Shown: one piece after another, positions 1 through 42,525 of the stretch
Position numbering within the stretch: the stretch's first letter is position 1
Layout of the letters: the number at the start of each line of letters is the position of its first letter
Origin: an uncultured bacterium
Lineage (GTDB): Bacteria; Patescibacteriota; Minisyncoccia; Phycocordibacterales; DATDWN01
DNA length: 42,525 nucleotides
NCBI GenBank assembly: GCA_903861205.1
Contig: CAIOTC010000017.1
Location: 1-42,525 of the forward strand
Direction of reading: 5' to 3'
Made by a program: the position numbers and the translations under genes
The notes under the pieces: model-generated
Database searches by the model: none
Seen by the model: only the letters and a program-made list of their open reading frames with translations
What the model was told of the DNA's origin: nothing

Positions 1-1
1 A

Positions 2-133
2 GACTTGAAAAGAAAGGTTGAAATATGGAATGATTATTACAACAATCTAGAACATTGCGGATTGAACGGCAAAAGTCCAAACGAATTTTTGCAAAATTAC
101 AAATTAATCAATCCGCCAAATGTGCGTACCTAA
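2..133 (+). CDS. 3' end of a DDE (integrase-core/rve type) transposase ORF; the 5' part lies outside the window
   Basis: Frame 2 reads DLKRKVEIWNDYYNNLEHCGLNGKSPNEFLQNYKLINPPNVRT*. The W-x-x-YN...H...L-x-G-K-S-P-x-E tail is typical of IS3/IS481-like transposase C-termini, recognised from memory. Confidence 0.45.
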   Translation, partial: DLKRKVEIWNDYYNNLEHCGLNGKSPNEFLQNYKLINPPNVRT

Positions 134-172
134 AACATTTTACATCGAGAAAAATAAAATTCCAAAATCGCC

Positions 173-1279
173 TTATTTTAGGCCATTATTTAGATACTCC
201 ATTATAATTTCATGAACCTCATCGGCGTTTTCCGCTTCCATCAATTTCATTCGCAATTCTTTGGCACCATCAAAGCCATTTACGTACGCTTTGAAATGTT
301 TTTTCATGACGGCAAACGATTTTCCCTGCCCTATCGGCGGTTTCGGCTGAACGATTTCCGAAAAAAGTTTTGTGTGTTCGTCGAGAACTTTTAGTTTTTC
401 AGGAACCCCAAGGGGAACCCTTAAATTTCCAATTCCCAAGGGTTCCCCTTTGGGTTCATTCGATGCGGGTGCGAACAACCACGGGTTGCCGAAAATGGCG
501 CGGCCGATCATCACGCCGTCGCAGCCGGTTTCGCGCGCTTTTTGTTTGGCGTCCGCTACGCTCGTCACATCACCGTTGCCGAAAATGAGTGTCTCACTTT
601 TTTCTCCGTTTGGTCTGCGCCAAGCATCGCGAATCTCCACAGCGCGTTTTATATGTTCCCATCGCGCCGGCACCAGCGAGAGTTCTTTTCGCGTCCGAGC
701 GTGAATGGTGATAACCGCCGGTTTCGTTTCGAGCAAAGCCGGTAACCATGTTTCCAGTTCATTTTTATTCCAGCCAATTCGAGTTTTGACGGAAATTGGT
801 ATCTCCCCGAGGAGAGACCTTGGGGTGCCTAAGGACTCACCTCGGGGAGACCTCTGAATGCGGGCGCCTTGTTTGGCGGCCAAAATAATTTCCTGCGCCA
901 GTTTAGGATTCTGCATTAGCTTCGCGCCGGCGCCCTGCTTTTCCACGCTTTTGTCCGGACAACCCATGTTGATGTCGATGCCGTCAAAACCAAGTTCGAC
1001 GGCCAGCTCGGCGGCTTTACGCATCATCTCCGGATCGCTCGTAAAAAACTGCGCCACGATAGGTCGTTCGCTTTCATCGAAAGCCAAATCGCCGATCAGC
1101 GCTTCCCTACCGCCCAGAAAAAGTCCGTCCGCCGAAACAAACTCCGTCCACATCACGTCCGGCTTGCCGTATTTGGCAATAATTGCTCGAAAAGCCCGAT
1201 CGGTAACATCCGCCATCGGCGCCAGGCACAATATTGGCTCGCCCTTCTTTTCTTTTTTTAACTTCTGCCAAAAATTCAT
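173..1279 (-). CDS. dus: tRNA-dihydrouridine synthase (Dus family). Start moved to the ATG giving MNFWQKL; the track ORF begins at an upstream TTG.
   Basis: LCLAPMADVTDRAFR, GFDGIDINMGCP and KTRIGW motifs are typical of the Dus TIM barrel. The gene contains two in-frame hairpin segments (403-457, 802-850). Confidence 0.9.
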   Translation of the reverse strand: MNFWQKLKKEKKGEPILCLAPMADVTDRAFRAIIAKYGKPDVMWTEFVSADGLFLGGREALIGDLAFDESERPIVAQFFTSDPEMMRKAAELAVELGFDGIDINMGCPDKSVEKQGAGAKLMQNPKLAQEIILAAKQGARIQRSPRGESLGTPRSLLGEIPISVKTRIGWNKNELETWLPALLETKPAVITIHARTRKELSLVPARWEHIKRAVEIRDAWRRPNGEKSETLIFGNGDVTSVADAKQKARETGCDGVMIGRAIFGNPWLFAPASNEPKGEPLGIGNLRVPLGVPEKLKVLDEHTKLFSEIVQPKPPIGQGKSFAVMKKHFKAYVNGFDGAKELRMKLMEAENADEVHEIIMEYLNNGLK

Positions 1280-1295
1280 AGTACGTGTATTAAAC

Positions 1296-1459
1296 CACAA
1301 AACAAAAAATTTTCAAAAAATCTTGTCGAGACGAAGCAATTTTGGGGGCTCACGGACGGCGGCGGGCGGAGTGCGAGCGCAAAAAATAGCAATTTTTTGA
1401 CGCGCACCCCAAAATTGCTTTGACTCGTAAGAGATTTTTTGAGAATTTTTTGTTTTGTG
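1296..1459. repeat. Long-hairpin intergenic element, family L copy 1
   Basis: The 28-nt outer arms cacaaaacaaaaaattttcaaaaaatct / agattttttgagaattttttgttttgtg match 27/28. Inside are the junction motifs cttgtcgag ... ctcgtaagag shared with the other L copies. Confidence 0.8.
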
Positions 1460-1462
1460 ATT

Positions 1463-2293
1463 CTATTCCAACTTATAATACAATTTGTTACCAAACCTCA
1501 AATCAATATAATCAAAATTCAGCGTTGTTGTAGCTGTCGCGGAAATGGTGCCCAGAAGCGCCTGCAAGTTGTCAGCTGATTTGGCGAGCGGTTCCTTGGT
1601 GTCTATATATATGTATCCACCGCCCGCAAGCCCAACCGTGAATTGCTCGTCGCCTGTCGACTGCAAATAAATCGGATGCAAAGATAAATCTTGGGCGCGT
1701 TTTATAAATTTGCCAAAATCTTTGAAAAGAGTTGTGGAAGCAATGTATTGCGTACCGATAGGCGTCGTGGAAGAAGCAACCCTGCCGTAATATTTGAAAT
1801 ACGCGTCGCCGGAAAAATCCGGAGATTCGGCAAAAATTAAACCGTTATCATCCATGAAATAGCAAACTCCCGCCGGAACATCCTCCGGCATTCCACTGCA
1901 CCAGAGCGCGGTCAATGGGCGTTCAGTAATAGCAATGCTTAAAGTTTGAGAATTTTTCAAATGCACGGAAATGGTATCAATGCGCTGGAATTTTTCGGCA
2001 AGAAAATTTTGAAGCGAGTTGTGCTGATACAGCAAGTCGTTATTTTTCGGGAAAAACCAAAAATAATTTCCGCTCATAAAATTTTTCGCGGCGGCGGAAA
2101 CTTCATCGTTGGAAACCAATGTGTTGCCTGAAAGCTCAACCGAAGAAATACGAAATTTTTGCATGCGCGATAAAAACACAGTGCCAACAAACAGAATAAT
2201 CAACAAAAACAAAATAAAGCCGTATTTTATCAAACGAGCCTTTCTTTTTTTGAGCAAATATTCTTCTCGATGTGACAAGGGTTGAGAAGACAT
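1463..2293 (-). CDS. ftsQ: Cell division protein FtsQ-like (N-terminal TM helix plus POTRA)
   Basis: A TM helix (YGFILFLLIILFVGTVFL) is followed by ISSVELSGNTLVSNDEV, a POTRA-type start. The size is 276 aa. Confidence 0.7.
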   Translation of the reverse strand: MSSQPLSHREEYLLKKRKARLIKYGFILFLLIILFVGTVFLSRMQKFRISSVELSGNTLVSNDEVSAAAKNFMSGNYFWFFPKNNDLLYQHNSLQNFLAEKFQRIDTISVHLKNSQTLSIAITERPLTALWCSGMPEDVPAGVCYFMDDNGLIFAESPDFSGDAYFKYYGRVASSTTPIGTQYIASTTLFKDFGKFIKRAQDLSLHPIYLQSTGDEQFTVGLAGGGYIYIDTKEPLAKSADNLQALLGTISATATTTLNFDYIDLRFGNKLYYKLE

Positions 2294-2305
2294 TGAATTT
2301 TTAAA

Positions 2306-3577
2306 CTATTTTTTGGAGATAATTTTCTGTCCGTTCATGTATTGCTGCAGGACGTCGGGAATGCGAATACTGCCGTCTGCGTTTTGATAGTTTTCGACAA
2401 TCATAATGAGTGGTCGGCCGGAGAGCGCAGTGTTGTTGAGCGAGTGGACAAACTTCATCTTGCCGTCGTCATCGCGATAGCGGATGTTCAGTCGGCGCGT
2501 TTGGAAATCGTGGAAATAGGAGGCCGAGCCGGTTTCGCGATATTTATTTTCTGACGGCAGCCACGCTTCAATGTCATATTTTTTGACCTGTCCCAGTCCC
2601 AAATCCCCCGCGCAGTTTATAACCACATGATATGGCAATCCCAGAGCCTGCATTATTCCTTCGGTATTAGCTTGTATTTCCTCGTGAAATTTGACGGATT
2701 CTGTGTGTGAGGCCTCACACAAAACAACTTGTTCAAATTTATAAAATTCGTGAACGCGCAAAATACCTTTGGTGTCCTTGCCATGCGCGCCGATTTCCCG
2801 CCGAAATGCCGGAGAAAAGCCAATAAACTTTTTCGGCAAGTCTTTTTTATCCAATATCTCGTCCATGTGATAGCCCATGAGCGAAACCTCAGCCGTACCG
2901 GATAGAAATTCACCATCCTGTGTTTTAAACAAATCTTCCTCGCCTTGCGGCAAATATCCGGTGCCCATGAAAGCTTCGCGGCGAACGAGTGACGGCACGA
3001 TCATCGGAAACCAATCTCCTTTTTTCAAAAAATAATCATTGACAAATTGCCAAAGCGCAAACTGCAACCGCGCTCCGTCGCCAGTCAAAAAATATCCGCG
3101 GAAGCCAGCCACCTTTGTGCCGCGTTCAAGAGAAAGCATGTTGAGATTTTCCATCAGTTCCATGTGACTTTTCGGAGTGAAATCAAATTTTGGAATTTCG
3201 CCCCAAGTTGAAATTTCTTTGTTGTCTTCATCGCTGTTTCCTTCCGGCACGGACATGTCCGGAATGTTCGGCACACGAACCATCAGACTTTGCCAGTCGT
3301 GCATAACGGTTTTCAATTCCTCCTCCTCTTTTTGCAACTCGGATTTGAGAGCCTGCATTTTGGAAATCATTTCTGACTTTTCGACCGGGTCGGAAATCCT
3401 GACGATTTTGTCGGATGTCTCATTTTGCTCGGCACGCTTTTTTTCGATTTCGGAAATGAGTTCGCGTCTTTTGTCGTCCACTTTCAAAAGTTCCTCCACA
3501 TCAAAATCAATGTGTTTTTTCTTGGCGCCCATCTGCACCAAATCCTTGTTGTCTCGGATAAATTTTATGTCTAACAT
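2306..3577 (-). CDS. serS: Seryl-tRNA synthetase
   Basis: An N-terminal coiled-coil arm is followed by class II aaRS motifs (FRRE, GSASYFHDFQTRRL, NNTALSGRPL). The size is 423 aa. Confidence 0.95.
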   Translation of the reverse strand: MLDIKFIRDNKDLVQMGAKKKHIDFDVEELLKVDDKRRELISEIEKKRAEQNETSDKIVRISDPVEKSEMISKMQALKSELQKEEEELKTVMHDWQSLMVRVPNIPDMSVPEGNSDEDNKEISTWGEIPKFDFTPKSHMELMENLNMLSLERGTKVAGFRGYFLTGDGARLQFALWQFVNDYFLKKGDWFPMIVPSLVRREAFMGTGYLPQGEEDLFKTQDGEFLSGTAEVSLMGYHMDEILDKKDLPKKFIGFSPAFRREIGAHGKDTKGILRVHEFYKFEQVVLCEASHTESVKFHEEIQANTEGIMQALGLPYHVVINCAGDLGLGQVKKYDIEAWLPSENKYRETGSASYFHDFQTRRLNIRYRDDDGKMKFVHSLNNTALSGRPLIMIVENYQNADGSIRIPDVLQQYMNGQKIISKK

Positions 3578-3603
3578 AATAAATATAGTATATAACAGAA
3601 TGG

Positions 3604-3641
3604 AAAAATGAAAAAGGCGCTTGTGTGTTAAGCAAGCGCCC
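3604..3641 (-). terminator. Intrinsic-terminator-like hairpin about 30 nt upstream of the serS start codon, on the serS strand
   Basis: The minus strand reads gggcgcttg-cttaacaca-caagcgcc followed by tttttcattttt. It closes a roughly 270-nt hairpin-rich stretch (3642-3880). Confidence 0.55.
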
Positions 3642-3892
3642 TTCGAGAACTTCGTTGGTCCTCTAGAAGATGTATGTTTTCAACTTTTGACAATCCTGAA
3701 GAAACCAGAGTATTCTATAAAACTCCTTTCTCCGCTTTCCCAAGGCGGTATCTTAGGGAGGGAAAGACCGGAAATGAACGTTGGTCTTTAATCAAACTAT
3801 CACAAATGCAAAATTTTGCAAATGTTAGTCAGAGAGGGGCATCCTCTCGATTCGGGGTTGAGAAGATGCCCCTCTCTGATATAATTATTATC

Positions 3893-4759
3893 ATGCAAAT
3901 TGAAAATCTTCCGAAAAATAAATTTCCGGAACTGCTCAAACAAATTCCCGATCCACCGAAGAGTTTGCGGATCGTCGGAGAACTGCCGGCCGAAAATAAT
4001 CCGGACATAAAATATTTGTGCGTTGTCGGCTCGCGGAGATATTCACAATACGGAAAAGAAGTTTGCGAAAGTTTGATCGACGGTTTGCGCGGATATCCGA
4101 TCGCCATTGTTTCGGGACTGGCGCTTGGCATTGACGGTATCGCTCACCGCGCTGCGCTGAACGCAGGATTGAAAACCGTTTCAATTCCCGGCTCGGGACT
4201 TTGCGAAAAAAATATTTATCCGTCGGCTCACAAAGAACTGGCCAAAGAAATCGTGGAATCCGGCGGATGCTTGCTTTCCGAATTTGTCGACACATGGCAC
4301 CCACGGCTAGAAAGCTTTCCACAGCGCAATCGCATCATGGCTGGCATGTCGCACGCCACTTTCGTGGTTGAGGCCGAGCTGAAATCCGGCACGCTCATCA
4401 CTTCAAAATACGCCATTGAATACAACCGCGACGTTTTCACTGTGCCACATTCCATCTTCTCAAAAACTTCAGAAGGCCCGCATATGCTTCTGCGCCTCGG
4501 GGCCACGCCAATCACGCAGTCATCGGACATTGTCACGGCGCTGGGTTTGCGACCAAAAGAGGAACTTTTCGAAACGCGCGATTATTCCGAGTGTTCAACA
4601 GATGAAAAAGAAGTGATCGAAATCCTGCGCGAACCGATGTCGCGCGATGAAATAATTAGGATGTTGGAAAAACCGGTGTATGTCACACAAACCATTTTGG
4701 CAACGATGGAAATAAAAGGTTTAATTGTAGAACAAATGGGAGAGATACATCTCGTGTAA
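3893..4759 (+). CDS. dprA: DNA processing protein DprA/Smf. Start moved to MQIENLPK.
   Basis: GSRRYSQYG, VSGLALGIDGIAHRAAL and FPQRNRIMAG are DprA Rossmann-fold signatures. The upstream part of the track ORF crosses the structured serS leader. Confidence 0.85.
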   Translation: MQIENLPKNKFPELLKQIPDPPKSLRIVGELPAENNPDIKYLCVVGSRRYSQYGKEVCESLIDGLRGYPIAIVSGLALGIDGIAHRAALNAGLKTVSIPGSGLCEKNIYPSAHKELAKEIVESGGCLLSEFVDTWHPRLESFPQRNRIMAGMSHATFVVEAELKSGTLITSKYAIEYNRDVFTVPHSIFSKTSEGPHMLLRLGATPITQSSDIVTALGLRPKEELFETRDYSECSTDEKEVIEILREPMSRDEIIRMLEKPVYVTQTILATMEIKGLIVEQMGEIHLV

Positions 4760-4796
4760 TTTGCTAAAAAAATAATTTTCGGTAATACTACTAAAT

Positions 4797-7043
4797 ATGA
4801 CAAAACTTTTAATCGTTGAATCTCCGGCAAAAGCAAAAACAATTTCAAAATATTTGGACGGCAAGTACGAGGTGGTCGCCAGTGTCGGACACATTCGTGA
4901 TTTGCCGAAATCAAACAAAATCGCCATCGATATTCCAGGCGGTTTTATTCCGCATTACGAAATTTCCAAAGGCAAAGAAAAAATTGTTTCGGAAATAAGA
5001 TCGCTCGCTAAAAAAGCTGACATTGTCCTGCTAGCCACCGACCCCGACCGCGAAGGCGAGGCAATCGCTTGGCATATCGAACAGCTCATCAGAGGTGATT
5101 TTCCAAATTCCAAAGTCAAAAAAACGGAAACCGACGACAAAATTAAACGTGTCAGCTATCACGAAATCACCAAAGAAGCTATCGAAGAAGCTCTGGAACA
5201 TCCGAGGGAAATCGATCAGAATTTGCGCCAAGCCCAGGAAGCTCGACGCGTTTTGGACAGGCTTGTCGGCTACGATTTATCCGGACTCATCTGGAAAAAA
5301 GTGCGTTACGGACTTTCAGCCGGACGCGTTCAGTCGCCCGCTTTGCGCATCATCATGGAACGCGAGCGCGAAATCCGCGCTTTCAAATCGCACAAGTTCT
5401 GGGTTATTTCCGCCGATGTTATTCCCCAAGGTGACACCTTGGGGGAAAAGTTTACCGTTGTCTGCGAAAAAGAACCGACCATCAAGGGCGAGGTAGAGCA
5501 GATTATTTTGGACGCTGAAAAAGCCGGAAAAGAAAACAGCTGGTACGTCAAAGATGTCAAAGAAACGCAAGTTAAGAAAACTCCGCGACCACCGTTCATC
5601 ACTTCCACGCTCCAGCAGTCGGCCAGCACGCGTCTCGGTTTCGCTCCATCGCGTACAATGGGCATCGCTCAAAAACTTTACGAATCCGGTTACATCACAT
5701 ACATGCGCACAGACTCAACCAACCTCTCTCAGCTCGCGCTCGGCCAAATCGCCGGTGAAATAGAGAAAAGATTTGGTAAAGATTTTTTGCAGTTCAGAAA
5801 ATATGCAGCCAAAAGCAAAAATGCCCAGGAAGCCCACGAAGCAATTCGCCCGACGCACATGTCCGTTGAAAAAGCCGGGCACACCGATGAACAGCAAAAG
5901 TTGTACGAACTTATCTGGCACCGCACACTCGCTTCGCAGATGCGCGACGCCGAAACTTTGCGAACAAAAATCACAGCAAACGTGGCTGGCGACAAAGTTC
6001 CAGATTTTTCCTCTGTCGGTTCGCGTGTCATTTCTCCCGGCTGGCTTTTGGGCGACCCTGCTTCGCGAGGCGAAGATGTGGAATTACCGAAAGTAAAAAC
6101 TGATGAAAATCTTACGCTTGAAAAAGTTAGCACTGAGGAAAAAGAAACGGAACCGCCGACAAGATATTCCGAAGCCGGATTAGTCAAGGAATTGGAAAAA
6201 CGTGGCATCGGCCGACCTTCGACGTACGCTTCGATTATCAAAACGATCGAAGACCGCGGATACGTAGAAAAAATAAACAAAGCTCTTGTGCCGACGGACA
6301 CAGGCGATGTCGTTTCGTCATTTTTGGAAAAAAATTTCGAAAGTTACATCAGCGACGATTTCACTGCCGAGATGGAAGACAAACTCGACCTTATCGCTGA
6401 GGGCAAGGAAGACTACACCAAGATGCTGACAAAGTTTTACAAGCCGTTTTTGGCTGACGTCAAAGCCAAAGATAAATTGGACAAAGTGACAAACCTCGGC
6501 GACGCCGATCCAAAATTCAAATGTCCGATTTGCGGAGGTCCGATGATTATCAAACTTTCGCGTGGCGGGAAATTTTTGTCATGCGCCAAATATCCGGACT
6601 GCGACGGGGCGCTGACCATGGACGGACAGGAAATCAAAAAAGATGAACCGATCGGTGTTGATCCGGAAAGCGGTTTGCCAATTTTTGTCATGATTGGAAA
6701 ATATGGACCTTATGTACAGCTCGGCGAACGAGCCAGTGGCAAAGGTAGCACAAAGGCCGCCAAACCGAGAATGGCTAGTGTGCCAAAAGGCAAGGATTTG
6801 TCGACGATTACTTTGCAGGAAGCGCTAAAATATTTATCGCTGCCGCGCGTCCTCGGCGTCCATCCGGCTACGGGCGAAAAAATTTCCGCCAATGTCGGAA
6901 TGTTTGGACCGTACGTCGTTCACCAAAAAGATTTTCGGTCGCTCAAAGCGCCAGATGATGTTTACACCGTCGAACTCCCCCGCGCTCTGGAAATTTTCGC
7001 TCAAGAGAAGAAAAAACGCGGGTTTGCGAAGAAGAAAAAGTAA
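4797..7043 (+). CDS. topA: DNA topoisomerase I
   Basis: A TOPRIM start (LLIVESPAKAKTISKYL), the active-site region YITYMRTDS and a C-terminal Cys4 zinc ribbon (CPICGG...CAKYPDC) are present. The size is 748 aa. Confidence 0.95.
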   Translation: MTKLLIVESPAKAKTISKYLDGKYEVVASVGHIRDLPKSNKIAIDIPGGFIPHYEISKGKEKIVSEIRSLAKKADIVLLATDPDREGEAIAWHIEQLIRGDFPNSKVKKTETDDKIKRVSYHEITKEAIEEALEHPREIDQNLRQAQEARRVLDRLVGYDLSGLIWKKVRYGLSAGRVQSPALRIIMEREREIRAFKSHKFWVISADVIPQGDTLGEKFTVVCEKEPTIKGEVEQIILDAEKAGKENSWYVKDVKETQVKKTPRPPFITSTLQQSASTRLGFAPSRTMGIAQKLYESGYITYMRTDSTNLSQLALGQIAGEIEKRFGKDFLQFRKYAAKSKNAQEAHEAIRPTHMSVEKAGHTDEQQKLYELIWHRTLASQMRDAETLRTKITANVAGDKVPDFSSVGSRVISPGWLLGDPASRGEDVELPKVKTDENLTLEKVSTEEKETEPPTRYSEAGLVKELEKRGIGRPSTYASIIKTIEDRGYVEKINKALVPTDTGDVVSSFLEKNFESYISDDFTAEMEDKLDLIAEGKEDYTKMLTKFYKPFLADVKAKDKLDKVTNLGDADPKFKCPICGGPMIIKLSRGGKFLSCAKYPDCDGALTMDGQEIKKDEPIGVDPESGLPIFVMIGKYGPYVQLGERASGKGSTKAAKPRMASVPKGKDLSTITLQEALKYLSLPRVLGVHPATGEKISANVGMFGPYVVHQKDFRSLKAPDDVYTVELPRALEIFAQEKKKRGFAKKKK

Positions 7044-7250
7044 AATTGCATTTTCATAGACACGCATAAATCGCTGGTGCGATTTTGCTATGCTCGGAAA
7101 TCAAGAAAACAATCGTCCTCGATACAGAGCCCTTTCGCAAACGGCGTCCTAGGGCGCCGCCCTTGCTGCGCAGGGTCGCTGCTTCGGGCTTCTTTCATCT
7201 TCGTCGTTGTTTTCTAATTTCCTGCGCAAGTCTCTGAAAATGCAATTTTA
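7041..7250. repeat. Long-hairpin intergenic element, possible divergent family L member (copy 2)
   Basis: Perfect 16-nt outer arms taaaattgcattttca / tgaaaatgcaatttta start on the topA stop codon. Inner arms are ggaaatcaagaaaacaa / ttgttttctaatttcc. The junction motif is degenerate. Confidence 0.6.
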
Positions 7251-7300
7251 CTTTTTCAGTGGTAATTTTTCAGAAAATCACTACAATAGAGACGAACCTG

Positions 7301-7356
7301 CATTATTCGTAGCAATTCGTAGATTCGCATCATTCGCATATTCGTATATTCATTCA
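7301..7356 (+). repeat. Tandem ATTCGYAK array (6 units) ending 1 nt before the relA start codon
   Basis: The sequence reads cattattcgtagca-attcgtag-attcgcatc-attcgcat-attcgtat-attcattcac. A near-identical array lies upstream of ftsZ (36726-36772). Confidence 0.75.
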
Positions 7357-7357
7357 C

Positions 7358-8782
7358 ATGACCGATATCAAAGAAATCATTTCCCTTCTTCATGAACCAA
7401 CCGAAAAAGACAAGGAGCTTGTTCAAAAAGCTTGCGATTTTGCTTTGCGCGCACATGCAGACCAGAAGCGTTTGTCAGGCGAGCCATATTTCAATCACGT
7501 GTTTGCCACGGCCAAAAATATTGCCGAGCTGGGCATGGATGCCACAACCGTTTCGGCCGGATTTTTACACGACGTTGTGGAAGACGCCGGAGTAAAACCG
7601 GAAGATTTAGAAAAAGAATTCGGAAGTGAAATCAGATTTTTAGTTGAGGGTGTAACAAAATTGGGAAAAATAAAATACCAAGGAACTTCACGTTACAACG
7701 AGAGTTTGCGGAAATTTTTCATAGCTGTGTCACAGGACATCCGCGTGCTCATCATCAAACTCTGCGACCGTTTGCACAACATCCAAACTTTGCAATATGT
7801 GCGACCAGAAAAACAACTGCGCATCGCCAAGGAAACACTGGAAATTTACGCGCCACTCGCCTACCGCCTCGGAATCAAAAAACTCCAGAGAAATTTGGAA
7901 GACACGTCGTTTGCTTACGTTTATCCGGAAGAATCGGAAAAAATAAAAAAATTACTGAATGTTAGAAAAGAGGAACAGGAAAAACTTTTGCACGAATTTC
8001 AAAAATCACTCAAAAAAGAATTGGCAAAAAACGGCATCGTGGAGTTTCGCATAGATCATCGAGTCAAAAGTCTGTACAGCTTGTACAAAAAACTTCAGAA
8101 ATACGATTGGAACGTGGAAAATATTTATGACATCTCGGCGCTCAGAATTACCGTCAAAGAAGTTCAGGATTGCTACAGAGTGCTCGGCATCATTCACGGT
8201 TCGTGGCGACCTTTGCCAGGCAGAATCAAGGATTACATCGCCACACCAAAACTGAACGGTTATCGCTCGATCCACACTACTGTTTTTTCCGGCGACGGTG
8301 GAATCATCGAAGTCCAAATCAGAACGGAGGAAATGGACAAGGAAGCGGAATTCGGAATCGCTTCGCATATTTCCTACAAAGAAGGAAAAAAATCAGGATC
8401 AGCGAATCAAAACCTTTTGTGGATAAAAAATTTGGCAAAATACAACAAGGAAAGCGGTGATGAATTTTTGGCAGATATTAAAACGGATTTTTTTGAGGAA
8501 AGAATTTTTCTTTTTACTCCGAAAGGCGATGTCATAGATTTGCCGGCAGGCTCGTCCGCTGTCGATTTTGCCTACAACATCCACTCCGATATCGGCAATC
8601 ATATGTCAGGCGTCAAAATCAACAACAAATTTGTGGCGCTCGACACAGCTTTGCAGTCCGGCGATTTGGTGGAAATCGAAACAAAAAAATCGGCTAAGCC
8701 GAGTCACAAATGGTTGGAATATTGCAAAACAACGATTGCCAAAAGGCATATCAGAAATGCTTTGGAAAACAGGAAAAATTAA
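7358..8782 (+). CDS. relA: RelA/SpoT homologue (HD hydrolase, ppGpp synthetase and TGS domains; no ACT domain)
   Basis: The HD motif HDVVEDA, the synthetase core YRSIHTTV...EVQIRT and the TGS segment FTPKGDVIDLPAGSSAVDFAY are present. The size is 474 aa. Confidence 0.9.
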   Translation: MTDIKEIISLLHEPTEKDKELVQKACDFALRAHADQKRLSGEPYFNHVFATAKNIAELGMDATTVSAGFLHDVVEDAGVKPEDLEKEFGSEIRFLVEGVTKLGKIKYQGTSRYNESLRKFFIAVSQDIRVLIIKLCDRLHNIQTLQYVRPEKQLRIAKETLEIYAPLAYRLGIKKLQRNLEDTSFAYVYPEESEKIKKLLNVRKEEQEKLLHEFQKSLKKELAKNGIVEFRIDHRVKSLYSLYKKLQKYDWNVENIYDISALRITVKEVQDCYRVLGIIHGSWRPLPGRIKDYIATPKLNGYRSIHTTVFSGDGGIIEVQIRTEEMDKEAEFGIASHISYKEGKKSGSANQNLLWIKNLAKYNKESGDEFLADIKTDFFEERIFLFTPKGDVIDLPAGSSAVDFAYNIHSDIGNHMSGVKINNKFVALDTALQSGDLVEIETKKSAKPSHKWLEYCKTTIAKRHIRNALENRKN

Positions 8783-8787
8783 CGACA

Positions 8788-8910
8788 CAAATTTCTTACG
8801 AGCCAACACTTTTCCGTCGCCAGAATATTTTTCTGCTGAAAAATTTCTTCCTGCTCGTCTCTTCACGGGCTCCGCAATGCGCCGTAAAAGCGTCGGCTCG
8901 ACAAAATTTG
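8788..8910. repeat. Family L element copy 3 (short form)
   Basis: The sequence caaatttcttacgagccaacactttt ... aaaagcgtcggctcgacaaaatttg is about 90% identical to copies at 35812-35950 and (reverse complement) 24610-24744. Confidence 0.85.
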
Positions 8911-8921
8911 CTAGTGGTTAT

Positions 8922-10019
8922 TTAAATACTGAAATTTTTGATCGAGTAAATGTCGTCCTCGCTGTTTTCGTCTTTTTTGATTTCTTCGGGACTTCGGTCG
9001 TCGAGGTTTTCCGGTTCAGACTCCGGTTCAATATTTTCCACAGGAATTTCTGGTGGAATTTTTACAATATCCCCCATTTGCATTTTGGCAATCTCCGGCG
9101 CGCGAACATATTTTGGAATGGATTCGTTGACTGGCGGTTCAGGATTTTGTTCGATGTGTTTGTCCATCATTTCTGTCGGAGATTTTTTCTGGTTTGATTT
9201 GATCAAATCCAAAATGCTGTTCAGATCTTCCTTCGAGAAAAAGTCAATCATAATTTTCCCGCCATTTTCTTTCTTTTCGATCAAAACGCGCGTGCCAAGC
9301 GTCTCGGTCAATTTTTCCTCCATTTCCTGTATTTCAATATCGAGCGTGAAGCCCTTTTTGTGCGTTTTATCGTAAGCGATTCGGCGCGCCAAACTTTCCG
9401 CCTCGCGCACAGTCAACTTTTTGAACATTATTTCCTTGAAAAGTGTCAATTGTTCGTCCGGCCTGTCGGCGAGTGTCATGAGCGGTCGCGTATGTCCTTC
9501 CGAAATTTGACCTCTTGAAAGAGCCTCGAGCATTTCGGGAGGAAGGGTGAGCAGTCGCATGGAATTAGTCACATAAACGCGCGACTTACCGACTTTTGTA
9601 GCTATTTCCTGGTGTGTGAATTTAAATTCGTTGACCAATCGCTCGAAAGCTCGGCCGCGGTCCACCGGATTTAGATCCTCGCGCTGAACATTTTCGATGA
9701 TGGCCAGCTCAAGCTTCATCAGGTCGTTCGTCTCGTCGCCAACTTTGATGAGCACCGGCACCTGCGAAAGTCCGGCAATTTTCGACGCGCGCAAACGACG
9801 CTCGCCAGCAATGAGTTCGTACACAGTGGAAAGTCCACCATCCTCTTTTGGCACTTCTTTGCGCGTGACCACCAGCGCCTGCAAAACACCGTACTGACGG
9901 ATCGAATCAGCCAGCGATTGCAGCTGCATTTCGTCAAACTCGCGCCGCGGCTGAAACGGATTCGGATTTATTTTGTCCACATCCACCCAAAAAATTGAAT
10001 CTTCAAAGAATTGGCTCAT
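8922..10019 (-). CDS. parB: ParB/Spo0J partition protein with an acidic C-terminal extension
   Basis: NPNPFQPRREF, LIAGERRLRASK and the HTH segment HQEIATKVGKSRVYVTN are present. The size is 365 aa. Confidence 0.9.
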   Translation of the reverse strand: MSQFFEDSIFWVDVDKINPNPFQPRREFDEMQLQSLADSIRQYGVLQALVVTRKEVPKEDGGLSTVYELIAGERRLRASKIAGLSQVPVLIKVGDETNDLMKLELAIIENVQREDLNPVDRGRAFERLVNEFKFTHQEIATKVGKSRVYVTNSMRLLTLPPEMLEALSRGQISEGHTRPLMTLADRPDEQLTLFKEIMFKKLTVREAESLARRIAYDKTHKKGFTLDIEIQEMEEKLTETLGTRVLIEKKENGGKIMIDFFSKEDLNSILDLIKSNQKKSPTEMMDKHIEQNPEPPVNESIPKYVRAPEIAKMQMGDIVKIPPEIPVENIEPESEPENLDDRSPEEIKKDENSEDDIYSIKNFSI

Positions 10020-10028
10020 GGGTATATT

Positions 10029-11060
10029 TTAACATAATATAATTTCAGGTTCAATTTCAAGATTAAGAGAAAACTTGTCTTTTACTGCTTTTTGTATTTC
10101 AGAAACAAATGACATAAGAGTGGCTATATTTTGAGCTGATTTATTTACAACCACCAAAGCATTTTTATAATACGTTCCAATGCCATTCTTTTCTACGCCT
10201 TTCAAGCCAGATTTTTCAATAAGCCAGCCCGATGGAATTTTGTAACCATTTTGATACTGAAAAAAAGGAATGCCCGAGAAAATCTTTTGTAATTCCTTTA
10301 ACTTTGGTTCATCAACAAAAACATTCTTGAAAAATGAACCGGCATTTGGAATCAATTTCGGATCAGGCAACTTTTCTAATCTGATTTTTTGAATCGTTTT
10401 TCGTATTTGTTTCAAAAGCGACATATTCGGAAATTCTGTTTTTATATCATTTAATGTTTCAGATACTTTCGGATATTTTGAGATTTGCGGAATTTCTTTT
10501 TTAAATTTGAAAACGACCGATTCGATGATGAATTTGCCTTTTAATCGGTTTTTAAAAATACTGTCGCGATAACCAAAACGACAATTTTCAGCAGAAATCG
10601 TTTCAAATTTTTTGGTAATTATATTGTATCCTTTGACGCTTTCAATAACATTCGAAACTTCCTGACCATAAGCACCGATATTTTGGACCGGCGAGGCTCC
10701 TACTGTGCCGGGTATGGACGATAAATTTTCAACCCCGGAAAAATCACTTTTAACCACAAAATCAACAAAATCATCCCAGATTTCTCCGCCACATACTTTT
10801 ATTCTGACGCACAAATCATTTTCATCTAAAATTTCAATTCCTTTGTTTTCCATTTTTATGCAAAATATGTCTGAGATAATGTCACCAATAACCAGATTTG
10901 ACCCGCCACCTAATACAAGTATCGACACTTTTTTATTTTCGGCAAAATTAGCACAATCCAAAATATCGCTCTCATTCTTACATACGCCAAAATATCTGGC
11001 AGATCCGCCAAGTCGTATCGTGGTATATTCCTTCAAACAAATGTATTCTTTTATTTGCAC
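10029..11060 (-). CDS. murB: UDP-N-acetylenolpyruvoylglucosamine reductase
   Basis: An FAD-binding start (TTIRLGGSARYF, VLGGGSNL) is followed by AGSFFKN and a C-terminal domain. The size is 343 aa. Confidence 0.9.
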   Translation of the reverse strand: MQIKEYICLKEYTTIRLGGSARYFGVCKNESDILDCANFAENKKVSILVLGGGSNLVIGDIISDIFCIKMENKGIEILDENDLCVRIKVCGGEIWDDFVDFVVKSDFSGVENLSSIPGTVGASPVQNIGAYGQEVSNVIESVKGYNIITKKFETISAENCRFGYRDSIFKNRLKGKFIIESVVFKFKKEIPQISKYPKVSETLNDIKTEFPNMSLLKQIRKTIQKIRLEKLPDPKLIPNAGSFFKNVFVDEPKLKELQKIFSGIPFFQYQNGYKIPSGWLIEKSGLKGVEKNGIGTYYKNALVVVNKSAQNIATLMSFVSEIQKAVKDKFSLNLEIEPEIILC

Positions 11061-11068
11061 CTAAAAAT

Positions 11069-11086
11069 TATATCATATATGATATA
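11069..11086. promoter_or_regulatory. 18-bp perfect palindrome TATATCATATATGATATA in the 29-bp murB/murA divergent spacer; candidate operator
   Basis: All 9 base pairs of symmetry were checked position by position. It lies 3 nt upstream of the ATG of the HTH-MurA fusion. Confidence 0.5.
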
Positions 11087-11089
11087 TAC

Positions 11090-12601
11090 ATGAACAACTC
11101 AAAAACACTCGGCGGTATTATAAAACAAGCCAGAGAAGAAACCGGTATGACGCAGATTGAATTCGCCAGGAAAATGAAAACGTCTCAGAGCGCCGTGGCG
11201 CGCATCGAAAGAGGCGGGCAAAATCTGACAACCGAAAACGTCCAAAAAATAAGTGAAGCACTCGGCAAAACGCTTTTAAAAGTTGAAAACAAAACCGATG
11301 ATTTTAAAATTGTCGGAGGCAAAAAACTTTCCGGTACGATACAGACCAACACCTCAAAAAACGGCGCGCTCGGACTATTTTGCGCTTCCCTGCTCAACAA
11401 ACAAGCCACGATTCTCCATGGCATTCCGCACATAGAAGAAATCTCCAGAATAATTGAAATTTTTCACAGCATCGGAGTAAAAGTGGAATGGATAAAAGAA
11501 AATTCAGTCAAAATCACTCCTCCACAAAAACTAAAATTGGAATCCCTGAACGCAGATTCGGCCTCAAAAATTCGTTCCGTCATAATGCTTATCGGAGCGG
11601 TCATTCACAAAGAGAAAAAATTTAAAATACCTCATGCGGGTGGGTGCAAAATGGGTGAGCGAACGATTTCCGCCCACAAATATGGACTGGAATCGCTTGG
11701 CGCTGACATAAAAACAAAAGAAAATTTCTACGAAATAACGGTTAAAAAATTAAAACCGAATGACGTCGTCCTCTACGAGGCCAGCGACACCGCTACTGAA
11801 AATTTGCTCATTGCTTCGGCTCTTATCCCCGGAAAAACCACCTTGAGATTTACTCCACCGAACTACCAAGTCCAAGAAGTGTGTTATTTTTTGGAAAAAT
11901 GCGGGGTGAAAATCGAAGGAATCGGCACGAGCACTTTGGTCATTCATGGCATAAATGAAATAAATTCACAAATTGAATATCACAACAGCGAAGACCCGAC
12001 CGAGTCAATGATGTTTATCGCTTCCGCGCTTGTGACGAATTCCAAACTCACAATCACCAGATGCCCGATTGATTTTCTTTCATTGGAAATTTTGAAGTTG
12101 GAAAAAATGGGAATGAAATATAAAAAAAGCAAAGTTTATTTTTCCAAAAACGAAAGGACGCGGCTTTGCGACATAACGATCTTTCCTTCCAAACTTGTGG
12201 CCTTGAAAGACAAAATTCACGCCTCGGCTTATCCGGGCATAAATACGGACAATTTGCCATTTTTCGTCCCAGTCGCTTCGGTGGCCGAGGGAAGCACTCT
12301 CATTCACGACTGGATGTGGGAAAACAGAGCAATATATTTTACCGAATTAAACAGGCTTGGCGCCGACATCACCCTTGCCGATCCGCACAGAGTTTTTGTA
12401 ACCGGACCTAGACAGCTGAAAGGCAACCAGATGGTTTGCCCGCCGGCACTGCGTCCATCCATGATGATTTTGGTGGCCATGCTGGGAGCGAAAGGCGAAT
12501 CGATTTTGCGAAATGTTTATGCCATAAATCGCGGCTACGAAAAAATCGCCGAACGCCTGAACTCCATCGGCGCGGATGTGAAGATAATAAGCGAGATATA
12601 A
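11090..12601 (+). CDS. murA: XRE-type HTH domain fused to UDP-N-acetylglucosamine 1-carboxyvinyltransferase (MurA)
   Basis: Residues 1-65 (GIIKQAREETGMTQIEFARKMKTSQSAVARIERG) form a Cro/C1 HTH. The rest is MurA (KIVGGKKLSGTI, catalytic-Cys loop HAGGCKMGERT). The size is 503 aa. Confidence 0.85.
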   Translation: MNNSKTLGGIIKQAREETGMTQIEFARKMKTSQSAVARIERGGQNLTTENVQKISEALGKTLLKVENKTDDFKIVGGKKLSGTIQTNTSKNGALGLFCASLLNKQATILHGIPHIEEISRIIEIFHSIGVKVEWIKENSVKITPPQKLKLESLNADSASKIRSVIMLIGAVIHKEKKFKIPHAGGCKMGERTISAHKYGLESLGADIKTKENFYEITVKKLKPNDVVLYEASDTATENLLIASALIPGKTTLRFTPPNYQVQEVCYFLEKCGVKIEGIGTSTLVIHGINEINSQIEYHNSEDPTESMMFIASALVTNSKLTITRCPIDFLSLEILKLEKMGMKYKKSKVYFSKNERTRLCDITIFPSKLVALKDKIHASAYPGINTDNLPFFVPVASVAEGSTLIHDWMWENRAIYFTELNRLGADITLADPHRVFVTGPRQLKGNQMVCPPALRPSMMILVAMLGAKGESILRNVYAINRGYEKIAERLNSIGADVKIISEI

Positions 12602-12609
12602 AAACTTTG

Positions 12610-12693
12610 TGCCGGGAGGGAGACTTGAACTCCCACGACCTTGCGATCACAGCATTTTGAGTGCTGCATGTTTACCAATTACATCATCCCGGC
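12610..12693 (-). tRNA. tRNA-Leu (anticodon CAA)
   Basis: The manual cloverleaf has acceptor GCCGGGA/TCCCGGC, anticodon arm CAGCA-CTCAAAA-TGCTG, a 15-nt variable arm, T arm GGGAG-TTCAAGT-CTCCC and discriminator A. Confidence 0.9.
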
Positions 12694-12739
12694 TTACAAG
12701 TACAGATTATCGTAATTTGGACAAAAAATCAACGGTGAT

Positions 12740-12767
12740 TTGCTTTTTTGGACGCAGGTTGTATTAT
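12740..12767 (+). promoter_or_regulatory. Candidate sigma70-like promoter (TTGCTT-16-TATTAT) for a short structured transcript upstream of miaA
   Basis: Hexamers were read directly. The terminator at 12863-12896 lies about 100 nt downstream. Confidence 0.4.
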
Positions 12768-12862
12768 GGTTGTGGCGGAAGAACGTAGAGTATGGCTAGT
12801 CGCCCTTGCTTTTGCCCAGGCATCGCAAGTCAGATTAAAGCCAGAGGGTGGTTCAACTGCCA

Positions 12863-12896
12863 GGGGCCGATTCCCGCAACGCATCGGCCCTTTATT
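12863..12896 (+). terminator. Intrinsic terminator hairpin 10 nt upstream of the miaA ATG
   Basis: The stem is gggccgat-tcccgcaacgc-atcggccc, followed by tttatt. Confidence 0.55.
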
Positions 12897-12906
12897 CTAT
12901 AATAAA

Positions 12907-13797
12907 ATGCAAAAATTAATCGTCATACTCGGGCCAACATCCGGAGGAAAATCGGATACTGCGGTAAAAATCGCCAAGAAATTTGACGGGGAAATTATTT
13001 CGGCCGATTCGCGACAGGTATACAAAGGCCTCGACATTGGCACGGGAAAAATCACAAAGAAAGAAATGCGTGGCATTCCCCACCACATGCTTGACGTAGC
13101 AAATCCTAAAAAAAGATTTGATGTAGCGATGTGGCAAAAACAAACCAAAATAATAATTGCTGATATTTTTGCTCGCGGAAAATTACCAATCATCTGTGGT
13201 GGCACTGGATTTTATATCCAATCAATTGTCGACAATTTGGAATTGCCGGAAGTTCCGCCAAACAAAAAATTGCGAGAAAAATTGGAAAAGAAAACTTTAC
13301 CAGAACTTATTGAAATTTTAAAAAAGCTTGATCCGGAAAAATTGAAAACAATCGACACCAAAAATCCGGTCCGGCTTGTCCGCGCCATTGAGATTGCCAC
13401 CCAGCTCGGCTCCGTGCCAAAATTGCAAAAAAATAATAATGACTATGAAATTCTCCAAATTGGCCTAACATTTCCTGACAAAATTTTGAAAAAAAGAATT
13501 TTCATTCGCCTTCGAAGGCGAATGAAAATGGGAATGCTTGATGAGGCAAGAAAACTACACAAAGCAGGCTTGTCGTGGAAAAGGATGAATGAACTTGGTT
13601 TGGAATACAGGCACATGGCGTTACTTTTGAATAACAGAATGTCTCGTGAAGAATTCATCCAAAAATTGAACACTGAAATCTGGCATTACGCCCGCCGACA
13701 GTGGCAATGGTTTAAGCGCGACAAAAACATCAAATGGTTCTCGCCCACTGAAATCAACAAAATCGAAAAAGAAGTGGAAAAATTTATGAAAAAGTAG
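12907..13797 (+). CDS. miaA: tRNA dimethylallyltransferase. Start moved to MQKLIVILGPTSGGKS.
   Basis: P-loop GPTSGGKS and ISADSRQVYKGLDIGTGK are present. The upstream part of the track ORF runs through the terminator hairpin. Confidence 0.9.
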   Translation: MQKLIVILGPTSGGKSDTAVKIAKKFDGEIISADSRQVYKGLDIGTGKITKKEMRGIPHHMLDVANPKKRFDVAMWQKQTKIIIADIFARGKLPIICGGTGFYIQSIVDNLELPEVPPNKKLREKLEKKTLPELIEILKKLDPEKLKTIDTKNPVRLVRAIEIATQLGSVPKLQKNNNDYEILQIGLTFPDKILKKRIFIRLRRRMKMGMLDEARKLHKAGLSWKRMNELGLEYRHMALLLNNRMSREEFIQKLNTEIWHYARRQWQWFKRDKNIKWFSPTEINKIEKEVEKFMKK

Positions 13798-13812
13798 TAG
13801 GGTAAGCATATT

Positions 13813-15033
13813 ATGGATTCCCTGCCAAATATCCTGAAAGAATTAAAAAAGTGCAAATACAAAGTTTCCACCGACACCAGAAAAGATGTTTCCGGCACAG
13901 CTTATTTTGCCATTAAAGGCGAGAATTTTGACGGAAATAAATTTGTAAATGAAGCGCTGAAAAAGGGCGCTACGTTTGCCGTGTCTGATGAAATAAAAAA
14001 TGTAGGAAAAAATGTTTTTATTGTCGAAAATGTTCTGAAAACCCTGCAAGAATCCGCAAAATATTACAGAAAAACCTTCAAAATACCAATTATTGTCATC
14101 GGCGGTTCAAACGGAAAAACAACCAGCAAAGATTTATTGGTGGAAGTTTTGAAAACAAAATACAAAGTTCACTCCACAATCGGTTCACTCAATAACCATT
14201 TGGGCGTGCCTCTTGCCATTCTGTCGATGGACAGAAAAACACAAATCGGTGTGTTTGAAATTGGCGCGAATCACCCTAGCGAGCATCTGCAATTGCTCGA
14301 TATTATACAACCGACACATGTCGCGGTCACAAATAACGGTATGGACCATTTGGAAGGATTCGGCTCGCCCGCCGGTGCTCGCAAGGCAAACAAGGAAATT
14401 TACGATTGGGCAAAAAAATACAAAGCCAAAGTATTCGTCAACAAAAATCATAAAGATTTAATCAAAGATTCAAGTGGAAATAAATGTATAAAATATCCGG
14501 CAAATAAAATTGAATTTAAATCTCAACTCGTTGGAAATTATAATTTGGAAAATTTAGAACTGGCTTTTGCTATAGGAAAATATTTCAAAGTTAACAAAAA
14601 TAATTCTCTTGAAGCAATCAGTAATTACGTTCCGTTGTCGAAAAGATCGGAACTCAAAAAGATAAATGGCATTGATTTTGTGGTGGATTGCTACAATGCC
14701 AACCCGACAAGCATGAAATTGTCGCTCCAAAGTTTTATAAAATCGGCAAAGCATCCGAAAGGAGTCATCCTAGGAGATATGCTCGAACTTGGGAAATATT
14801 CCGAAACGGAACATAAAAAAATTGTGGATTTTGTGAGCAAACAAAAACTTGATCTCACCGTTTTCATTGGAAAAAATTTTAAGAAAGTTTTGAAAAATGT
14901 GAATTTTAAATATAAATGGTTTCCAGATTCCGAATCTGCCAAAAAATGGTTCGCCAAACAAAAATTCACCGGTTTTACATTCCTCCTGAAAGGCTCACGA
15001 GGAATTGCCGTGGAAAAAATCCTGGACTTGTAA
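13813..15033 (+). CDS. murF: UDP-N-acetylmuramoyl-tripeptide--D-alanyl-D-alanine ligase
   Basis: The Mur ligase P-loop GGSNGKTTSK, the DxYNANP motif (DCYNANPTSM) and C-terminal LKGSRG are present. The size is 406 aa. Confidence 0.85.
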   Translation: MDSLPNILKELKKCKYKVSTDTRKDVSGTAYFAIKGENFDGNKFVNEALKKGATFAVSDEIKNVGKNVFIVENVLKTLQESAKYYRKTFKIPIIVIGGSNGKTTSKDLLVEVLKTKYKVHSTIGSLNNHLGVPLAILSMDRKTQIGVFEIGANHPSEHLQLLDIIQPTHVAVTNNGMDHLEGFGSPAGARKANKEIYDWAKKYKAKVFVNKNHKDLIKDSSGNKCIKYPANKIEFKSQLVGNYNLENLELAFAIGKYFKVNKNNSLEAISNYVPLSKRSELKKINGIDFVVDCYNANPTSMKLSLQSFIKSAKHPKGVILGDMLELGKYSETEHKKIVDFVSKQKLDLTVFIGKNFKKVLKNVNFKYKWFPDSESAKKWFAKQKFTGFTFLLKGSRGIAVEKILDL

Positions 15034-15072
15034 CCAGGTTCTGGTTGTGATTTAATGATCAAGGAGGGCAAA

Positions 15073-15231
15073 ATGCCTATATATCAACGAGATATCGTGG
15101 AGAAAAAACCGCAGTCACCCAGGCCGGAAGATTGCATAAAATGTGAACAAGGGGTCGCAGTAAACGAAGAACACCTTTGTGGAATCTGCAGTGGGTCGGA
15201 AAAACCCACACCACCGCCCGTCTCTAAGTAG
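15073..15231 (+). CDS. Small (52 aa) CxxC...CxxC zinc-ribbon-like protein, below the 60-aa cut-off of the ORF track
   Basis: It reads MPIYQRDIVEKKPQSPRPEDCIKCEQGVAVNEEHLCGICSGSEKPTPPPVSK*. The RBS AAGGAGGG lies 5 nt upstream of the ATG. Confidence 0.5.
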   Translation: MPIYQRDIVEKKPQSPRPEDCIKCEQGVAVNEEHLCGICSGSEKPTPPPVSK

Positions 15232-15260
15232 AGCAGGCTTCACCATAAGGAGTAAACAAA

Positions 15261-15404
15261 ATGAATTGCGGACCTCTTGCGGGACACCACTCTGCCACTT
15301 CTTATTTTATTTTGGGCTCCATTGTTCTGTTGATTGTCATATCAACAATAGGAATATTTGGGCAGATGTTTTATGCCATTTTTTCAGGAGCCGCCTCACG
15401 CTAA
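15261..15404 (+). CDS. Small (47 aa) single-TM membrane peptide
   Basis: It reads MNCGPLAGHHSATSYFILGSIVLLIVISTIGIFGQMFYAIFSGAASR*. The RBS AAGGAG lies 9 nt upstream of the ATG. Confidence 0.45.
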   Translation: MNCGPLAGHHSATSYFILGSIVLLIVISTIGIFGQMFYAIFSGAASR

Positions 15405-15567
15405 CAAAACGTGGGGCTTTTCTTTTTTCTGCGGGCCCAAGAGGATTTTCCCTCAAAATTTTTTCGTCGCCACTCAAAAATTTCTGGGCACCGAATTGGC
15501 GACAACCGCTGCTGCGGTCGTATACTGCCAATTCGTTCAAATCCTAAGCATAAAACTTCGTTTTCTG

Positions 15568-15638
15568 CGGGCCCAAGAGGATTTGAACCCCTGTCGCTCC
15601 TTTTGGAGAGGAGAATTCTACCACTGAACTATAGGCCC
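15568..15638 (-). tRNA. tRNA-Trp (anticodon CCA)
   Basis: The cloverleaf has acceptor GGGCCTA/TGGGCCC, anticodon arm CTCCT-CTCCAAA-AGGAG and T arm AGGGG-TTCAAAT-CCTCT. The length is 71 nt. Confidence 0.9.
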
Positions 15639-15657
15639 TTACGGATTTTATACTAAC

Positions 15658-15684
15658 AAAAATTCGCCCTTTTGGCGAATTTTT
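15658..15684. terminator. Bidirectional terminator hairpin between rpmG and tRNA-Trp
   Basis: The stem is aaaaattcgcc-ctttt-ggcgaattttt. Confidence 0.6.
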
Positions 15685-15717
15685 ACTTGTTAAACTTTTC
15701 CAACTTATCAAACTTAT

Positions 15718-15873
15718 TTACTTTTTTGCCTCTTTGAAACTGACTCGTTTGCGGAGTTTTTTGCTGTATTTTTTGAGCTCGATTTTACGCTCAACTTTTT
15801 TCTTATTTTTCGAAGTCCAATACACCTCTCCGGTTGATTTGCTTCTTAGTGGAATTAGTCGATCTTGTGACAT
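15718..15873 (-). CDS. rpmG: 50S ribosomal protein L33. Start moved to MSQDRLIPL.
   Basis: The 51-aa sequence MSQDRLIPLRSKSTGEVYWTSKNKKKVERKIELKKYSKKLRKRVSFKEAKK matches the L33 pattern (T.KNK....kLelkKY.p..rkh...kE.K). Confidence 0.85.
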   Translation of the reverse strand: MSQDRLIPLRSKSTGEVYWTSKNKKKVERKIELKKYSKKLRKRVSFKEAKK

Positions 15874-16084
15874 AGTGAAAAGAGTGTAGCACAAAATGTG
15901 CCCGAAATGCAAGTGGAATTTTTAAGCCCAATTTGCGATAAATATCAACGAGTTATATCATTAAATCATGGACGCAGCATTTGGAATTGTTTTCATAGTT
16001 ATAGTTTTGTACGTGGCATCAAAATTATCACCGTAACACGGCTTTCTCTACACCACACAATAATCCCCTTTCGGGGATTATTTG

Positions 16085-16167
16085 TGCGTCGGGTAGGATT
16101 CGAACCTACGTAGGCCGAGGCCGTTAGATTTACAGTCTAATGCGATTGACCACTCCGCCACCGACGC
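16085..16167 (-). tRNA. tRNA-Tyr (anticodon GTA)
   Basis: The cloverleaf has acceptor GCGTCGG/CCGACGC, anticodon arm TTAGA-CTGTAAA-TCTAA, a long variable arm and T arm GTAGG-TTCGAAT-CCTAC. The length is 83 nt. Confidence 0.9.
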
Positions 16168-16240
16168 GTACAAAAAGAGTACCAAATTTTTCGATTTGAT
16201 ACAACTTTTGTCATAAAGGTTCGACCTTGATGCCCAGTTC

Positions 16241-18925
16241 CTAAGGTCGAACCTTGGAGGAGGAATCCGACACAAAACTCTCAGTCACAAACGAACCACG
16301 ACGGCCTTTTTTGACAGTAAGGATATACTCCTCGCCTTTCATATCCACTGCAATTTCCCCACCTTTGGAAATTCCCTTGCTGACAATGAGCGAGGCAATC
16401 GGCGTCAGAATTTTATTTTGGATCAATCGTCGAAGCGGGCGAGCGCCATACTGCGGATTGTAACCTTCCTTGGCCAAGTGGTCGTAAACCGCTTGCGTCA
16501 ATTCGAGTGTAATTTCTTTTTGAGCCAATCTGTCTTTCACAATATCGATTTGAATTTTGACAATTTCGGCGATAGCTTCCCTGCTCAAAATGTCAAAGAC
16601 GATGATGTCGTCGAGACGGTTCAGAAATTCCGGTCGGAAGTGATCTTTCAGCGCTTCCATCACTTTTGTTTTGGCATCTTCGTAACCGGCCTTTTCATTT
16701 TTGTCGACGGCGAAACCGATTTTTTGCATTTTGTCGATGTACTGCGAGCCGATGTTCGACGTCAAAATGATAACCGTGTTGCGGAAATTGGCCACGCGGC
16801 CTTTCGCGTCCGTCAATCGTCCGTTGTCGAGAACTTGAAGCAAAATGTTGAAAACTTCCGGATGAGCTTTTTCGATTTCGTCGAAAAGAATAACCGAGTA
16901 TGGGCGATGTCGAACAAGCTCCGTCAAATTTCCACCCTCCTCGTAACCGACATAGCCAGCCGGCGCGCCGATCAGTTTCGAGACGGAATGTTTTTCCATG
17001 TATTCGGACATGTCAATTCTGATGAGTGCTTTGTCATCGTCGAACATGAATTGCGCCAGCGCTTTGGTCAGCTCTGTTTTTCCCACGCCAGTCGGACCGA
17101 GGAAAAGGAACGAACCGATCGGACGATTCGGATCGGCCACCCCAGCACGCGAACGTTTAACCGTGTCGGAAATTTTTATGACAGCTTCTTTTTGGCCGAC
17201 AATGCGCTTTTCCAAAACATCTTCCATGCGTGAAAGTTTATCCGCTTCCTCCTCGAGCATTCGCGAGACTGGAATTCCCGTCCATTTTGAAACAATCGAA
17301 GCGATATCGTTTTCGGTCACTTCCTCCTTCAAAATTCTGCGCGAACTTTGCAATTTTTTCAATTTTTTCGATTTTGAATCCAAATCTTTTTCATAAGCGG
17401 GGATTGTGCCATAGCGAATCTCGGCCGCCTTTGACAAATCCACCCGCCCTTCGGCAACATCGGCTTCCCGACGCGCTTCCTCGAGTTGCTTCTTTAAATT
17501 TTTGATGTCGCTGACCGTTTCCTTTTCATTATTCCACTTCAATTCCAACTCGCCTGTTTTTTCTTTCAAATCGGCAATTTCTTTTTCGATTTCTTTGACA
17601 CGAGACTTGGATTTTGAATCGGTTTCTTTTTTGAGTGCCTCGCGTTCGATTTCAAGCTTAACCACTTTCGAATGCGTCTCCTGCAAAATCGGTGGCATAT
17701 TTTCTAGCGCAATTTTCAGATGCGAAGCCGACTCGTCGATCAGGTCGACCGCTTTGTCCGGCAAAAATCTGTCGGCGATATAACGACTTGAAAGGTTGAC
17801 CGCGGACACAATGGCTTCATCGGTGATGCGCACACCGTGGTAGAGCTCATACTTTTCTTTCAGTCCGCGCATAATGGTGATGGCATCGTCGATCGACGGC
17901 TCGTTGACGTAAACAGGCTGAAAGCGACGAGTCAGCGCCGGATCCTTTTCGATATATTTTTGATATTCCTTGAGTGTTGTCGCGCCAATCGCCCGCAGTT
18001 CTCCGCGCGCCAGTGCCGGTTTGAGCATGTTCGAAGCGTCGAGCGAACCCTCCGCTGCGCCGGCTCCGACAATGGTGTGAATTTCATCGACGAACAAAAT
18101 TATTTTGCCGTCGGAACGTTCGATTTCTTTCAAAATATTTTTCAGACGTTCCTCGAACTCCCCGCGATATTTCGTGCCGGCCACCAAAAGTCCGAGGTCA
18201 AGCGAAACGAGTTCCTTGTCTTTGAGCGATTCCGGCACGTCGTGGGTGGACATGCGGATGGCCAAACCCTCGACGATGGCGGTTTTGCCGACACCAGCCT
18301 CACCGATCAGAATCGGATTATTTTTCGTTCGACGAGAAAGAATCTGAATGATGCGCGAAATTTCACTGTCGCGTCCGATGACCGGATCGAGTTTATTCTG
18401 GTGAGCCAAGTGCGTCAGATTGCGAGTGTACTTGGAAAGCGCTTTAAACTTTTTTGGCGCTTCCTGCTCAACACTTTTCGTGCTCTTTATTTCCCCCAAA
18501 CAACGCAAAACAGTTTCCTTGTCGATTTTGAATTTCATCAAAAGGTCGTGCGCCGGGGAAGGCGTTTCGATGGTGGCGATGAAAAGATGTTCCACTCCGA
18601 CAAACTCGTCGCGCATGTCGGAAGCTACTTTTCCGGAAGCTTCGATGACTTGGGCCAGCTCGGGCGTCAAATAAATCTGATACGAAGCAGAAAGTGTTTG
18701 GCCTGTTTCGGTGCCTTCGATGGTGTCGAGAAGCGAATCGGTCAGAAGTATAGTGTCCACCTCGAGACGATCGAGAATCGACGGGACGATCGATTCTTCC
18801 TGCAAAATAAGCGCGGTCAAAAGGTGGAGCGGGCTGACATGATTTTGACCGCGTTCAATAGCCAGCTCGTGAGCTTTGCGAATGGATTCTTTGGCTTTTG
18901 TTGTAAATTTTCCAAATGGAGGCAT
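16241..18925 (-). CDS. clpB: ATP-dependent chaperone ClpB
   Basis: A Clp N domain, two AAA+ modules ([16 protein letters not shown]) and a long coiled-coil middle domain are present. The size is 894 aa. Confidence 0.95.
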
Positions 18926-18990
18926 TGTGATTAGAATTATGAATCAAGATGCATGAATAATGAATAAAATGCGGAAATCTTGATAAGCAT

Positions 18991-19019
18991 ATTATATATC
19001 AAGTGGCCGATTCAGTCAA
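18991..19019 (-). promoter_or_regulatory. Near-consensus sigma70 promoter for clpB (TTGACT-17-TATAAT on the minus strand), overlapped by inverted repeat CTTGATA-N11-TATCAAG (18979-19003)
   Basis: The hexamers and 17-nt spacer were counted directly. The -10 box sits inside the spacer of the inverted repeat. Confidence 0.65.
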
Positions 19020-19113
19020 TTTGCTTCTTTTTTCTCGCCGTTCAGATTAACCCTTATTTTTAGCCATTTTTTAGCGAAGTAAAAAAGAATTTTGACTTTT
19101 CCTCCAAAATCGC

Positions 19114-19142
19114 TTGACAAAAAAATGAGAGTATGCTAACCT
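19114..19142 (+). promoter_or_regulatory. Candidate promoter TTGACA-17-(TGc)TAACCT driving the structured RNA upstream of rnr
   Basis: It has a perfect -35 box, a 17-nt spacer and an extended -10 TG. Confidence 0.5.
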
Positions 19143-19148
19143 TATATC

Positions 19149-19383
19149 AGAACATCGCGAGCAGGAGAAATCCTGAATATGGCGTTTGCCTCTCTCGCGT
19201 GACTACGGAAAGTGAAATTCTTTCTGGGCTGGCGACAGCTCACAGTCGCAAGTCATTTGAGACCTGCGTAAGCAGACTCAATTATTTCCACAATCCGGGA
19301 GGCCAAAAGGCTAGAGGGTAAAGTGAGAAACCCTGACACAACTCCCCACCCAAGCCCGTGCCATTAAAAGTGCGGGCTTTTTT
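19149..19383 (+). ncRNA. Candidate structured RNA of about 235 nt (either an independent sRNA or the rnr 5' leader); class unknown
   Basis: It is bounded by the promoter above and by the terminator gcccgugc-cauuaaaa-gugcgggc-UUUUUU. That stem has two G.U pairs that exist only on the + strand. Internal hairpins are cgcgag...ctcgcg, gcgac-agctcaca-gtcgc, ctgc-gtaa-gcag and agggt...accct. Confidence 0.45.
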
Positions 19384-19430
19384 CATTTCAAATTACTAAA
19401 TTATGAAATCTGTGATATAATTGAGAATGT

Positions 19431-21443
19431 ATGAATAAGAAAACACTTACGGGACCGATATCAATCAATTCCAAGGGAATTGGTTTTTTTGATTTGCCGG
19501 ACAAAAAAGAGGAATCGCTGGAAATTCAGCCTGAGAATTTGGCGCGGGCTTTTCACGGAGATGTCGTTGAAGTCCAAAAGCTTGGTGGTCCTAAACCGAG
19601 AAAAAGTCTTGGTCGGGCGAGAGAAGTCAAAGAGCAAGCCAAAGTGGTCAGAATAATTTCTCGCGCCAAAACTCAATTCGTCGGCATAATCCAAAAAACA
19701 GACGACAAATCATTTTTGATTCCGGATGATAAAAGAATGTACGTGGATATTTTTATTGACCCAAAATCTTTAGCAAGGACAGTCCTTGCTAAAACTGAAA
19801 ACCAGAAAATTCTTGTAGAAATCACCGACTGGCCGGAAACGGAGAAAAATCCGCGCGGAAAAGTTGTTAAAGTCATCGGTACAGCCGGCGAAAACAACAC
19901 CGAGATGGAATCAATCGTTTTGGAAAAAGGTTTCCGAGTCGACTTCCCTGCCGAAGTTTTGGCCGAGGCGGAAAAAATTAAAAATGAATACAAAAGTCAT
20001 TTTGCCGAGGAAGTGAAAAATCGCCGCGACATGCGCGAAACTTTAACCATGACTATCGATCCTGCCGACGCCAAAGATTTTGACGATGCCATTTCTTTTA
20101 AAGAACTTTCCGACGGAACTTTTGAAATCGGCGTGCATATTGCCGACGTGTCATATTTCGTCACGCCCGGCACAGTGCTTGATCGCGAGGCGGAAAAACG
20201 AGGACTGTCAGTTTATCTCGTCGATCGAACTATTCCGATGTTGCCGGAAGTTTTAAGTAATGACCTTTGTTCTCTCAATCCAAACGAGGACAAGTTCACT
20301 TTTTCGGCCGTTTTCAAAATCGACAAAAATGCCAAGATTTTAGACAAATGGTTTGGCCGAACTGTCATTCACAGCGACAAAAGATTTTCATACGAAGACG
20401 CTCAGAAAGTTTTGGACAATGCGAGCTCACCTGGTGTCAACGGCGAAGCAACGTGGTCACCGGGTGTGGGCGCATTGTCCAAACTAAACAACCTCGCAAA
20501 AATTCTGGAGAAGCAAAAATTTGGCGCAGGCGCAATTAATTTTGAAACAGACGAAGTTAAATTCGTTTTGGACGCGGCCGGCAAACCTCTTTCAGTTTAC
20601 AGAAAAACTCGCCTGGACACGCACAAGCTTGTCGAGGAATATATGCTCCTGGCCAATCGCGCGGTCGCCGAACATATTTTCCATTCTCAAAATAACGAGT
20701 CCTTAGCAAGAACTGTTCTTGCTAAAAAACAAAGTGTTTACAGAATTCACGGCAAACCTGATCCGGAACGCATCGAAGCATTGGCGTTTTTTTTGAAAGC
20801 GCTTGGTTTTGATTTGCGAAACGAAAAAGGTTCTGTCACCTCGCGCGACATCAACAAACTGCTCAAGCAGGTGGAAGGCACACCGAACGAAGAACTGATC
20901 AAAACCGCCACCATTCGCAGTATGGCCAAAGCCGTTTACTCGACCAAAAATATCGGGCACTTCGGTCTGGCTTTCAGATTTTACACGCACTTCACCTCGC
21001 CTATTCGCCGATATCCCGATTTGCTGGTGCACAGATTTTTGGAACGCGAAATCGATGGCGGAAAAATTGCTCCAAATGAATACGAGAAATTTGAAAAGTC
21101 ATGCTTGGCACTCTCCGAACTGGAAAAGAAAGCCAGCGACGCAGAAAGAGCCAGCATCAAATACAAGCAGGTTGAATACATGCAATCGCATGTCGGCGAA
21201 ACTTTCCAAGGCACTATCACCGGCGTAACCGACTGGGGAATTTACATCGAGGAAAAAATTACCAAATGCGAAGGCATGGCAAAACTACGCGACCTGAATG
21301 ACGACTATTATGTCCTCGACGAAAAAAATTACACAATCCGCGGCCAGCGCACCGGCAAAAAATACACACTTGGTGATTCTGTCACATTCAAAGTTGTGGC
21401 GGCAGACATGGAGAAAAGAGTTTTGGATTACCAGATTTTGTAA
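19431..21443 (+). CDS. rnr: Ribonuclease R (RNB family 3'-5' exoribonuclease)
   Basis: The RNB core (TIDPADAKDFDDAIS, VYLVDRTIPMLP, FTSPIRRYPDLLVHR) and a C-terminal S1 domain are present. The size is 670 aa. Confidence 0.9.
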   Translation: MNKKTLTGPISINSKGIGFFDLPDKKEESLEIQPENLARAFHGDVVEVQKLGGPKPRKSLGRAREVKEQAKVVRIISRAKTQFVGIIQKTDDKSFLIPDDKRMYVDIFIDPKSLARTVLAKTENQKILVEITDWPETEKNPRGKVVKVIGTAGENNTEMESIVLEKGFRVDFPAEVLAEAEKIKNEYKSHFAEEVKNRRDMRETLTMTIDPADAKDFDDAISFKELSDGTFEIGVHIADVSYFVTPGTVLDREAEKRGLSVYLVDRTIPMLPEVLSNDLCSLNPNEDKFTFSAVFKIDKNAKILDKWFGRTVIHSDKRFSYEDAQKVLDNASSPGVNGEATWSPGVGALSKLNNLAKILEKQKFGAGAINFETDEVKFVLDAAGKPLSVYRKTRLDTHKLVEEYMLLANRAVAEHIFHSQNNESLARTVLAKKQSVYRIHGKPDPERIEALAFFLKALGFDLRNEKGSVTSRDINKLLKQVEGTPNEELIKTATIRSMAKAVYSTKNIGHFGLAFRFYTHFTSPIRRYPDLLVHRFLEREIDGGKIAPNEYEKFEKSCLALSELEKKASDAERASIKYKQVEYMQSHVGETFQGTITGVTDWGIYIEEKITKCEGMAKLRDLNDDYYVLDEKNYTIRGQRTGKKYTLGDSVTFKVVAADMEKRVLDYQIL

Positions 21444-21467
21444 AAAACTGAAATTTTTGGAATATAA

Positions 21468-21508
21468 AATCCTCCGGCTTCGCCACCTCCTTTAAGAAAG
21501 GAGGAATT
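21468..21508 (+). repeat. 42-nt two-hairpin unit (family U), forward orientation
   Basis: The unit reads aatcctcc-ggcttcgcc-a-cctccttt-aag-aaaggagg-aatt. Confidence 0.8.
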
Positions 21509-21516
21509 GATGCATT

Positions 21517-21946
21517 AATCTCCCTTTTTTAAAGGGAGTGGCCGAAGGCCGAGGGATTTTTAGTGCATTCCACAATTTTTCTTACACAACTCTCTAAATT
21601 AGTTTTTATATCAATATCTCTGAATCTAATTATTTTGACTCCAGCATTCTTTAAAATCTCATCTCTCACCTCATCATTTTCTATTTTTGCATCATGACTA
21701 ATGCCGTCAATTTCAATTGCAAGATTTAATTTTGAACAATAAAAATCAACTATGTAGTTGTTGATAGGTCTCTGTCTCAAAAATTGGCAACCTAATTTTT
21801 TATCTTTTATTTCTTTCCATAGCAATACTTCAGATAATGTTGATTCGTTCCGTAACTTTTTGGAAAATTTTTTTAGATTTTTATTGTAAATGAGTTTCAT
21901 AAAATCCCTCCCCGCTTCGCGGTACTCCCTTTAAGAAAGGGAGATT
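21517..21946 (-). mobile_element. Candidate compact element: a DUF559 endonuclease gene bounded by inverted family-U units (21517-21558 and 21903-21946)
   Basis: The left end is aatctcccttttttaaagggagtggccgaaggccgagggatt. The reverse complement of the right end is aatctccctttcttaaagggagtaccgcgaagcggggagggatt. The unit pair at 29077-29172 shows the same two-end arrangement with only 12 nt between the ends. Confidence 0.5.
21529..21900 (-). CDS. DUF559 / Vsr-like (PD-(D/E)xK) endonuclease domain protein
   Basis: LLWKEIKDKKLGCQFLRQRPINNYIVDFYCSKLNLAIEIDGISHD...IIRF is the DUF559 pattern. The last 9 codons (NPSAFGHSL*) are encoded by the flanking repeat unit. Confidence 0.8.
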   Translation of the reverse strand: MKLIYNKNLKKFSKKLRNESTLSEVLLWKEIKDKKLGCQFLRQRPINNYIVDFYCSKLNLAIEIDGISHDAKIENDEVRDEILKNAGVKIIRFRDIDIKTNLESCVRKIVECTKNPSAFGHSL

Positions 21947-21956
21947 TGAATGCGGG

Positions 21957-24254
21957 TTATTTCGCCACGGCAACGGCTTGATCAAATGCGACCGAGAGAA
22001 GTTTCGAGCCACCACCGAGACCCATGGTTACGCCGTACAAAATCCCCGCACGGGACATTGTTTCGCGGTTGTGGGTAATGACAATGAGTTGCGAACGTTT
22101 GGAAAGATTTTCCACCATATCGCCATACTTTTTGGAATTGGCTTCGTCGAGAGCGGCGTCTGTTTCGTCTAGAATAATAAACGGCGGAGGATTGACTTGA
22201 GAGATGGCAAAAAGCAAAGCGATGGAAGTCAGTGCCCTCTCCCCGCCGGAAAGCATCATCAAACCTTTCACTTTCTTTTTCGGTAACACAACATCGATAT
22301 CAATCCCATCCTCACTTTCCGCTCCGGTTTCTTCAATGGCAAGGGCAGCCCTTGCCATTTCATCACCGTCTTCATTTTCAAATAGGTCATCAATTTCTTT
22401 TTTCTTGCGTTTTGGCGCGGAAATAACGGACAAGCTGGCCTCACCACCACCGAACATCAGAGCAAAATATTCTTTGAACTGCTGGTTGATTTTTTCCACG
22501 CCGGTTTTGAATTCGTTGGAAAGTCGTTCATCCAAATCTTTTATGAGATCTGTCAGCGAATCGGCCGAACCGGAAAGGTCAGTCAGCTCTTTTGCCAGAA
22601 ACTCATCTCGCTCCGAGGCATCAGTGTATTCTTTCATTACATCGGCCCCACCGATTCCGCCGGCATCTTCCAAACGAATTTTTATTTTTTCGATTGTTCG
22701 TCTGCGTTCTTCCTGATTTGCGCGTGGTTCGTCAAAATCAAAAACAAGCGACTCAAATTGCAAAACAGCCGTGCCAAGCATCATTCCAAGCTCTGTTAAT
22801 TCCCTATTGAAATCCTCTTTGACTATTCGCAAAGTTTCCTCCTCCGACTGCAAGCTGTGAATTTGCGATCTGACTTCCTGCTCCTCCGCCATGATTCTGA
22901 AAACCGCTTTTTCGGCGTCGCGATTGGTATCTTTTTCCGTGTTTATTTTTTCCTGTAAAGCCGAATACTCGCGGGACAATTTCGCTTCGTTTGCAATAAC
23001 ATCACCCGCTTCACTGGCAGCAATTTCCTTTTTTCTCCTCAAATCCGCCAAATCTTTTTGGGCTTCAACCAAAAGCGACGTATCCACCTTGTCTTTATTA
23101 CTTTCAATAAAATCTGACAAAAGTTTTCCAATTTCATCAATTTTCCTTATCAAAATATCCACTTTCTCCTGGTCCCAGGTGTCACCTGGGACCAGTTTTT
23201 TGGAATCGGAAATTATTTGTTCTATTTCTTTTTGAACAACTTCGACAGAAACAAGCGTGACTGTTTTGTGCAAATATGAGTTGGCCAGTTCCTCCTGCTT
23301 TTTTATCATTCGGGCCAAGGAGGTTATCTCACCGTCCAGTTCGCCGGACTGACGTAAAAGCTCGTCTTTCTTTTTTCGCGTTTCGTGAAGTTCCCTCTCG
23401 AGTGAAATCAGTTCGTCCGACATGACATCGCGATGTTGTGCGCCTTCCAAAATTTTCTTGGCTTCGGAGAGTTCCTCTTGCAACTTTTTTTCCTGTTTTT
23501 CCAGCGGATGTTTTTTGCCGGAAATATTTTTCTCAATGCGCTTTATATATTCGTCCTCGCGTTTGCAATACTCCAGCGCTTTATCCTGCAAATCTTTTTT
23601 CATTTCAAGCGTCTTCTCCACTTTTTCCACCTGCTTTTTGAGGAATTTGATATGCGGCAAAATTTCTCGTCGAAGAGATTCCACTTGTGCAATATTTTCA
23701 CGAGTTTTCAAAAGTTTTTTCTCACTTTCCTGTTTTTTGTATTGATAAAGTTTCAAACCGAGCGCATCCTCAATCATGGCTTTGCGTTCTTTGATGCTGG
23801 CATTCAAAATTCTGTCCGCTTCGCCCTGCGAAATAATGTGATGTCCGGACGAACCGATATGCGCCGAATGCAAAAGTTCCAACACATCTCGCAAACAAAC
23901 TTGCGAACCGTTGATGGAATACTCGTTGACACCGTCGCGATGCACAACACGTTCAATGATCACCTCCTCGAAATCCACAGGTAGAAATTTGGATTTGTTG
24001 TCGAAAATTATTTTGACGCTTGCCCGATTCGCTCTAGGCAAATCCCCCGCGCCGTTAAAAATCAAATCTTCGCCTTTTTTGCCACGCAGGGATTTGATCG
24101 ACTGCTCGCCAAGAACAAAAGAAAACGCCTCGGCCACATTGGACTTGCCCGAACCATTCGGCCCAACCACCGCAGTAACATTCGAAGTGAAAAGTAATTC
24201 GCTCTTTTTGGCGAAACTTTTGAATCCGGTGAGTTCAATAGATTTCAGATACAT
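21957..24254 (-). CDS. smc: SMC-family chromosome segregation ATPase, short form (765 aa)
   Basis: The Walker A head (VVGPNGSGKSN), long coiled coil, signature motif LSGGERALT and Walker B FIILDETDAALD are present. I could not recognise a canonical hinge. Confidence 0.8.
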   Translation of the reverse strand: MYLKSIELTGFKSFAKKSELLFTSNVTAVVGPNGSGKSNVAEAFSFVLGEQSIKSLRGKKGEDLIFNGAGDLPRANRASVKIIFDNKSKFLPVDFEEVIIERVVHRDGVNEYSINGSQVCLRDVLELLHSAHIGSSGHHIISQGEADRILNASIKERKAMIEDALGLKLYQYKKQESEKKLLKTRENIAQVESLRREILPHIKFLKKQVEKVEKTLEMKKDLQDKALEYCKREDEYIKRIEKNISGKKHPLEKQEKKLQEELSEAKKILEGAQHRDVMSDELISLERELHETRKKKDELLRQSGELDGEITSLARMIKKQEELANSYLHKTVTLVSVEVVQKEIEQIISDSKKLVPGDTWDQEKVDILIRKIDEIGKLLSDFIESNKDKVDTSLLVEAQKDLADLRRKKEIAASEAGDVIANEAKLSREYSALQEKINTEKDTNRDAEKAVFRIMAEEQEVRSQIHSLQSEEETLRIVKEDFNRELTELGMMLGTAVLQFESLVFDFDEPRANQEERRRTIEKIKIRLEDAGGIGGADVMKEYTDASERDEFLAKELTDLSGSADSLTDLIKDLDERLSNEFKTGVEKINQQFKEYFALMFGGGEASLSVISAPKRKKKEIDDLFENEDGDEMARAALAIEETGAESEDGIDIDVVLPKKKVKGLMMLSGGERALTSIALLFAISQVNPPPFIILDETDAALDEANSKKYGDMVENLSKRSQLIVITHNRETMSRAGILYGVTMGLGGGSKLLSVAFDQAVAVAK

Positions 24255-24325
24255 TATTAATATTGTATCAGAAAAACTTGCTTAAAATCAAAAAGTGAGT
24301 AGGATGAATTGTGGAGGAAAGAACA

Positions 24326-24556
24326 ATGCAACGACGAATAAAATTGAGTATATATTTACCACAGGATATTCATACGCAACTTAAAATTATGGCCGTGCAA
24401 AATGCCACTTCCATACAAAACTTAGCATGTGCCCAACTGACATCATACGTATCTTTTCCACCAGTTCCAGTACACAATGTTAATGATGACCACGTTGATA
24501 AATTGGACGAAATACTAAAAGAAGCAATCAAAATTTTAGGCACAATGAAGAAATAG
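24326..24556 (+). CDS. Small ribbon-helix-helix (CopG/Arc-like) protein, 76 aa. Start moved to the ATG after the RBS GGAGGA.
   Basis: RIKLSIYLPQDIHTQLKIMAVQNATSIQNLACAQL fits a strand-helix-helix pattern. A terminator hairpin follows at 24557-24585. Confidence 0.5.
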   Translation: MQRRIKLSIYLPQDIHTQLKIMAVQNATSIQNLACAQLTSYVSFPPVPVHNVNDDHVDKLDEILKEAIKILGTMKK

Positions 24557-24585
24557 GGACCTGCACATGCAGGCCTTCTTTTTTA
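24557..24585 (+). terminator. Intrinsic terminator after the RHH gene
   Basis: The stem is ggacctgca-ca-tgcaggcc followed by ttctttttt. Confidence 0.6.
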
Positions 24586-24609
24586 TTTTAAAACCAAAAT
24601 CCATAAGTA

Positions 24610-24744
24610 GGCAACAAAATTTCGTCGAGACAATACTTTTTGGGCGCATTGCGGAGTGCGTGAAGACACGAGCAGGAAGAAATTTTCCAGCAGGAAAATA
24701 TTCTGGCGACCAAAAAGTGTTGGCTCGTAAAAAATTTTGTTGCC
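24610..24744. repeat. Family L element copy 4 (short form, opposite orientation to copies 3 and 7)
   Basis: The sequence ggcaacaaaatttcgtcgag ... ctcgtaaaaaattttgttgcc has a reverse complement that aligns along its whole length with 8788-8910. Confidence 0.85.
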
Positions 24745-24756
24745 ACCAAAACCAAA

Positions 24757-25449
24757 CTAATTCCACCCGCGAGATTTCAGTGCCTCGCGCGCTGCAGACT
24801 GCTCCGCATCTTGTTTTGAATCCCCTTCGCCTTGTGCCACCAGTTCCTTGCCGACATAGACGCCGACGGTGAATTTTTTTTCGTGATCCGGGCCGGACTC
24901 TTTCACTGTTTTGTAGGACGGAGTGATGCCGTCGAATTCCTGGGCTTTTTCCTGGAACAAACTTTTGGCATCAATCCATGAACCCGCAGAAATAATCCCT
25001 TCAATGAGCGGAGTAAATTCCCGTTCAATAAATGATTTTGAAATATCATAACCTTGATCAAGATAAACCGCACCGATAAAAGCTTCCAGCGTGTTGGCTA
25101 AAATGTATTGTCGCGCCCGGCCATTGTCCTTGCTTTCGCCTTTGGACAAAAGCAAATATTCATTCATGCCAAGCTTGGTGGCAATGTCAGAACACGTCAC
25201 AGCATTGACCAGGGACGATCGATAAGCGGTCAAATCACCTTCAGTTTTTGTCGGATATTTTTGGTAGAGAAAATCGGTAATGACCAGCTCCAAAACAGCG
25301 TCACCCAAAAACTCCAGGCGCTCATTGTGCGAAAGTCCCGAATTTTTGTTTTCGTTTATATATGAGCGGTGCACGAAGGCCTGAGTCAAAAGGTTTTGAT
25401 CTTTAAACTCCACTCCTGCGCGCTTCTGGAATTCTGTAAAATCGTTCAT
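24757..25449 (-). CDS. rnc: Ribonuclease III. Start moved to MNDFTEF.
   Basis: The RNase III signature NERLEFLGDAVLE and a C-terminal dsRBD (FTVGVYVGKELVAQGEGDSKQDAEQSAAREAL) are present. Confidence 0.9.
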   Translation of the reverse strand: MNDFTEFQKRAGVEFKDQNLLTQAFVHRSYINENKNSGLSHNERLEFLGDAVLELVITDFLYQKYPTKTEGDLTAYRSSLVNAVTCSDIATKLGMNEYLLLSKGESKDNGRARQYILANTLEAFIGAVYLDQGYDISKSFIEREFTPLIEGIISAGSWIDAKSLFQEKAQEFDGITPSYKTVKESGPDHEKKFTVGVYVGKELVAQGEGDSKQDAEQSAAREALKSRGWN

Positions 25450-25467
25450 ACACGGAGTATAACACAC

Positions 25468-25540
25468 AAATTTTCAATTTACAATTTCAAATTTTCAATG
25501 AATTTCCCAATGAACCAATTTTCAAAAATTCTTCAATCTA
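25468..25540. repeat. AT-rich hairpin family W, partial copy 1 (upstream of rnc)
   Basis: The sequence ttttcaatgaatttcccaatgaaccaatt matches the centres of the copies at 26780, 34033 and 34512. Confidence 0.6.
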
Positions 25541-25629
25541 CGCTATAGCTGAGATTAAAAAGTTTGCTCACACCAGGGTAGACCGTTGCTGTGCCGTTGA
25601 CTACCCTGGTGAGAGCTCCAAAAAACAGC

Positions 25630-25828
25630 AAAAATAATTAGCAGAATTTCGTCGATGTCGTTTCGTTTTCGGAGCATCCACAGCCCGCGAGCATGGTTTT
25701 GTCAACGACCCCGCCTTCGGGGTGGGGCTCATTGACAAATCGCGGGCGAGGACAGAGAAAATTTTTCGCCGGAAAATTTTCGTCTCCGAAAAGGAAACAA
25801 CTCGTAAGAAATTCTGCTAATTATTTTT
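25630..25828. repeat. Family L element copy 5 (long form)
   Basis: Perfect 21-nt outer arms aaaaataattagcagaatttc / gaaattctgctaattattttt overlap the nusB stop codon. The core shares ccttttcggagacgaaa, ttctctgtcctcg, gatttgtcaatgagcccc, ggggtcgttgacaaaaccatgctcg and ggatgctccgaaaa with 37952-38184. Confidence 0.85.
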
Positions 25829-26711
25829 TCAAAAGTATGTTTATCGCTTTTGTTACCAGCGGAAGAATATCATTGTAAAAATTGAGATCGAGGATGTCGC
25901 CCATTTTGAACCATTTGGCGTCGTCGAGGCCGCCGGATTTGGCAAGTTTGAGATCGACAAATGACGACTCCACCAAAAAGTAAGCCACATGTTTTTTGAT
26001 TTTGCCTTTTTCGGGATGATAAGTGACATACTCATTTTCGCCAAGTTTTTCTTTGATTTCCACATCGAGGCCGATTTCGTCTTTGATTACTTTTTGAACT
26101 TCAGCTTGCGGGTCGGAGCCTTCCACATGGCCCTTTGAAAGCGTCCAGCGGCCGAAAACGTCGTGAACAAGAGCTAGGTAAATATCGTCACCGGCTCGCG
26201 CAAAAACCACCGCGCCGGCCAGGTATTCAATCGGCACGTTCGCGGGAATTACTTTGTTTTTTTTATCCTTGCTAGTTTCGTCCTTGCCCGGTTCGCCAAG
26301 CTCTTTGTAAACCGCGCCGAGCACGCCGTTGACGAACTTGCTCGATGTCTCGCCGCCGAAACTTTTTGACAATTCAATCGCTTCGTTGATGGCCACCTTT
26401 GGCGGAACTTGCGAGTGGTCGGAAAAAAGCAGTTCGTACAAACCGATGCGCAAAATGTTTCTGTCCATCACACTGATCTTGTCGATTGGCCAGTCCGGCG
26501 CCGCTTTTTCGATGACCAAATCCAAATCTTTTTGTTTGTCCAAAACGCCATTGAGCAGATTTTCCATAAACGAAAAATCGCCCATACCGGGAGCGAATTC
26601 CTCTGCGTTGCGAGCAAAAATTTCCGAAGCCTCTTTTGAGCTTTTTTTGTTGAAGTCCCATTCAAATAGGGACTGCAGAACTATGCTTCTGGAAAGGTGC
26701 CTGTTAGCCAT
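25821..26711 (-). CDS. nusB: NusB antitermination factor fused to a C-terminal NUDIX-fold domain
   Basis: The N-terminal ~150 aa are NusB (RSIVLQSLFEWDF, AINEAIELSKSFGGETSSKFVNGVLG). The C-terminal ~140 aa have a NUDIX-like fold signature (GRWTLSKGHVEGSDPQAEVQKVIKDEIGL) with a degenerate Nudix box. Confidence 0.75.
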   Translation of the reverse strand: MANRHLSRSIVLQSLFEWDFNKKSSKEASEIFARNAEEFAPGMGDFSFMENLLNGVLDKQKDLDLVIEKAAPDWPIDKISVMDRNILRIGLYELLFSDHSQVPPKVAINEAIELSKSFGGETSSKFVNGVLGAVYKELGEPGKDETSKDKKNKVIPANVPIEYLAGAVVFARAGDDIYLALVHDVFGRWTLSKGHVEGSDPQAEVQKVIKDEIGLDVEIKEKLGENEYVTYHPEKGKIKKHVAYFLVESSFVDLKLAKSGGLDDAKWFKMGDILDLNFYNDILPLVTKAINILLKK

Positions 26712-26779
26712 GTCTTACAATATAGTGTATCAAATGACAGATATGATATCAACAAACAAGAATTGCGAACTGAACCGAA

Positions 26780-26892
26780 CAATTTCCAATGATCAATTTT
26801 CAATTTTCAATGAATTTTACAATGAACCAATCGTCCAATTGAAGAATTGATTCATTTATTGGAAATTGAAAATTGTTACTTGAAAATTTCCT
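26780..26892. repeat. Family W hairpin copy 2 (between the nusB start and the rpmF stop)
   Basis: The arms are caattttcaattttcaatgaat / attcatttattggaaattgaaaattg. The centre is caatgaaccaatcgtccaattgaagaattg. Confidence 0.75.
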
Positions 26893-27120
26893 TTATCTTC
26901 CTTCCTTCTGATTTGCTTTTGCTTTCTTTGTTCGTTTTTCGATTTTTGCCTGCACGTCCAAAACCTGTCGGCCTTTGTACTGGCCGGTCACTAAAGAAGC
27001 TCGGTGCCGCAAGTGCGGAACACTGGAATTTTTGTCCATGGTGACAGCCGGGTTCGACAATCTGTGATGAGATCGCGTGTTGCCTCGCTGGCTCCTGTTG
27101 TGTCGCATTCGTACTACCAT
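26893..27120 (-). CDS. rpmF: 50S ribosomal protein L32. Start moved to MVVRMRH.
   Basis: MVVRMRHNRSQRGNTRSHHRL...HLRHRASLVTGQYKGRQV matches the L32 pattern (R.sk.r...RRsH..l........c...Ge..l.H). Confidence 0.8.
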   Translation of the reverse strand: MVVRMRHNRSQRGNTRSHHRLSNPAVTMDKNSSVPHLRHRASLVTGQYKGRQVLDVQAKIEKRTKKAKANQKEGR

Positions 27121-27257
27121 ATAACAGAACATTATCATGTTTGTCTTAAAAACACAAGCGTGCCAGTTATTGATTTATTCGTCATTTTGATTTCCTTAAT
27201 TTTTAATTTCTAATTTATAATTTTTAAATAATTTCAAAAATAATATAATTTTTAAGT

Positions 27258-27287
27258 AAAAAAAGAACTGCGGATGGTTTCCGCAGC
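27258..27287 (-). terminator. Terminator after the 75-aa hypothetical gene
   Basis: The minus strand reads ctgcgga-aacca-tccgcag followed by ttcttttttt. Confidence 0.6.
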
Positions 27288-27514
27288 TAATTCAGAACAC
27301 GTTTTCTTTTTGGAGCATTTTTTGCAGGTTTTATATCATGAAAAACGAAAAGTGGAACATAACCGTCCCAAAGATTGCCACTGGAAGTCGTCCCACGCGC
27401 AGTGTGTTTTTTCAAAAAATCTTCAGCTTTCTCCACCACTTGTTTTTTGTTTTTACCTTTGATCGGTTCCAAATGCCGACCTTCGTAATTTTCATATGAC
27501 AAAAGAGCTTTCAT
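27287..27514 (-). CDS. Hypothetical small protein (75 aa)
   Basis: A strong RBS (AGGAGG, 7 nt upstream of the ATG) and its own terminator are present. I recognised no family. Confidence 0.55.
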   Translation of the reverse strand: MKALLSYENYEGRHLEPIKGKNKKQVVEKAEDFLKKHTARGTTSSGNLWDGYVPLFVFHDIKPAKNAPKRKRVLN

Positions 27515-27579
27515 AAAAAAACCTCCTGTTTCAGTTTATAGAAAAATAATATTAAAGTCAAAAAAAAGCGCGACATGTT

Positions 27580-27876
27580 TTAGGCATGGGCGCTATGGGT
27601 ATTTTTGCCATCGGTCATTTTCCACAAATAAGCTAGAAACGGTTTCTGGCATTGAAAACATTCCTTGCCAGCTTCTTCGATGTGAGCCTCAAACCCCGGA
27701 TATTTATCCGGATAACCACAATATCTTCTGAACAACTCCCTGCCCTCGACGCACATTTTGCTTCTGACTGTCGATAAGCCGGATGAGTTACTCCCACCGA
27801 CCAAAAGAAAACGAAACTGCGACATCCTTGTTCTGTACTCGGAATCATTTCTCAAAGAAATAACATGAGCAGACAT
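27580..27876 (-). CDS. Hypothetical Cys-containing protein (98 aa). Start moved to MSAHVISL behind the RBS GGAGGG.
   Basis: The RBS cggagggctttATG is present. The sequence contains C..x..C and CFQC motifs. I recognised no family. Confidence 0.5.
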   Translation of the reverse strand: MSAHVISLRNDSEYRTRMSQFRFLLVGGSNSSGLSTVRSKMCVEGRELFRRYCGYPDKYPGFEAHIEEAGKECFQCQKPFLAYLWKMTDGKNTHSAHA

Positions 27877-28010
27877 AAAGCCCTCCGATTTAAGAATACG
27901 CTTCATAAATAGCAAAAACAATTTACTTGTGGATAAATCCACACACTAATTTTGCCATCGCTTCACCGTGTTTTTAAAAAAAACACAATGGCAAATTTAG
28001 TGTGCGGATA

Positions 28011-28047
28011 AATATAAAAGCGCCAGTGATTTGAAACCACAGGCGCC
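28011..28047 (-). terminator. Terminator after the 78-aa hypothetical gene
   Basis: The minus strand reads ggcgcc-tgtggtttcaaatcact-ggcgc followed by ttttat. Confidence 0.5.
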
Positions 28048-28076
28048 TGATGAGAGCTAAATTACAACTAGCTGAA

Positions 28077-28313
28077 TCAGCTACAGAGAAAAGTTACAAA
28101 AACATCTCGACACTTTTTACAATGCACGGCATGGTGGGGAAATCCTCGATTCGCCTGCGGATTCTCGCAGTAGGAAAGGTACAACACTCTCCCTTCCTCA
28201 CAAAAACCTGCGGATTCTGCCGATGTTCTCTCTTCCAGATCCCGGTAGAGAAAGAACTCCCTCAACTTGCGCGCGATTTTGTCTAGAGTTGGTTGTGGTT
28301 GCAGTCCAGTCAT
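28077..28313 (-). CDS. Hypothetical Cys/His-rich small protein (78 aa)
   Basis: The RBS AAGGAGG lies 5 nt upstream of the ATG. The C-terminal part reads C..x12..C...HH.VHCKKC. I recognised no family. Confidence 0.55.
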   Translation of the reverse strand: MTGLQPQPTLDKIARKLREFFLYRDLEERTSAESAGFCEEGRVLYLSYCENPQANRGFPHHAVHCKKCRDVFVTFLCS

Positions 28314-28355
28314 GTATAGCCTCCTTTTTCAGAGTACAGAATTGAACAACAAAAG

Positions 28356-29048
28356 TCAAACCAGGTTTTTGCAAAAAGATTTGCGATGAAAAAGGGAGAG
28401 ACCGTGAGTTTGAATGGCAGTGCGATGCGCGAGCGTGCCATAACCTTTGTGAATATGAAAATTGTAAAGCGGATATTTTTTGCTCGCTTTGCACATTAGT
28501 TTGTCACGCGAAACTTTTGCCAAAATCGACGCCCAGGCGATAATTTTTTCTTTTTCGTCGCCTTTTATAATAGTAAATTGTTTTACTTGTTTAACAGAAT
28601 ATCCGTTTGTAAGTTCAGCTGGAACTTTTAATCCCCCATCTAATAAAATTTTTAATTTAAAATTTTTAATTTTTAAATAATTTTTAATGTCTAAATTTCC
28701 AAAACCTTTTGCAATGGCTTTTTTGATGCATTTGGAAATTCCGATTTTGTCGATTTCTTTGTTTGAGATATGAACAATTTGAGCTTGCAGAAGGGCACCT
28801 TCTGCAGAATTCGTGCAGAAGGTGCCCTTCTGCAACTGTTCCAAGACTTTTGCATACTTCTCGCGAGATTCCGGAGAAAGTTTTTTGCTGTCTTTGCCGA
28901 GTGGTGGCAAACGCCCCGCCACACCGGCGGGCAAGTTGTTTCGCTTCAGTTTGGCGTACAATTTTTCCTCACACATCACAATCCCCACCGTCACAGGCCC
29001 TGCCAATGGTCCCCTCCCAACTTCGTCAATGCCGATAATGTAGTTCAT
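28356..29048 (-). CDS. rnhB: Ribonuclease HII. Start moved to MNYIIGIDEVGRGPLAGPV.
   Basis: GIDEVGRGPLAGPV, DSKKLS and ASILAKVSRD are RNase HII motifs. The gene carries a 51-nt double hairpin and an AT-rich in-frame block. Confidence 0.9.
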   Translation of the reverse strand: MNYIIGIDEVGRGPLAGPVTVGIVMCEEKLYAKLKRNNLPAGVAGRLPPLGKDSKKLSPESREKYAKVLEQLQKGTFCTNSAEGALLQAQIVHISNKEIDKIGISKCIKKAIAKGFGNLDIKNYLKIKNFKLKILLDGGLKVPAELTNGYSVKQVKQFTIIKGDEKEKIIAWASILAKVSRDKLMCKASKKYPLYNFHIHKGYGTLAHRTAIQTHGLSLFHRKSFCKNLV

Positions 29049-29076
29049 AAAAATAGAGTTTACGCATTTGTGCACC

Positions 29077-29172
29077 ATTCTCCCTTTCATAAAGGGAGTG
29101 GCCGAAGGCCGAGGGATTTTTTGATTTCAAAATCCTCCGCCCTGCGGGCACCTCCTTTAAGAAAGGAGGATT
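29077..29172. repeat. Gene-less pair of family-U units (reverse then forward orientation, 12-nt spacer)
   Basis: The sequence is attctccctttcataaagggagtggccgaaggccgagggatt - ttttgatttcaa - aatcctccgccctgcgggcacctcctttaagaaaggaggatt. Confidence 0.8.
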
Positions 29173-29248
29173 AATGCGTGAGCTATTAAAGAATATCTTA
29201 TCACAAAAATAAAAGCCCCGGCGTTTCCGCGCGGGACTGTACAACTTT

Positions 29249-29659
29249 TTATTTAATCTGATCAATAATAGAAAAAACTTCTCCTTCACCATCGTAACTT
29301 CTTTTACTACCCCTGACACCTACACGTGCGACTTCTCTCAATAATTTGTGTCCTTCTACCGAAAAAGTCACGGCAATCGATTGAGTTTCCCAGTCCTTAT
29401 GAGCAGGATCATATGACACATATACACCGAATGTCTGATTATCTTTCAGATAATCCCATAATCCAATTCTTCCGCCTTTCACATTGTATAACTCAAATGC
29501 CTGACGGATTGCCAATTTTACAGCGGCGTTTTCCGTTTTTAAATTGATAACTTCACTTTTCTTGTTGGTGACCTCAACGTCTTTTTTTATCAAGACTCCT
29601 ACTACCAGCAAATTTGTGATTATCATAGTAAGAACCAGAGCAGCGACTGTTTTACTCAT
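29249..29659 (-). CDS. Hypothetical membrane-anchored protein (136 aa, N-terminal TM helix)
   Basis: AALVLTMIITNLLVVGVLI forms the TM helix. I recognised no family. Confidence 0.5.
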   Translation of the reverse strand: MSKTVAALVLTMIITNLLVVGVLIKKDVEVTNKKSEVINLKTENAAVKLAIRQAFELYNVKGGRIGLWDYLKDNQTFGVYVSYDPAHKDWETQSIAVTFSVEGHKLLREVARVGVRGSKRSYDGEGEVFSIIDQIK

Positions 29660-29750
29660 TCAAAGGAGCTCCTATCTCCACAAGATAATATATATTATTG
29701 TTATACTTTGTCAAGCGAGCGGAAAAGTGAAAATTTGGTACAATGTTGGC

Positions 29751-32700
29751 ATGTCAAAGTTTATCCACTTACATACTCACAGTCATTACAGCTTGCTCAA
29801 TGCCCTGCCGAAACTCGACGAGCTGGTCAAGACTGCCAAGAAGATGGGAATGGCTTCGCTGGCTTTGACCGACAACGGCAATCTGTACGGCGCCATTGAG
29901 TTTTACAAGGAATGCCAGAAACACGAGGTCAAGCCGATCATTGGCGTCGACGCTTATGTCGCCTACCGTTCGCGAAATGACAAACAAGCCGGCATCGACA
30001 AGGAACGCTATCGACTAGTCCTACTGGCCGAAAACGAAACCGGTTACAAAAATTTGATCCAACTCGTCACCATTTCCCACCTGGAAGGTTTTTATTACAA
30101 ACCGCGTGTGGACAAAGAAATTTTGGAAAAATATCACGAGGGACTGATCGCTATCGCACCGTCATTTTCGAACGACATTTCACAATCGCTGGAAACGATG
30201 CATGTGGAGCAGGCGATGGAGCGACTGGAGTGGTACAAGAAAGTCTTTAACAAAAAATCCAACAAGGGGGACCCTTGTGGTTCAGGATTACAAGGGTCCC
30301 CCTTGTTGGACCAAAGTCAGACCTCGGGGAACTTCTTCATTGAAATCACCCACCATCCTGAAATAAAAGGTCACGAGGAAAAAATGAAAAAACTTTTGGA
30401 CTTCGCTAGGCAAACGAACACACCGATTGTGGCGGCGCATGATGTCTATTATATGAATCCCGAGGACCGAGCCGCTCGCGAGACACTCATGGCTGTCATG
30501 AACAACGGCGACATATCCGACAAGTTGGACGAAAAAACGGACGACTTTTCATTCATTTCGCCGGAAACTGCCGAAAAATATTTCAAAAATTTGCCTGACG
30601 CGCTTGAAAACACCGAAAAAATCGCCGAGAGATGCAACTTGAAACTCGAACTGGGCAAATGGGTTTTCCCGAATTACATTTTGGATAGCGGACTTTCATA
30701 TGACGAGGAACTTCGCAAGGAAGCGCTGGCCGGTTTCGAAAAACGCGGGCTTTCGCAAACAGCCGAGGAAATGGAGCGCATGGAGTATGAATTGAAAGTG
30801 ATCAAGGACAAAGGTTACTCGCCATACTTTTTGGTGGTGGCGGACCTGCTTCGCTTTTCGGAAGAAAATGGAATTTTCACAAACATCAGAGGTTCGGTGG
30901 CCGGCTCTCTCGTCACCTACCTGACCGGCGTCACCAAAGTCAATCCACTGGTTTACAAAATTCCGTTTGAAAGATTTCTCAACCCAGAGCGTCCGTCGGC
31001 GCCCGACATCGACATGGACTACGCCGACAACCGTCGCGACGAGGTGATTGATTACGCTCGTCGAAAATACGGCGTGAACAACGTTGCCCAAATCGGTACG
31101 TTCGGTACGATGGCCGCCCGCGGATCCGTGCGCGACGTCACTCGCGCCATGGGTTTTGCCTACTCGCTCGGAGACTCGATTGCCAAACTGATTCCGATGG
31201 GCGCGCAGGGATTTCCCATGACCATCGACCGCGCTCTCAAAGAAGTGCCGGAGTTGAAAGAATTGTACAAAACTCAGGCCGATGTCAAAAAAATAATCGA
31301 CATGGCCAAAAAAATCGAGGGTTGTGCCCGCCACATCTCGGTGCACGCTGCCGGCGTAGTTATTTCGCCCACAACGCTGACCGATTTCGTTCCGCTTCAG
31401 TACGATACCAAAGGCGACAACAAAATCATCACACAGTACGACATGCACGCCGTCGAGGACGCCGGGCTTTTGAAGTTTGACTTTCTCGGCATCAGAAACC
31501 TTTCCATTTTGGCCGACGCCGTTCATCGCGTCGAAGCGATTGAAGGCAAAAAAATCGACATCGAACAAATTCCGCTCGACGACAAAAAAACTTTCGACAT
31601 GCTCACTCGTGGAGAAACGATCGGACTTTTCCAGCTCAACGGCGACGGTATGACGAGATGGTTGAAAGAACTCAAACCGACAACCATTTTCGATATCAAC
31701 GCCATGGTCGCTTTGTACCGACCCGGCCCGATGGAGTGCATTCCGCAATACATCGAGCGCAAACATGATCCGAAAAAAATAAAATTTCTTGATCCGCGAA
31801 TGAAAACGATTTTGGATCAATCATTCGGCGTCATCACTTACCAGGACGACGTGCTCATGTGCGCCATCAAACTCGGCGGATATTCCTGGCTCGAAGCCGA
31901 CAAACTGCGTAAAGCCATGGGCAAGAAAATTCCGGCTGTTATGCAGGCCGAGAAAGAAAAACTTCTGGCCGGACTTTTGAAAAATGGAATGTCGCCAGAA
32001 AAAGCGGACGAGCTGTGGAAGTTGATTGAGCCGTTTGCCGCCTACGGTTTCGGCAAAGCGCACGCCGCCAGCTATGGACGCGTGGCTTACCAAACTTCGT
32101 ACATGAAAGCCAACTTCCCTGCTATATATATGTCAGCCGTTCTGACTGCCGAGTCGGGCGACGTGGAAAAAGTGGCCGAAATCATTGGAGAGTGCAAGCG
32201 TATGAAAATTCCCGTTTTACCACCGGATATAAATCAGTCGTTCGGCGGGTTCAGTGTGGTGAAAGGCAAAAAAAGGGTGCCCCTTTTAAATCCTGACGAA
32301 AAGGGGCACCCTTTTTCTGATTCCGAATCAGACAAAATCAGATTTGGATTGACCACCATTAAAAATTTCGGTGAGGGAATCGGCGCGTCGATTATTGCCG
32401 AAAGAAAAGCGAACGGCGAATTCAAATCGCTTTCCGATTTTCTGCGCCGGATCAAAGATAAAAACTTGAACAAAAAATCGCTCGAGTCGCTCATCAAAGC
32501 CGGCGCGATGGATCGGTTCGGCGAACGCGCCACGCTTCTTTACAACTTGGAAACGTTGCTCGCCTTCAACAAAGAAGAACGAGCCAAGGAAACGGACCAG
32601 ACTTCCCTTTTCGGACTTTTGTCGGAGCCGGAAAAAGCGAGCGAAATTCATTTGGAAAAAGCACCGGTTTCAAATCCGGCCGATGCTTTGTTGTGGGAAA

Positions 32701-33056
32701 AGGAACTGCTCGGCCTGTACATTTCCGGCCATCCGCTGGACAGTTTCCGCCACAAATTGGAAGGTCGCGAAATGACTGTTAAAAAATTGAAGGAAACGGC
32801 CAAAGAAAAACAGATGGTCGTCCTCGGCGGAATCATCGAGGAAATCCGGCCAGTCATGACCAAAAAGGGCGACAAAATGATTTTTCTCAAAATGGCCGAC
32901 TTGTCCGACTCGATCGAAGCCGTCATTTTTCCGAAAACTTTTGAGGAGTTTCAAGACATTCTCGTGCCCGAAAGTTGTATCGTTGTCAAAGGCACTTTCT
33001 CCACGCGCAATGGCGGAATGTCGATCGTCGTCGACAAAGTCAAACAAATGGAATAA
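29751..33056 (+). CDS. dnaE: DNA polymerase III alpha subunit. Start moved to MSKFIHLHTHSHYS.
   Basis: The PHP domain (HLHTHSHYSLL), the polymerase core (PDIDMDY, YRPGPME, FGKAHAASY) and an OB fold are present. The size is 1101 aa, with two in-frame double hairpins. Confidence 0.95.
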   Translation: MSKFIHLHTHSHYSLLNALPKLDELVKTAKKMGMASLALTDNGNLYGAIEFYKECQKHEVKPIIGVDAYVAYRSRNDKQAGIDKERYRLVLLAENETGYKNLIQLVTISHLEGFYYKPRVDKEILEKYHEGLIAIAPSFSNDISQSLETMHVEQAMERLEWYKKVFNKKSNKGDPCGSGLQGSPLLDQSQTSGNFFIEITHHPEIKGHEEKMKKLLDFARQTNTPIVAAHDVYYMNPEDRAARETLMAVMNNGDISDKLDEKTDDFSFISPETAEKYFKNLPDALENTEKIAERCNLKLELGKWVFPNYILDSGLSYDEELRKEALAGFEKRGLSQTAEEMERMEYELKVIKDKGYSPYFLVVADLLRFSEENGIFTNIRGSVAGSLVTYLTGVTKVNPLVYKIPFERFLNPERPSAPDIDMDYADNRRDEVIDYARRKYGVNNVAQIGTFGTMAARGSVRDVTRAMGFAYSLGDSIAKLIPMGAQGFPMTIDRALKEVPELKELYKTQADVKKIIDMAKKIEGCARHISVHAAGVVISPTTLTDFVPLQYDTKGDNKIITQYDMHAVEDAGLLKFDFLGIRNLSILADAVHRVEAIEGKKIDIEQIPLDDKKTFDMLTRGETIGLFQLNGDGMTRWLKELKPTTIFDINAMVALYRPGPMECIPQYIERKHDPKKIKFLDPRMKTILDQSFGVITYQDDVLMCAIKLGGYSWLEADKLRKAMGKKIPAVMQAEKEKLLAGLLKNGMSPEKADELWKLIEPFAAYGFGKAHAASYGRVAYQTSYMKANFPAIYMSAVLTAESGDVEKVAEIIGECKRMKIPVLPPDINQSFGGFSVVKGKKRVPLLNPDEKGHPFSDSESDKIRFGLTTIKNFGEGIGASIIAERKANGEFKSLSDFLRRIKDKNLNKKSLESLIKAGAMDRFGERATLLYNLETLLAFNKEERAKETDQTSLFGLLSEPEKASEIHLEKAPVSNPADALLWEKELLGLYISGHPLDSFRHKLEGREMTVKKLKETAKEKQMVVLGGIIEEIRPVMTKKGDKMIFLKMADLSDSIEAVIFPKTFEEFQDILVPESCIVVKGTFSTRNGGMSIVVDKVKQME

Positions 33057-33060
33057 TGAC

Positions 33061-33219
33061 GCAAATCTCAATTTCGCATTCCTTTCCAGAGTAACCTCAA
33101 AAACTCCTGCGAGTTTTTGAGGCTGATCCTCGGCCAAAACTTGTCAAGATGGAATGCCTTGACAAGACCATGCTTTTGGCCTGCGGAGCCTCCGGAAAGG
33201 AATGCAAAATGAGATTTGC
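33061..33219. repeat. Family L element copy 6
   Basis: The outer arms are gcaaatctcaatttcgcattcctttccagag / ctccggaaaggaatgcaaaatgagatttgc. The core has tcctcggcc...cttgtcaag...cttgacaag...catgcttttggcctgcggagcctcc, parallel to copies 5 and 8. TAGTGGTGA follows. Confidence 0.8.
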
Positions 33220-33285
33220 TAGTGGTGATGGAAAAAATGCAGGATTAGGAATAAAATTAGACTATTAATAAATAATTATAAAATC

Positions 33286-33534
33286 ATGGATATAAAAAGT
33301 TTGGAGTCGGATATTAGACGAGAGCAACAAGATATTGAAAAGGAGGAAAGTAATTTAGAAAAAGAGAAAAGTGATTTGGAGAAAGCGAAGATGGAAGTTC
33401 AGAAAATTGAAGCAAAAATAAAAGAAATCGAAGCAAAAATTGCCAAAATGAAGGAGGAGATGAGCAAAAATAGTTCTGATTTGCAAAGACTGGCCAGTGC
33501 GACGGCAAGTTCAGCCGGTGATAAGAAAAAATAA
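33286..33534 (+). CDS. Hypothetical coiled-coil protein (82 aa, E/K-rich)
   Basis: Heptad-like EKEESNLEKEKSDLEKAKMEVQKIEAKIKEIEAKIAKMKEE is present. I recognised no family. Confidence 0.45.
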   Translation: MDIKSLESDIRREQQDIEKEESNLEKEKSDLEKAKMEVQKIEAKIKEIEAKIAKMKEEMSKNSSDLQRLASATASSAGDKKK

Positions 33535-33584
33535 TTCACGGCTTGAAATAAAATAGCTCCTGTGCTAGTGTTATGAGCATATGA

Positions 33585-33774
33585 CCCTGTAGTAGAAGTT
33601 GACATTGCGCCAAAGCGCTTAGAAAGATGTCAACTTCATTACAGGATACATCCCGTAGTGAAAATGGCATTAATTTCATTGACTACGCGGTTATTTAACA
33701 AAAATCGGTATTATTAATATTTAATTTTGAAATGACATATTGCTCGTAGAGCGATGCCATTTTCTACTAACAGG
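33585..33774 (+). repeat. Structured 190-nt repeat, family S copy 1 (directly upstream of rpsU)
   Basis: It is about 80% identical to 41422-41613. It contains four copies of a CYGTAGTRGAA motif arranged as two inverted pairs. Confidence 0.8.
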
Positions 33775-33783
33775 ATGATAAAA

Positions 33784-34032
33784 ATGGTAAATGCGGAGGT
33801 TGTTAGGACCGGAAATGAAAACAACGTAAACCTCATCAGAAGGTTCACCAAACGCGTCCAGGGATCGGGCGTTTTGCCTCGTGTCCGAAGCATCCGCTAC
33901 TCGTCTCGCAAGCAATCCGAGTACGTTAAAAAGAAAAAAACTCTCAAAGTTTTGAAACGCCGCGAAGAAGTCAACGAGCTCATCAAAATGGGAAAAATGG
34001 TGGAGAATACCAGGGGACCGAAGAAAAAATAA
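33784..34032 (+). CDS. rpsU: 30S ribosomal protein S21. The start is uncertain between 33775 and 33784.
   Basis: MVNAEVVRTGNENNVNLIRRFTKRVQGSGVLPRVRSIRYSSRKQSEYVKKKK fits the S21 pattern (ALRRFKR...G.l.e.R.R..Y.kPSe.rk). Confidence 0.8.
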   Translation: MVNAEVVRTGNENNVNLIRRFTKRVQGSGVLPRVRSIRYSSRKQSEYVKKKKTLKVLKRREEVNELIKMGKMVENTRGPKKK

Positions 34033-34136
34033 TTTTTCAAGTATCAATTTCCAATTTCCAATGAATTTCTCAATGAACCAATTGTCCAATTGAAGAATTG
34101 GAAAATTCATTGGAAATTGGAAATTGGAAATTTTTA
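34033..34136. repeat. Family W hairpin copy 3 (between rpsU and ybeY)
   Basis: The arms are caatttccaatttccaatgaattt / aaattcattggaaattggaaattgg. The centre is ctcaatgaaccaattgtccaattgaagaattgg. Confidence 0.8.
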
Positions 34137-34142
34137 GTAACT

Positions 34143-34523
34143 ATGAACAACATTTTCTCCATAACCAACACTACGCGAGGCGAAGTTCCTGGTGTTGATT
34201 TTTTGCCTATTAAGGACTCTGTACTGGGTAAAAAATACGAACTTTCACTGGTTTTTGTCGGCGATAAAAAATCACAAACGCTCAACAACAAATATCGAAA
34301 ATTTAACAAACCGACAAATTGTCTCAGTTTCTCGCTCGGCAAAAATTCCGGAGAAATTTTCATCAATTTGGGCAAGGCAAAAAAAGAAGCGCCGAGCTTT
34401 GGCATGAAATTCGAAAAGTTCATAATTTACTTGTTTATTCACAGTTGCTTGCATTTGAAAGGAATGGATCATGGGAGTATAATGGAGAAAGCAGAAGAAA
34501 AAATGCTAAAAATTTTCAAGTAA
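34143..34523 (+). CDS. ybeY: rRNA maturation endoribonuclease YbeY. Start moved to MNNIFS.
   Basis: TNCLSFSL and the metal-binding motif HSCLHLKGMDH are present. The size is 126 aa. Confidence 0.85.
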   Translation: MNNIFSITNTTRGEVPGVDFLPIKDSVLGKKYELSLVFVGDKKSQTLNNKYRKFNKPTNCLSFSLGKNSGEIFINLGKAKKEAPSFGMKFEKFIIYLFIHSCLHLKGMDHGSIMEKAEEKMLKIFK

Positions 34524-34620
34524 CAATTTCCAATTTCCAATAAATGAATCAATTTTTCAATTGAACAATTGGTTCATTGGAAAATTCATTGAAAATTGGA
34601 AATTGGTCATTGAAAATTTC
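34512..34620. repeat. Family W hairpin copy 4 (between ybeY and ftsA; approximately the reverse complement of copy 2)
   Basis: The sequence is aaattttcaagtaacaatttccaatttccaataaatgaatc...gattcattgaaaattggaaattggtcattgaaaattt. Its centre is the reverse complement of the copy 2 and 3 centres. Confidence 0.8.
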
Positions 34621-34628
34621 CCCTTCCC

Positions 34629-35807
34629 ATGCGCAACATCACCGTCGGCATCGACATAGGCACGTACCAAGTCAAAGTGGTCGTCGCTGAGCTCGTCAAA
34701 GAGAACGAGAAATTATCTCCCCGTATCATCGGGACCGGTTTTGCCGAGTCAAAAGGTTTGCGCCATGGCTACATCATCAACAGCAAGGACGTCACAGGGA
34801 GCATCAAAACGGCAGTTGAATTGGCCGAAAAAGCCTCCGGCGTCAGAATCCGCAAAGCTTTCGTGGCCATCGGCGGCATCGGCCTTCAGTCCGTCACCAG
34901 CACCGCCTCGGTCATGGTCAGCCGAGCCGATTTGGAAATCACCGATCTCGATATTAGTAAAGCGGCCCAGTTGTGCGAAGAAGATTTGCCGACGGCGCTC
35001 ATTCAAAACCGCCGCGTTCTGCACAGCATTCCCCTTTCGTATAAAATCGACGGCAAAGCTGTTTATGCCAAAACACCACTCGGCATGAAAGCCGGGCGTC
35101 TGGAAATTCGAATGCTTTTCATTACCTGTCTCGAGCCGCACCTGAACGACCTGATGCAAGCAGTCGAAGAAGCCGGCATCGAAATCATCGACGTCATGGC
35201 CTCTCCCATTGCCGCCAGTTTCGTCACTCTGACCAAATCGCAAAAAATCGCCGGTTGCGTCCTGGCCAACATCGGTGCCGAAACTATTTCGATCGTCGTT
35301 TTCGAAAACAACATTCCGATTTCGCTCGAAGTTTTCCAAATCGGCTCGACTGACATCACCAACGACATCGCTTTGGGTTTGAAAATTCCACTGGAAGAAG
35401 CGGAGAGTATGAAAATTGGCAGGCTTGGTTCAGGCTCGTTTTCCAAGAAAAAATTGGAGGAAATAATCCACGCCAGGCTCTCCGACATGTTCGAACTGAT
35501 CGAAAACCATTTGAAAAAAATCGGCCGAAGCGGACTTTTGCCCGCCGGGATTTTTCTGTCCGGCGGCGGAGGCAACATCGGCACGATCGAGGATTTTGCC
35601 AAAGTGGCGCTGAAGCTCCCTTCGCGCATCGCCTCGCTCAACTTGGCCGATCCGAAAGCTCGCATAAAAGACTCGACCTGGGCGGTGGCCTACGGCCTGT
35701 GCATGCTCGGTTTTTCCAAGGAAGATAAAAAAGAACTCGGAGTGAAAGTCAGTTTTAATGAGACGAAGGAGAAGATTTTAGGGTGGATAAAACAGTTTTT
35801 ACCGTAA
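34629..35807 (+). CDS. ftsA: Cell division protein FtsA
   Basis: The actin-fold start VGIDIGTYQVKVVVAE and the segment LSGGGGNIGTIEDFAK are present. The size is 392 aa, in a division cluster with ftsZ. Confidence 0.9.
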   Translation: MRNITVGIDIGTYQVKVVVAELVKENEKLSPRIIGTGFAESKGLRHGYIINSKDVTGSIKTAVELAEKASGVRIRKAFVAIGGIGLQSVTSTASVMVSRADLEITDLDISKAAQLCEEDLPTALIQNRRVLHSIPLSYKIDGKAVYAKTPLGMKAGRLEIRMLFITCLEPHLNDLMQAVEEAGIEIIDVMASPIAASFVTLTKSQKIAGCVLANIGAETISIVVFENNIPISLEVFQIGSTDITNDIALGLKIPLEEAESMKIGRLGSGSFSKKKLEEIIHARLSDMFELIENHLKKIGRSGLLPAGIFLSGGGGNIGTIEDFAKVALKLPSRIASLNLADPKARIKDSTWAVAYGLCMLGFSKEDKKELGVKVSFNETKEKILGWIKQFLP

Positions 35808-35811
35808 TCGT

Positions 35812-35950
35812 TTTGAACTAAAATTTCTTACGACCCAACACTTTTCCGTCGCCAGAATATTTTCCTGCTGGAAAATTTCTTCCTGCTCACCTCTTCACGG
35901 GCTCCGCAATGCGCCGTAAAAGTGTCGGCTCGACGAAATTTTAATTCAAA
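35812..35950. repeat. Family L element copy 7 (short form)
   Basis: The sequence tttgaactaaaatttcttacgacccaacactttt ... aaaagtgtcggctcgacgaaattttaattcaaa aligns with 8788-8910. Confidence 0.85.
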
Positions 35951-36021
35951 TCTGCATTAGTAAAAACAAAGAGATTGGAGATAGAAAAAGCCGGCTCCCA
36001 CACTTCGGGGCCGGCTCAACG

Positions 36022-36438
36022 TTAATTACTCCTGTGGCTTTTGATGAACTTTCCTAGGCGATAGTACGCCTGTCTTTGAATCTCTTTCACGCCGCAGAAT
36101 GTTAGAGACTCTTGTTTGGCGATCTGCCTCAGACGCAGGCCGTTGAAAAAACGTGCCTGAACAATCCTTCGTTGAAGTGGGGTCAGGATCTCCATCCCCA
36201 GCGAAATGAGCTCGACTTCCTCGTCAGTAAATCGGTATGAGGGCGAGGAAGAATCGGGCACTTCGAGTTGGGCCAGTTCGTGTTCCGGTAAAAGAAGAAA
36301 AGGTTCCCCTTCTTCTCCTTCTTCCATGTGAAGTACCATGGTTCCGGGCTCTTCCGCCAGGAGATCTTCAATCCTTTCGTTTGACAGGAAAGGAAATTGG
36401 TTTTCCGCAAGGGCAGCAGCAGATACCAACTTGTTCAT
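36022..36438 (-). CDS. Small acidic protein with a sigma-70 region-4-like HTH only (138 aa)
   Basis: LTPLQRRIVQARFFNGLRLRQIAKQESLTFCGVKEIQRQAYYRL resembles sigma region 4.2. No region 2 is present. The RBS AAAGGAGAG is upstream. GC content is higher than in the neighbouring genes. Confidence 0.55.
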   Translation of the reverse strand: MNKLVSAAALAENQFPFLSNERIEDLLAEEPGTMVLHMEEGEEGEPFLLLPEHELAQLEVPDSSSPSYRFTDEEVELISLGMEILTPLQRRIVQARFFNGLRLRQIAKQESLTFCGVKEIQRQAYYRLGKFIKSHRSN

Positions 36439-36725
36439 TCTCTACTCTCCTTTTGCATCAGCTCCTCAAGAAGCTGCTAGTACTTTTCCACCTTTTATTA
36501 AAGCACCTTTGGCATCTTCATGTCAACTTCATAATGTAATTTGTTATCCACACCTGTTTGGGGAGCAAAAATTGCTCAAAAACTGGAACATCAAAAATCA
36601 TATGGTCAATTGTTTGCTTATCTGTGGCTTTCTGATACAATATGGGTGATTTCCTGAACCTTGATTTTTCCATAAATCGGCAGTATCGAGGTATTTTGGA
36701 AATTTTTCTTTTTATTGTAATTAAA

Positions 36726-36772
36726 TTATTCGTAGCCATTCGTAATATTCGCATCATTCGTATATTCGTATG
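36726..36772 (+). repeat. Tandem ATTCGYAK array (5 units) 17 nt upstream of the ftsZ ATG
   Basis: The sequence reads attattcgtagcc-attcgtaat-attcgcatc-attcgtat-attcgtatgg. Compare 7301-7356. Confidence 0.75.
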
Positions 36773-36788
36773 GCTTTAGCCAAACACT

Positions 36789-37946
36789 ATGCCACAAATC
36801 AAACCAGAAGTAGAAGCATTCGCTCGGATCAAAGTTCTCGGCATCGGCGGTTCCGGAAAAAACGCGCTCAACCACATGATCAACTCGAAAGTTCGCGGAG
36901 TTGATTTCATTGCCGTCAATACCGACTCGCAGGATTTGCACAACTCGATGGCCAAGAGGAAAATTCATATCGGTAAAAACCTCACTCGCGGATTGGGCGC
37001 CGGAATGAATCCGGAACTCGGCAAACGGGCCATTGAAGAAACGAAAGAGGAAATTCAAGAAGCGGTCAAAGGATCCGACATGGTTTTTATCGCCGGCGGA
37101 CTTGGGGGCGGAACTTGCACGGGCGCAGCGCCGGTTGTGGCTCGCATTTCAAAAGAAATGGGCGCGCTAACCGTGGCTGTCGTGACCAAACCGTTTTTCT
37201 TTGAAGGCCAGCAAAGAATGAAAATCGCCGACGTCGGTCTTGACGAACTTCGCCAAGCGGTTGACGCCATCATCGTCATTCCAAACGACCGACTACTCTC
37301 AACCATCAGCAAAGAAACGACCGCTAAAAGCGCCTTTGCCATGTGCGACGACGTTTTGAAATCGGCTGTCGAAGGTATCTCCGACCTCATCACCACACCC
37401 GGCATCATCAACATCGACTTCGCCGATATCAAAGCCGTCATGGAAAACGCTGGACCGGCCCTGATGGGCATCGGCACGGCTACGGGTGAAAAACGCGCCG
37501 AGGAAGCGGCCAAATCGGCCATCAATTCCCCACTGCTCGAAGTTTCGATCAACGGCGCCAAAGGTGTACTGTTCTCGATTGCCGGCGGAGACGACCTGGG
37601 CATGTTCGAAATCCAGGACGCTGCCAAAATCATTACCGAGTCCGTCGATCCAAACGCCAAGATTATTTTCGGAACCGTTCGCGACGAAAAACTGAAAAAA
37701 GGCGAAGTTAAAATCACCGTCATCGCTTCCAACTTCCCGGAAAATTTCACCAAGAAAACGCTTTTCCAGGCGCAGGCCAGCAACGCACCAATTTCCGATC
37801 GCCGAGAGATGGAAGAGGAGAAGGGTAAAATCTACAACTCAATCCCCGTCTCATCACCAAGAATGGATGAAAAGATAGATGTCGTTGAAGAAGACGACGA
37901 ATGGGGAGCTGTCCCGGCGTTTTTGAGAAGGTCAAAAATTAAATAA
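36789..37946 (+). CDS. ftsZ: Cell division GTPase FtsZ
   Basis: GIGGSGKNA, the tubulin signature GGLGGGTCTGAAPV and NIDFADI are present. The size is 385 aa. Confidence 0.95.
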   Translation: MPQIKPEVEAFARIKVLGIGGSGKNALNHMINSKVRGVDFIAVNTDSQDLHNSMAKRKIHIGKNLTRGLGAGMNPELGKRAIEETKEEIQEAVKGSDMVFIAGGLGGGTCTGAAPVVARISKEMGALTVAVVTKPFFFEGQQRMKIADVGLDELRQAVDAIIVIPNDRLLSTISKETTAKSAFAMCDDVLKSAVEGISDLITTPGIINIDFADIKAVMENAGPALMGIGTATGEKRAEEAAKSAINSPLLEVSINGAKGVLFSIAGGDDLGMFEIQDAAKIITESVDPNAKIIFGTVRDEKLKKGEVKITVIASNFPENFTKKTLFQAQASNAPISDRREMEEEKGKIYNSIPVSSPRMDEKIDVVEEDDEWGAVPAFLRRSKIK

Positions 37947-37951
37947 TTTTC

Positions 37952-38184
37952 AAAAATTTCTTAAAACATTACCTTTTCGGAGACGAAAGCCCGTCCAGCG
38001 ACGGGCTTTCTCTGTCCTCGGCCTCGATTTGTCAATGAGCCCCTCTCCAGTTTTAAGGTCTGGCCTTGGGAAATTGGCTGTTTAAGGCCAGACCTTTGGA
38101 ATCCAAAACTGGGGAGGGGTCGTTGACAAAACCATGCTCGAGGCCTGCGGATGCTCCGAAAAGGTAATGTTTTAAGAAATTTTT
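37952..38184. repeat. Family L element copy 8 (long form) carrying a nested double hairpin at its apex (38047-38112)
   Basis: Perfect 24-nt outer arms are aaaaatttcttaaaacattacctt / aaggtaatgttttaagaaattttt. The core is collinear with the reverse complement of copy 5. TAGTGGTGA follows. Confidence 0.85.
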
Positions 38185-38243
38185 TAGTGGTGACTTTGTT
38201 GACAAAATTTCATCCGTGAGTAGACTGATTTTGGAGGAAAATT

Positions 38244-38411
38244 ATGTCAACTTTAGGAATAGTGTTGTCTTGCATTGGAGTATTTTTCCTGGTTGTTGCG
38301 GAAATGCAGTTAATAAAATACAACAGATCAAAAATTTCAATTTTGATTACCGGAATGGTTTTTTATGTTTCTGGTTTTGTTTTGATCTGGATTTACAAAA
38401 AACCACTTTGA
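38244..38411 (+). CDS. Small two-TM membrane protein (55 aa), below the ORF-track cut-off
   Basis: It reads MSTLGIVLSCIGVFFLVVAEMQLIKYNRSKISILITGMVFYVSGFVLIWIYKKPL*. The RBS GGAGGA is upstream and a terminator lies at 38428-38457. Confidence 0.5.
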   Translation: MSTLGIVLSCIGVFFLVVAEMQLIKYNRSKISILITGMVFYVSGFVLIWIYKKPL

Positions 38412-38427
38412 TTAATAATTTAGCAGT

Positions 38428-38457
38428 AGCGACACCATCAGTGTCGCTTTCTTTTTT
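38428..38457 (+). terminator. Intrinsic terminator
   Basis: The stem is agcgacac-catca-gtgtcgct followed by ttctttttt. Confidence 0.65.
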
Positions 38458-38496
38458 GTTTGAAATTGAAAATTTTTACTGTATAATGTGTAAACT

Positions 38497-39426
38497 ATGA
38501 ATCAATCTTTCGACTTAATCATTATCGGTGGCGGACCTGCTGGAGTGAGTGCGGGGGTTTATGCGGCGCGGAAGAGATTGAAAACTTTGCTGGTTACGGC
38601 GGATTTTGGAGGGCAATCGATCGTTTCGGACAGCATAGAAAACTGGATTGGCACGCCAAAAATTTCGGGCAAAGAGCTGGCCGAAAATTTGAAAAAACAC
38701 CTCCTTTCCTACGCCGGTGACATCGTCGAAATACACGAAGCAGAATTCGTCAGAGACATTGCCAAATCAGACGGCAATTTTTCCGTTACAACTGACAAGG
38801 GCGTTTACGAAACAAAATCAATTCTCGTCGCCACCGGTAGCGGCCGACGCAAACTGGAAATTCCCGGCGCCAGCGAGTTCGACAACAAAGGTGTCACCTA
38901 TTGCGCTTCGTGCGACGGTCCGCTTTTTGCGGGACAGGACGTGGTAGTTATCGGTGGAGGCAATGCCGCTCTCGAGTCGGCCGCCCAGCTTTTGGCATAT
39001 TGCAAATCAGTTACTTTGCTCAATCGCTCAGAAAAATTGAAAGGCGATGAAATTACCATCGAAAAACTTTTGCAAAATCCGAAATTCAAAATTATTAAAA
39101 ACGCCGCGCCGACCGAGATCAGGGGCGATAAGTTCGTTACCGGCATTGTTTATGAGGACACTTTGACCGGAGAAAAACACGAAATCGCCGCGCCGGGAAT
39201 TTTCGTCGAGATCGGCCTAGTGCCAGCCACCATGTTCGCCAAAAATATTTTAGAGCTCAACAAAATCGGCCAAATCCCCGTCGATCCGAAAAATCAACAA
39301 ACCGCCGTCCCCGGAATTTGGGCTGCCGGAGACTGCACCGACGCTCTCTATCACCAAAACAACATCGCCTCCGGCGACGCCGTGCGAGCTCTTGAGGACA
39401 TCTACTTGTGGCTGAAAACGAAGTAA
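38497..39426 (+). CDS. trxB: Thioredoxin-disulfide reductase
   Basis: FAD motif IIIGGGPAGVSAG, redox-active CASCDG, NADPH motif VIGGGNAALE and GIWAAGDC are present. The size is 309 aa. Confidence 0.9.
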   Translation: MNQSFDLIIIGGGPAGVSAGVYAARKRLKTLLVTADFGGQSIVSDSIENWIGTPKISGKELAENLKKHLLSYAGDIVEIHEAEFVRDIAKSDGNFSVTTDKGVYETKSILVATGSGRRKLEIPGASEFDNKGVTYCASCDGPLFAGQDVVVIGGGNAALESAAQLLAYCKSVTLLNRSEKLKGDEITIEKLLQNPKFKIIKNAAPTEIRGDKFVTGIVYEDTLTGEKHEIAAPGIFVEIGLVPATMFAKNILELNKIGQIPVDPKNQQTAVPGIWAAGDCTDALYHQNNIASGDAVRALEDIYLWLKTK

Positions 39427-39510
39427 ATCCTCCGCCCTGCGGGCACCTCCTTTAGGAAAGGAGGATTAAATCTCCCTTTTTTAAAGGGAGTGGCCGAAGG
39501 CCGAGGGATT
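39426..39510. repeat. Gene-less pair of family-U units (forward then reverse, directly abutting)
   Basis: The sequence is aatcctccgccctgcgggcacctcctttaggaaaggaggatt-a-aatctcccttttttaaagggagtggccgaaggccgagggatt. It starts on the trxB stop codon. Confidence 0.8.
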
Positions 39511-39524
39511 TATTTTTACATTCT

Positions 39525-40139
39525 TTACCAAATATAATTTCTTATGACGCCATAAACTTTGTCGGCTATTTTTGCGTAACCGAGATCATTTGGATGGACG
39601 GCGTCAAACATATATTTCGGATTGCCAAAAAGTCCGAGCAGAACATTCGGCACATAAACCGCGCCGGTTTCCTTTGCTAATTTTTCAAACGACGCTTGAA
39701 AGTGATCGTTAAAAATTCCACCCTGAACGCCGAGCAAAACGACAAAAATTCCTTTGGATTGCAACGTGGAGACTATCTGACGGAGATTGTCAAAAGTTTC
39801 CGCCTCCGGAATATTTCGCAGGTAATCGTTGCCGCCAAAAAGAACGACAACCGTTCCGGGATCGCGAGCCAAGACAGTGTCGATGCGGGCCAAACCCTCG
39901 GCGGTGGTATTGCCTGAGACGCCCAGATTGATGATTTGTCTGTTCAACTTTTGTGAAAGAAGAGAAACGAAATCGTGTCCGGCCGTCGAGCCATAACCCT
40001 CCACCAGACTGTCACCGAAAGCAACGACTATGTTATTTTTCGGCGGATAATTTTTTATCGGCGCGCCCATACCACTGAAAAAGTAAAACACCACGGCAAC
40101 AGACAGAGCGACAATGATGAGCAGATGTTCTTTTTTCAT
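39525..40139 (-). CDS. SGNH/GDSL-family hydrolase (secreted or membrane-anchored)
   Basis: An N-terminal signal or TM segment, block I VVAFGDSLVEGYG, GGNDY and a C-terminal D..HP motif are present. The size is 204 aa. Confidence 0.75.
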   Translation of the reverse strand: MKKEHLLIIVALSVAVVFYFFSGMGAPIKNYPPKNNIVVAFGDSLVEGYGSTAGHDFVSLLSQKLNRQIINLGVSGNTTAEGLARIDTVLARDPGTVVVLFGGNDYLRNIPEAETFDNLRQIVSTLQSKGIFVVLLGVQGGIFNDHFQASFEKLAKETGAVYVPNVLLGLFGNPKYMFDAVHPNDLGYAKIADKVYGVIRNYIW

Positions 40140-40223
40140 TCCATTTCATTATATCAGAAAAAACTTTAATGAAAATTCATGCCATTTTCGGTACATTTGA
40201 ACATATTAATAACATTTTTTATC

Positions 40224-40718
40224 ATGACTGAACAAAAATTTTTTATACAAACTTTAAAAAACGAAATTCCCATTTTCGAAAGAGTTTTTTTAGCCTTTCC
40301 CGACAAACTTACGGACTGGCGATCGCACCCAAAAAATAAGGGCACCTTGGAGCTGGCTTCGAGCATGCTCAACGAAGCCTCCGGTTTTCCTGTTTTTCTG
40401 AAAACGGGAGTAATCGACTCCGATCAAATGACGGAATTGAAGCCGGACAATATGAAAAAAATTTCACATGACTTCACCAAGTTTTTGGAAGAAGCTCTTG
40501 ATTTGGCGACCGAGATGGACGAGGAAGATTGGGGCTCGCCGACAGAAATGAAAATGGGTGGAAAAACCGTTTGGAAATCAACCAAAAGCGGAATGTCTTG
40601 GGGACTGCTCGTCGACCTCATTCATCACCGCGGACAGCTCTCGGTGCACATCCGCCCGCAAGGCGGCAAAGTGCCGTCGATTTATGGACCGTCGGGCGAT
40701 ATGGCGGCAGAGATGTAG
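40224..40718 (+). CDS. DinB-family (four-helix bundle) protein. Start moved to MTEQKFF.
   Basis: LVDLIHHRGQLSVHIR is the characteristic DinB/YfiT C-terminal His motif. The size is 164 aa. Confidence 0.6.
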   Translation: MTEQKFFIQTLKNEIPIFERVFLAFPDKLTDWRSHPKNKGTLELASSMLNEASGFPVFLKTGVIDSDQMTELKPDNMKKISHDFTKFLEEALDLATEMDEEDWGSPTEMKMGGKTVWKSTKSGMSWGLLVDLIHHRGQLSVHIRPQGGKVPSIYGPSGDMAAEM

Positions 40719-40986
40719 TCGCCTACTCGGCGGGTAACGTCATAAAACCGCTCAGTGTAGCGGTTATTTGATGATCGAACGAGATATCCACAGTTTTAAC
40801 TTGCGTAATATATTTTTTACGTATAATATATATTACATTACAAGTTTAATGTCATGGGCTTCCAAATTTGGATGAGATCCGACATTGAAATTTTAAAAAT
40901 GAGCTGAGGCGTATCAAGTATACGATGAAGATCATTTTTAAAATTTCAACTAGGAGATCGCCAAATTTGAAAGCCCTGCCAAAAAA

Positions 40987-41415
40987 ATGATAGGAAAAGC
41001 AAACTGGTTTAGGAGACGAAAATACACTGGCTGGGGTTTTACCCCTGTTACGTGGCAAGGTTGGATGTATATTTTGGTTTTAATATTGCCGGTTATTATT
41101 ATCGCAGAAACACACGCCTTCAGATCGTGGCAGGTGGTTTTTCTCGTCGCATGGGCGGTAATTTTTATTATTGATGCAGTAGATATCATGATCCATTTGC
41201 CAAAAGATGAACGTGATAGAACGCACGAGGCAATAGCTGAAAGAAACGCTCTTTGGATTATAGTGGCGATTCTTGGTGTTGGCATCGCCTATCAGGTGTC
41301 GATTGGTGTTGTAGCTAATAACATCGCGAAAGTTGACCCGGTAATCATAATCGCTTTGTTTGCAGGACTGCTGGTCAAAATTGTTTCAAATGTATATTTG
41401 GACAAAAAAAATTAA
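40987..41415 (+). CDS. Hypothetical integral membrane protein (about 4 TM helices, 142 aa)
   Basis: Four hydrophobic segments are visible. It neighbours a short XRE regulator, a pairing common for DUF2178-type proteins (from memory, weak). Confidence 0.5.
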   Translation: MIGKANWFRRRKYTGWGFTPVTWQGWMYILVLILPVIIIAETHAFRSWQVVFLVAWAVIFIIDAVDIMIHLPKDERDRTHEAIAERNALWIIVAILGVGIAYQVSIGVVANNIAKVDPVIIIALFAGLLVKIVSNVYLDKKN

Positions 41416-41421
41416 AAATAT

Positions 41422-41613
41422 GCCCGGTAGTAGAAGTCGACATTGCGCCAATGGCGCATAAAAAGATGTCGACTTCACTACAGGGCTATCCTGTAGTGAA
41501 AATGACATTAATTGCATTGGCTACGTGGTTAAGTAACAAAAATCGAAACTATTAATATTTAATTTTGAAAATGATGTATTGTTCGAAGAACGATGCCATT
41601 TTCTACTATCGGG
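41422..41613 (+). repeat. Family S copy 2 (directly upstream of the XRE regulator gene)
   Basis: It aligns with 33585-33774, including compensatory changes in hairpin 1 (gaagtTgacat/atgtcAacttc versus gaagtCgacat/atgtcGacttc). Confidence 0.8.
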
Positions 41614-41826
41614 ATGGAAAATAAAATCACCGAGTATAGAAACAAGCTGGGTATAACGCAAGAAGAACTGGCGCATTTTGTCGGTGTCACCCGCCAAACA
41701 ATCATCTCGCTCGAGCAAAACCGCTACAACCCTTCCCTGCTTCTAGCACACAGAATTTCTCAAGTATTGAAACGTCCACATATCGAGGACGTGTTTCTGC
41801 TGGATAAATTGGAAAAAATATTTTAA
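41614..41826 (+). CDS. Short XRE-family HTH transcriptional regulator (70 aa). Start moved to MENKITEYR.
   Basis: [48 protein letters not shown] is a canonical Cro/C1 HTH. Confidence 0.8.
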
Positions 41827-41860
41827 AAAAACAGCTCCGGAAATCCGGAGCTGTTTTTTA
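41825..41860. terminator. Bidirectional intrinsic terminator
   Basis: The sequence is aaaaaaa-cagctccgg-aaat-ccggagctg-tttttt. Confidence 0.7.
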
Positions 41861-41895
41861 ATACCAAAAGTTTTGGAAAACTTGATAAGAACTAT

Positions 41896-42504
41896 CTACA
41901 TCTTGGCAATAATTTGTATCCAATTTGTCCTTCCAGAATTAGTAATATTTTCCCATAATAATTTTAAACTGAGTTTATTTATACATTCTTTTATCTCCGG
42001 CAAAGTGAAATAACTGAAAAATCTTTCGTATTCGTAACCATAATCATTTTCTTTAAGGATTTCGTTATCAGTACCGCCAGATTTTACTTCCTTTACTGCA
42101 AGATATAAAATTCCGCCGGGTTTTAATTTATTTTTAAATTTTTCCAAAACTTCTATAATCTTTTCCTTTGGAACATGCAGCAAAACCGCTTGAGCAAACA
42201 CCGCGTCAAATTTATTATCATATGAGTCCATTTCATAAATATCATAGACTATAAAATCAACACCTGATACTTCTCTCTTTGCAATTTCTATCATCTTTTC
42301 AGAAAAATCCATTCCGGTAACTTTGAGTCCATTATCCGAAAGATATTTTGATTTTATTCCCGCCCCGCATCCGACATCAAGCACTGTCGCGCCTTTCGGC
42401 AAAATAGAAGTAAATTTGTCCGTGCCTTCACGCCACCAAGTATCTTCATTGTGGTCTCTAAACCAATCGTCGGCTATTTTGTTGTATGTGGATTTCAAAT
42501 CCAT
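41896..42504 (-). CDS. Class I SAM-dependent methyltransferase
   Basis: Motif I VLDVGCGAGI and the Methyltransf_11/25-like layout are present. The size is 202 aa. Confidence 0.75.
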   Translation of the reverse strand: MDLKSTYNKIADDWFRDHNEDTWWREGTDKFTSILPKGATVLDVGCGAGIKSKYLSDNGLKVTGMDFSEKMIEIAKREVSGVDFIVYDIYEMDSYDNKFDAVFAQAVLLHVPKEKIIEVLEKFKNKLKPGGILYLAVKEVKSGGTDNEILKENDYGYEYERFFSYFTLPEIKECINKLSLKLLWENITNSGRTNWIQIIAKM

Positions 42505-42525
42505 TTTTGTTCAAAAAATGTGACC

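Follow-up and report, generated by a model that had tools for sequence, protein, structure and literature searches.

Are the short palindromes that interrupt the housekeeping genes of a tiny-genome bacterium mobile DNA, products of local mutation or sites maintained by selection? The window, a 42.5-kb stretch of DNA from one Paceibacteria-type Patescibacteria (CPR) MAG, contains a family of short hairpin-forming repeats lying in frame within loops of housekeeping proteins (among them DNA polymerase III, RNase HII, SMC and RNase R). An initial annotation had placed 14 palindromes in this stretch, and all 14 sequences were found where it placed them. Its description of them as perfect or near-perfect holds for most. 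The serS and miaA palindromes are perfect, those at 19770 and 20703 in rnr and at 22335 and 23169 in smc are flawed only by one central mismatch, and rnhB, dnaE and dus contain long inverted repeats with spacers of 7-15 nt, the 20-nt dus arms having 1-2 mismatches. The rnr repeat at 20414-20480 is imperfect (32-nt arms, 81%), and the topA palindrome given as 5423-5447 was corrected to 5424-5444. Four elements had been overlooked, in dprA, at the 3' end of clpB and at two intergenic positions (Table 1).

Table 1. Palindromic elements of the window
Form	Location	Position	DNA sequence	Encoded peptide	Remarks
Inverted doublet	dusB (- strand gene)	403..457	units AAGGGGAACCCTT + AAGGGTTCCCCTT	EPKGEPLGIGNLRVPLGVP	
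Imperfect doublet	dusB	802..850		SPRGESLGTPRSLLGEI	RNA MFE -34.7 kcal/mol
Perfect 18-nt palindrome	serS	2704..2721			chance level; probably outside the family
Doublet	dprA	3829..3879	spacer GATTCGGGGTT	SQRGASSRFGVEKMPLSD	spacer resembles dnaE spacers
Single hairpin	topA	5424..5444	CCCCAAGGTGaCACCTTGGGG	PQGDTLG	10-bp stem
Weak 15-nt hairpin	topA	6061..6075			6-bp stem; chance level, outside the family
Perfect 32-nt palindrome	miaA	13498..13529		KKRIFIRLRRRMKMGMLDE	overlay on conserved helix
Doublet	over clpB stop codon	16216..16255	AAGGTTCGACCTT / AAGGTCGAACCTT		
Single hairpin	rnr	19769..19793	TTTAGCAAGGACaGTCCTTGCTAAA	LARTVLAK	
Imperfect 67-nt inverted repeat	rnr	20414..20480		LDNASSPGVNGEATWSPGVGALS	MFE -39.4 kcal/mol
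Single hairpin, second copy	rnr	20703..20725	TTAGCAAGAACtGTTCTTGCTAA	LARTVLAK	one compensated stem-pair difference from first copy
Single hairpin	smc	22335..22359	AATGGCAAGGGCaGCCCTTGCCATT	EMARAALAI	near-identical element in L081 proS/thrS
Single hairpin	smc	23169..23195	CTGGTCCCAGGTGtCACCTGGGACCAG	LVPGDTWDQ	clean 8-aa insertion
Inverted repeat	intergenic, between rnc and nusB	25566..25616			18-nt arms, 15-nt spacer
Doublet	rnhB	28785..28835		LQKGTFCTNSAEGALLQ	22+7+22 nt, perfect arms; MFE -42.5 kcal/mol
Doublet	dnaE hot spot 1	30258..30310	spacer GGTTCAGGATT	SNKGDPCGSGLQGSPLLD	21+11+21 nt, perfect arms
Doublet, opposite orientation	dnaE hot spot 2	32270..32316	spacer reverse complement CGTCAGGATTT	KKRVPLLNPDEKGHPFS	18+11+18 nt, perfect arms
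Doublet	intergenic	38055..38096	AAGGTCTGGCCTT / AAGGCCAGACCTT		apex of ~230-nt palindromic element

The whole window contained 13 perfect stems of at least 10 bp with a loop of at most 8, compared with 0.7 in 100 dinucleotide shuffles, and 7 stems of at least 12 bp, compared with 0.02. Within the 24 coding sequences (31.5 kb), 10 hairpins scored at least 12, versus 0.08 after synonymous-codon shuffling, which leaves the protein unchanged, and 0.05 after codon-order shuffling; 7 scored at least 14, versus 0 in shuffles. The core motifs AAGGGNNNCCCTT (7 versus 0.03 expected), CAAGGNNNNNCCTTG (5 versus 0.02) and AAGGN5CCTT (13 versus ~0.65 by a uniform-base estimate) were also well above expectation. 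As the observed counts were far above expectation and never reached in any of the shuffles, we conclude that the palindromes are explained neither by codon usage nor by protein sequence. The claim thus survives the shuffled-control test that the initial annotation had itself proposed. The non-randomness claimed for the annotated palindromes stands for 12 of the 14; stems of at least 9 bp arise 2.6 times per dinucleotide shuffle, which places the serS palindrome (9-bp stem) and the hairpin at 6061-6075 in topA within chance. Sequence 100% identical to the window was present in five other assemblies; all five span the rnr elements, three extend over the first smc element as well and one over both smc elements, indicating that the palindromes are not an assembly artefact. 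No population-level presence/absence polymorphism was seen among the resulting six assemblies, identical throughout the stretch compared. With related elements present in independent MAGs and metagenomes and the reading frame kept by every element, chance, codon bias or assembly artefact, already refuted for those 12 elements, can be dismissed as an explanation of the family with near certainty.

The coding elements were in frame and stop-free throughout, as first annotated. They are not unusually open across all six frames, and their stop-free state reflects survivorship rather than design. Yeast mitochondrial GC clusters and 'byp' elements are likewise short hairpin-forming mobile insertions within essential genes, but the ribosome skips byp elements, so that the frame need not be kept. 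This proposed analogy did not fit, as all window elements keep the frame and lack stops, and the inserted segments are most likely translated as an extra loop rather than bypassed. An AlphaFold model places the RNase HII insert in a low-confidence surface loop (residues 61-72). Stems reach 18-25 bp, with RNA MFE values as low as -45 kcal/mol.

The elements take two forms with the common core CAAGG-N5-CCTTG, a single hairpin of 21-27 nt and an inverted doublet of 40-55 nt. These results agree with the shared AAGG...CCTT core and the REPIN-like arrangement of two small hairpins in inverted orientation that had been proposed from the sequence. Hairpin centres are 27-29 nt apart in six window doublets, and this constant geometry extends to the doublet that straddles the clpB stop codon and to the intergenic one that sits at the tip of a larger palindromic element; the sister copy of that element (25630-25828) lacks the doublet. 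Alignment of 34 units from nine genomes on one centre showed the AAGG/CCTT positions to be at least 90% conserved and compensated changes at all 10 stem pairs, a covariation statistic that is inflated because the units were selected as palindromes.

Relatives' loci (L001, L002, L081, L082, L084, L106 and L157) were used for comparison. The non-palindromic doublet spacers in dnaE and dprA were similar to each other and to aGTTCTGTATt in L082. Near-identical elements of 21-25 nt occurred in unrelated genes, both within one genome (L106, L157, L001 and L082, with two copies in the window rnr gene) and across genomes; for example, ATGGCAAGGGCaGCCCTTGCCAT in the window smc gene matches ATGGCAAGGACcGTCCTTGCCAT in L081 proS/thrS. 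Genome-specific families occupied differing genes of L001 (three copies), L106, L157 and L082. In rnhB, the window element (GCAGAAGG..CCTTCTGC) and its relative in L081 (GCAGATGG..CCATCTGC) are translated in different reading frames and differ by a change that is compensated in all four arms. Related copies are found in genes that have nothing to do with one another, lie either way round and are read in different frames, while their spacers are alike and their stem changes compensated. This pattern indicates entities that are copied and pasted at the DNA level, although copies within the genome diverge rather more than one would expect of a transposon family with recent activity.

Orthologue comparisons showed that most elements are whole-element insertions and that these lie in hypervariable loops. 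L082 and L081 are the closest relatives, with protein identities of 84% and 82% in DnaE (aligned residues), 82% and 71% in SMC, and 74% in RNase R. In these two, all window sites in smc, rnr and dnaE were empty or differently filled, and at rnhB the relatives lacked the window's own palindrome. The net gain at dnaE site 2 was 48 nt relative to L082 for a 47-nt palindrome, and at the second smc site 24 nt for a 27-nt palindrome. At the latter site, where the window has a single hairpin, L082 has a different doublet and L081 nothing. Similarly, the window, L081 and L082 each have their own doublet in the rnhB loop, and L001 has a single hairpin there; dnaE site 1 is occupied in the window and, by a different palindrome, in L001, but has no element in L081 or L082; dnaE site 2 is occupied in the window, L106 and L084. 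The site of the first rnr hairpin is empty in L081, L001 and L002, and the long rnr repeat combines an insertion of 9-13 aa with replacement. The second dus element inserts 17-19 aa compared with the PDB Dus structures 1vhn and 6ei9, and the topA hairpin lies in a region variable relative to PDB TopA. No target-site duplication or conserved target was definable; the nearest genomes are too diverged for nucleotide-level junctions.

Insertion was not borne out for miaA, where KKRIFIRLRRRMKMGMLDE aligns without gaps to RI..RV/RL....G[LM][IL]DE of relatives and of PDB 2qgn and 3d3q. The first dus element is an insertion only in part (~5 aa), the remainder overlaying a linker of PDB Dus structures. 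A pure insertion model thus fails to explain miaA and this dus element, and miaA requires a second process in which template switching perfects a sequence in place.

The explanation that we favour, with reasonable but limited confidence, is that the elements form a family of coding palindromes, very short and non-autonomous, that is akin to REP/REPIN elements and RPEs and is being copied to new chromosomal places in one Paceibacteria (Patescibacteria/CPR) lineage. Comparative data point to this mobility. Insertions presumably land anywhere in the chromosome, and the intragenic survivors would be those adding whole codons (7-19 residues) without stops in tolerant surface loops. Such a filter would account for the repeated use of a few loops, i.e. 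the RNase HII helix-strand loop, two DnaE loops and the mid-point of SMC. Copying may proceed via a single-stranded hairpin or fold-back intermediate, which would leave each new copy internally perfect and copies differing by compensated changes; fold-back template switching may occasionally perfect chance quasi-palindromes such as that in miaA. The copying agent may be a HUH/Y1-type transposase whose gene lies elsewhere in the genome, or no dedicated enzyme may be involved and replication template switching may suffice. No transposase or other mobilising gene was present in the window, and a tblastn search with E. coli RayT against 2.74 Mb of loci gave no match, which is weak evidence at ~20 kb per genome.

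We consider it probable that the elements are selfish or neutral and serve no function. A function, either as targets of a dimeric DNA-binding protein with a role in the nucleoid, in segregation or in defence, or as regulatory mRNA hairpins (acting, e.g., through RNase III cleavage or translational pausing), would be in keeping with the conserved core and its co-varying flanking pairs, the fixed doublet spacing, the excess of AAGGN5CCTT and stems long enough for RNase III, whose gene, rnc, is encoded in the window. However, this function is improbable given that the positions are not conserved, that the elements occupy hypervariable protein loops rather than defined transcript positions, and that the covariation is overstated. 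Strong intragenic palindromes also occur at 0.33/kb in the window compared with 0.018/kb in relatives (1.63 Mb of long ORFs from 162 other loci), a ~19-fold contrast that represents a lineage-specific burst.

Growth in place, with no mobile element, is unlikely, yet it has specific evidence in its favour. Replication template switching would repeatedly turn local purine-rich seeds such as AAGG into perfect hairpins and then inverted doublets, in a lineage that would tolerate palindromes for want of hairpin-removing nucleases. In an established model (PMC5941160, PMC7202029), template switching preferentially converts imperfect inverted repeats into perfect ones. It accounts for the perfection of the arms, for compensated changes and for the overlay in miaA, and it is likely part of how the window elements are made or kept perfect. 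The largely overlaid dus element, the nesting of palindromes at the apex of others and the serS palindrome, where length differs by only two residues from Aquifex SerRS, fit this process. So does the rnhB loop, as its canonical K-K-Q-G-K codons already hold CAAGG-like sequence and many relatives carry minimal QG-xx-L-[DG] hairpin peptides there, the left arm of which may derive from ancestral K-Q-G codons. Against it stand the similar spacers and near-identical elements in different genes and genomes, the constant doublet geometry, and net inserts that equal the whole palindrome rather than one arm. Template switching is a local mutational process that alone does not move sequence to unrelated loci.

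Elements of this kind have several partial counterparts. Methanocaldococcus jannaschii reportedly has palindromic repeats with coding potential (Suyama, Lathe and Bork, 2005). These repeats and intragenic MITEs such as Coxiella QMITE and ERIC (PMC10969869, PMC5896051) are sometimes in frame within genes, but they are larger, mainly intergenic and seldom intragenic, and the terminal inverted repeats and target-site duplications of classical MITEs were not seen in the window elements. Nematomorpha mitochondrial genes contain perfect inverted repeats of up to 284 bp with both arms translated (PMC6649704), although as a mitochondrial case with no common-core family and no hot-spot or insertion evidence. 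REP/REPIN sequences, mobilised by RAYT transposases in Pseudomonas and Enterobacteria (PMC3116915, PMC3337134), are closer: they are short (~20-25 nt) imperfect palindromes, single or in inverted doublets with a short spacer, the whole doublet can fold as one long hairpin, families are genome-specific and a single-stranded hairpin intermediate is suspected. Unlike REPs, which are extragenic by definition, most copies here are in frame in coding sequence; they lack the GTAG or CGTC tag, the host phylum differs and no RAYT was found within these 42.5 kb of the genome.

The closest analogy, as the initial annotation had suggested, is with the Rickettsia palindromic elements (RPEs), which are also in-frame palindromes. 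The R. conorii genome is about 1.27 Mb. As relayed in PMC10969869, Ogata et al. (2000, 2002) described RPEs in frame in unrelated housekeeping genes of a small-genome, host-dependent bacterium, adding peptide segments compatible with the host-protein fold. By that account RPEs are ~100-150 bp, compared with 21-67 nt in the window, and it lists 44 intragenic copies for R. conorii. At the genome size given above these correspond to ~0.035/kb, compared with ~0.3-0.4/kb of coding sequence here. The likeness to RPEs is one of lifestyle, that to REP/REPIN elements one of architecture, and a sequence relationship to RPEs is not expected. The annotation knew of no such system for this kind of genome, and no description of in-frame palindromic repeats in Patescibacteria was found in the literature searched. 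The window elements would thus be a miniature and much denser version of the Rickettsia coding palindromes, of a known kind but apparently undescribed in this group.

The initial annotation reported 14 in-frame palindromes in housekeeping genes, and a sequence check of the window located all 14. The serS (18 nt) and miaA (32 nt) palindromes are perfect, four rnr and smc elements of 23-27 nt are unpaired at the central base only, and in the rnhB element and both dnaE elements perfect inverted-repeat arms of 18-22 nt enclose spacers of 7-11 nt. In the two dus elements the arms measure 20 nt and contain one or two mismatches. Thirteen perfect stems of at least 10 bp were observed compared to 0.7 expected from 100 dinucleotide-preserving shuffles, and 7 of at least 12 bp compared to 0.02. 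A coding control was carried out on 24 coding sequences (31.5 kb) in which either synonymous codons were shuffled, keeping the protein, or codon order was shuffled. The excess survived this control: 10 hairpins scored at least 12, versus 0.08 (synonymous) and 0.05 (codon order), and 7 scored at least 14, versus 0 in either shuffle. AAGGGNNNCCCTT is present 13 times in 2.56 Mb of compared DNA, including 7 copies in the window (0.03 expected) and 3 in L082, a related metagenomic locus; CAAGGNNNNNCCTTG is present 5 times in the window (0.02 expected). The serS element and topA element at 6061, with stems of 9 bp and 6 bp, fall within chance. Elements that had been missed are marked in the table. 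Altogether, 12 robust elements are located in intact coding sequences, 1 spans a stop codon and 2 are intergenic, with element lengths of 21-67 nt.

Positions of the palindromic elements, other repeats and unusual genes (window coordinates unless another locus is named)
Feature	Position	Remarks
dus1	403-457	
dus2	802-850	
serS	2704-2721	
dprA	3829-3879	added here
topA	5423-5447	
topA	6061-6075	
miaA	13498-13529	
clpB stop codon	16216-16255	added here
rnr single	19769-19793	
rnr, third element	20414-20480	
rnr single	20703-20725	
smc	22335-22359	
smc	23169-23195	
Intergenic element	25566-25616	added here
rnhB	28785-28835	
dnaE site 1	30258-30310	
dnaE site 2	32270-32316	
Intergenic doublet	38055-38096	added here
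DUF559 gene	21465-21948	with flanking ~45-nt units; gene product 123 aa
DUF559 cassette of L082	L082 6260-6770	at nusB/rnc
Pairs of ~45-nt units without the gene	29080-29174, 39425-39512	
121-nt intergenic repeat	8789-8909, 24617-24737 (inverted), 35821-35941	88-94% identical; just downstream of relA, of ftsA, and between smc/rnc
Large intergenic palindromic elements	25630-25828, 37952-38184	170-230 nt and terminal inverted repeats of 28-49 nt, here and in the next row
Similar large palindromic architecture	1293-1462, 7034-7257	
AT-rich palindromic repeats, ~100 nt	25461-25526, 26773-26905, 34015-34132, 34503-34619	AATTTCCAATTT-type motifs; intergenic, near rnc, nusB, upstream of ftsA
Direct repeat, ~130 nt	33650-33782, 41488-41621	79-88% identical; two intergenic regions
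11-bp hairpin	41474-41500	overlapped by the second direct-repeat copy
RelA/SpoT gene	7358-8782	ends at 474 aa; profile ~700
MurA gene	11090-12601	XRE/HipB-type helix-turn-helix at N-terminus, residues 6-62
SMC gene	21957-24254	just 765 aa; profile ~1180
NusB gene	25821-26711	296 aa, double the usual length
Divergent end of contig L164	L164 1-275	upstream of rnr (window 19194)

Contigs from five other assemblies are 100% identical to the window over the parts of rnr-DUF559-smc that they cover (the rnr elements in 5 of 5, the first smc element in 3 of 5 and both smc elements in 1 of 5), ruling out an assembly accident. As the cluster members and these five contigs are all 100% identical, no filled-versus-empty pair was found within the population. 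An otherwise identical contig of the same organism, L164, diverges totally upstream of rnr, which could reflect chimeric assembly or rearrangement.

The gene assignments made initially were correct. The window contains dusB, serS, dprA, topA, relA/spoT, parB, murB, murA, miaA, murF, clpB, rnr, smc, rnc, nusB, rnhB, dnaE, ftsA and ftsZ, and the homologues come from Patescibacteria, Parcubacteria or Paceibacterota MAGs. The SMC, RelA/SpoT, MurA and NusB genes are unusual (see table). The closest DNA compared is that of L082 and L081. Identity to L082 (Logan SRR22388057) is 84% of aligned DnaE residues (81% in the best tblastn segment) and 82% for SMC; for L081, a locus of GCA_039740895.1, the values are 82% (78%) for DnaE, 71% for SMC and 74% for RNase R. 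The next relatives, at 57-71%, are the loci L001 and L002 and ~80 metagenomic loci. A profile search of genome contigs returned mostly distant relatives without inserts, which served as background. The database RNase HII protein is 216 aa; a 244-aa ORF was rejected, its start being spurious and inside a hairpin loop. An Rfam search of the window found three tRNAs and nothing else.

The single elements are hairpins of 21-27 nt, such as TTTAGCAAGGACaGTCCTTGCTAAA. Doublets consist of two single-type hairpins in inverted orientation whose loops are reverse-complementary to each other, so that a doublet can fold either as one stem of 18-25 bp or as two small hairpins. The REPIN-like architecture proposed in the initial annotation was borne out by six window doublets built from the unit AAGG-N3-5-CCTT, with hairpin centres 27-29 nt apart; the centres of the L082 rnhB doublet are 28 nt apart. 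Centre alignment of 34 hairpin units from nine genomes yielded the consensus nnnnCAAGGnnnnnCCTTGnnnn, and the common AAGG/CCTT core likewise held up, at positions at least 90% conserved. Compensated changes were present at 10 of 10 stem pairs of these units, although the pairing reflects ascertainment, as units were picked for being palindromes; the informative outcome of the alignment is the conserved core. Folded as RNA, the elements have predicted MFE values of -10 to -45 kcal/mol and z-scores of -3 to -10. An arm-identity measure with fixed 4-nt flanks was uninformative, since inner and outer flanks are asymmetric.

Copies in different genes and genomes are recognizably related. The rnhB doublet of the window (..GCAGAAGG-gca-CCTTCTGC..) and that of L081 (..GCAGATGG-tcc-CCATCTGC.., a perfect palindrome of 55 nt) differ by an A/T change that is compensated in all four arms. 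The two are read in different frames (window, QKGTFCTNSAEGALLQ; L081, CRWSPSAESADGDHLQ), as are the two hairpins within one doublet, and the two dnaE doublets have opposite orientations. Non-palindromic doublet spacers are also alike: GGTTCAGGATT in dnaE 1 resembles CGTCAGGATTT (reverse complement) in dnaE 2, as well as GATTCGGGGTT in dprA and aGTTCTGTATt in L082 rnhB, and a second spacer type is common to dus1 and the intergenic doublet at 38055. Window smc ATGGCAAGGGCaGCCCTTGCCAT matches ATGGCAAGGACcGTCCTTGCCAT of L081 proS/thrS, and the two rnr singles are one compensated pair apart. Three L001 genes contain GTCAAGGACtGTCCTTGAC-type elements. L106 and L157, two further loci, and L082 are each characterized by a variant of their own that is found in two genes; in L106 a single and a doublet derive from one and the same unit. 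From these data we conclude that the hairpin units form a homologous family present in any orientation and any frame, in genes and in spacers.

The elements in coding sequence are in frame and free of stops, as had been reported, which argues for translation and, judged from sequence, makes the suggested 'byp'-like bypass improbable. A design that would keep all six reading frames open was rejected, as 57 of 84 frames were open compared to 59.7 ± 3.8 for random coding segments. Because unused frames are no more open than random, we attribute the in-frame, stop-free state to a survivorship filter.

Comparison with orthologues separated insertion from overlay: most elements are insertions, but miaA is an overlay and dus1 partly so. 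In smc, LVPGDTWDQ is a clean insertion of 8 residues, and EMARAALAI is not in L082. Each dnaE element lies in a hypervariable loop of which L081, L082 and most relatives have a short version; the window exceeds L082 by 48 nt at site 2, where the palindrome is 47 nt long. All three rnr elements are absent from L081. Compared with Dus structures of T. maritima and E. coli, dus2 is an insertion of 17-19 residues, and dus1 combines ~5 inserted residues with overlay of a linker. At the rnhB site, ~100 more distant relatives have a helix-turn segment fixed at 16 residues, and the window's own clade has a hypervariable loop. In the AlphaFold model of RNase HII, the insert (residues 61-72) is a loop of low pLDDT that connects helix 45-60 to strand 73-80, placing the inserted peptide of this one protein at the predicted surface, off the catalytic core; the other inserts are in alignment-hypervariable segments. 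RNase HII homologues P0011, P0022, P0066, P0073, P0083 and P0120 have related inserts of 35-45 residues in the same loop (e.g. ..SSRKTRKISAEIFALSRLPGSERFSLETLVNE..), which from their sequences may represent a larger element family.

The same protein sites hold different palindromes in different lineages. The rnhB loop contains different elements in the window, L081, L082 and L001, and palindrome-like peptides in many other homologues. The dnaE sites are occupied in the window and L001 (site 1) and in the window, L106 and the locus L084 (site 2), and the smc mid-point has a single in the window, a doublet in L082 and nothing in L081. Thus, whole units or doublets are found where relatives have either no element or a different one. 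Strong intragenic palindromes number 0.33 per kb of long ORF in the window versus 0.018 in 162 other loci (1.63 Mb); therefore, this genome is in a burst.

Palindromic repeats with coding potential in M. jannaschii are one analogue of these elements. Others are coding palindromes in Nematomorpha mitochondria (PMC6649704) and intragenic MITEs (PMC10969869). The architecture, short palindromes occurring singly and as spaced inverted doublets, is that of REP/REPIN sequences. However, those are extragenic by definition whereas ours are mostly intragenic, and REP sequences carry a conserved tetranucleotide, GTAG or CGTC, at one of their ends (PMC3733652), whereas no such tag is common to the flanks or ends of 30 elements, the conserved part being the stem core AAGG/CCTT. 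These two features, location and tag, place the elements outside the REPIN-RAYT family. The proposed likeness to Rickettsia RPEs, palindromic repeats in frame within unrelated protein-coding genes, is apt for lifestyle; size (21-67 nt rather than ~100-150 bp) and taxon (Patescibacteria rather than Rickettsiales) set them apart. A classical MITE has terminal inverted repeats, a target-site duplication and a parent IS, whereas here the whole element is the inverted repeat. Neither a target-site motif nor a duplication was evident in the flanks of the 30 elements, for which the nearest relatives (74-84% protein identity) are too distant for nucleotide junctions, and no parent IS was seen. AAGGG-N3-CCCTT doublets at 13 loci of viral contigs are direct tandem repeats or terminators and unrelated. 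A full-text literature search found no such elements described in Patescibacteria/CPR, in agreement with the initial annotation, which named no such system for this kind of genome; their very small size, high intragenic density and streamlined host are notable.

The window contains several other repeats. The 121-nt repeat has no Rfam match. The large palindromic elements at 25630 and 37952 are homologous; one apex is TTCG-type, and in the other element 72 nt with an AAGG..CCTT doublet take the place of the apex. Many distant Patescibacteria loci (L004, L006, L008, L013, L014, L030, L043, L046 and L059) share a nearly identical hairpin resembling a bidirectional terminator, AAAAAACCCTTAT-aaa-ATAAGGGTTTTTT, which presumably follows a single conserved gene. 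The DUF559 gene encodes a Vsr-like endonuclease fold (PDB 3hrl, E=1e-10) and is flanked by ~45-nt units, one of which provides its ribosome-binding site. Each unit consists of AAATCC(C)TCC, a small GC hairpin that co-varies among seven copies (GGCCgaaGGCC, GCCCtgcGGGC, CCGCttcGCGG, GGCttcGCC), and then CTCCCTTT-nnn-AAAGGGAG or CCTCCTTT-aag-AAAGGAGG, an anti-SD/SD palindrome. As the L082 cassette (80% protein identity) is at another location, the cassette looks mobile. Ten of the 13 AAGGG-N3-CCCTT hairpins in the compared DNA are in the window and L082, two of the three compared loci with a DUF559 homologue.

The most probable explanation, in which we have moderate confidence, is a family of REP/REPIN- and RPE-like hairpins that would spread by copy-and-paste through a fold-back state and survive where they remain in frame. 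Selection would remove all copies except those that are in frame, lack stops and lie in tolerant loops, and this would explain the hot spots. Copies are near-perfect internally yet differ from one another by compensated changes, suggesting that during copying or maintenance single-stranded DNA folds back on itself and one arm serves as template for the other. The chemistry would be that of quasi-palindrome template switching (PMC7202029, PMC5941160), and would also account for the miaA overlay and the doublet nested at the apex of a larger palindrome. REPIN systems have a cognate RAYT, a Y1 HUH transposase encoded by a single-copy gene. No transposase-like gene is among the genes of the window (42.5 kb of the genome), and a tblastn search of the compared loci (2.74 Mb) with E. 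coli RayT yielded no match with an E value below 0.9, a weak negative.

A 'palindrome drive' lacking any transposase, in which hairpin-templated fold-back is combined with inter-locus template switching seeded by AAGG/CCTT microhomology, is unlikely. If true, such a drive would generate perfect hairpins where they stand as well as pasting existing ones elsewhere, and would keep adding loops to the essential proteins of streamlined CPR genomes. In a variant, the AAGG-N5-CCTT core may be the recognition site of a novel dimeric nuclease or recombinase, for which the co-occurring, apparently mobile DUF559 endonuclease cassette is the sole candidate lead.

Growth in place through template switching alone is a quite doubtful account. 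It fits dus1, the K-Q-G seed at the rnhB loop and miaA. The miaA palindrome overlies a conserved helix without an indel when compared with four relatives and with MiaA from two PDB entries, and the conserved K-R-I-x-x-R-L is retained in its left arm. Only miaA has the pattern of a quasi-palindrome template switch; dnaE, smc, rnhB and dus2 are net insertions of whole palindromes, lengths that growth in place leaves unexplained together with the similar spacers, the near-identical elements in unrelated genes and the fixed doublet geometry. A selected function, as an AAGG-N5-CCTT protein-binding site or as mRNA hairpins for RNase III, is hinted at by the conserved core and spacing but is very improbable given the lack of positional conservation and a density 19-fold apart between relatives. 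DNA-uptake-sequence and restriction-site readings were rejected, as the constant part is just 4-5 nt and elements vary between genes. For 12 of the 14 listed elements, chance, codon bias or artefact is ruled out.

In practice, palindromes of this kind can fragment assemblies and lead alignments and gene trees astray. Stems of 18-25 bp within housekeeping mRNAs also make a putative link to RNase III directly testable. Our results indicate that elements of REP/REPIN size can reside mainly in essential genes, in which case the "extragenic" definition of REP would reflect selection rather than mechanism. A selfish or mutational burst of palindromes, at ~0.3 per kb of coding sequence, is unexpected in a streamlined, host-dependent genome and raises the question of which hairpin-processing functions the host bacteria lack. 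The family offers a concrete source for many lineage-specific loop insertions in CPR/Patescibacteria proteins, and shows, as a natural map, where DnaE, RNase HII, SMC, RNase R, Dus and TopA tolerate insertions.

Follow-up and report, generated by a model that had tools for sequence, protein, structure and literature searches.

The 42,525-nucleotide stretch of DNA analysed here (the window) carries eight copies, c1 to c8, of family L, a repeat that is apparently undescribed and restricted to a lineage of tiny uncultured bacteria of the CPR/Parcubacteria type. The copies are 120–235 bp long, non-coding and imperfectly palindromic. They are dispersed, turn over quickly and have settled at the 3' ends of genes, where the corresponding spots in relatives are bare or hold a plain intrinsic terminator. 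Their arms have probably been homogenised and extended by hairpin template switching, and some copies seem to have lengthened their own stem by copying neighbouring sequence backward. We give about an even chance to the whole of this reading, in which family L is a lineage-restricted, non-autonomous palindromic repeat that occupies terminator positions, has arms shaped by template switching and plays a role at 3' ends.

A long imperfect hairpin is present at all eight loci, with fold z-scores, computed for both strands from dinucleotide shuffles, of -5.3 to -15.9 and RNAfold energies of -37.6 to -144.2 kcal/mol. An inverted-repeat scan independently recovered c1, c2, c4, c5, c6 and c8. The eight fold-back copies that an earlier note had placed on this DNA are thus borne out. 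Some amplification methods are known to produce inverted chimeras, and we considered whether the copies could be chance hairpins or assembly or amplification artefacts (fold-back chimeras). Recurrence in independent assemblies rules this out: besides the z-scores, over 100 copies of the conserved core come from dozens of MAGs and studies that are independent of one another, and the c8 sequence is identical in a second, independent assembly (L081). The chance that the copies are artefacts is negligible.

The frame of family L is built from the outside inward. Within the closing stem (AAAATCTC/GAGATTTT) lie an asymmetric internal loop (TTACTC opposite CTCGAC), a variable stem, helix P1 (CTTTTCAGAG/CTCTGAAAAG) and a three-way core. 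The core comprises a side hairpin, P2, with the loop CCNGCG, the element TCCTCGG...CCTGCGGA and an exchangeable apical module, which in subfamily Lb is TTGTCAA...TTGACAA with an ACCATGC bulge. The copies and their associated features are as follows.

1293..1462, minus strand: c1, a divergent La-type copy that occupies the spacer from the ftsQ stop codon (1463) to the dus start codon (1279)
1424-1437 and 1318-1330, both minus strand: c1 junction, AAATCTCTTACGAG and CTCGACAAGATTT respectively
7034..7257, plus strand: c2, Lc-type, overlapping the topA stop codon; its frame of P1, P2 and TGCTCGG...CCTGCGCA carries a different apical module
7034..7043, plus strand: end of topA, its last three codons and stop (GAAAAAGTAA), which is the start of the c2 5' outer arm
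7248..7257, plus strand: TTACTTTTTC, which repeats the topA end exactly in inverted form, between the c2 3' arm and tail
7257-7265: c2 tail, CAGTGGTAA
8788..8910, plus strand: c3, La-type, starting 6 nt past the relA stop codon and ending 12 nt short of the stop codon of the convergent parB
8912-8920: c3 tail, TAGTGGTTA
24610..24744, minus strand: c4, La-type, outer stem GGCAAC/GTTGCC, starting 12 nt past the rnc (RNase III) stop codon and facing a convergent 76-aa ORF (24326-24556) that has its own terminator
25630..25828, minus strand: c5, full Lb-type with junction and three-way core, between nusB-NUDIX and rnc
25821-25828: end of nusB including its stop codon, AAAAATAA, within c5; inverted copy at 25630-25637
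33061..33219, plus strand: c6, Lb-type, starting 5 nt past the dnaE stop codon, with a near-perfect unique stem in place of the junction
33220-33228: tail after c6
35812..35950, plus strand: c7, La-type, 94% identical to c3, starting 5 nt past the ftsA stop codon
37952..38184, plus strand: c8, Lb-type, with a perfect 31-bp outer stem, starting 6 nt past the ftsZ stop codon
38040..38119, plus strand: an additional 80-nt hairpin nested in the c8 apical loop, lacking in c5
38185..38193, plus strand: tail after c8, TAGTGGTGA

Identity and direct reading resolve what the earlier note took for one family into three subfamilies on one frame: La (c1, c3, c4 and c7), Lb (c5, c6 and c8) and Lc (c2). Pairwise identity among c3, c4 and c7 is 89–94%, c5 and c8 share blocks that are 94% identical, and c6 resembles the Lb copies at the level of motifs. 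Copies c1 and c4 have in common the junction plus CGCACTCCGC. The frame is all that c2 shares with the other copies; with P1 (TTTTCATAGAC/GTCTCTGAAAA), a P2 hairpin and TGCTCGG...CCTGCGCAAGTCTCTG, it is a true member that can be oriented. The junction AAATTTCTTACGAG/CTCGACGAAATTT, said to be present in most copies, was found with at most two mismatches in five of the eight (c1, c3, c4, c5 and c7). It is missing from c2, while c8 retains AAATTTCTTA alone, with its perfect complement as partner, and c6 retains only AAATCTC/GAGATTT.

By its ftsZ, the window belongs to a Zambryskibacteria-like CPR genome. Beyond the window, a 22-base gapped pattern retrieved 89 stretches from genome contigs, about 80 of them from Zambryski-, Yanofsky- and Parcubacteria MAGs, with up to 10 or more per genome. 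Related MAGs contain more than 100 copies of the frame, and the La and Lc types each occur at 15 or more further loci. At least 15 homologues of c2 are found in relatives, and an orthologous copy lies 3' of topA in L264. Rfam gave no match at gathering or E-value thresholds, so the already described RNA family that the earlier note had allowed for did not surface.

Helices vary in concert while loops and bulges stay constant. Across 75 homologues, inner helices are 94.2% paired, compared with 75.8% in shuffles; changes on both sides were counted in 320 cells, where 88 +/- 9 were expected. Covariation scores 0.507 versus 0.165, and slid partners give at most 0.212. The P2 loop CCNGCG is conserved at 90% or more, though it lies outside the search pattern. 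Orthologous copies upstream of ftsA in L012, L013, L022 and L023 differ by compensated changes. Covariation by itself cannot separate structural selection from arm-to-arm templated correction, and together with conserved unpaired motifs over deep divergence it would also be expected of a functional RNA or ssDNA ligand.

The outermost stems, by contrast with the shared frame, are specific to each copy and self-complementary, just as the earlier note had it. Past the shared AAATTTC/GAAATTT, the stem extends by 1 bp in c3, 6 in c4, 8 in c7, 14 in c5 and 23 in c1, the last two unique; the outermost stems of c2, c6 and c8 are also unique and span 17–31 bp. A perfect 31-bp stem has taken the place of the asymmetric junction in c8: AAATTTCTTA survives on the 5' arm, to which the 3' arm is exactly complementary. 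Among relatives, 4 of 16 copies have a perfect outer stem of at least 13 bp (0 of 378 cross-paired controls), and about half of the junction-bearing copies lack any extension past the shared 8-bp stem.

Two copies reveal where such stems can come from. The 5' arms of c2 and c5 begin inside conserved coding sequence, that of topA (...KKKK*) and nusB (...LLKK*), and in each the 3' arm is the inverted copy. The same topA C-terminus, GFAKKKK*, occurs in L257 with no element there, so the topA end within c2 is ancestral coding sequence. None of the element-free relatives L257, L172 and L175 has a matching palindrome downstream, and the chance of an inverted copy of an ancestral coding flank is about 1e-6 for 10 nt. 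Inverted copying of flanks is therefore directly visible in c2 and c5. The earlier note had posed it as the alternative to structural selection with covariation; there is evidence for both halves, and the choice it posed stands only in part. Element flanks carry no direct repeats, and the pattern of ordinary transposition, terminal inverted repeats with target-site duplication, is absent. No strain-level pair of filled and empty sites was found, the nearest DNA being ~77–81% identical, and it is for this reason that we infer how and when the outer stems formed. In one near-identical strain the genes are spaced as in the window.

Position and orientation tie the copies to gene ends. All eight lie 0–12 nt from a stop codon or overlap one, and all are sense to the upstream gene; counting start codons as well, they abut within 0–14 nt, inside the 0–20 nt noted earlier. 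Copy c1 lies 14 nt upstream of the following start codon, in a run of genes that must be an operon, and two copies flank rnc. In relatives, a stop codon lies within -20 to +30 nt of 42 out of 67 copies, and 13 copies overlap the end of an ORF; sense copies outnumber antisense ones beside stop codons (31 versus 17) and between co-directional genes (32 versus 12). Occupancy shifts from genome to genome. The ftsZ-trxB spacer holds simple terminators in L003, L008, L011, L015 and L017, an La copy in L007 and an Lb copy in the window; the topA-relA spacer is empty or holds a terminator, Lb, Lc, La or a 3' remnant. In L333 the dnaE and rnc ends carry other subfamilies or orientations, with an Lc-type copy at the c6 site. 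No T-run follows the hairpin in c1, c4 and c7, which are thus not canonical terminators.

The tail TAGTGGT(G/T)A was confirmed after c3, c6 and c8. It resembles the lineage's extended -10 promoter box (TAGTGnTAnnnT), and a box matching it occurs upstream of ftsZ in relatives. Tails are enriched 3' of elements (7 of 84, versus 1.6 expected), and in L261 one lies 7 nt ahead of the relA ATG. In half of the tails the sequence is TGGTGA, which makes a poor -10 box.

We propose that the arms stay complementary chiefly through hairpin-templated DNA synthesis (replication template switching or quasipalindrome correction). Inverted-repeat arms are known from published work to arise, become uniform and grow by template switching (PMC8794818, PMC13100816). 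Here it would turn mutations into "compensatory" pairs, now and then erase the asymmetric junction (c8, c6) and lengthen the palindrome at its outer end by adding the flank in inverted form, as in c2 with the end of topA and in c5 with that of nusB; the outermost stem would then be copy-specific. The element may be co-transcribed with the upstream gene, its long 3' stem-loop ending in a short U run and acting as a (leaky) terminator or 3'-end protector. The transcribed element would be a likely RNase III substrate, and the -10-like tail of some copies could restart transcription of the next gene. Such roles would explain the excess of sense-oriented copies.

Two other explanations, each of which we consider unlikely, account for parts of this pattern. 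Family L could be a cis-acting structured 3' UTR RNA motif whose three-way junction, with its constant loops (CCNGCG, ACCAUGC and UUACUC/CUCGAC), is bound or cut by a specific protein such as RNase III or some other processing factor, so that transcripts are punctuated, stabilised or terminated; helices, the closing stem included, would covary because the RNA fold is under selection. Constant loops and covarying helices across Zambryski- and Yanofsky-type genomes fit such a motif, as do the sense bias in the window and relatives, the terminator positions, the copies flanking rnc itself and the persistence across species of orthologous copies with compensated changes. Yet at least one copy in three runs antisense to the gene beside it, and what a given gene end holds in close relatives may be another subfamily or no element at all; hence no copy is essential to its locus. 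G-U pairs are no commoner on the sense strand (65 interior G-U sense versus 101 antisense; in helix P3, 4 G-U versus 17 A-C cells). Point compensation cannot yield perfect, unique stems of 21–31 bp between copies that are 94% identical, and the motif matches no Rfam family.

The other candidate is a hairpin moved in trans by an enzyme that recognises folded ssDNA, which might be a Y1/HUH transposase like that of REP/REPIN or else a recombinase of the IS110- or integrase-like kind, and inserted at the centre or in the loop of existing palindromes: terminators, A-tract/T-tract sequences or other family L members. Copy-specific outer stems would be the arms of the old target hairpin and nested modules would be insertions of hairpin into hairpin. 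This improbable route is suited by the nested modular build (the c8 apical insert and exchangeable apical modules on one frame), by c5, which joins a La-type junction to an Lb core, by the replacement of simple terminator hairpins at syntenic sites, by flanks free of direct repeats, by both orientations, and by conserved bulges and loops of the kind that hairpin-binding enzymes read. Against it, the outer stems are rich in A+T and for the most part do not resemble relatives' terminators, which have G+C stems; the 5' arms of c2 and c5 are conserved coding sequence with no matching palindrome in element-free relatives; and the c8 3' arm complements element sequence (AAATTTCTTA), not a target. 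The window encodes no transposase or other candidate enzyme gene, 2.66 Mb of sequence yielded no long form sharing these ends, and viral contigs lack family L.

Family L is best read, by analogy, as a palindromic repeat of the kind represented by REPIN, Correia or ERIC elements. REPINs and REP elements are mobilised by RAYT transposases (Bertels & Rainey 2011, PMC3116915). Like them, family L is extragenic, multi-copy, non-autonomous, able to form hairpins in ssDNA or mRNA, persistent and largely lineage-restricted, and its recognisable unit is a hairpin rather than a terminal inverted repeat. Unlike them, it has no 20–40-bp REP units and no GTAG or CGTC tag; its unit is 120–235 nt with a branched three-way core and constant loops, and stem sequences vary among copies of one genome. 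No RAYT gene was seen in the 42 kb or in the relatives' loci. Correia elements (CREE/NEMIS) of Neisseria are intergenic inverted repeats of ~100–150 bp that are co-transcribed with their neighbours, form long hairpins that RNase III can bind or cleave, and can give rise to promoters at their ends (PMC2649163). Both families are intergenic inverted repeats whose sites are occupied or vacant between related genomes, and co-transcription, RNase III cleavage and an end promoter are predicted for family L. Correia elements have conserved 26-bp terminal inverted repeats and a TA target duplication, whereas family L has no target-site duplication and copy-specific outermost sequence; the two share no sequence similarity.

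ERIC/IRU and pneumococcal BOX elements are likewise imperfect palindromes in transcribed intergenic regions, transcription being a prediction for family L, and BOX (boxA-boxB(n)-boxC) is modular, as is family L with its exchangeable inner modules. Their sequences and hosts are unrelated, and their copies are alike over the whole sequence, without the helix-by-helix covariation or flank-derived outer stems of family L. Integron attC sites are also imperfect hairpins directly 3' of stop codons that vary in sequence among copies, and they are recognised by structure: an unpaired central spacer, extrahelical bases and a variable terminal structure. Family L differs in having no RYYYAAC/GTTRRRY core sites, integrase, attI or cassette array; it has many conserved internal motifs and is flanked by housekeeping genes in conserved order. 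Quasipalindrome template switching is a mutational process where family L is an element family, and it is not known to have been described as what regularly shapes a dispersed family of bacterial repeats or as the origin of inverted gene-end copies. In this replication error one arm of an inverted repeat serves as template for the other, which perfects stems, gives multi-base "compensatory" changes and expands arms (PMC8794818, PMC7202029, PMC13100816), an outcome in agreement with what is seen in c8, c2, c5 and the orthologous copies.

Family L is a widespread and conserved superfamily of branched palindromic repeats at gene ends, which turns over between relatives without target duplications and whose arms co-evolve and sometimes contain inverted copies of the ancestral flank. 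The eight copies in the window (c1–c8) each fold as a long imperfect hairpin, with RNAfold energies of −37.6 to −144.2 kcal/mol and z-scores of −5.3 to −15.9 on both strands relative to dinucleotide shuffles. Six of the eight were recovered by an independent inverted-repeat scan, among the window's longest inverted repeats, so the self-folding loci reported in the earlier note are real. Recurrence across independent assemblies rules out an artefact. All eight copies lie 0–12 nt from, or overlap, the stop codon of an upstream gene in the same orientation, and all are in sense (two-sided p ~0.008):

c1, sense, subfamily La, after ftsQ
c2, sense, subfamily Lc (c2-type), after topA
c3, sense, subfamily La, after relA
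c4, sense, subfamily La, after rnc
c5, sense, subfamily Lb, after nusB-NUDIX
c6, sense, subfamily Lb, after dnaE
c7, sense, subfamily La, after ftsA
c8, sense, subfamily Lb, after ftsZ

By BLAST, the copies are not a homogeneous set and fall into subfamilies. In La, c3, c4 and c7 are 89–94% identical, and c1 and c4 have the junction and one 10-mer in common. In Lb, c5 and c8 share 94%-identical blocks, with c6 similar to both at the motif level. The junction, an asymmetric internal loop between the closing stem P0 and the inner helices, is indeed shared by c1, c3, c4, c5 and c7 (at most two mismatches each), and is not shared by the remaining three copies. c2 has only the frame in common with the other window copies. 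Its motifs can nevertheless be read as those of a family-L member: P1 is TTTTCATAGAC/GTCTCTGAAAA, the side hairpin is AAATCGC-TGGT-GCGATTT, and TGCTCGG...CCTGCGCAAGTCTCTG is present. The c2 apical module is unlike those of the other window copies and is found again in at least 15 loci of relatives.

Oriented with AAATTTCTTACGAG as the 5' arm, copies follow a frame that reads, from outside to inside:

outer stem: copy-specific, 0–28 nt
P0: AAAATCTC/GAGATTTT; in the window AAATTTC/GAAATTT
asymmetric internal loop: TTAC(T/G)(C/A) opposite CTCGAC
variable stem: 6–9 bp
P1: CTTTTCAGAG/CTCTGAAAAG
three-way core: side hairpin P2, with a variable stem and loop CCNGCG
three-way core: TCCTCGG-N5-A ... 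T-N5-CC-TGCGGA
three-way core: exchangeable apical module
Lb apical module: TTGTCAA-(variable hairpin)-TTGACAA(A/G), then a 7-nt bulge, ACCATGC

The complete set is present in c5. P0 is common to junction-bearing copies, sub-terminal in c1, c4, c5 and c7, and missing or altered in c2, c6 and c8. The apical loop of c8 holds an additional 80-nt hairpin (38040–38119), of which, when looked for as a separate mobile hairpin, only the 15-bp stem was found again, once, in a relative's locus (L071). There the hairpin at 12277–12329, with stem CCCCTCTCCAGTTTT/AAAACTGGGGAGGG, is bordered by direct repeats GTGGGCGGTAGAGGGCT and may belong to a further family of hairpins nested within others.

FtsZ places the window in the CPR/Patescibacteria. 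The nearest MAGs are titled Candidatus Zambryskibacteria or Paceibacterota, and the best FtsZ match has only 89% amino-acid identity, so the window's own species is absent from the reference set. A second assembly (contig L081) is 100% identical across 2,953 bp including c8. Searching 185,579 species genomes with a gapped 22-base pattern from the Lb module yielded 89 stretches, ~80 of them in Zambryski-, Yanofsky- and Parcubacteria-type MAGs; the whole frame is present in all of these, and several MAGs carry 6 to 10 or more copies. The other 8 lie in different phyla and are bare matches attributable to chance. La-type and c2-type elements occur at no fewer than 15 further loci each, and an Lb profile picked up 18 copies when run on 1.96 Mb of unselected relatives' DNA. 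The window's exact junction strings had no match in 80 ftsZ loci; the variant in relatives is AAAATCTCTTACTC / CTCGACGAGATTTT. Carriage by phages or plasmids was rejected on a scan of viral contigs, which gave two chance matches, both lacking the frame. Rfam (release 15), a check proposed in the earlier note, returned no matching family: three tRNAs only at the gathering threshold and, in E-value mode, meaningless sub-threshold miRNA-hairpin matches touching c1 and no other copy. The full-text literature we searched does not describe such repeats for these bacteria, although absence there is not proof of novelty.

The fold is maintained, as the covariation of its helices indicates. Across 75 aligned Lb frames, the P2 loop CCNGCG, which lay outside the search pattern, is at least 90% conserved, and the P2 and P3 helices covary. 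Paired cells make up 94.2% of these helices (75.8% in shuffles), 320 cells are altered on both sides versus 88 ± 8.7 in shuffles, and the covariation score is 0.507, compared with 0.165 in shuffles and at most 0.212 in slid registers. One column pair reads GC 27 times, AU 26, CG 17 and UA 4, with a single broken cell. Covariation does not tell RNA, ssDNA or a copying process apart as the means of keeping the fold. P3 has 4 G-U pairs against 163 double changes. Folding energy favours the antisense strand in 71 of 82 relatives' copies and 7 of 8 window copies, a gap that is probably due, by our judgement rather than computation, to purine-rich unpaired segments; interior G-U counts differ modestly (65 vs 101; by element, 22 vs 30).

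The central point of the earlier note also stands: outer stems are unrelated among copies with 89–94% identical cores. They comprise 1 bp in c3, GGCAAC in c4, TTTGAACT in c7, 14 bp in c5 and 23 bp in c1, and junction-less copies have unique stems of 17–31 bp. About half of the relatives' junction-bearing copies end at the shared 8 bp and the others extend by 1–7 bp. Perfect stems of at least 13 bp occur in 4 of 16 relatives' copies versus 0 of 378 cross-paired controls. Orthologous copies carry compensated changes in place: TTTGCT...AGCAAA in locus L013 versus TTTGTT...AACAAA in locus L023, with outer stems TTAAAAT/ATTTTGAG versus TCAAAGT/ACTTTGA. In c8, the 5' arm retains AAATTTCTTA of the junction while the 3' arm is its perfect complement instead of CTCGAC..., giving a 31/31 stem.

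Two arms contain the end of the neighbouring gene. The 5' arm of c2 starts with GAAAAAGTAA, the last three topA codons plus the stop, and window positions 7248–7257 are the exact reverse complement of this gene end; the same C-terminus (GFAKKKK-stop) is encoded in a relative without the element (L257). The 5' arm of c5 starts with AAAAATAA, the nusB end (...LLKK-stop), whose complement lies at 25630–25637; the same nusB end is found in two element-free relatives, L172 and L175, the latter with a nusB–rnc spacer of 5 nt. None of the element-free relatives of the c2 and c5 sites has a matching palindrome downstream. Against the possibility of ordinary transposition with terminal inverted repeats and target-site duplication, which the earlier note had raised, no direct target duplication was found at any of the eight copies: direct repeats at the boundaries of the hairpin or of the shared stem measure at most 0–2 bp, as expected at random. 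In a search for strain-level empty sites, the best RNase III match in a metagenome scan had 91% amino-acid identity. The near-identical strain contig P0002, from a protein search, has the same gene spacing as the window, and the next relative (L333) has only 77–81% DNA identity.

Syntenic comparison reveals fast turnover of occupants at fixed sites.

Occupants of syntenic sites in the window and in loci of relatives (L numbers)
ftsZ–trxB spacer: plain terminator hairpin in L003, L008, L011, L015 and L017
ftsZ–trxB spacer: La in L007; Lb in the window; other hairpins in L006 and L012
topA–relA spacer: promoter only in L257, L256, L263 and L270
topA–relA spacer: simple terminator in L269 and L273
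topA–relA spacer: Lb in L255, L275 and L266; La in L267
topA–relA spacer: c2-type in the window and L264
topA–relA spacer: small junction-type copy in L259; 3' remnant in L261
dnaE end: Lb (c6) in the window; c2-type, sense, in L333 (77–81% DNA identity)
rnc end: La (c4), sense, in the window; c2-type, antisense, in L333

Some copies are old, since a c2-type copy lies just upstream of ftsA in four species. Hairpins can also be deleted: in the topA–relA spacer of L261, a solo 3' element remnant, CTCCATACTCGACGAGATTTGCTTTAGTGGTAATATTTAAATATG, lies directly after the topA stop, with the 3' half of the junction and the tail left behind. A remnant CTCGACGAGATTTGCTTTAGTGGTAATAT ends 7 nt before the relA ATG there, and the TGGTAATAT box likewise lies 7 nt before this start codon. 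The gene-end rule is softer in relatives than in the window. Among 67 relatives' copies with clean boundaries, a stop codon sought within −20 to +30 nt lay on the sense side only in 25, the antisense side only in 11, both sides in 6 and neither in 25; the hairpin overlaps an ORF end in 13. Between co-directional genes, by crude ORF calls, 32 copies are in sense and 12 in antisense.

The tail, (T/C)AGTGGT(G/A/T)A, lies 3' of four window copies and of 7 of 84 relatives' copies (1.6 expected), and never 5' in this sense. In relatives, ftsZ is preceded by a similar extended −10 box, CTTTAGTGCTATAGTAC, which suggests that the tail is an outward promoter. Half of the tails read TGGTGA, however, and their spacing to predicted −35 boxes varies; a sigma-70 promoter was set aside on these two grounds, and the outward promoter is kept as a lead.

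All eight window copies occupy a terminator-like position, and at syntenic sites elements take the place of simple terminators. The stem ends in, or is followed by, a T-run in c2, c5 and c8 and at canonical GAGATTTT ends, but not in c1, c4 or c7. The genome encodes RNase III (24757–25467) and RNase R. The element may be co-transcribed as a terminator-like or protective 3' stem-loop, perhaps an RNase III substrate and in some copies with a restart promoter; we put this role a little short of even, and it would account for both the replaced terminators and the sense bias. Under the terminator or RNase III reading, one would expect transcripts to end at GAGAUUUU, or the TTACTC/CTCGAC loop to carry a pair of cuts. 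The rnc gene itself is bordered by family-L hairpins (24610–25828), c5 in the upstream spacer and c4 after the stop codon, and other family members adjoin rnc in L173, L178 and L333; this may be coincidence, or linked to RNase III autoregulation via a hairpin in its own transcript. Converging on rnc is an unannotated 76-aa ORF (24326–24590 region) without a Pfam match, with GGAGG before it and a clear intrinsic terminator (GGGACCTGCACATGCAGGCCTTC + TTTTTTATTTT) after it; it is also called in the near-identical strain contig.

How the arms are kept matched has several candidate explanations. We lean, by a modest degree, towards hairpin template switching during replication as the process that homogenises and extends them. 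Template switching is documented to perfect stems, to alter several bases at once in a "compensatory" way and to lengthen inverted repeats (PMC8794818, PMC13100816, PMC7202029). It would explain together why the c8 stem is perfect, why c2 and c5 carry copies of their flanks and why G-U intermediates are scarce in P3. In that case, the asymmetric loops and bulges that most copies retain would have to depend on selection or on recopying from intact masters. Constant loops and sense bias would equally befit a dedicated cis-RNA motif, which we consider unlikely given the antisense copies, the turnover of sites and the absence of sense-strand G-U enrichment. It is similarly improbable that a structure-reading enzyme inserts the element into pre-existing palindromes: nesting and the replacement of terminators fit such insertion, but the coding-derived arms do not, nor do the A+T-rich outer stems, which are unlike terminators. 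Template switching, a cis-RNA motif and palindrome insertion are not fully exclusive.

Family L could also be a transposase-independent, replication-driven palindromic replicator, although we regard this as very doubtful. New copies would arise at stalled forks, where replication would switch its template to an existing copy through the A-tract/T-tract microhomology that intrinsic terminators offer, and would replace the terminator stem. The fresh hairpin would snap back and prime on the nascent flank, yielding an inverted copy of the gene end, and continued arm-to-arm copying would keep the stems perfect. Loops and bulges would be preserved by selection on the branched core, which a host protein would recognise as RNA or ssDNA. 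If true, bacterial repeats would have a new way of spreading, and family L would be a natural example of structured elements built by template switching.

CPR/Patescibacteria genomes are ~1 Mb and tightly packed, yet family L takes up 1,382 nt, or 3.2%, of the window, and related copies follow the core genes dnaE, ftsA, ftsZ, topA and rnc in many genomes. The conserved branched core and constant loops imply a partner, protein or process, for which nobody has looked in these uncultured organisms. Here, in a rare natural case, "compensatory" helix evolution, erasure of an internal loop and growth of a stem into a gene end are all readable from sequence, so that hundreds of dated copies can serve to test whether hairpins originate by template switching. 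Family-L repeats also break short-read assemblies (contig L081 ends at repeats), and annotation of terminators, small RNAs and promoters in CPR genomes should mask or model them.

The window holds further repeats. The heptamer ATTCG(T/C)A, with only 18 occurrences on both strands of the whole window, forms five copies at ~10–11-nt spacing immediately upstream of the relA and ftsZ starts, a pattern suggestive of phased binding sites or of a 5'-leader motif common to both genes. By position, the further repeats are:

7305–7357 and 36728–36775: heptamer arrays
25461–25526, 26773–26888, 34024–34133 and 34503–34619: second repeat family, long A+T-rich palindromes with units AATTTCCAAT / AATTTTCAAT; similar arrays lie in the nusB–rnc and ftsZ–trxB spacers of L004, L010, L171, L177 and L181
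21465–21559, 21904–21948, 29062–29174 and 39425–39511: third repeat family, CTCCCTTTTTTAAAGGGAGTGGCCGAAGGCCGAGGGATTT plus AAATCCTCCGCCCTGCGGGCACCTCCTTTAAGAAAGGAGGATTAA, on either side of a DUF559 (Vsr-like endonuclease) gene (21529–21900) and downstream of RNase HII and trxB; L210 has a similar sequence after nusB
33650–33782 and 41488–41621: ~130-nt stretches, 79–88% identical, ATCCCGTAGTGAAAATGGCATTAATTTCATTGACTACGCGG...; similar "CCTGTAGTGAAAATAG..." sequences follow topA in L253

Like REPINs, Correia and ERIC/BOX elements, family L consists of small palindromic repeats at gene ends, and transcription is a feature of those systems; it has no sequence similarity to any of them. REP/REPIN-RAYT systems are built from 20–40-bp REP palindromes with a GTAG or CGTC tag in inverted doublets, whereas family L is a single branched hairpin. 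Direct reading found no REP unit or tag in the window copies or the 75 aligned homologues, and annotated ORFs of the 42.5-kb window and of relatives' flanks (up to 10 kb) include no Y1 transposase (RAYT). Correia elements have conserved termini and a TA duplication, and family L has neither. Lacking target-site duplications, it is not an ordinary MITE; the window ORFs include no transposase, and 2.66 Mb of loci showed no excess of junction-motif pairs 0.3–5 kb apart that would mark a longer autonomous form. L333, a 64-kb contig from the closest relative with DNA, carries an IS30-like transposase gene (HTH_38 + rve), around which no family-L-like ends were found. Its dnaE is called as five consecutive fragments, suggesting frameshifts or assembly errors (dnaE fragments and IS30-like gene at 3383–6576 and 15294–16289).

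Integron attC sites likewise have variable-sequence structure after stop codons. They are defined by R''/R' core sites (RYYYAAC...GTTRRRY), intI/attI and arrays of promoterless cassettes, none of which family L has; its ends are AAAATCTC...GAGATTTT or unique sequences, and its neighbours (topA, relA, rnc, nusB, dnaE, ftsA and ftsZ) are housekeeping genes in conserved synteny instead of cassettes. CRISPR and TIGR arrays are tandem, whereas these copies are dispersed. Family L thus differs from REPIN, Correia and ERIC/BOX elements in their defining features and is not assigned to any named family.

What the first reader, a model, noticed from the sequence alone, without database searches (positions are those of the whole stretch)
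5423..5447. topA palindrome CCCCAAGGTG-a-CACCTTGGGG shares its GGTGACACC core and its encoded GDT tripeptide with the smc palindrome
The topA palindrome at 5424-5444 encodes PQGDTLG. The smc palindrome at 23169-23195 (ctggtcccaggtg-t-cacctgggaccag) encodes VPGDTWD on the other strand. The two unrelated genes therefore carry the same palindromic core CARGGTGACACCYTG read in the same frame. That points to a common origin or a common sequence-specific process rather than independent drift. A smaller palindrome cttcgc-gag-gcgaag lies at 6061-6075.
Basis: seen in the sequence. Interest (0 to 1): 0.65.

Follow-up and report, generated by a model that had tools for sequence, protein, structure and literature searches.

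The report
REP-like hairpin repeats inside CPR genes
The two matching palindromes in topA and smc are copies of a short hairpin-forming repeat that has inserted in frame into many housekeeping genes of this ultra-small (CPR) bacterium; in related CPR genomes the same kind of hairpin flanks a REP-type tyrosine transposase gene, so this is a gene-invading version of the bacterial REP/REPIN repeat system.

Summary
The topA (5424-5444) and smc (23169-23195) palindromes exist as described. Each is a lineage-specific in-frame insertion. They match over 17 of 19 stem positions (CCC-A(A)-GGTGACACC-(T)T-GGG), not only over a 9-mer.

They belong to a population of at least 12 intragenic AGG...CCT-stem hairpins in this 42.5-kb window (2.0 expected with protein sequence and codon usage held fixed). 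The hairpins occur as singlets and inverted doublets in topA, smc, rnr, dnaE, rnhB and dus.

The organism is a CPR bacterium (Paceibacterota). Across CPR classes the same hairpin type forms genome-specific, multi-copy dispersed families, often inside long ORFs. Sixteen RAYT-like Y1 (IS200-like) transposase ORFs were found in the fetched DNA, and 10 are flanked on both sides by such hairpins. Five loci fetched by protein homology share one conserved gene neighbourhood. That is the REP/REPIN-RAYT arrangement.

The 9-mer occurs 4 times against 1.2 expected once codon usage is controlled, and sharing a frame has p of about 0.2. One palindrome (miaA) arose instead by template switching.

REPs inside genes are already known (Opitutus, Rickettsia). 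I found no report for CPR. Verdict: real, and a new variant of a known kind.

The parts
5424..5444 (+). Single hairpin unit (10+1+10) in topA, encoding PQGDTLG. Subfamily CCC-A(A)-GGTGWCACC-(T)T-GGG.
   Evidence: It lies in an indel hotspot after FWVISADV. The closest orthologue, L004, has no hairpin there. In the AF2 model it forms the turn between strands 200-210 and 219-223, with a pLDDT dip. ssDNA fold z = -3.2.
23169..23195 (-). Single hairpin unit (13+1+13) in the SMC-like gene, encoding (L)VPGDTWDQ. Same subfamily as the topA unit.
   Evidence: VPGDTWDQ is an 8-aa insertion found in 1 of 121 orthologues, and P0139 has PKGNSFGK at the same site. ssDNA fold z = -5.7.
22335..22359 (-). Single hairpin (12+1+12), AATGGCAAGGGC-A-GCCCTTGCCATT, in the SMC-like gene, encoding MARAALAI. 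Subfamily GCAAGGNCNGNCCTTGC.
   Evidence: It lies in a low-occupancy acidic linker of the orthologue alignment.
19769..19793 (+). Single hairpin (12+1+12) in rnr (RNase R), encoding LARTVLAK.
   Evidence: It sits at a gap relative to B. subtilis RNase R. Only 2 of 6 orientation/frame combinations are stop-free.
20703..20725 (+). Second copy of the same hairpin (11+1+11) in rnr, encoding LARTVLA. It differs from the first copy by a compensatory G/A...C/T change.
   Evidence: It lies in an 11-residue insertion absent from B. subtilis and E. coli RNase R.
28785..28835 (-). Inverted doublet (22+7+22, perfect; centre contains GAATTC) of unit TGCAGAAGG-GCA-CCTTCTGCA in rnhB.
   Evidence: The RNase HII domain spans 223 aa against a 198-position Pfam model. 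ssDNA fold z = -10.
30258..30310 (+). Inverted doublet of unit ACAAGGG-GGA-CCCTTGT in dnaE, at the end of the PHP domain.
   Evidence: ssDNA fold z = -7.2.
32267..32319 (+). Inverted doublet of unit AAAAGGG-TGC-CCCTTTT in dnaE (HhH region), encoding KKRVPLLNPDEKGHPFS.
   Evidence: There is a 23-residue insertion between residues that are adjacent (883/885) in T. aquaticus Pol III alpha.
403..457 (-). Inverted doublet (unit CCCAAGGG-GAA-CCCTT) in dus, encoding PKGEPLGIGNLRVPLGVP.
   Evidence: It is a partial insertion relative to T. maritima Dus, 1vhn.
802..850 (-). Long imperfect hairpin or doublet (23+3+23, 87%) in dus, encoding SPRGESLGTPRSLLGE.
   Evidence: It falls in an 11-residue gap relative to 1vhn.
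3829..3879 (+). Inverted doublet (unit GAGAGG-GGCAT-CCTCTC). It probably lies just upstream of the true dprA start.
   Evidence: The dprA orthologues are 284-286 aa, against a 361-aa ORF here.
16216..16255 (.). Doublet AAGGT-TCG-ACCTT / AAGGT-CGA-ACCTT at the clpB 3' end.
38055..38096 (.). Intergenic doublet AAGG-TCTGG-CCTT / AAGG-CCAGA-CCTT. It resembles the L132 topA insert.
13498..13529 (+). Perfect 16+16 palindrome in miaA, made by template switching and not by insertion.
   Evidence: There is no indel relative to L004 and L005. The right arm consists of conserved KRMK codons. The left arm has been overwritten by its reverse complement, changing ILTRII to IFIRLR.
6061..6075 (+). Small 6+3+6 palindrome in topA. 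It is not part of the system and is at chance level.
   Evidence: It encodes the conserved ASRGED motif. The orthologues use non-palindromic codons. Stems of 6 are not enriched.
21470..21556 (+). Intergenic ~88-nt inverted-doublet repeat (REPIN/MITE-like). Other copies lie at 39427-39512, 29080-29175 (permuted) and 21904-21948 (half).
   Evidence: It folds as one long hairpin of -46 kcal/mol, z = -5. It has no Rfam family.

Best explanation
The topA and smc palindromes are two copies of a short REP-like hairpin repeat, with a lineage-specific unit CCC-A(1-2)-GGTGWCACC-T(1-2)-GGG. They belong to a larger population of AGG...CCT-stem hairpins that occur as single units and as inverted doublets (REPIN/BIME-like) throughout CPR/Patescibacteria genomes.

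Proposed mechanism:
1. A single-copy, vertically inherited RAYT-like Y1 (HUH) transposase recognises the hairpin in single-stranded DNA and disperses copies. No target-site duplication is made.
2. These genomes are about 85% coding, so many insertions land in genes. Only in-frame, stop-free copies in tolerant surface loops or linkers survive. The stems help here, because the 5' arm is C/A/G-rich and the 3' arm C/T/G-rich, which makes them almost stop-free. They encode P/K/Q/R-G-D/E-x-L-G-type loop peptides.
3. Arm complementarity is then maintained. This shows as compensatory changes, and is due either to selection for a foldable hairpin or to hairpin-templated (template-switch) correction. 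The same fold-back process can occasionally create a palindrome de novo, as in miaA.

Shown here: the insertions, the excess over chance, the multi-copy genome-specific families, the doublet architecture, and the physical association with Y1 transposase genes in related CPR genomes.

Inferred: that this transposase mobilises the hairpins, that the window's own genome encodes one, and that the inserts are translated.
For: Insertions: VPGDTWDQ occurs in 1 of 121 SMC-like orthologues. At the topA loop, the window, L005, L006 and L132 carry four different perfect palindromes of 21, 52, 49 and 38 nt, and the closest relative, L004, carries none. The rnr, dnaE and dus inserts are absent from solved homologues.

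Excess over chance: 7 against 0.36 for stem >=10, and 12 against 2.0 for the AGG class, both under a codon-aware null.

Copies at unlinked sites: the topA and smc units differ by one compensated indel. The two rnr copies differ by one compensated substitution. AGGTGWCACCT occurs only in this strain and in L006 among 213 loci.

CPR-wide, genome-specific families with unrelated flanks: GTACAAGGGCCGCCCTTGTAC at 6 or more sites, TCCAAGGG(CTA/TAG)CCCTTGGA at 9 or more, AAGGGGWCCCCTT at 10 or more, and two identical 46-nt doublets in one pheT. Of the first 120 pattern hits, 67 are from named CPR taxa.

Hosts are real housekeeping genes: UvrD-like, RecG, PheT, LepA, UvrB and DinB.

Transposase link: the L120 ORF matches Pfam Y1_Tnp at 35.6 bits (cut-off 23), and its best NCBIfam family is REP_Tyr_transpos. 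It is flanked on both sides by cognate doublets. A profile search finds 16 such ORFs in 2.1 Mb, at 12.2 per Mb in hairpin-selected loci against 0.84 per Mb in controls. Ten of the 16 are flanked on both sides within about 65 nt, including Paceibacterota L085. Five loci chosen only by protein homology share one synteny.

No target-site duplications are present, as expected for Y1/HUH elements. Compensatory maintenance is seen between L132 and L148.
Against: No Y1 transposase ORF lies in the 42.5-kb window, and the rest of this genome could not be reached. The link for this organism is therefore by analogy with other CPR, including one Paceibacterota MAG.

The window's hairpins are heterogeneous, falling into several small subfamilies. 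They are not one high-copy consensus.

No GTAG or CGTC tag flanks them.

The NCBIfam RAYT score is below the curated equivalog cut-off (43 against 80 bits).

In topA the net length gain over the closest orthologue is only 3 aa, and there is no gain at all over E. coli. That event was therefore not a clean insertion of 21 nt.

Six of the 16 transposase ORFs lacked hairpins on both sides under my filter.

The miaA case shows that a second, transposase-independent route to perfect palindromes operates in the same genome.

Transcription and translation of the inserts were not tested, because no RNA runs were available.
Confidence: 0.62

Rival explanations
1. There is no mobile element. The palindromes are made and kept perfect in situ by replication template switching (fold-back or quasi-palindrome correction). 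This would be unusually frequent in a repair-poor CPR genome, and selection would keep only the in-frame, tolerated products.
For: The miaA palindrome at 13498-13529 has the textbook signature. There is no length change, one arm is conserved ancestral codons, and the other arm is overwritten by its reverse complement. Arms of up to 24 nt are perfect. Different sequences occupy the same topA loop in different lineages. Many doublets are perfect palindromes through a small palindromic centre such as GAATTC, CACGTG or AAGCTT, which is where strand switching would start. Compensatory changes are seen. The same idea has been proposed for coding palindromes in Nematomorpha mitochondria (PMC6649704).
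Against: Local copying cannot produce near-identical units at unlinked sites. Examples are topA and smc, the two rnr copies, the two identical 46-nt doublets in L033, and families of 6-10 or more copies with unrelated flanks in single MAGs. For smc and rnr neither arm is ancestral, because the whole palindrome is inserted. Local copying also does not explain the AGG...CCT sequence class, or its tight association with Y1 transposase genes.
Confidence: 0.2
2. The hairpins are host cis-elements under selection, not selfish DNA. They could be RNA structures that modulate mRNA decay or translation, or DNA sites bound by a nucleoid, gyrase or replication protein. In this view they are placed inside genes because intergenic space is scarce.
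For: Stem pairing is conserved by compensatory change. The class is conserved across CPR classes. Host genes lean towards replication and repair, as Di Nocera et al. noted for intragenic REPs (PMC3733652). In one Paceibacterota MAG the units are physically linked to TTATCCACA, a DnaA-box-like motif. REPs in E. coli have been assigned host roles (my own knowledge).
Against: Presence is patchy among close orthologues. L004 has none in 13 kb, and each insert occurs in 1-2 of about 120 orthologues. Positions are the variable loops of proteins, not fixed sites. Sequence and copy number are genome-specific. No RNA data were available.
Confidence: 0.1
3. The resemblance is coincidental. Codon usage plus a G-D/V-T peptide would generate GGTGWCACC, and two unrelated palindromes happen to share it.
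For: Under a codon-aware null the 9-mer is expected 1.18 times. Two of its four occurrences are ordinary conserved coding motifs. Given two AGG...CCT hairpins with 1-nt loops, sharing the two inner bases is not rare. Sharing a frame has p of about 0.2.
Against: The similarity extends over 17 of 19 stem positions with a symmetric indel. Both are insertions absent from orthologues. Perfect stems of 10 and 13 are about 20-fold or more above the codon-aware expectation. The 11-mer unit is confined to this lineage among 2.1 Mb of fetched DNA.
Confidence: 0.04
4. The palindromes are an assembly or amplification artefact, such as chimeric fold-back reads.
For: Metagenome assemblies can create inverted chimeras. 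Some chimeric joints at repeats are visible in the Logan contigs.
Against: The identical topA sequence occurs on contigs from at least 3 independent samples. Contigs from four runs cover the topA, rnr and smc palindromes with no differences. All reading frames stay intact. Analogous inserts occur in hundreds of independent MAGs from ENA, JGI, NCBI and Logan.
Confidence: 0.01

Closest known systems
REP / BIME / REPIN elements with their RAYT (REP-associated tyrosine transposase), as in E. coli and Pseudomonas (Bertels & Rainey 2011, PMC3116915; Di Nocera et al. 2013, PMC3733652)
   Same: The units are short stem-loops of 13-27 nt. The consensus is genome-specific. Copies are dispersed and occur as singlets, inverted doublets and tandem clusters. 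A single-copy Y1/HUH transposase gene is bracketed by cognate units and sits in conserved synteny, which indicates vertical inheritance. No target-site duplications are made. Di Nocera et al. already report REPs inside genes, often as dimers encoding 20-30 aa and often in replication and repair genes.
   Different: Here most copies in the window, and about 58% of CPR doublets, lie inside ORFs, so they are not extragenic. There is no GTAG or CGTC tag. The units are shorter and have an AGG...CCT stem. The host is CPR/Patescibacteria, for which I found no report. The transposase scores below NCBI's RAYT equivalog cut-off and may be a separate RAYT-like clade. Arms are often perfectly complementary.
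Rickettsia palindromic elements (RPE; Ogata et al. 2000, as cited in PMC3733652 and PMC1779305)
   Same: They are palindromic repeats inserted in frame into functional housekeeping genes of a small, gene-dense genome. They add surface peptide segments, and insertions are patchy between related species.
   Different: From my own knowledge, RPE-1 is about 100-150 bp, against 21-55 nt here. Sequence relatedness was not tested. RPEs decay with time, whereas many CPR copies keep perfect arms. No dedicated transposase is known for RPEs, whereas a RAYT-like gene is linked here.
Coding palindromes in Nematomorpha mitochondrial genes (Mikhailov et al. 2019, PMC6649704)
   Same: They are perfect inverted repeats embedded in functional protein-coding genes. 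Gain and loss are dynamic. Conversion or template switching is proposed to keep the arms identical. The miaA palindrome here is of this type.
   Different: There, both arms encode conserved protein sequence and the repeats are long (up to 284 bp), unique and not inserted. Here most are short multi-copy insertions into variable loops and are associated with a transposase.
Quasi-palindrome template-switch mutagenesis in E. coli (Ripley; Lovett laboratory; my own knowledge)
   Same: This mechanism converts imperfect inverted repeats to perfect ones. It explains the miaA case and possibly how the arms stay perfect.
   Different: It does not create dispersed families of identical units and does not involve a transposase.

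Membership tests
REP/REPIN-RAYT system | A short (about 20-40 nt) imperfect or perfect palindrome able to form a stem-loop. | tested here: met
   Stems are 7-13 nt with 1-5-nt loops. ssDNA folds give z = -3.2 to -10.
REP/REPIN-RAYT system | Many dispersed copies with a genome-specific consensus and unrelated flanks. | tested here: met
   This is met in related CPR MAGs, with 6-10 or more copies in 8-24 kb samples. In the window only small subfamilies are visible: 2 copies of the GGTGWCACC unit, 3 of the GCAAGGNCNGNCCTTGC unit, and 6 AAGGGNNNCCCTT units. The whole genome could not be examined.
REP/REPIN-RAYT system | Units organised as inverted doublets (REPIN/BIME) that can fold into one long hairpin. 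| tested here: met
   There are 5 intragenic and at least 2 intergenic doublets in the window. Five share a 28-nt unit offset. More than 120 doublets were found in genome contigs.
REP/REPIN-RAYT system | A cognate single-copy Y1 (HUH) transposase gene flanked by the same units. | tested here: met
   This is met in related CPR genomes. Sixteen Y1_Tnp ORFs were found, and 10 are flanked on both sides within about 65 nt. Five share synteny. For the window's own genome it could not be tested, because no Y1 ORF lies in the 42.5 kb.
REP/REPIN-RAYT system | A conserved GTAG or CGTC tetranucleotide tag at one end of the unit (the superfamilies of Di Nocera et al.). | tested here: not met
   The 8-10 nt flanks of all window units show no GTAG or CGTC tag.
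REP/REPIN-RAYT system | Extragenic location. | tested here: not met
   Twelve of the 14 AGG-class hairpins in the window are inside ORFs. Forty of 69 CPR doublets lie in open frames of >=150 aa, against 76% for random sites.
REP/REPIN-RAYT system | The transposase reaches the curated RAYT model threshold. | tested here: inconclusive
   REP_Tyr_transpos is the best NCBIfam family, at E = 3.6e-11, but the score is 43 bits against a cut-off of 80. Pfam Y1_Tnp scores 35.6 bits against a cut-off of 23.
Rickettsia palindromic elements (RPE) | In-frame insertion of a palindromic repeat into functional ORFs. | tested here: met
Rickettsia palindromic elements (RPE) | Sequence homology to, and length class of, the RPE families. 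| not tested
   No RPE reference sequence was compared. The lengths here (21-55 nt) are shorter than RPE-1 (my own knowledge).
MITE (miniature inverted-repeat transposable element) | Terminal inverted repeats with flanking target-site duplication. | tested here: not met
   No direct repeats flank any of the 10 window elements.
Template-switch (quasi-palindrome) product | One arm is ancestral sequence and the other is replaced by its reverse complement, with no net insertion. | tested here: not met
   This is not met for the topA and smc palindromes, because in smc the whole palindrome is inserted. It is met for the miaA palindrome at 13498-13529.
Over-represented oligonucleotide of the HIP1 or uptake-signal type | A short motif strongly enriched genome-wide without being an insertion. 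| tested here: not met
   GGTGWCACC occurs 4 times against 1.18 expected under the codon-aware null. Two of the sites are ordinary coding motifs.

The most novel reading that the evidence does not exclude
CPR/Patescibacteria carry a phylum-wide, vertically inherited REPIN-RAYT-like system whose hairpin elements have colonised coding sequence on a large scale. Transposase-driven hairpin insertion, together with fold-back correction, would then be a major and so far unrecognised source of the lineage-specific loop insertions seen in conserved CPR proteins (TopA, DnaE, SMC, RNase R, UvrB, RecG, LepA and others). The RAYT-like gene would represent a distinct clade with its own, non-GTAG recognition rule.
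Probability: 0.45. Interest if true: 0.72.

Novelty: new variant of a known kind. Interest (0 to 1): 0.6.

Why it matters
If this is right, it explains an otherwise puzzling feature of CPR proteomes: short, lineage-specific insertions in highly conserved housekeeping proteins. It would extend the REPIN-RAYT system, so far studied in Proteobacteria, to the largest uncultivated bacterial radiation. It would also show what happens to such repeats in a genome with almost no intergenic space, where they live inside genes.

There are practical consequences:
- These hairpins break assemblies and create chimeric joints.
- They inflate apparent protein divergence and can mislead alignments and phylogenies of marker genes.
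- They provide strain-level markers.

Together with the miaA case, this gives a natural system for studying how perfect DNA palindromes and protein function coexist.

Tried and rejected
1. My genome-wide pattern used a 9-13-nt spacer, whereas the three window copies have 15 nt. The scan therefore did not target the window's exact architecture. It still hit its 120-locus limit, mostly in CPR.

2. In L024 a ~660-nt segment bracketed by doublets looked like a transposase cassette. It encodes only small membrane-like ORFs.

I used them as a control set instead.

4. RNA evidence: no RNA-seq run holds the sequence. The DNA runs are kept only as contigs, so presence/absence polymorphism could not be assessed.

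5. Rfam: at gathering thresholds only three tRNAs were found. The intergenic repeat gives only sub-threshold, generic miRNA-hairpin matches.

6. LARTVLA as a conserved duplicated protein motif of RNase R: rejected, because both copies lie at gaps or insertions relative to solved RNase R structures.

7. A GDT or PxGDTxG protein motif: rejected, because the inserts are unique to this lineage.

8. All orthologue indels being hairpins: rejected. Only the 3 indels at the topA hotspot, out of 18 indels of >=3 aa, are strong hairpins.

9. The stems are SD/anti-SD-like (AAGGTGA / TCACCTT). I noted this but did not test it, and I do not rely on it.

10. An N-run in L212 flooded one hairpin listing. This was a script oversight and has no effect on the conclusions.

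11. Literature: six searches found no report linking REP/RAYT or in-frame palindromes to CPR. The library lacks most subscription journals.
Full report
**1. The observation**

CCCCAAGGTG-A-CACCTTGGGG occupies 5424-5444 and reads PQGDTLG in the frame of a 748-aa topoisomerase I (ORF 4797..7043; Toprim, Topoisom_bac, Zn ribbon). CTGGTCCCAGGTG-T-CACCTGGGACCAG occupies 23169-23195 and reads LVPGDTWDQ on the minus strand in a 765-aa SMC_N protein. CTTCGC-GAG-GCGAAG is at 6061-6075.

The two main palindromes are more alike than reported. They are CCC-AA-GGTGACACC-TT-GGG and CCC-A-GGTGACACC-T-GGG, identical apart from a symmetric, base-pair-preserving 1-bp indel in the stem.

**2. Is it more than chance?**

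The 9-mer GGTGWCACC occurs four times, against 0.08 expected from dinucleotide shuffles. All four sites are in the frame GGT-GWC-ACC. When I shuffled synonymous codons within genes, which keeps proteins and codon usage fixed, the expectation rose to 1.18. Two of the four sites are ordinary conserved coding motifs with no extended palindrome: a TrxB-like GVTYC and an HTH GVTRQT.

Each of the two palindromes is stop-free in 5 of the 6 orientation/frame combinations. Sharing one combination therefore has p of about 0.2.

The palindromes themselves are not chance, under the same codon-aware null:
- Intragenic perfect hairpins with stem >=10: 7 observed, 0.36 expected.
- Stem >=12: 5 observed, 0.01 expected.
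- Hairpins with AGG next to the loop: 12 observed, 2.0 +/- 1.5 expected.
- All stem->=6 hairpins: barely enriched, 80 against 62 +/- 8.

The 6061-6075 palindrome encodes the conserved ASRGED motif and is at chance level.

**3. What else is in the window**

The window holds a population of related elements:
- Two near-identical hairpins in rnr (TTAGCAAGRACWGTYCTTGCTAA, both encoding LARTVLA), which differ by a compensatory G/A...C/T pair.
- A second hairpin in smc (GCAAGGGC-A-GCCCTTGC).
- Inverted doublets of AAGG(G)-NNN-(C)CCTT units in rnhB, dnaE (two) and dus (two), upstream of dprA, and in two intergenic sites.
- Five of the doublets share a 28-nt unit offset.

The hosts are core housekeeping genes.

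**4. They are insertions**

The organism is a CPR bacterium (Paceibacterota, near Zambryskibacteria).

topA: in an alignment of 26 TopA orthologues, the topA palindrome lies in an indel hotspot after FWVISADV. At the DNA level this one loop carries different perfect palindromes in different lineages:

| Source | Palindrome at the loop |
|---|---|
| Window | 21 nt |
| L005 | 52 nt (24+4+24) |
| L006 | 49 nt (24+1+24) |
| L132 | 38-nt doublet |
| L004 (84% identical, closest orthologue) | none, and no hairpin anywhere in topA |

The net gain in the window over L004 is only 3 aa, and there is none over E. coli. The event was therefore not a clean 21-nt insertion. An AF2 model of modest confidence (mean pLDDT 71) places PQGDTLG in the turn between two beta-strands, with a local confidence dip.

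smc: VPGDTWDQ occurs in 1 of 121 orthologues. One other orthologue has PKGNSFGK at the same site.

Other hosts:
- The second rnr hairpin lies in an 11-residue insertion absent from B. subtilis and E. coli RNase R.
- The dnaE doublet lies in a 23-residue insertion between residues that are adjacent in T. aquaticus Pol III alpha.
- A dus doublet falls in an 11-residue gap relative to T. maritima Dus.

An unbiased survey of 18 orthologue indels of >=3 aa found strong hairpins only at the topA hotspot. Hairpin inserts are therefore a distinct class.

Four independent assemblies reproduce the palindromes exactly.

**5. A second route exists**

The perfect 16+16 palindrome in miaA (13498-13529) is not an indel. 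Its right arm is made of conserved KRMK codons shared with the orthologues. Its left arm has been overwritten by the exact reverse complement, changing ILTRII to IFIRLR. This is the signature of template switching (quasi-palindrome correction).

Between L132 and L148, one hairpin of an orthologous doublet changed from AAGGT...ACCTT to AAGAT...ATCTT. The stem was kept while the two hairpins drifted apart. Pairing is therefore maintained at the level of the single hairpin.

**6. Distribution**

A scan of 185,579 species genomes for AAGGGNNNCCCTT-N(9-13)-AAGGGNNNCCCTT stopped at its 120-locus limit:

| Group | Loci |
|---|---|
| Named CPR taxa (Saccharibacteria, Paceibacterota/Parcubacteria, Niyogi-, Doudna-, Lloyd-, Gottesmanbacteria, WWE3) | 67 |
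| Unclassified "bacterium" | 10 |
| Desulfovibrio/Desulfolutivibrio, with their own REP-like family | 15 |
| Other | 28 |

By my own rough knowledge CPR make up only a few percent of that collection's bases.

Forty of 69 CPR doublets lie in open frames of >=150 aa, against 76% for random sites. Hosts include UvrD-like, RecG, PheT, LepA, UvrB and DinB.

Intragenic perfect-hairpin density per 100 kb of coding sequence is about 20 in the window, 0 in L004, 6.6 in other CPR topA loci and 2.4 in non-CPR topA loci.

**7. They are repeat families**

Within single MAGs the unit is a genome-specific, multi-copy repeat with unrelated flanks, present as singlets, inverted doublets and tandem arrays:
- GTACAAGGGCCGCCCTTGTAC at 6 or more sites.
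- TCCAAGGG(CTA/TAG)CCCTTGGA at 9 or more sites.
- AAGGGGWCCCCTT at 10 or more sites.
- Two identical 46-nt doublets in one pheT.

Local fold-back copying cannot produce this. The unit shared by topA and smc (AGGTGWCACCT) occurs among 213 loci only in this strain and, twice, in L006. There it forms a doublet at a different topA site.

**8. Transposase link**

Searching all fetched ORFs with E. coli RayT gave one hit, in Saccharibacteria locus L120. It matches Pfam Y1_Tnp above threshold. Its best NCBIfam family is REP-associated tyrosine transposase, below the strict cut-off. The gene is flanked on both sides by doublets of one unit.

The family has at least 7,871 members. Five contigs fetched by protein homology alone place the gene in one conserved neighbourhood: RecA - FtsK - ... 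- Y1_Tnp - LCAT - ... - DUF1360 - L10 - L12. Four of the five have cognate doublets on both flanks, and the fifth (L212) has one upstream only.

A profile of the family finds 16 ORFs in 2.1 Mb, at 12.2 per Mb in hairpin-selected loci against 0.84 per Mb in controls. Ten of the 16 are flanked on both sides within about 65 nt, including a Paceibacterota MAG.

Single copy, synteny and flanking cognate palindromes are the defining behaviour of RAYTs (PMC3116915, PMC5581495; abstracts). No target-site duplications flank the window elements.

**9. Interpretation**

The best reading is a REP/REPIN-RAYT-like system in CPR whose units persist inside genes. The stems have a C/A/G-rich 5' arm and a C/T/G-rich 3' arm, so they are nearly stop-free. 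The doublets are open in 3-6 of 6 orientation/frame combinations, against 2.25 for random 51-nt palindromes. They encode flexible P/K/G/D/E/L loop peptides.

What is inferred, not shown:
- That the transposase moves these units.
- That this genome has such a transposase, because none lies in the window.
- That the inserts are translated.

Template switching clearly operates as well (miaA). It may be what keeps the arms perfect, and I rank it as the main rival for origin.

**10. Comparison with what is known, and novelty**

REPs inside genes are already described. They are often dimers encoding 20-30 aa and often lie in replication and repair genes, notably in Opitutus terrae and Rickettsia conorii (PMC3733652). 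Rickettsia RPEs are the classic in-frame palindromic inserts.

The CPR case differs in these ways:
- The host phylum.
- The high intragenic share.
- The short AGG...CCT units without a GTAG or CGTC tag.
- The frequent perfect arms.
- A possibly distinct RAYT-like clade.

I found no report linking these elements to CPR. The library omits most subscription journals.

Verdict: a real feature, a new variant of a known kind, of moderate to high interest.

Noticed in passing
window 21470-21556, 39427-39512, 29080-29175 (permuted), 21904-21948 (half): An intergenic repeat of about 88 nt, made of two imperfectly complementary ~42-nt modules (AATCCTCCGCCCTGCGGGCACCTCCTTTAAGAAAGGAGGATT and ATCTCCCTTTTTTAAAGGGAGTGGCCGAAGGCCGAGGGATTT). 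It folds as one long hairpin (-46 kcal/mol, z = -5). An exact 27-mer occurs three times, always on the + strand. It has no Rfam family. It looks like an ordinary extragenic REPIN/MITE-like element in the same genome, and its stems are SD/anti-SD-like.
   Followed up: partly
window 13498-13529 (miaA): A perfect 16+16 palindrome created without any length change. The conserved right arm (KRMK codons) was copied as its reverse complement over the left arm, changing ILTRII to IFIRLR. This is a clean natural example of template-switch mutagenesis inside a gene.
   Followed up: yes
window 8789-8909 and 35821-35941: A 121-nt dispersed intergenic repeat, 94% identical between the two copies. Assembly depth around 8859 is about 218x against about 5x for the rest of the contig in four runs, so the element is multi-copy or shared by many community members. 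It has no Rfam match.
   Followed up: partly
window 33650-33782 and 41488-41621: A duplicated segment of about 130 nt (79-88% identical). One copy lies immediately upstream of the XRE-type HTH gene that contains one of the GGTGTCACC sites.
   Followed up: no
window 25461-25526, 26773-26902, 27190-27255, 34024-34153, 34503-34639: Families of AT-rich CAATTTNCAATTT-type repeats in intergenic regions. They may be promoter or regulatory arrays.
   Followed up: no
window 27618-28020: A cluster of DnaA-box-like 9-mers (TTATCCACA with up to 1 mismatch) and a 33-nt inverted repeat in an AT-rich intergenic region, which may be oriC. In Paceibacterota MAG U3062 (L024, L085, L086) the same 9-mer is physically linked to the hairpin units.
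   Followed up: partly
window 21957-24254 (minus strand): The SMC-like protein is only 765 aa and has no hinge-domain hit. Its 120 closest orthologues are 740-790 aa, mostly 747-755. This CPR clade therefore has a markedly shortened SMC-type ATPase.
   Followed up: no
L209-L213 (gene at about 10001-10700, or 2788-3480 in L210): The CPR Y1_Tnp (RAYT-like) gene sits in a conserved neighbourhood: RecA - FtsK - ... - Y1_Tnp - LCAT-domain protein - ... - DUF1360 - L10 - L7/L12. Toxin-antitoxin pairs (RelB/YafQ, BrnT/CopG, ParE) often lie just upstream.
   Followed up: partly
L029, L036, L040, L050, L062, L070, L077, L078, L087, L093, L108, L112, L116, L119, L124: Desulfovibrio genomes carry their own conserved doublet family, GGGGGGAAGGGGACCCCTTT-N11-AAAGGGGTCCCCTTCCCCCC. 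It is a REP-like element that the pattern scan picked up.
   Followed up: no
window 2704-2721 (serS): A perfect 9+0+9 palindrome, TGTGTGAGG|CCTCACACA, inside the seryl-tRNA synthetase gene. It was not compared with orthologues.
   Followed up: no
window 7303/21466 and 8909/22337 (Logan contigs of runs X1, X2, X4): Chimeric contig joints link the intergenic repeats and the second smc hairpin to distant sites. These repeats therefore break or mis-join short-read assemblies.
   Followed up: no

What the first reader, a model, noticed from the sequence alone, without database searches (positions are those of the whole stretch)
7301..7356. The same tandem ATTCGYAK array sits directly in front of the relA and ftsZ start codons
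Both 7301-7356 (6 units, ending 1 nt before the relA ATG) and 36726-36772 (5 units, 17 nt before the ftsZ ATG) read attcgtagc(a/c)-attcgta(g/at)-attcgcatc-attcg(c/t)at-attcgtat. Neither gene has a recognisable Shine-Dalgarno sequence, unlike many other genes here. Direct octamer repeats at an 8-10 nt period in the 5' UTR or promoter of a stringent-response gene and the main division gene suggest a shared regulator (a direct-repeat-binding response regulator or an RNA-binding protein) or a translation-initiation element.
Basis: seen in the sequence. Interest (0 to 1): 0.6.

Follow-up and report, generated by a model that had tools for sequence, protein, structure and literature searches.

The report
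Dispersed tandem-octamer repeat with promoter-like tip
The identical ATTCG-repeat blocks in front of relA and ftsZ are two recent insertions of a short repeat found at 36 places in this tiny genome and in related bacteria; its end probably acts as a portable promoter, not as a switch shared by these two genes.

Summary
Both arrays exist as described and are about 46/48 identical. They are two of 36 copies of a ~45-50-nt oriented element in this 0.88-Mb genome. A three-unit pattern of the same core occurs in 11 of 41 relatives and 101 of 401 genomes of the class.

All copies lie between genes. Nine are inverted pairs that fold as hairpins between co-directional genes. Of the 18 singles, about 9 face a start codon and 8 face a stop codon.

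At relA the array is a clean 64-nt insertion between a conserved leaderless promoter (TACAAT-N6) and the ATG. At ftsZ it sits downstream of the conserved promoter. None of 29 relatives has it at either gene.

The last unit forms TATATT 6-8 nt before many start codons, which is this genome's leaderless-promoter geometry. One pair was inserted exactly into a TAA|ATG junction (murG|gltX).

Best reading: a mobile intergenic repeat whose forward tip supplies a promoter. No transcript data exist. A dedicated OmpR-type regulator is not supported: 8 of 11 array-bearing genomes lack one.

Earlier notes of this scan describe similar repeat-built leaderless promoters in other CPR genomes. No paper was found.

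The parts
7305..7347 (+). ATTCG array, five units (10, 8, 9, 8, 8 nt), forward copy in front of relA
   Evidence: nhmmer E 4e-15
7294..7357 (+). 64-nt segment (gaacc + TGCATT + array + ATTCATTCAC) absent from all 29 relatives' relA loci; inserted between the old discriminator and the ATG
7345..7350 (+). TATATT, -10-like box formed by the last unit plus ATT, 7 nt before the relA ATG
   Evidence: score 3.7 bits, top 4.4% of random ATGs, 7th percentile of this genome's leaderless promoters
7282..7293 (+). Ancestral leaderless relA promoter remnant: TACAAT + 6-nt discriminator agagac, which abuts the ATG in relatives
7358..8782 (+). relA/spoT homologue (HD_4, RelA_SpoT, TGS)
36728..36771 (+). ATTCG array, five units (10, 9, 9, 8, 8 nt), forward copy 17 nt before the ftsZ ATG
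   Evidence: E 1e-14
36761..36766 (+). TATATT at the junction of units 4 and 5; the only -10-like box of the ftsZ copy, 22 nt before the ATG (would give a short leader without a Shine-Dalgarno sequence)
   Evidence: no box at leaderless distance
36604..36641 (+). Conserved ancestral ftsZ promoter GGTCAATTGTTT...CTTTCTGATACAAT (extended -10 TGnTACAAT), shared with most relatives
36789..37946 (+). ftsZ (Tubulin, FtsZ_C)

Best explanation
The array is one arm of a dispersed, copy-and-spread intergenic repeat family. Each arm is about 45-50 nt: TGCATT, then five tandem ATTCGYA-based units of 8-10 nt, then an A/T-rich tail. Arms occur singly in either orientation, or as inverted pairs of two arm subtypes that form a 110-125-nt hairpin.

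The element lands in the very short spacers of this compact genome, often flush with a start codon. In the forward orientation its last unit plus the tail makes a -10-like box (TATATT / TATGTT) 6-8 nt before the ATG. RNA polymerase would then start at or next to the start codon and make a leaderless mRNA, the commonest gene layout in this genome. The element therefore carries its own promoter and keeps, or rewires, expression of the gene it lands in front of.

At relA it was inserted between the old leaderless promoter and the ATG, and most likely replaces that promoter. At ftsZ it sits in the leader of the old promoter. There it may add a second start about 15 nt before the ATG or simply be carried along.

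Shown: the copy family, its contexts, the insertions, and the geometry. Inferred: promoter activity, the means of spread, and any bound factor.
For: Family size: nhmmer finds 36 copies with E <= 3e-6, and the next hit has E 0.33.

Position: all copies are intergenic. There are 9 inverted pairs, each between two co-directional genes: IF3>L35, L35>L20, SSB>S18, DnaG>RpoD, MurG>GltX, x>DnaK, AAA-ATPase>NusA, FtsA-like>x, x>S8. These fold at -34 to -59 kcal/mol.

Insertions: relA in G000 has a clean 64-nt insert after TACAAT-agagac, where at least 17 of 29 relatives have a -10 box, 6 nt, then the ATG. murG|gltX is TAAATG or a 1-2-nt spacer in 5 of 5 array-less relatives, but in G000 holds a 127-nt pair exactly between TAA and ATG. 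That pair ends TATGTT-aaacaa-ATG. A -58.7 kcal/mol hairpin with no SD would block translational coupling, so the element must bring its own start signal. dnaK in genus g2 has the array in 2 species and lacks it in 2 others that keep the same upstream TTGCAT-N17-TATAAT.

Geometry: the distance from the last-unit hexamer to the start is 6 (x4), 7 (x2), 8 and 9 in G000, and 6 (x4), 7 (x3), 8 (x3) in relatives. Genome-wide, TANNNT sits 6 nt before 120 of 811 ORF starts against about 30 at other offsets. The array box scores within this genome's own leaderless-promoter range for relA, S19, L20, S18, RpoD and C22:40403.

Recent copying: two identical 115-nt pairs flank rpmI, and there are three identical copies in G017.

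Recurrence in other genera: arrays precede NusA, DnaK, S19, RecR and PilB.
Against: No transcript 5' ends exist: no RNA run holds this organism.

The array box lacks the TG of this genome's usual extended -10 and scores only at the 7th-29th percentile of real leaderless promoters. No good -35 lies at 16-18 nt.

An E. coli-type promoter scan does not call the arrays, although it also misses the conserved ancestral promoters.

The ftsZ, L35, NusA, C15 and PilB copies have no box at leaderless distance.

About half of the single copies, and the distal arm of every pair, point into the 3' end of a gene, where a promoter has no obvious use.

In antisense copies the next gene starts 0-15 nt after the element with neither promoter nor SD. 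Genes here can therefore be expressed across the element without its promoter.

In distant class members the arrays end differently (GTTACCCT-ATG; GTAGAGAAATCA-ATG) and lack a TANNNT at -12..-7.

No target-site duplication and no cognate transposase were found.

The class-wide conservation of the ATTCGYA core hints at a trans-acting factor that this explanation does not name.
Confidence: 0.55

Rival explanations
1. The arrays are binding-site arrays for a conserved sequence-specific DNA-binding protein. This could be a global activator or repressor, or the polymerase's own upstream-contacting parts. Genes behind forward copies (ribosomal proteins, EF-Tu, NusA, RpoD, DnaK, GltX, RelA, FtsZ) would then form a growth or stress regulon.
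For: The ATTCGYA core is kept across the class: the three-unit pattern is in 101 of 401 genomes of many families, while the reversed control pattern gives 0. The most conserved part across 89 copies is the first two units, ATTCGTAGCC ATTCGTA, spaced 10 bp apart, not the -10-like end. Forward copies recur at the same housekeeping genes in different genera. In two G000 cases (T2SSE ATPase, DnaK) the array lies just upstream of a separate good -10 box, where an activator or UP-like module would sit.
Against: Orientation of single copies relative to genes is about 50:50. The relA and ftsZ copies are absent in all 29 relatives at each gene. Units 3-5 are spaced 8-9 bp, off the helical repeat. OmpR-type regulators are missing from 8 of 11 array-bearing genomes, 7 of which are at least 94% complete. 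The three extra sigma factors are ECF-type, an unlikely match for ribosomal-protein genes; their distribution was not tested.
Confidence: 0.15
2. The arrays act in RNA, not DNA. They would be transcribed from upstream promoters. Single arms would be unstructured A/U-rich spacers that let ribosomes initiate or re-initiate without an SD. Inverted pairs would be long stem-loops that terminate transcripts or are cut by RNase III to separate cistrons.
For: Both relA and ftsZ keep their ancestral promoters upstream of the array, so the arrays could be in the 5' UTR. Antisense copies lie between a stop codon and the next ATG (0-15 nt away) with no SD and no promoter box, yet those genes (mreD-like, pilin-like) must be translated. 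Pairs fold at -34 to -59 kcal/mol. In G295 the arrays end in GAGAAATCA-ATG, an SD-like distance.
Against: No complement of any array unit occurs in the assembled 16S rRNA, although its 3' tail is unresolved. Rfam has no match in 20 loci around the copies. A -58.7 kcal/mol hairpin directly before gltX would hinder rather than help re-initiation. The sharp 6-8-nt spacing between TATATT and the ATG has no role in this model.
Confidence: 0.12
3. The element is a purely selfish or neutral repeat with no role in expression. It survives only where it does no harm. The apparent -10 geometry would be a by-product of an A/T-rich tail and of very short spacers.
For: The arrays occur in both orientations and are patchy among relatives: the three-unit pattern is in 11 of 41, and none was found in the same-genus genome G001. 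There are recent identical copies. The 5' end is also often flush with the neighbouring gene, as expected if the element simply fills minimal spacers. This genome carries several other repeat families.
Against: Insertions between a leaderless promoter and its ATG (relA), and into a TAA|ATG coupling junction of an essential gene (gltX), would be harmful unless the element restores initiation. Sequence conservation across genera, and of the core across a class, is more than a neutral repeat should keep.
Confidence: 0.15

Closest known systems
Correia repeat enclosed elements (CREE) of Neisseria (abstract of PMC2649163 seen in a search listing)
   Same: Both are short non-coding dispersed elements with inverted-repeat structure that sit between genes. 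Both differ in presence between related genomes. CREE can create a promoter at one or both ends and forms a hairpin in read-through RNA.
   Different: The arms here are tandem arrays of 8-10-nt direct repeats, not a simple terminal inverted repeat. Single arms are as common as pairs. No TA or other target duplication was seen. The -10 box is placed for leaderless mRNAs. IHF and RNase III binding were not tested.
REP / BIME / REPIN elements with RAYT transposases (recalled; the REPIN abstract PMC8049555 appeared in the listing)
   Same: Both are multi-copy intergenic repeats occurring as singles or as inverted pairs built from two different subtypes, mostly between co-directional genes.
   Different: A REP unit is itself a palindrome, whereas an ATTCG arm is not. 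G000 has 7 Y1_Tnp genes, each flanked by its own short palindrome. None of the 7 has ATTCG clusters within 260 nt.
Putative mobile promoters / promoter reuse in prokaryotes (abstract of PMC3575422)
   Same: In both, near-identical upstream regions stand in front of unrelated genes within and between genomes, read as promoters that spread separately from genes.
   Different: That work is a sequence-similarity survey. It does not describe tandem-octamer architecture, inverted pairs, or leaderless geometry. I did not read beyond the abstract.
Leaderless-gene promoters (-10 box 6-8 nt before the start codon) of Actinobacteria and Deinococcus-Thermus
   Same: TANNNT lies 6-7 nt before the ATG and there is no SD. 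This is the dominant layout in this genome and the geometry of forward arrays.
   Different: Ordinary leaderless promoters here are unique sequences with an extended -10 (TGnTAnAAT). The array version lacks TG and is a repeated 45-nt cassette.
Pho-box-type operators of OmpR/PhoB response regulators (recalled)
   Same: Both have direct repeats of a 7-nt core, and the first two units are spaced 10 bp apart upstream of a -10 box.
   Different: The later units are spaced 8-9 bp. The cognate regulator class is missing in 8 of 11 array-bearing genomes. Copies occur in both orientations.

Membership tests
MITE-like element with outward promoter (Correia type) | Many short non-coding copies, confined to intergenic DNA | tested here: met
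   36 copies. All lie outside genes except for overlaps of 20 nt or less with gene ends; two 'inside' calls are long-ORF artefacts.
MITE-like element with outward promoter (Correia type) | Terminal inverted repeats | tested here: inconclusive
   9 inverted pairs form hairpins, but 18 copies are single arms without an inverted partner.
MITE-like element with outward promoter (Correia type) | Target-site duplication at filled versus empty sites | tested here: not met
   No convincing duplication at relA, murG|gltX or ssb|rpsR. At dnaK in genus g2 the array replaces the leader rather than simply interrupting it.
MITE-like element with outward promoter (Correia type) | Presence/absence polymorphism at orthologous sites | tested here: met
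   relA 1 of 30 loci, ftsZ 1 of 30 loci, dnaK present in 7 and absent in the rest of 30 loci; murG|gltX 0 of 5 relatives.
MITE-like element with outward promoter (Correia type) | Measured promoter activity at the element end | not testable with these tools
   No RNA run listed; only sequence geometry is available.
REP/REPIN with RAYT | Each repeat unit is an imperfect palindrome | tested here: not met
   Arms are direct tandem repeats; only pairs are palindromic.
REP/REPIN with RAYT | A Y1 transposase gene flanked by the repeats | tested here: not met
   None of the 7 Y1_Tnp genes has ATTCG clusters within 260 nt on either side; each has a different palindrome.
Operator array of an OmpR/PhoB-type response regulator | Direct repeats one helical turn (10-11 bp) apart | tested here: inconclusive
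   Units 1-2 are 10 bp apart; units 2-5 are 8-9 bp apart.
Operator array of an OmpR/PhoB-type response regulator | Cognate regulator co-occurs with the sites | tested here: not met
   PF00486 is found in 3 of 11 array-bearing and 10 of 30 array-less relatives.
Sigma-70 leaderless promoter | TANNNT box ending 6-8 nt before the start codon | tested here: met
   Met for relA (7 nt), S19, L20, S18, GltX (6 nt), and RpoD and C22:40403 (8 nt). Not met for ftsZ, L35, NusA, C15 and PilB.
Sigma-70 leaderless promoter | Transcript 5' end at the start codon | not testable with these tools
   No RNA holder listed.
Translation enhancer pairing with 16S rRNA | Complementarity of the repeat unit to 16S rRNA | tested here: not met
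   No 7- or 8-nt complement of any unit occurs in the assembled 16S; the 3' tail could not be located.

The most novel reading that the evidence does not exclude
ATTCGYA tandem arrays are a class-wide, previously undescribed promoter module of ultra-small CPR bacteria. A repeat-built upstream cassette would be read by a conserved factor (the polymerase itself or an unknown protein) and would stand in for the -35 and extended -10 elements. It would drive leaderless housekeeping genes. It would spread by copy-and-paste to the exact stop|start junctions of operons, converting translationally coupled genes into independent leaderless transcription units. As an inverted pair it would be both terminator and promoter.
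Probability: 0.25. Interest if true: 0.7.

Novelty: new variant of a known kind. Interest (0 to 1): 0.45.

Why it matters
If the forward tip is a working promoter, these very small genomes rewire the expression of core genes (relA, ftsZ, rpoD, dnaK, ribosomal proteins) by pasting in a ready-made leaderless promoter cassette. They would also break operons into single-gene units in the same way. That would be a concrete, testable case of mobile promoters in a group whose transcription signals are essentially unstudied.

The result also warns annotators. Identical upstream blocks in CPR genomes need not mean a shared regulon.

The class-wide conservation of the 7-nt core remains unexplained and points to a factor worth finding.

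Tried and rejected
RNA evidence: no RNA holder was listed for the window, so no 5' ends could be read.

Laying the DNA contigs of 4 runs of one study on window 1-20000 showed contigs in 3 runs bridging the relA array. No joint skipped it, so no empty-site allele was seen.

Rfam (E <= 0.1) on 20 loci around the copies gave only one chance-level microRNA match. ARAGORN found no tRNA or tmRNA next to any copy.

The E. coli-type promoter/terminator scan called neither the arrays nor the conserved ancestral promoters, so it is uninformative for this organism.

16S complementarity: none found. Exact primer-like words did not locate the 16S. The Rfam model placed it on C11 with insertions, and its 3' tail was not resolved.

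OmpR-type regulator as partner: no co-occurrence.

RAYT-type transposase as partner: none of the 7 genes is flanked by arrays.

ECF sigma factors were looked at but their distribution was not tested.

Target-site duplications: none convincing.

Earlier findings looked up by the array sequence: nothing.

Literature: no paper holds Patescibacteria + leaderless + promoter or Parcubacteria + leaderless. 'candidate phyla radiation' + 'repeat elements' + 'intergenic' gave two irrelevant papers. Supplements were not consulted.

The idea that a small gene bracketed by arrays in G002 (an 81-aa ORF) is a partner enzyme was dropped. It looked like an ordinary small housekeeping protein to me, but this was not tested by any family search.

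Full report
**The observation**

Window 7305-7347 holds five ATTCG-based units of 10, 8, 9, 8 and 8 nt. A degenerate sixth unit (ATTCATTCAC) runs to 7357, and the relA ATG is at 7358. Window 36728-36771 holds five units, and the ftsZ ATG follows 17 nt later at 36789.

The two blocks are more than similar repeats. They align almost base for base over about 48 nt, including the order of the unit variants.

The word ATTCGYAK alone is not enriched in the window (11 matches against 7.3 expected), but 9 of the 11 matches lie in these two arrays. Clusters of four or more ATTCG within 45 nt arose in only 8 of 1000 Markov shuffles, never twice.

Pfam confirms the gene names.

**A dispersed family, not a relA/ftsZ feature**

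The window is contig C17 of an 883,597-bp assembly. A simple cluster scan found 28 arrays; one of them, inside a gene on C10, looks unrelated.

A profile built from 26 arrays finds 36 copies with E <= 3e-6, and the next hit has E 0.33. There are two arm architectures:
- a five-unit type, to which the relA and ftsZ copies belong;
- a shorter type, ATTCGTAGCC ATTCGTAG-ACCC-ATTCGTTA-TTTCGTAT.

Across 89 distinct copies from G000 and relatives, the best-conserved parts are units 1-2 (ATTCGTAGCC ATTCGTA) and the last two ATTCG cores.

**Contexts**

I used my own crude ORF calls plus Pfam. These calls have a 90-aa minimum, so small genes were read by hand.

Every copy is intergenic. Eighteen copies form nine inverted, back-to-back pairs. 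Each pair lies between two co-directional genes: infC>rpmI, rpmI>rplT, ssb>rpsR, dnaG>rpoD, murG>gltX, an unknown gene>dnaK, an AAA ATPase>nusA, an FtsA-like gene>an unknown gene, and upstream of rpsH.

The two arms of a pair are of different subtypes, and the pairs fold at -34 to -59 kcal/mol.

Of the 18 single copies:
- nine point at a nearby start codon: a class-V aminotransferase, EF-Tu (180 nt away), rpsS, an unknown membrane protein, relA, ftsZ, two T2SS/T4P-type ATPases, and an unknown 358-aa protein;
- eight point into the stop codon of a convergently read gene;
- one is unclear.

In three relatives plus scattered loci, singles split 11 toward starts, 11 toward stops and 5 unclassified. 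This count was made after removing duplicate rows from overlapping loci and leaving out the G000 locus L025.

**The relA and ftsZ copies are lineage-specific insertions**

For relA I read 30 loci, G000 and 29 relatives. At least 17 of the 29 relatives have a -10 box exactly 6 nt before the ATG, typically aaatatcacTACAATnnnnnnATG, which is a leaderless promoter.

G000 keeps cagaaaatcacTACAATagagac (TACAAT at 7282-7287). It then has 64 extra bases (7294-7357) before the ATG, and the alignment shows one clean gap. No relative has the array at relA.

For ftsZ, most relatives share GGTCAATTGTTT...CTTTCTGATATGATA followed by a 45-60-nt leader. G000 keeps this promoter at 36604-36641, and only G000 has the array (1 of 30 loci). 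G013 shares part of G000's longer leader without the array.

Some other genomes carry different tandem arrays before ftsZ:
- GACTTTATA units in G012;
- 7-mers in G027;
- AAGCTAC in G029.

**Other filled and empty sites**

murG and gltX are joined as TAAATG, or by 1-2 nt, in 5 of 5 array-less relatives. In G000 a 127-nt inverted pair sits exactly between TAA and ATG and ends TATGTT-aaacaa-ATG.

The ssb|rpsR spacer is 19-24 nt in G003 and G013. In G000 the pair fills a 124-nt spacer.

At dnaK, five genera have a pair and two species of genus g2 have a single copy. Two other g2 species keep the same upstream TTGCAT-N17-TATAAT promoter without the array.

Two identical 115-nt pairs flank rpmI, and G017 has three identical copies. 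Copying is therefore recent as well as old.

**Why a promoter is the best reading**

This genome is mostly leaderless. TANNNT ends 6 nt before 120 of 811 long-ORF starts, against about 30 at neighbouring offsets. SD-like words are only mildly enriched. Ordinary promoters here are extended -10 boxes (TGnTAnAAT) without a clear -35.

In forward arrays the last unit plus the tail makes TATATT or TATGTT. Its distance to the start codon clusters at 6-8 nt:
- G000: 6 (x4), 7 (x2), 8, 9;
- relatives: 6 (x4), 7 (x3), 8 (x3).

I scored the array boxes with a matrix built from 117 array-free leaderless promoters of this genome, allowing 5-9 nt spacing. The boxes of relA (spacing 7), rpsS, rplT, rpsR, rpoD and C22:40403 score 3.7-6.8 bits. 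That is the top 2-4% of random ATGs but only the 7th-29th percentile of real promoters, because they lack the TG.

The strongest argument is logical. An insertion between a leaderless promoter and its ATG (relA) would cut off an important gene. So would a -58.7 kcal/mol hairpin inserted into a TAA|ATG coupling junction (gltX). Both are tolerable only if the element brings its own start signal.

**What speaks against it**

- There are no transcript data.
- ftsZ, rpmI, nusA and two others have no box at leaderless distance.
- For ftsZ the only candidate is TATATT at 36761-36766. It would give a leader of about 15 nt without an SD; otherwise the array simply rides in the old leader.
- Half of the singles and all distal arms point into gene ends.
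- In antisense copies the next gene's ATG follows the element's 5' end by 0-15 nt, with neither box nor SD, in four or five of eight cases. Expression across the element is therefore possible.
- The E. coli-type scan calls nothing, but it also misses the conserved ancestral promoters.

**Distribution**

The 17-mer ATTCGTAGCCATTCGTA (up to 2 mismatches) occurs in 15 of 41 relatives: 32 times in G000, 31 in G002, and none in the same-genus G001. The reversed control pattern gives 0-1.

A looser three-unit pattern is in 11 of 41 relatives and in 101 of 401 genomes sampled across the class. The reversed control is 0 in all rows shown.

In three distant genomes the arrays again precede rplT, fusA, rpsC, rpmC, rplQ and other genes, but with other 3' ends.

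Such deep conservation of a 7-nt core suggests a trans-acting factor. I could not name one:
- OmpR-type regulators do not co-occur (3 of 11 array-bearing against 10 of 30 array-less genomes).
- None of the seven RAYT-like genes is flanked by arrays.
- No unit is complementary to the assembled 16S.

**Comparison with what is known**

The nearest described things are:
- Neisseria Correia elements, which per the abstract of PMC2649163 can create promoters at their ends and form hairpins;
- REP/BIME pairs (recalled);
- the 'promoter reuse' survey (abstract of PMC3575422).

The tandem-octamer arms, the equal use of single arms, the leaderless placement and the missing target duplication set this family apart.

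I found no paper on it.

Earlier notes of this scan describe heptamer-built and repeat-adjacent leaderless promoters, and a start-codon-splitting hairpin element, in other CPR genomes. So the scan has met relatives of this phenomenon before on other DNA. Those notes are leads, and I tested only the leaderless layout and the gain/loss pattern here.

The taxonomic label (Patescibacteria/Parcubacteria) comes from such notes. It was not checked by me beyond the small genome and the insertion-bearing 16S.

**Verdict**

The proposed relA-ftsZ co-regulator is not supported. The arrays are copies of a mobile intergenic repeat whose forward tip most likely serves as a portable promoter. It would be leaderless at relA, and at ftsZ it would give at most a short SD-less leader.

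Noticed in passing
window 26790-26890, 34045-34135, 34524-34620, and a half copy at 25469-25520: A second repeat family: about 95-nt palindromic elements whose arms are tandem 7-mers (CAATTTC... / ...GAAATTG), lying in spacers next to gene starts. Simple patterns hit roughly 20-34 places genome-wide. G012 has a similar TTAGAAA-based palindrome just before dnaK.
   Followed up: partly
G000 contig C11, about 3640-3790 (upstream of the 16S gene); also C16 minus strand near 57427, and L054 (G012 ftsZ upstream): A third array family built of GACTTTAYA units. An inverted pair of it lies directly upstream of the 16S rRNA gene, and it shares the module TAGACCCATT with the short ATTCG arm type.
   Followed up: partly
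whole genome G000: Leaderless layout dominates. TANNNT ends 6 nt before 120 of 811 long-ORF starts, usually as an extended -10 (TGnTAnAAT) with no clear -35. SD-like words are only weakly enriched.
   Followed up: yes
G000 contig C11:741-3635: The 16S rRNA gene spans about 2.9 kb in five model pieces, so it carries large insertions. After AAGTCGTA the sequence departs from the model, and the 3' tail with the anti-SD was not found.
   Followed up: partly
G000 C14:245, C16:58360, C18:73019, C12:9184, C20:24914, C3:49177, C18:50882: Seven Y1_Tnp (IS200/RAYT-like) genes of about 212-236 aa lie in a 0.88-Mb genome. Most are flanked on both sides by their own short GC-rich palindrome, which differs from gene to gene.
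   Followed up: partly
relA loci of relatives (L074-L097): In most relatives the RelA match comes in two pieces (residues 1-360 and 354-473), inside open frames of 500-645 aa. Their proteins therefore carry an extra segment between the synthetase and TGS domains that G000's 474-aa protein lacks.
   Followed up: no
L198 (G001), L201 (G004), L202 (G014): ssb-rpsR spacer: These three array-less genomes share a conserved element of about 150 nt between ssb and rpsR (...ctggcgaactcc..ttggacttcggtaaaataattttcac...). It is possibly a structured leader or another repeat.
   Followed up: no
L142-L144, L147 (dnaK upstream in genus g2): A conserved TTGCAT-N17-TATAAT promoter is followed by the palindrome TTAACATGTTAA, a possible heat-shock operator. 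It is kept whether or not the ATTCG array is present downstream.
   Followed up: no
L106 (G002:C1:2023-5039), about 1446-1905: An 81-aa gene is bracketed by two array pairs that are inverted duplicates of each other, so that identical arms face the gene from both sides. rpmI in G000 is bracketed in the same way.
   Followed up: partly
window 7323-7354 in runs X2 and X4: A contig from another locus or organism matches only the inner array units and continues with unrelated flanks. Array-bearing relatives or paralogous copies are therefore present in the same lake samples.
   Followed up: no

Follow-up and report, generated by a model that had tools for sequence, protein, structure and literature searches.

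Translated hairpin palindromes in a Patescibacteria rnr gene as probable passenger copies of a REP/RAYT-like repeat

The two palindromes that had been predicted in rnr at 19770-19792 and 20703-20725 are indeed perfect over 23 nt, and the sequence and its translation confirm that they lie in the same frame and that each encodes SLARTVLAK. Their most probable explanation is that they are translated passenger copies of a REP/RAYT-like hairpin repeat of Patescibacteria (Paceibacteria/Parcubacteria), which is usually intergenic and flanks a Y1 transposase gene. The original prediction that the element is copied as a unit was borne out, as it belongs to a family of repeats that are scattered over many Patescibacteria genomes. 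The window (the whole stretch of DNA that was analyzed, 42.5 kb in length) contains two exact copies of the element and one variant, which are located as follows.

19431-21443, plus strand: host gene rnr, encoding RNase R of 670 aa with RNB, CSD2, OB_RNB and S1 domains
19770-19792: hairpin copy 1, TTAGCAAGGACAGTCCTTGCTAA, G-C variant, an exact match to the core of the family; the perfect symmetry reaches 25 nt (19769-19793)
20703-20725: hairpin copy 2, TTAGCAAGAACTGTTCTTGCTAA, A-T variant, a match to the family core
22335-22359: diverged family member, AATGGCAAGGGC-A-GCCCTTGCCATT, with a shared core, inside an SMC-like gene (21957-24254, minus strand)

Copy 1 encodes LARTVLAK as residues 114-121 of RNase R, which fall in a CSD2 loop where the pLDDT of the structure model drops locally. 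Copy 2 encodes the same octapeptide as residues 425-432 within the RNB domain, past a long helix (residues 396-421) and inside a low-confidence segment of the model (residues 423-443). As RNA, copies 1 and 2 are predicted to form hairpins with a dG of -14.0 kcal/mol (z of -6.3) and -10.7 kcal/mol (z of -4.4), respectively. The rnr palindrome had no match in 100 dinucleotide shuffles of the window, even with up to three mismatches allowed, and an Rfam search of rnr together with its upstream spacer gave no match either. The DNA sequence of rnr is 100% identical in five further public assemblies. Hence, the palindromes are not an assembly artefact. The same five assemblies show no polymorphism in rnr, so they are uninformative about changes in the palindromes.

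The two copies differ from each other at element positions 9, 12 and 15 alone (AGG/AGA, ACA/ACT and GTC/GTT), all of which are third codon positions, and position 9 pairs with position 15. The original prediction interpreted the G>A and C>T differences as compensatory and took the shared frame and the synonymous nature of the changes as further evidence. The former interpretation is not supported, as both versions are common variants across the family and coexist in single genomes. With G-C and A-T pairs common throughout the family, the rnr copies are more simply explained as two of its variants. The latter evidence has no force. Stop codons (TAG and TAA) interrupt frames 2 and 3 of the element, which leaves frame 1 alone open, and this frame reads LARTVLA in either orientation of the element; hence, the shared frame and the shared peptide are forced. 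Similarly, the variable positions are spaced 3 nt apart and therefore all fall on wobble positions automatically.

A comparison of the RNase R homologues rules out that LARTVLAK is a conserved motif of this enzyme, a reading that the original prediction had itself put up for checking. The octapeptide is present in none of the 29 aligned orthologues nor in any of the 119 homologues besides the window protein, which is thus its sole carrier among 120. Relative to the orthologues, the net length change is +4 aa (12 nt) at the site of copy 1 and +3 to +5 aa at the site of copy 2. With the closest orthologue only 77% identical to the window gene and no differences at all in the five other assemblies, the exact borders of the insertions are beyond the reach of the alignment. 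No pair of filled and empty sites was found among the compared loci except for rnr.

The search pattern given with the original prediction, TTAGCAAGRAC-N-GTYCTTGCTAA, which has 20 fixed bases and represents the family core, was run against the GTDB genomes. In 596 Gb of sequence, where about 0.5 chance matches are expected for a pattern with 20 fixed bases, it was found at 41 sites on 37 stretches, all of them in Patescibacteria MAGs and at most five per MAG, with these per-MAG counts covering only exact cores in incomplete MAGs. Metagenomes contributed at least 120 further stretches with at least 142 distinct copies, and the viral contigs that were searched contained no copies. Most copies are found between genes: 37 of the 41 genome copies are outside of ORFs and occur in every gene arrangement (convergent, tandem and divergent), while 19 of the 142 metagenome copies fall in ORFs of at least 150 aa. 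Overall, about 85-90% of the copies are intergenic. A few of the pattern matches are probably native coding sequence, e.g. the IARTVLAN motif of an ABC-ATPase in L073.

The proposal that the hairpin is under selection was upheld in part: arm pairing is kept across the whole family, but nothing shows selection for the structure of the rnr mRNA. The inner variable arm pair obeys Watson-Crick rules in all 41 genome copies and in 129 of the 142 metagenome copies. It is G-C in 24 and A-T in 17 of the former (70 and 59 of the latter), and the two variants are found together in single genomes. The outermost arm pair, which was left free in a second scan, is a Watson-Crick pair in 99 of 141 copies compared to 35 expected, and all four pair types are represented. 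All eight combinations of the inner and outer arm pairs are present, and variant copies remain symmetric. Base pairing of the arms is maintained across the family, with covariation at two independent arm pairs.

The only recurrent neighbor of the hairpin copies is a gene for an HUH/Y1 transposase homologue of about 225 aa. The Pfam Y1_Tnp model (PF01797) scored 26.8 and 38.1 bits against a cutoff of 23, with two of the three tested proteins above the gathering cutoff, and the HUH motif NHFH(L/I)L and the tyrosine motif Y(I/L)H(L/I)N(P/V) are both conserved throughout the two sets of sequences compared (7 of 7 and 30 of 30). REP_Tyr_transpos (NF047646) of NCBIfam is the sole transposase family that all 30 members match, with scores of about 29-32 bits where the cutoff is 80, and none of the 30 match the NCBIfam IS200/IS605 models. 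Hairpins are present on both sides of the gene in L006, L022, L025, L026 and L012, as well as in 11 of the 20 metagenome loci that carry it. The upstream hairpin precedes the start codon by a fixed gap of about 29 nt and the other copy is located just past the stop codon, giving a unit of about 740 nt. The center bases of the flanking hairpin pairs are complementary in about eight units and identical in seven, and hence carry no orientation signal. The transposase family comprises 2378 clusters, most of them seen on a single contig, and every named cluster is from Patescibacteria. The MAG JANPIZ01 contains two copies of the gene (L021 and L022), which are only 74% identical, and L026 contains a tandem duplicate. 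Sequence and profile searches of the PDB produced nothing relevant, reaching no solved HUH structure, and the AlphaFold model of the transposase has a pLDDT of 43.5, which is too poor for comparison. As the 42.5-kb window encodes no transposase homologue, the cognate enzyme is assumed to reside elsewhere in this genome.

Translated copies of the hairpin are not limited to rnr. In-frame copies are also present in other housekeeping genes, namely those for GatB, Sua5/YrdC, a glycosyltransferase (GT4), MYG1 and an aminotransferase (Aminotran_5). In GatB, the hairpin tract is collinear with the orthologues, for a net length change of 0 aa, and it is identical in carriers from three clades. Over 4401 nt, the near-isogenic GatB pair L169/L171 shows 86 differences and not one indel, and 23 of these differences are found within a single tract of about 55 nt. 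Judging from these sequences, the GatB copy appears to be part of a length-neutral patch of about 55 nt that was spread by recombination. In pairs of filled sites (L080/L147 in GatB, L097/L148 in GT4, L050/L125 and L124/L157 in MYG1), the arms are 100% identical while the flanks are 76-99% identical. This arm identity was rejected as evidence of selection because an exact pattern had served to retrieve the two members of every pair and the GatB tract is shared through recombination.

The third copy in the window shares with the family the core GCAAGG.C-N-G.CCTTGC. It differs from the consensus at three positions in either arm (3 + 3) and has no mismatches between its arms. It is translated as MARAALAI and represents a clean insertion of 8 aa (24 nt) that is missing from both syntenic SMC orthologues, L047 and L048. 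Perfect palindromes are generally in excess across the window, with 14 records having an arm of at least 11 nt compared to none in the shuffles. The other palindrome families of the window do not recur in about 1 Mb of other Patescibacteria DNA.

These findings are in agreement with the following course of events. The hairpin would form in single-stranded DNA and be recognized by the transposase homologue, and new sites would be reached by a process in which an existing copy acts as the template. Fixed-length cut-and-paste appears less suitable for this step as the loci differ in their net change of length, with 0 aa for GatB, +3 to +5 aa for rnr and +8 aa for SMC. The two rnr copies, one of each common variant, would have landed in insertion-tolerant surface loops, and the third, diverged one in the neighboring SMC gene. 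Genic copies may survive because the element can be read through in one frame, whichever way round it lies, and this frame encodes a bland, helix-prone octapeptide, LARTVLA(K/N). Once inside a gene, a tract could spread between strains by homologous recombination, as it seems to have done in GatB. The rnr copies are presumably neutral or nearly neutral passengers. Against this explanation stand the lack of a transposase homologue in the window, the scores of the transposase family far below the RAYT cutoff, the low copy number, the absence of REP doublets and the variable net length, including the exactly length-neutral replacement in GatB, which is unlike a simple transposase-mediated insertion.

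The closest known counterparts are the REP elements and REPINs with their RAYT transposases, described in Proteobacteria such as E. coli and Pseudomonas (PMC3337134). Both systems consist of a short hairpin-capable palindromic repeat dispersed mainly between genes, with copies bracketing a diverged HUH/Y1 transposase homologue, apparently single-copy here as well, that has the HUH and Tyr motifs. In both, each transposase type has its own repeat and the stems are kept by covariation. However, the arms of the Patescibacteria element are perfect, 11-13 bp long and separated by a single central base, whereas REPs are imperfect palindromes, and no doublets of the REPIN type were seen among the Patescibacteria copies. 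There are one to five exact copies per MAG here compared to the hundreds typical of classical REPs, about 10% of the copies are inside genes and translated, and the core is conserved over many candidate orders of a phylum-level radiation, whereas REPs are species-specific. The transposase, with its length of about 225 aa and a conserved C-terminal extension, scores below the curated RAYT cutoff. The unit also resembles IS200/IS605 elements in having an HUH/Y1 transposase (PF01797) between hairpins and, at about 740 nt, a length close to that of IS200. Unlike these elements, it does not occur as identical multi-copy units (only 74% identity between the two in a single MAG), it has the same symmetric palindrome on both sides in place of distinct left and right ends, and its solo hairpins far exceed the transposase genes in number.

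Rickettsia palindromic elements (RPEs) are mentioned in the Rickettsia literature (e.g. PMC1779305). Like the element described here, they are selfish palindromic repeats that are found in frame in housekeeping genes, are translated and are tolerated in surface-exposed segments. RPEs are about 100-150 bp long, encode about 30-50 aa, have no transposase and are restricted to Rickettsia, whereas the Patescibacteria element is 23-25 nt long (8 aa), restricted to Patescibacteria and linked to a Y1 transposase homologue. The primary RPE paper, by Ogata et al. in Science in 2000, reportedly describes palindromic selfish repeats located in frame in Rickettsia genes. Palindromes within coding sequences are also known from the mitochondria of Nematomorpha (PMC6649704) and from Mollicutes, where the repeats are called PARCEL (PMC2996958). 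These, as well as hairpins made by template switching, are likewise perfect inverted repeats in coding sequence whose stems are kept by paired changes, and some tracts are length-neutral here too, as in GatB and miaA. They are, however, local or gene-specific, whereas a single 23-mer is found here at unrelated loci and is tied to a transposase. In PARCEL, a similar peptide is reportedly encoded by both strands.

Several other explanations were weighed against the passenger interpretation. It is quite unlikely that the hairpins function in the rnr mRNA, by coupling its decay or translation to RNase R activity in a form of autoregulation. RNase R is known to act on structured REP RNA, and in E. 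coli it removes REP-containing mRNA together with PNPase (reviewed in PMC12320835). Furthermore, one gene carries two copies, and a variant copy is found 5 nt past the rnr stop codon on the contig of the closest orthologue (L038 6486). However, none of the orthologues has intragenic copies, the element is also present in the unrelated genes for GatB, Sua5, GT4, MYG1 and SMC, and translating ribosomes unwind internal hairpins. We find it very unlikely that the hairpin is selected specifically within rnr, one copy having been derived from the other by a G>A change and a compensating C>T change. The two hairpins are perfect and predicted to fold stably, and pairing is clearly maintained in the family, but the G-C and A-T versions are two standing variants that share single genomes, most copies are intergenic and unrelated to rnr, the frame and peptide are forced by stop codons, and the population data show no variation in rnr.

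Local formation of each palindrome by fold-back copying during replication (template switching), with no mobile or dispersed element involved, is highly unlikely. Such a process creates perfect stems and paired changes in a single event (PMC8794818, PMC5453318), and several observations fit it: the miaA gene of the window is neither lengthened nor shortened by its 32-nt palindrome when compared to an orthologue, the net gain of 12 nt at the first rnr site equals one arm, one arm aligns loosely with orthologue residues at both rnr sites, and the outer flanks of many copies are palindromic past the core, fading with distance. Nevertheless, a local fold-back cannot explain why one 23-mer is found at two sites in rnr and at about 180 more in other genomes, nor does it account for the insertion of a whole 24-nt palindrome in SMC or for the association with the transposase gene. 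Although attractive for rnr given the +12 nt at the first site, the inverted duplication of an ancestral half-site was rejected as the sole cause in view of the dispersed family and the whole-palindrome SMC insertions. Template switching is more plausible as a possible means by which copies are kept or lengthened, or are made from an ectopic template. Finally, it is extremely unlikely that the palindrome is an operator bound by a dimeric transcription factor, or else an intrinsic terminator, with the rnr copies as internal regulatory sites. Many intergenic copies are located 28-48 nt upstream of start codons, and a simple scan lists both rnr copies as terminator-like on the minus strand. The outer bases TTAGCA...TGCTAA also seem to resemble CIRCE. 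However, the outer arm pair accepts all four Watson-Crick pairs while the pairing is kept, which is the signature of a hairpin and not of base-specific recognition, and there is no recurrent downstream gene besides the transposase. Copies are found in convergent, tandem and divergent contexts and inside genes, and their flanks are variable and without the consistent T-run of a terminator, whereas the real terminators of this genome are A/T-flanked GC stems.

The passenger interpretation extends a system described chiefly in Proteobacteria, with repeats that are extragenic and species-specific by definition, to a REP-like hairpin and a RAYT-like gene conserved over a large part of the Candidate Phyla Radiation (CPR), and we found no paper that connects the two. 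With about one in ten copies translated in essential genes, it would be the second natural case of this kind after the Rickettsia RPEs and, at 8 aa, the smallest yet. With the near-isogenic GatB pair, the entry of such tracts into genes and their spread can be studied on a concrete example. A far broader reading is doubtful: a minimal, phylum-wide replicator in the form of a hairpin some 24 nt long, which belongs with a distinct clade of RAYT-like Y1 transposases, enters housekeeping genes as templated patches that are translated into octapeptides, keeps its arms paired by self-templating and spreads between strains by recombination. It would act as a general engine of the lineage-specific, hairpin-encoded protein insertions of these genomes, and its two rnr copies would couple the mRNA of RNase R, which degrades REPs, to the activity of this enzyme. 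Hairpins in further lineage-specific insertions of Paceibacteria RNase R suggest that proteins of these reduced genomes commonly vary in length owing to hairpin-forming DNA, which is relevant to the annotation, alignment-based phylogeny and structure prediction of CPR proteins. As for rnr itself, the palindromes are best read as passengers and the octapeptide as harmless.

Compared to the orthologue consensus, the window rnr has two further lineage-specific extra segments, at residues ~55-63 and ~335-350. The insert of the orthologue L047 at the second site has no fold, so some insertions are not hairpins. The extra rnr segment at 20418-20477 folds too (dG of -29.6, z of -3.6), and other lineage-specific insertions in Paceibacteria RNase R are long translated hairpins as well.

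Both palindromes named in the original prediction are indeed present in the rnr gene of the window, where they encode S-LARTVLAK in an identical frame. The features, as read from the window sequence, are:

19431-21443, + strand, RNase R ORF of 670 aa with OB_RNB, CSD2, RNB and S1 domains
19770-19792, within the rnr ORF (+), element copy 1 (site 1), TTAGCAAGGACAGTCCTTGCTAA
20703-20725, within the rnr ORF (+), element copy 2 (site 2), TTAGCAAGAACTGTTCTTGCTAA

The two copies differ only at element positions 9, 12 and 15. Because five further public assemblies carry an rnr sequence identical to that of the window, with no polymorphism among them, the sequence is real. Dinucleotide shuffles of the window gave no match to the element, even with three mismatches permitted. 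Perfect palindromes are in excess across the window, with 14 records having arms of at least 11 nt versus none in the shuffles, and several of these fall within ORFs.

The shared frame and the synonymous nature of the changes, which had been taken as evidence of selection, carry no evidential weight. Frame 2 of the element begins T-TAG and frame 3 ends TGC-TAA, so that only frame 1 is open, and it reads LARTVLA from both orientations. As the variable positions are spaced by three, all of them automatically fall on the wobble positions of frame 1 (AGR, ACN, GTY). Any copy surviving within a gene must resemble the rnr copies, and no appeal to selection, be it on the peptide or at synonymous sites, is needed.

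The peptide is foreign to RNase R. The source organism belongs to the Patescibacteria, near Zambryskibacteria/Paceibacteria. The closest non-self homologue is 77% identical, and at neither site do the orthologues of a 30-sequence alignment show LARTVLAK. At site 1 the orthologues read DPKS-FGKI/AEKT/TEKI-... and are 4 residues shorter than the window protein; at site 2 they read SQNEAS-TATSK-K or similar and are 3-5 residues shorter. Among 120 homologues, the motif [LIMV]AR[TA][VA]LA occurs in the window protein alone. LARTVLAK is thus not a conserved RNase R motif; had it been one, this would have spoken against the prediction. In the alignment both sites are loops, where other orthologues bear their own lineage-specific insertions, and in an AlphaFold model of moderate confidence (mean pLDDT 67.6) all four extra segments of the window RNase R fall on local confidence dips between regular secondary-structure elements. 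Further lineage-specific in-frame insertions in rnr orthologues, at the comparison loci L046 and L048, are long translated hairpins:

L046 2393-2521, rnr insert of 129 nt with 32-bp perfect arms, dG -72, z -11.6
L046 1907-1993, rnr insert of 87 nt, z -6.9
L048 11006-11134, rnr insert of 129 nt, z -7.1

The two 129-nt inserts occupy one protein position and have different arm sequences with pairing retained. Within this clade, hairpin-forming DNA seems to act generally as a source of inserted protein segments.

We have high confidence that the rnr palindromes belong to a dispersed family. The search pattern TTAGCAAGNACNGTNCTTGCTAA contains 20 fixed bases, for which about 0.5 chance matches are expected in 596 Gb, and it was matched at 41 sites in 37 stretches of GTDB species-representative genomes. 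All 41 sites lie in Patescibacteria MAGs, with at most five per MAG; the carriers are Paceibacterota, Zambryski-, Nomura-, Taylor-, Staskawicz- and Colwellbacteria, and some labelled Saccharibacteria. A slightly relaxed pattern found at least 142 distinct copies in at least 120 stretches of JGI metagenomes, and viral contigs gave no match to the element pattern. The proposal that the element is copied as a unit is therefore borne out by its dispersal over many Patescibacteria genomes. Most GTDB copies (37 of 41) are extragenic, in tandem, convergent and divergent gene arrangements, and among the metagenome matches listed 19 of 142 copies lie inside ORFs of at least 150 aa. The following in-frame copies in other genes were verified by a Pfam check, except for the last two lines, which give palindromes of the window SMC gene adjoining rnr:

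L032, Sua5/YrdC gene
L080/L147, GatB, inter-domain region
L097/L148, GT4 glycosyltransferase
L050/L125, MYG1
L141, class-V aminotransferase
22335-22359, diverged family member, MARAALAI
23169-23195, unrelated palindrome, LVPGDTWD

A few pattern matches are probably native sequence, for instance the IARTVLAN that locus L073 has in its ABC-ATPase signature region; these are of the mismatched G.T type. Both SMC palindromes are clean 8-aa insertions relative to two syntenic orthologues.

All 41 GTDB copies have either G-C or A-T as their inner variable pair (positions 9/15). In the independent metagenome set, among the matches listed, this pair is G-C in 70, A-T in 59, a G.T or A.C single-step intermediate in 10 and other in 3. 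The metagenome scan left the outermost arm pair unconstrained, and among the matches listed this pair is Watson-Crick in 99 of 141 copies versus 35 expected, with all four types represented (C-G 28, T-A 28, G-C 24, A-T 19). Inner and outer pair types were seen in each of their eight combinations. Diverged copies retain perfect symmetry, e.g. the SMC copy of the window, whose arms have changed at three positions each and still match one another fully. Pairing reaches two to three bases past the core, ever less often, and some copies are perfect across 33-37 nt with unrelated outer sequences. Such a pattern is what a hairpin constraint or self-templated copying leaves behind, and not what a protein operator does. 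The difference described as compensatory is hence real as a property of the family, in which pairs are kept and both variants are found together within single MAGs, but no such change occurred from one rnr copy to the other. Pairing is kept at the family level, and there was no in-situ compensatory evolution in rnr.

Lone half-sites consisting of one arm stand in tandem beside full palindromes at seven loci (L011 3626, L007 1316, L008 3014, L014 4589, L020, L022 and L028 1618-1725), and at the last of these a series of left arms leads into a series of right arms, forming a nested composite hairpin. These half-sites suggest stepwise growth by slippage or fold-back copying.

The only recurrent neighbour of element copies is a gene for a protein of ~225 aa. 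It matches Pfam Y1_Tnp (IS200-like) with 26.8 and 38.1 bits at a cutoff of 23, and its family conserves the NHFHLL (HUH) and YIHLNP (Tyr) motifs. The sole NCBIfam transposase model matched is "REP-associated tyrosine transposase" (RAYT), in 30 of 30 members at ~30 bits against a cutoff of 80, whereas the IS200/IS605 models matched none of the 30. At L006, L022, L025, L026 and L012, a palindrome lies ~29 nt upstream of the start codon and another 0-20 nt past the stop; the same two-sided flanking is found in 11 of 20 gene-bearing metagenome loci. The family forms 2378 clusters at 90% identity, nearly all known from one contig each; the named ones are all Patescibacteria, annotated just as "transposase". 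In one MAG with two copies, these are 74% identical. RAYTs are single-copy and diverged, each with its own repeat (PMC3337134), and the ~225-aa family, which is diverged, repeat-flanked and perhaps mostly single-copy, behaves like them and not like an active IS. The element fits best within the REP/RAYT kind, as a new Patescibacteria variant that is unusual in its translation inside essential genes and its conservation across the phylum. The 42.5-kb window itself encodes no homologue of the transposase, and we found no paper linking REPs or RAYTs to Patescibacteria. L026 (5632-7109) holds tandem RAYT-like genes, one truncated and two longer copies, with a palindrome between each; one copy is ended early by the palindrome, read through as ...EGLARTVLATGF.

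The net length change varies with the host gene (+8 aa in SMC, +3 to +5 aa in rnr over both sites, 0 in GatB), which speaks against fixed-length cut-and-paste. The GatB orthologues have PD-FAPEALRR-AMP in register with PE-LARTVLAK-SLP, and in a tree built with the tract masked the carriers fall into three separate clades, yet share an identical extended tract. A GatB carrier (L169, its protein found on at least 24 contigs) and a near-isogenic non-carrier (L171), both groundwater strains, differ at 86 positions over 4401 nt each without a single indel. The differences crowd strongly into a few 100-nt bins: 23 fall within a single tract of ~55 nt that surrounds the palindrome, and the rest are clustered too, a mosaic typical of frequent short-patch homologous recombination in a population. 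The hairpin-bearing tract would thus overwrite native sequence by a templated process with an existing copy as its source, perhaps ectopic template switching or short-patch conversion, and would then pass between strains through homologous recombination. In a single step, template switching creates perfect stems together with paired changes (PMC8794818, PMC5453318), and it would likewise account for the palindromic outer flanks and for a length-neutral 32-nt palindrome in miaA. Our confidence in this mechanism of spread, and in the rnr copies being passengers, is moderate.

Other readings fare less well. That the element is an operator or terminator is contradicted by the four-way covariation of the arm pair, the lack of a regulon and of a T-run, and the varied contexts. 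Purely local fold-back could not yield one and the same 23-mer at ~180 loci. A specific role of the hairpins in rnr mRNA, though improbable, would fit the degradation of REP-containing mRNA by RNase R and PNPase in E. coli (PMC12320835) and the variant copy right after rnr in the contig of the closest orthologue (L038 6486-6508, TTCGCAAGGGTTGTCCTTGCGAA, 5 nt past the stop codon of the 77%-identity gene); however, the intragenic copies are missing from orthologues and unrelated genes host the same element.

The window contains other palindromes as well. A second type, with the core AGGTG-N-CACCT encoding P-x-G-D-T, is found in SMC (23169-23195) and topA (5424-5444, net +3 aa), and these two are absent from ~1 Mb of other Patescibacteria DNA. 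The miaA palindrome (13498-13529, ATTTTCATTCGCCTTCGAAGGCGAATGAAAAT) is perfect over 32 nt, encodes IFIRLRRRMKM and leaves the protein as long there as the L009 orthologue (IKSRLENRLLA). It resembles a palindrome of the template-switch type that arose in situ. Two 21-nt palindromes lie 7 nt apart within the RNase HII coding sequence (28786-28806 and 28814-28834; TGCAGAAGG-GCA-CCTTCTGCA and its exact reverse complement). A perfect 18-nt palindrome in serS (2704-2721, TGTGTGAGGCCTCACACA) covers the conserved LCEASH with no indel relative to orthologues and may be due to chance, with ~0.16 such palindromes expected in the window.

The clpB-rnr spacer is unusually long (505 nt) and carries a terminator-like hairpin at 19352-19379 (+), ~50 nt upstream of the rnr start codon (AAGCCCGTGC...GCGGGCTT, then TTTTCATTTC), a region with no Rfam match. 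Between rnr and SMC, 21529-21900 (-) encodes a 123-aa DUF559 / REase_MTES_1575-like protein (Vsr-type endonuclease fold). As rnr directly adjoins SMC at L048 and a different 126-aa ORF intervenes at L047, this gene looks like a local insertion.
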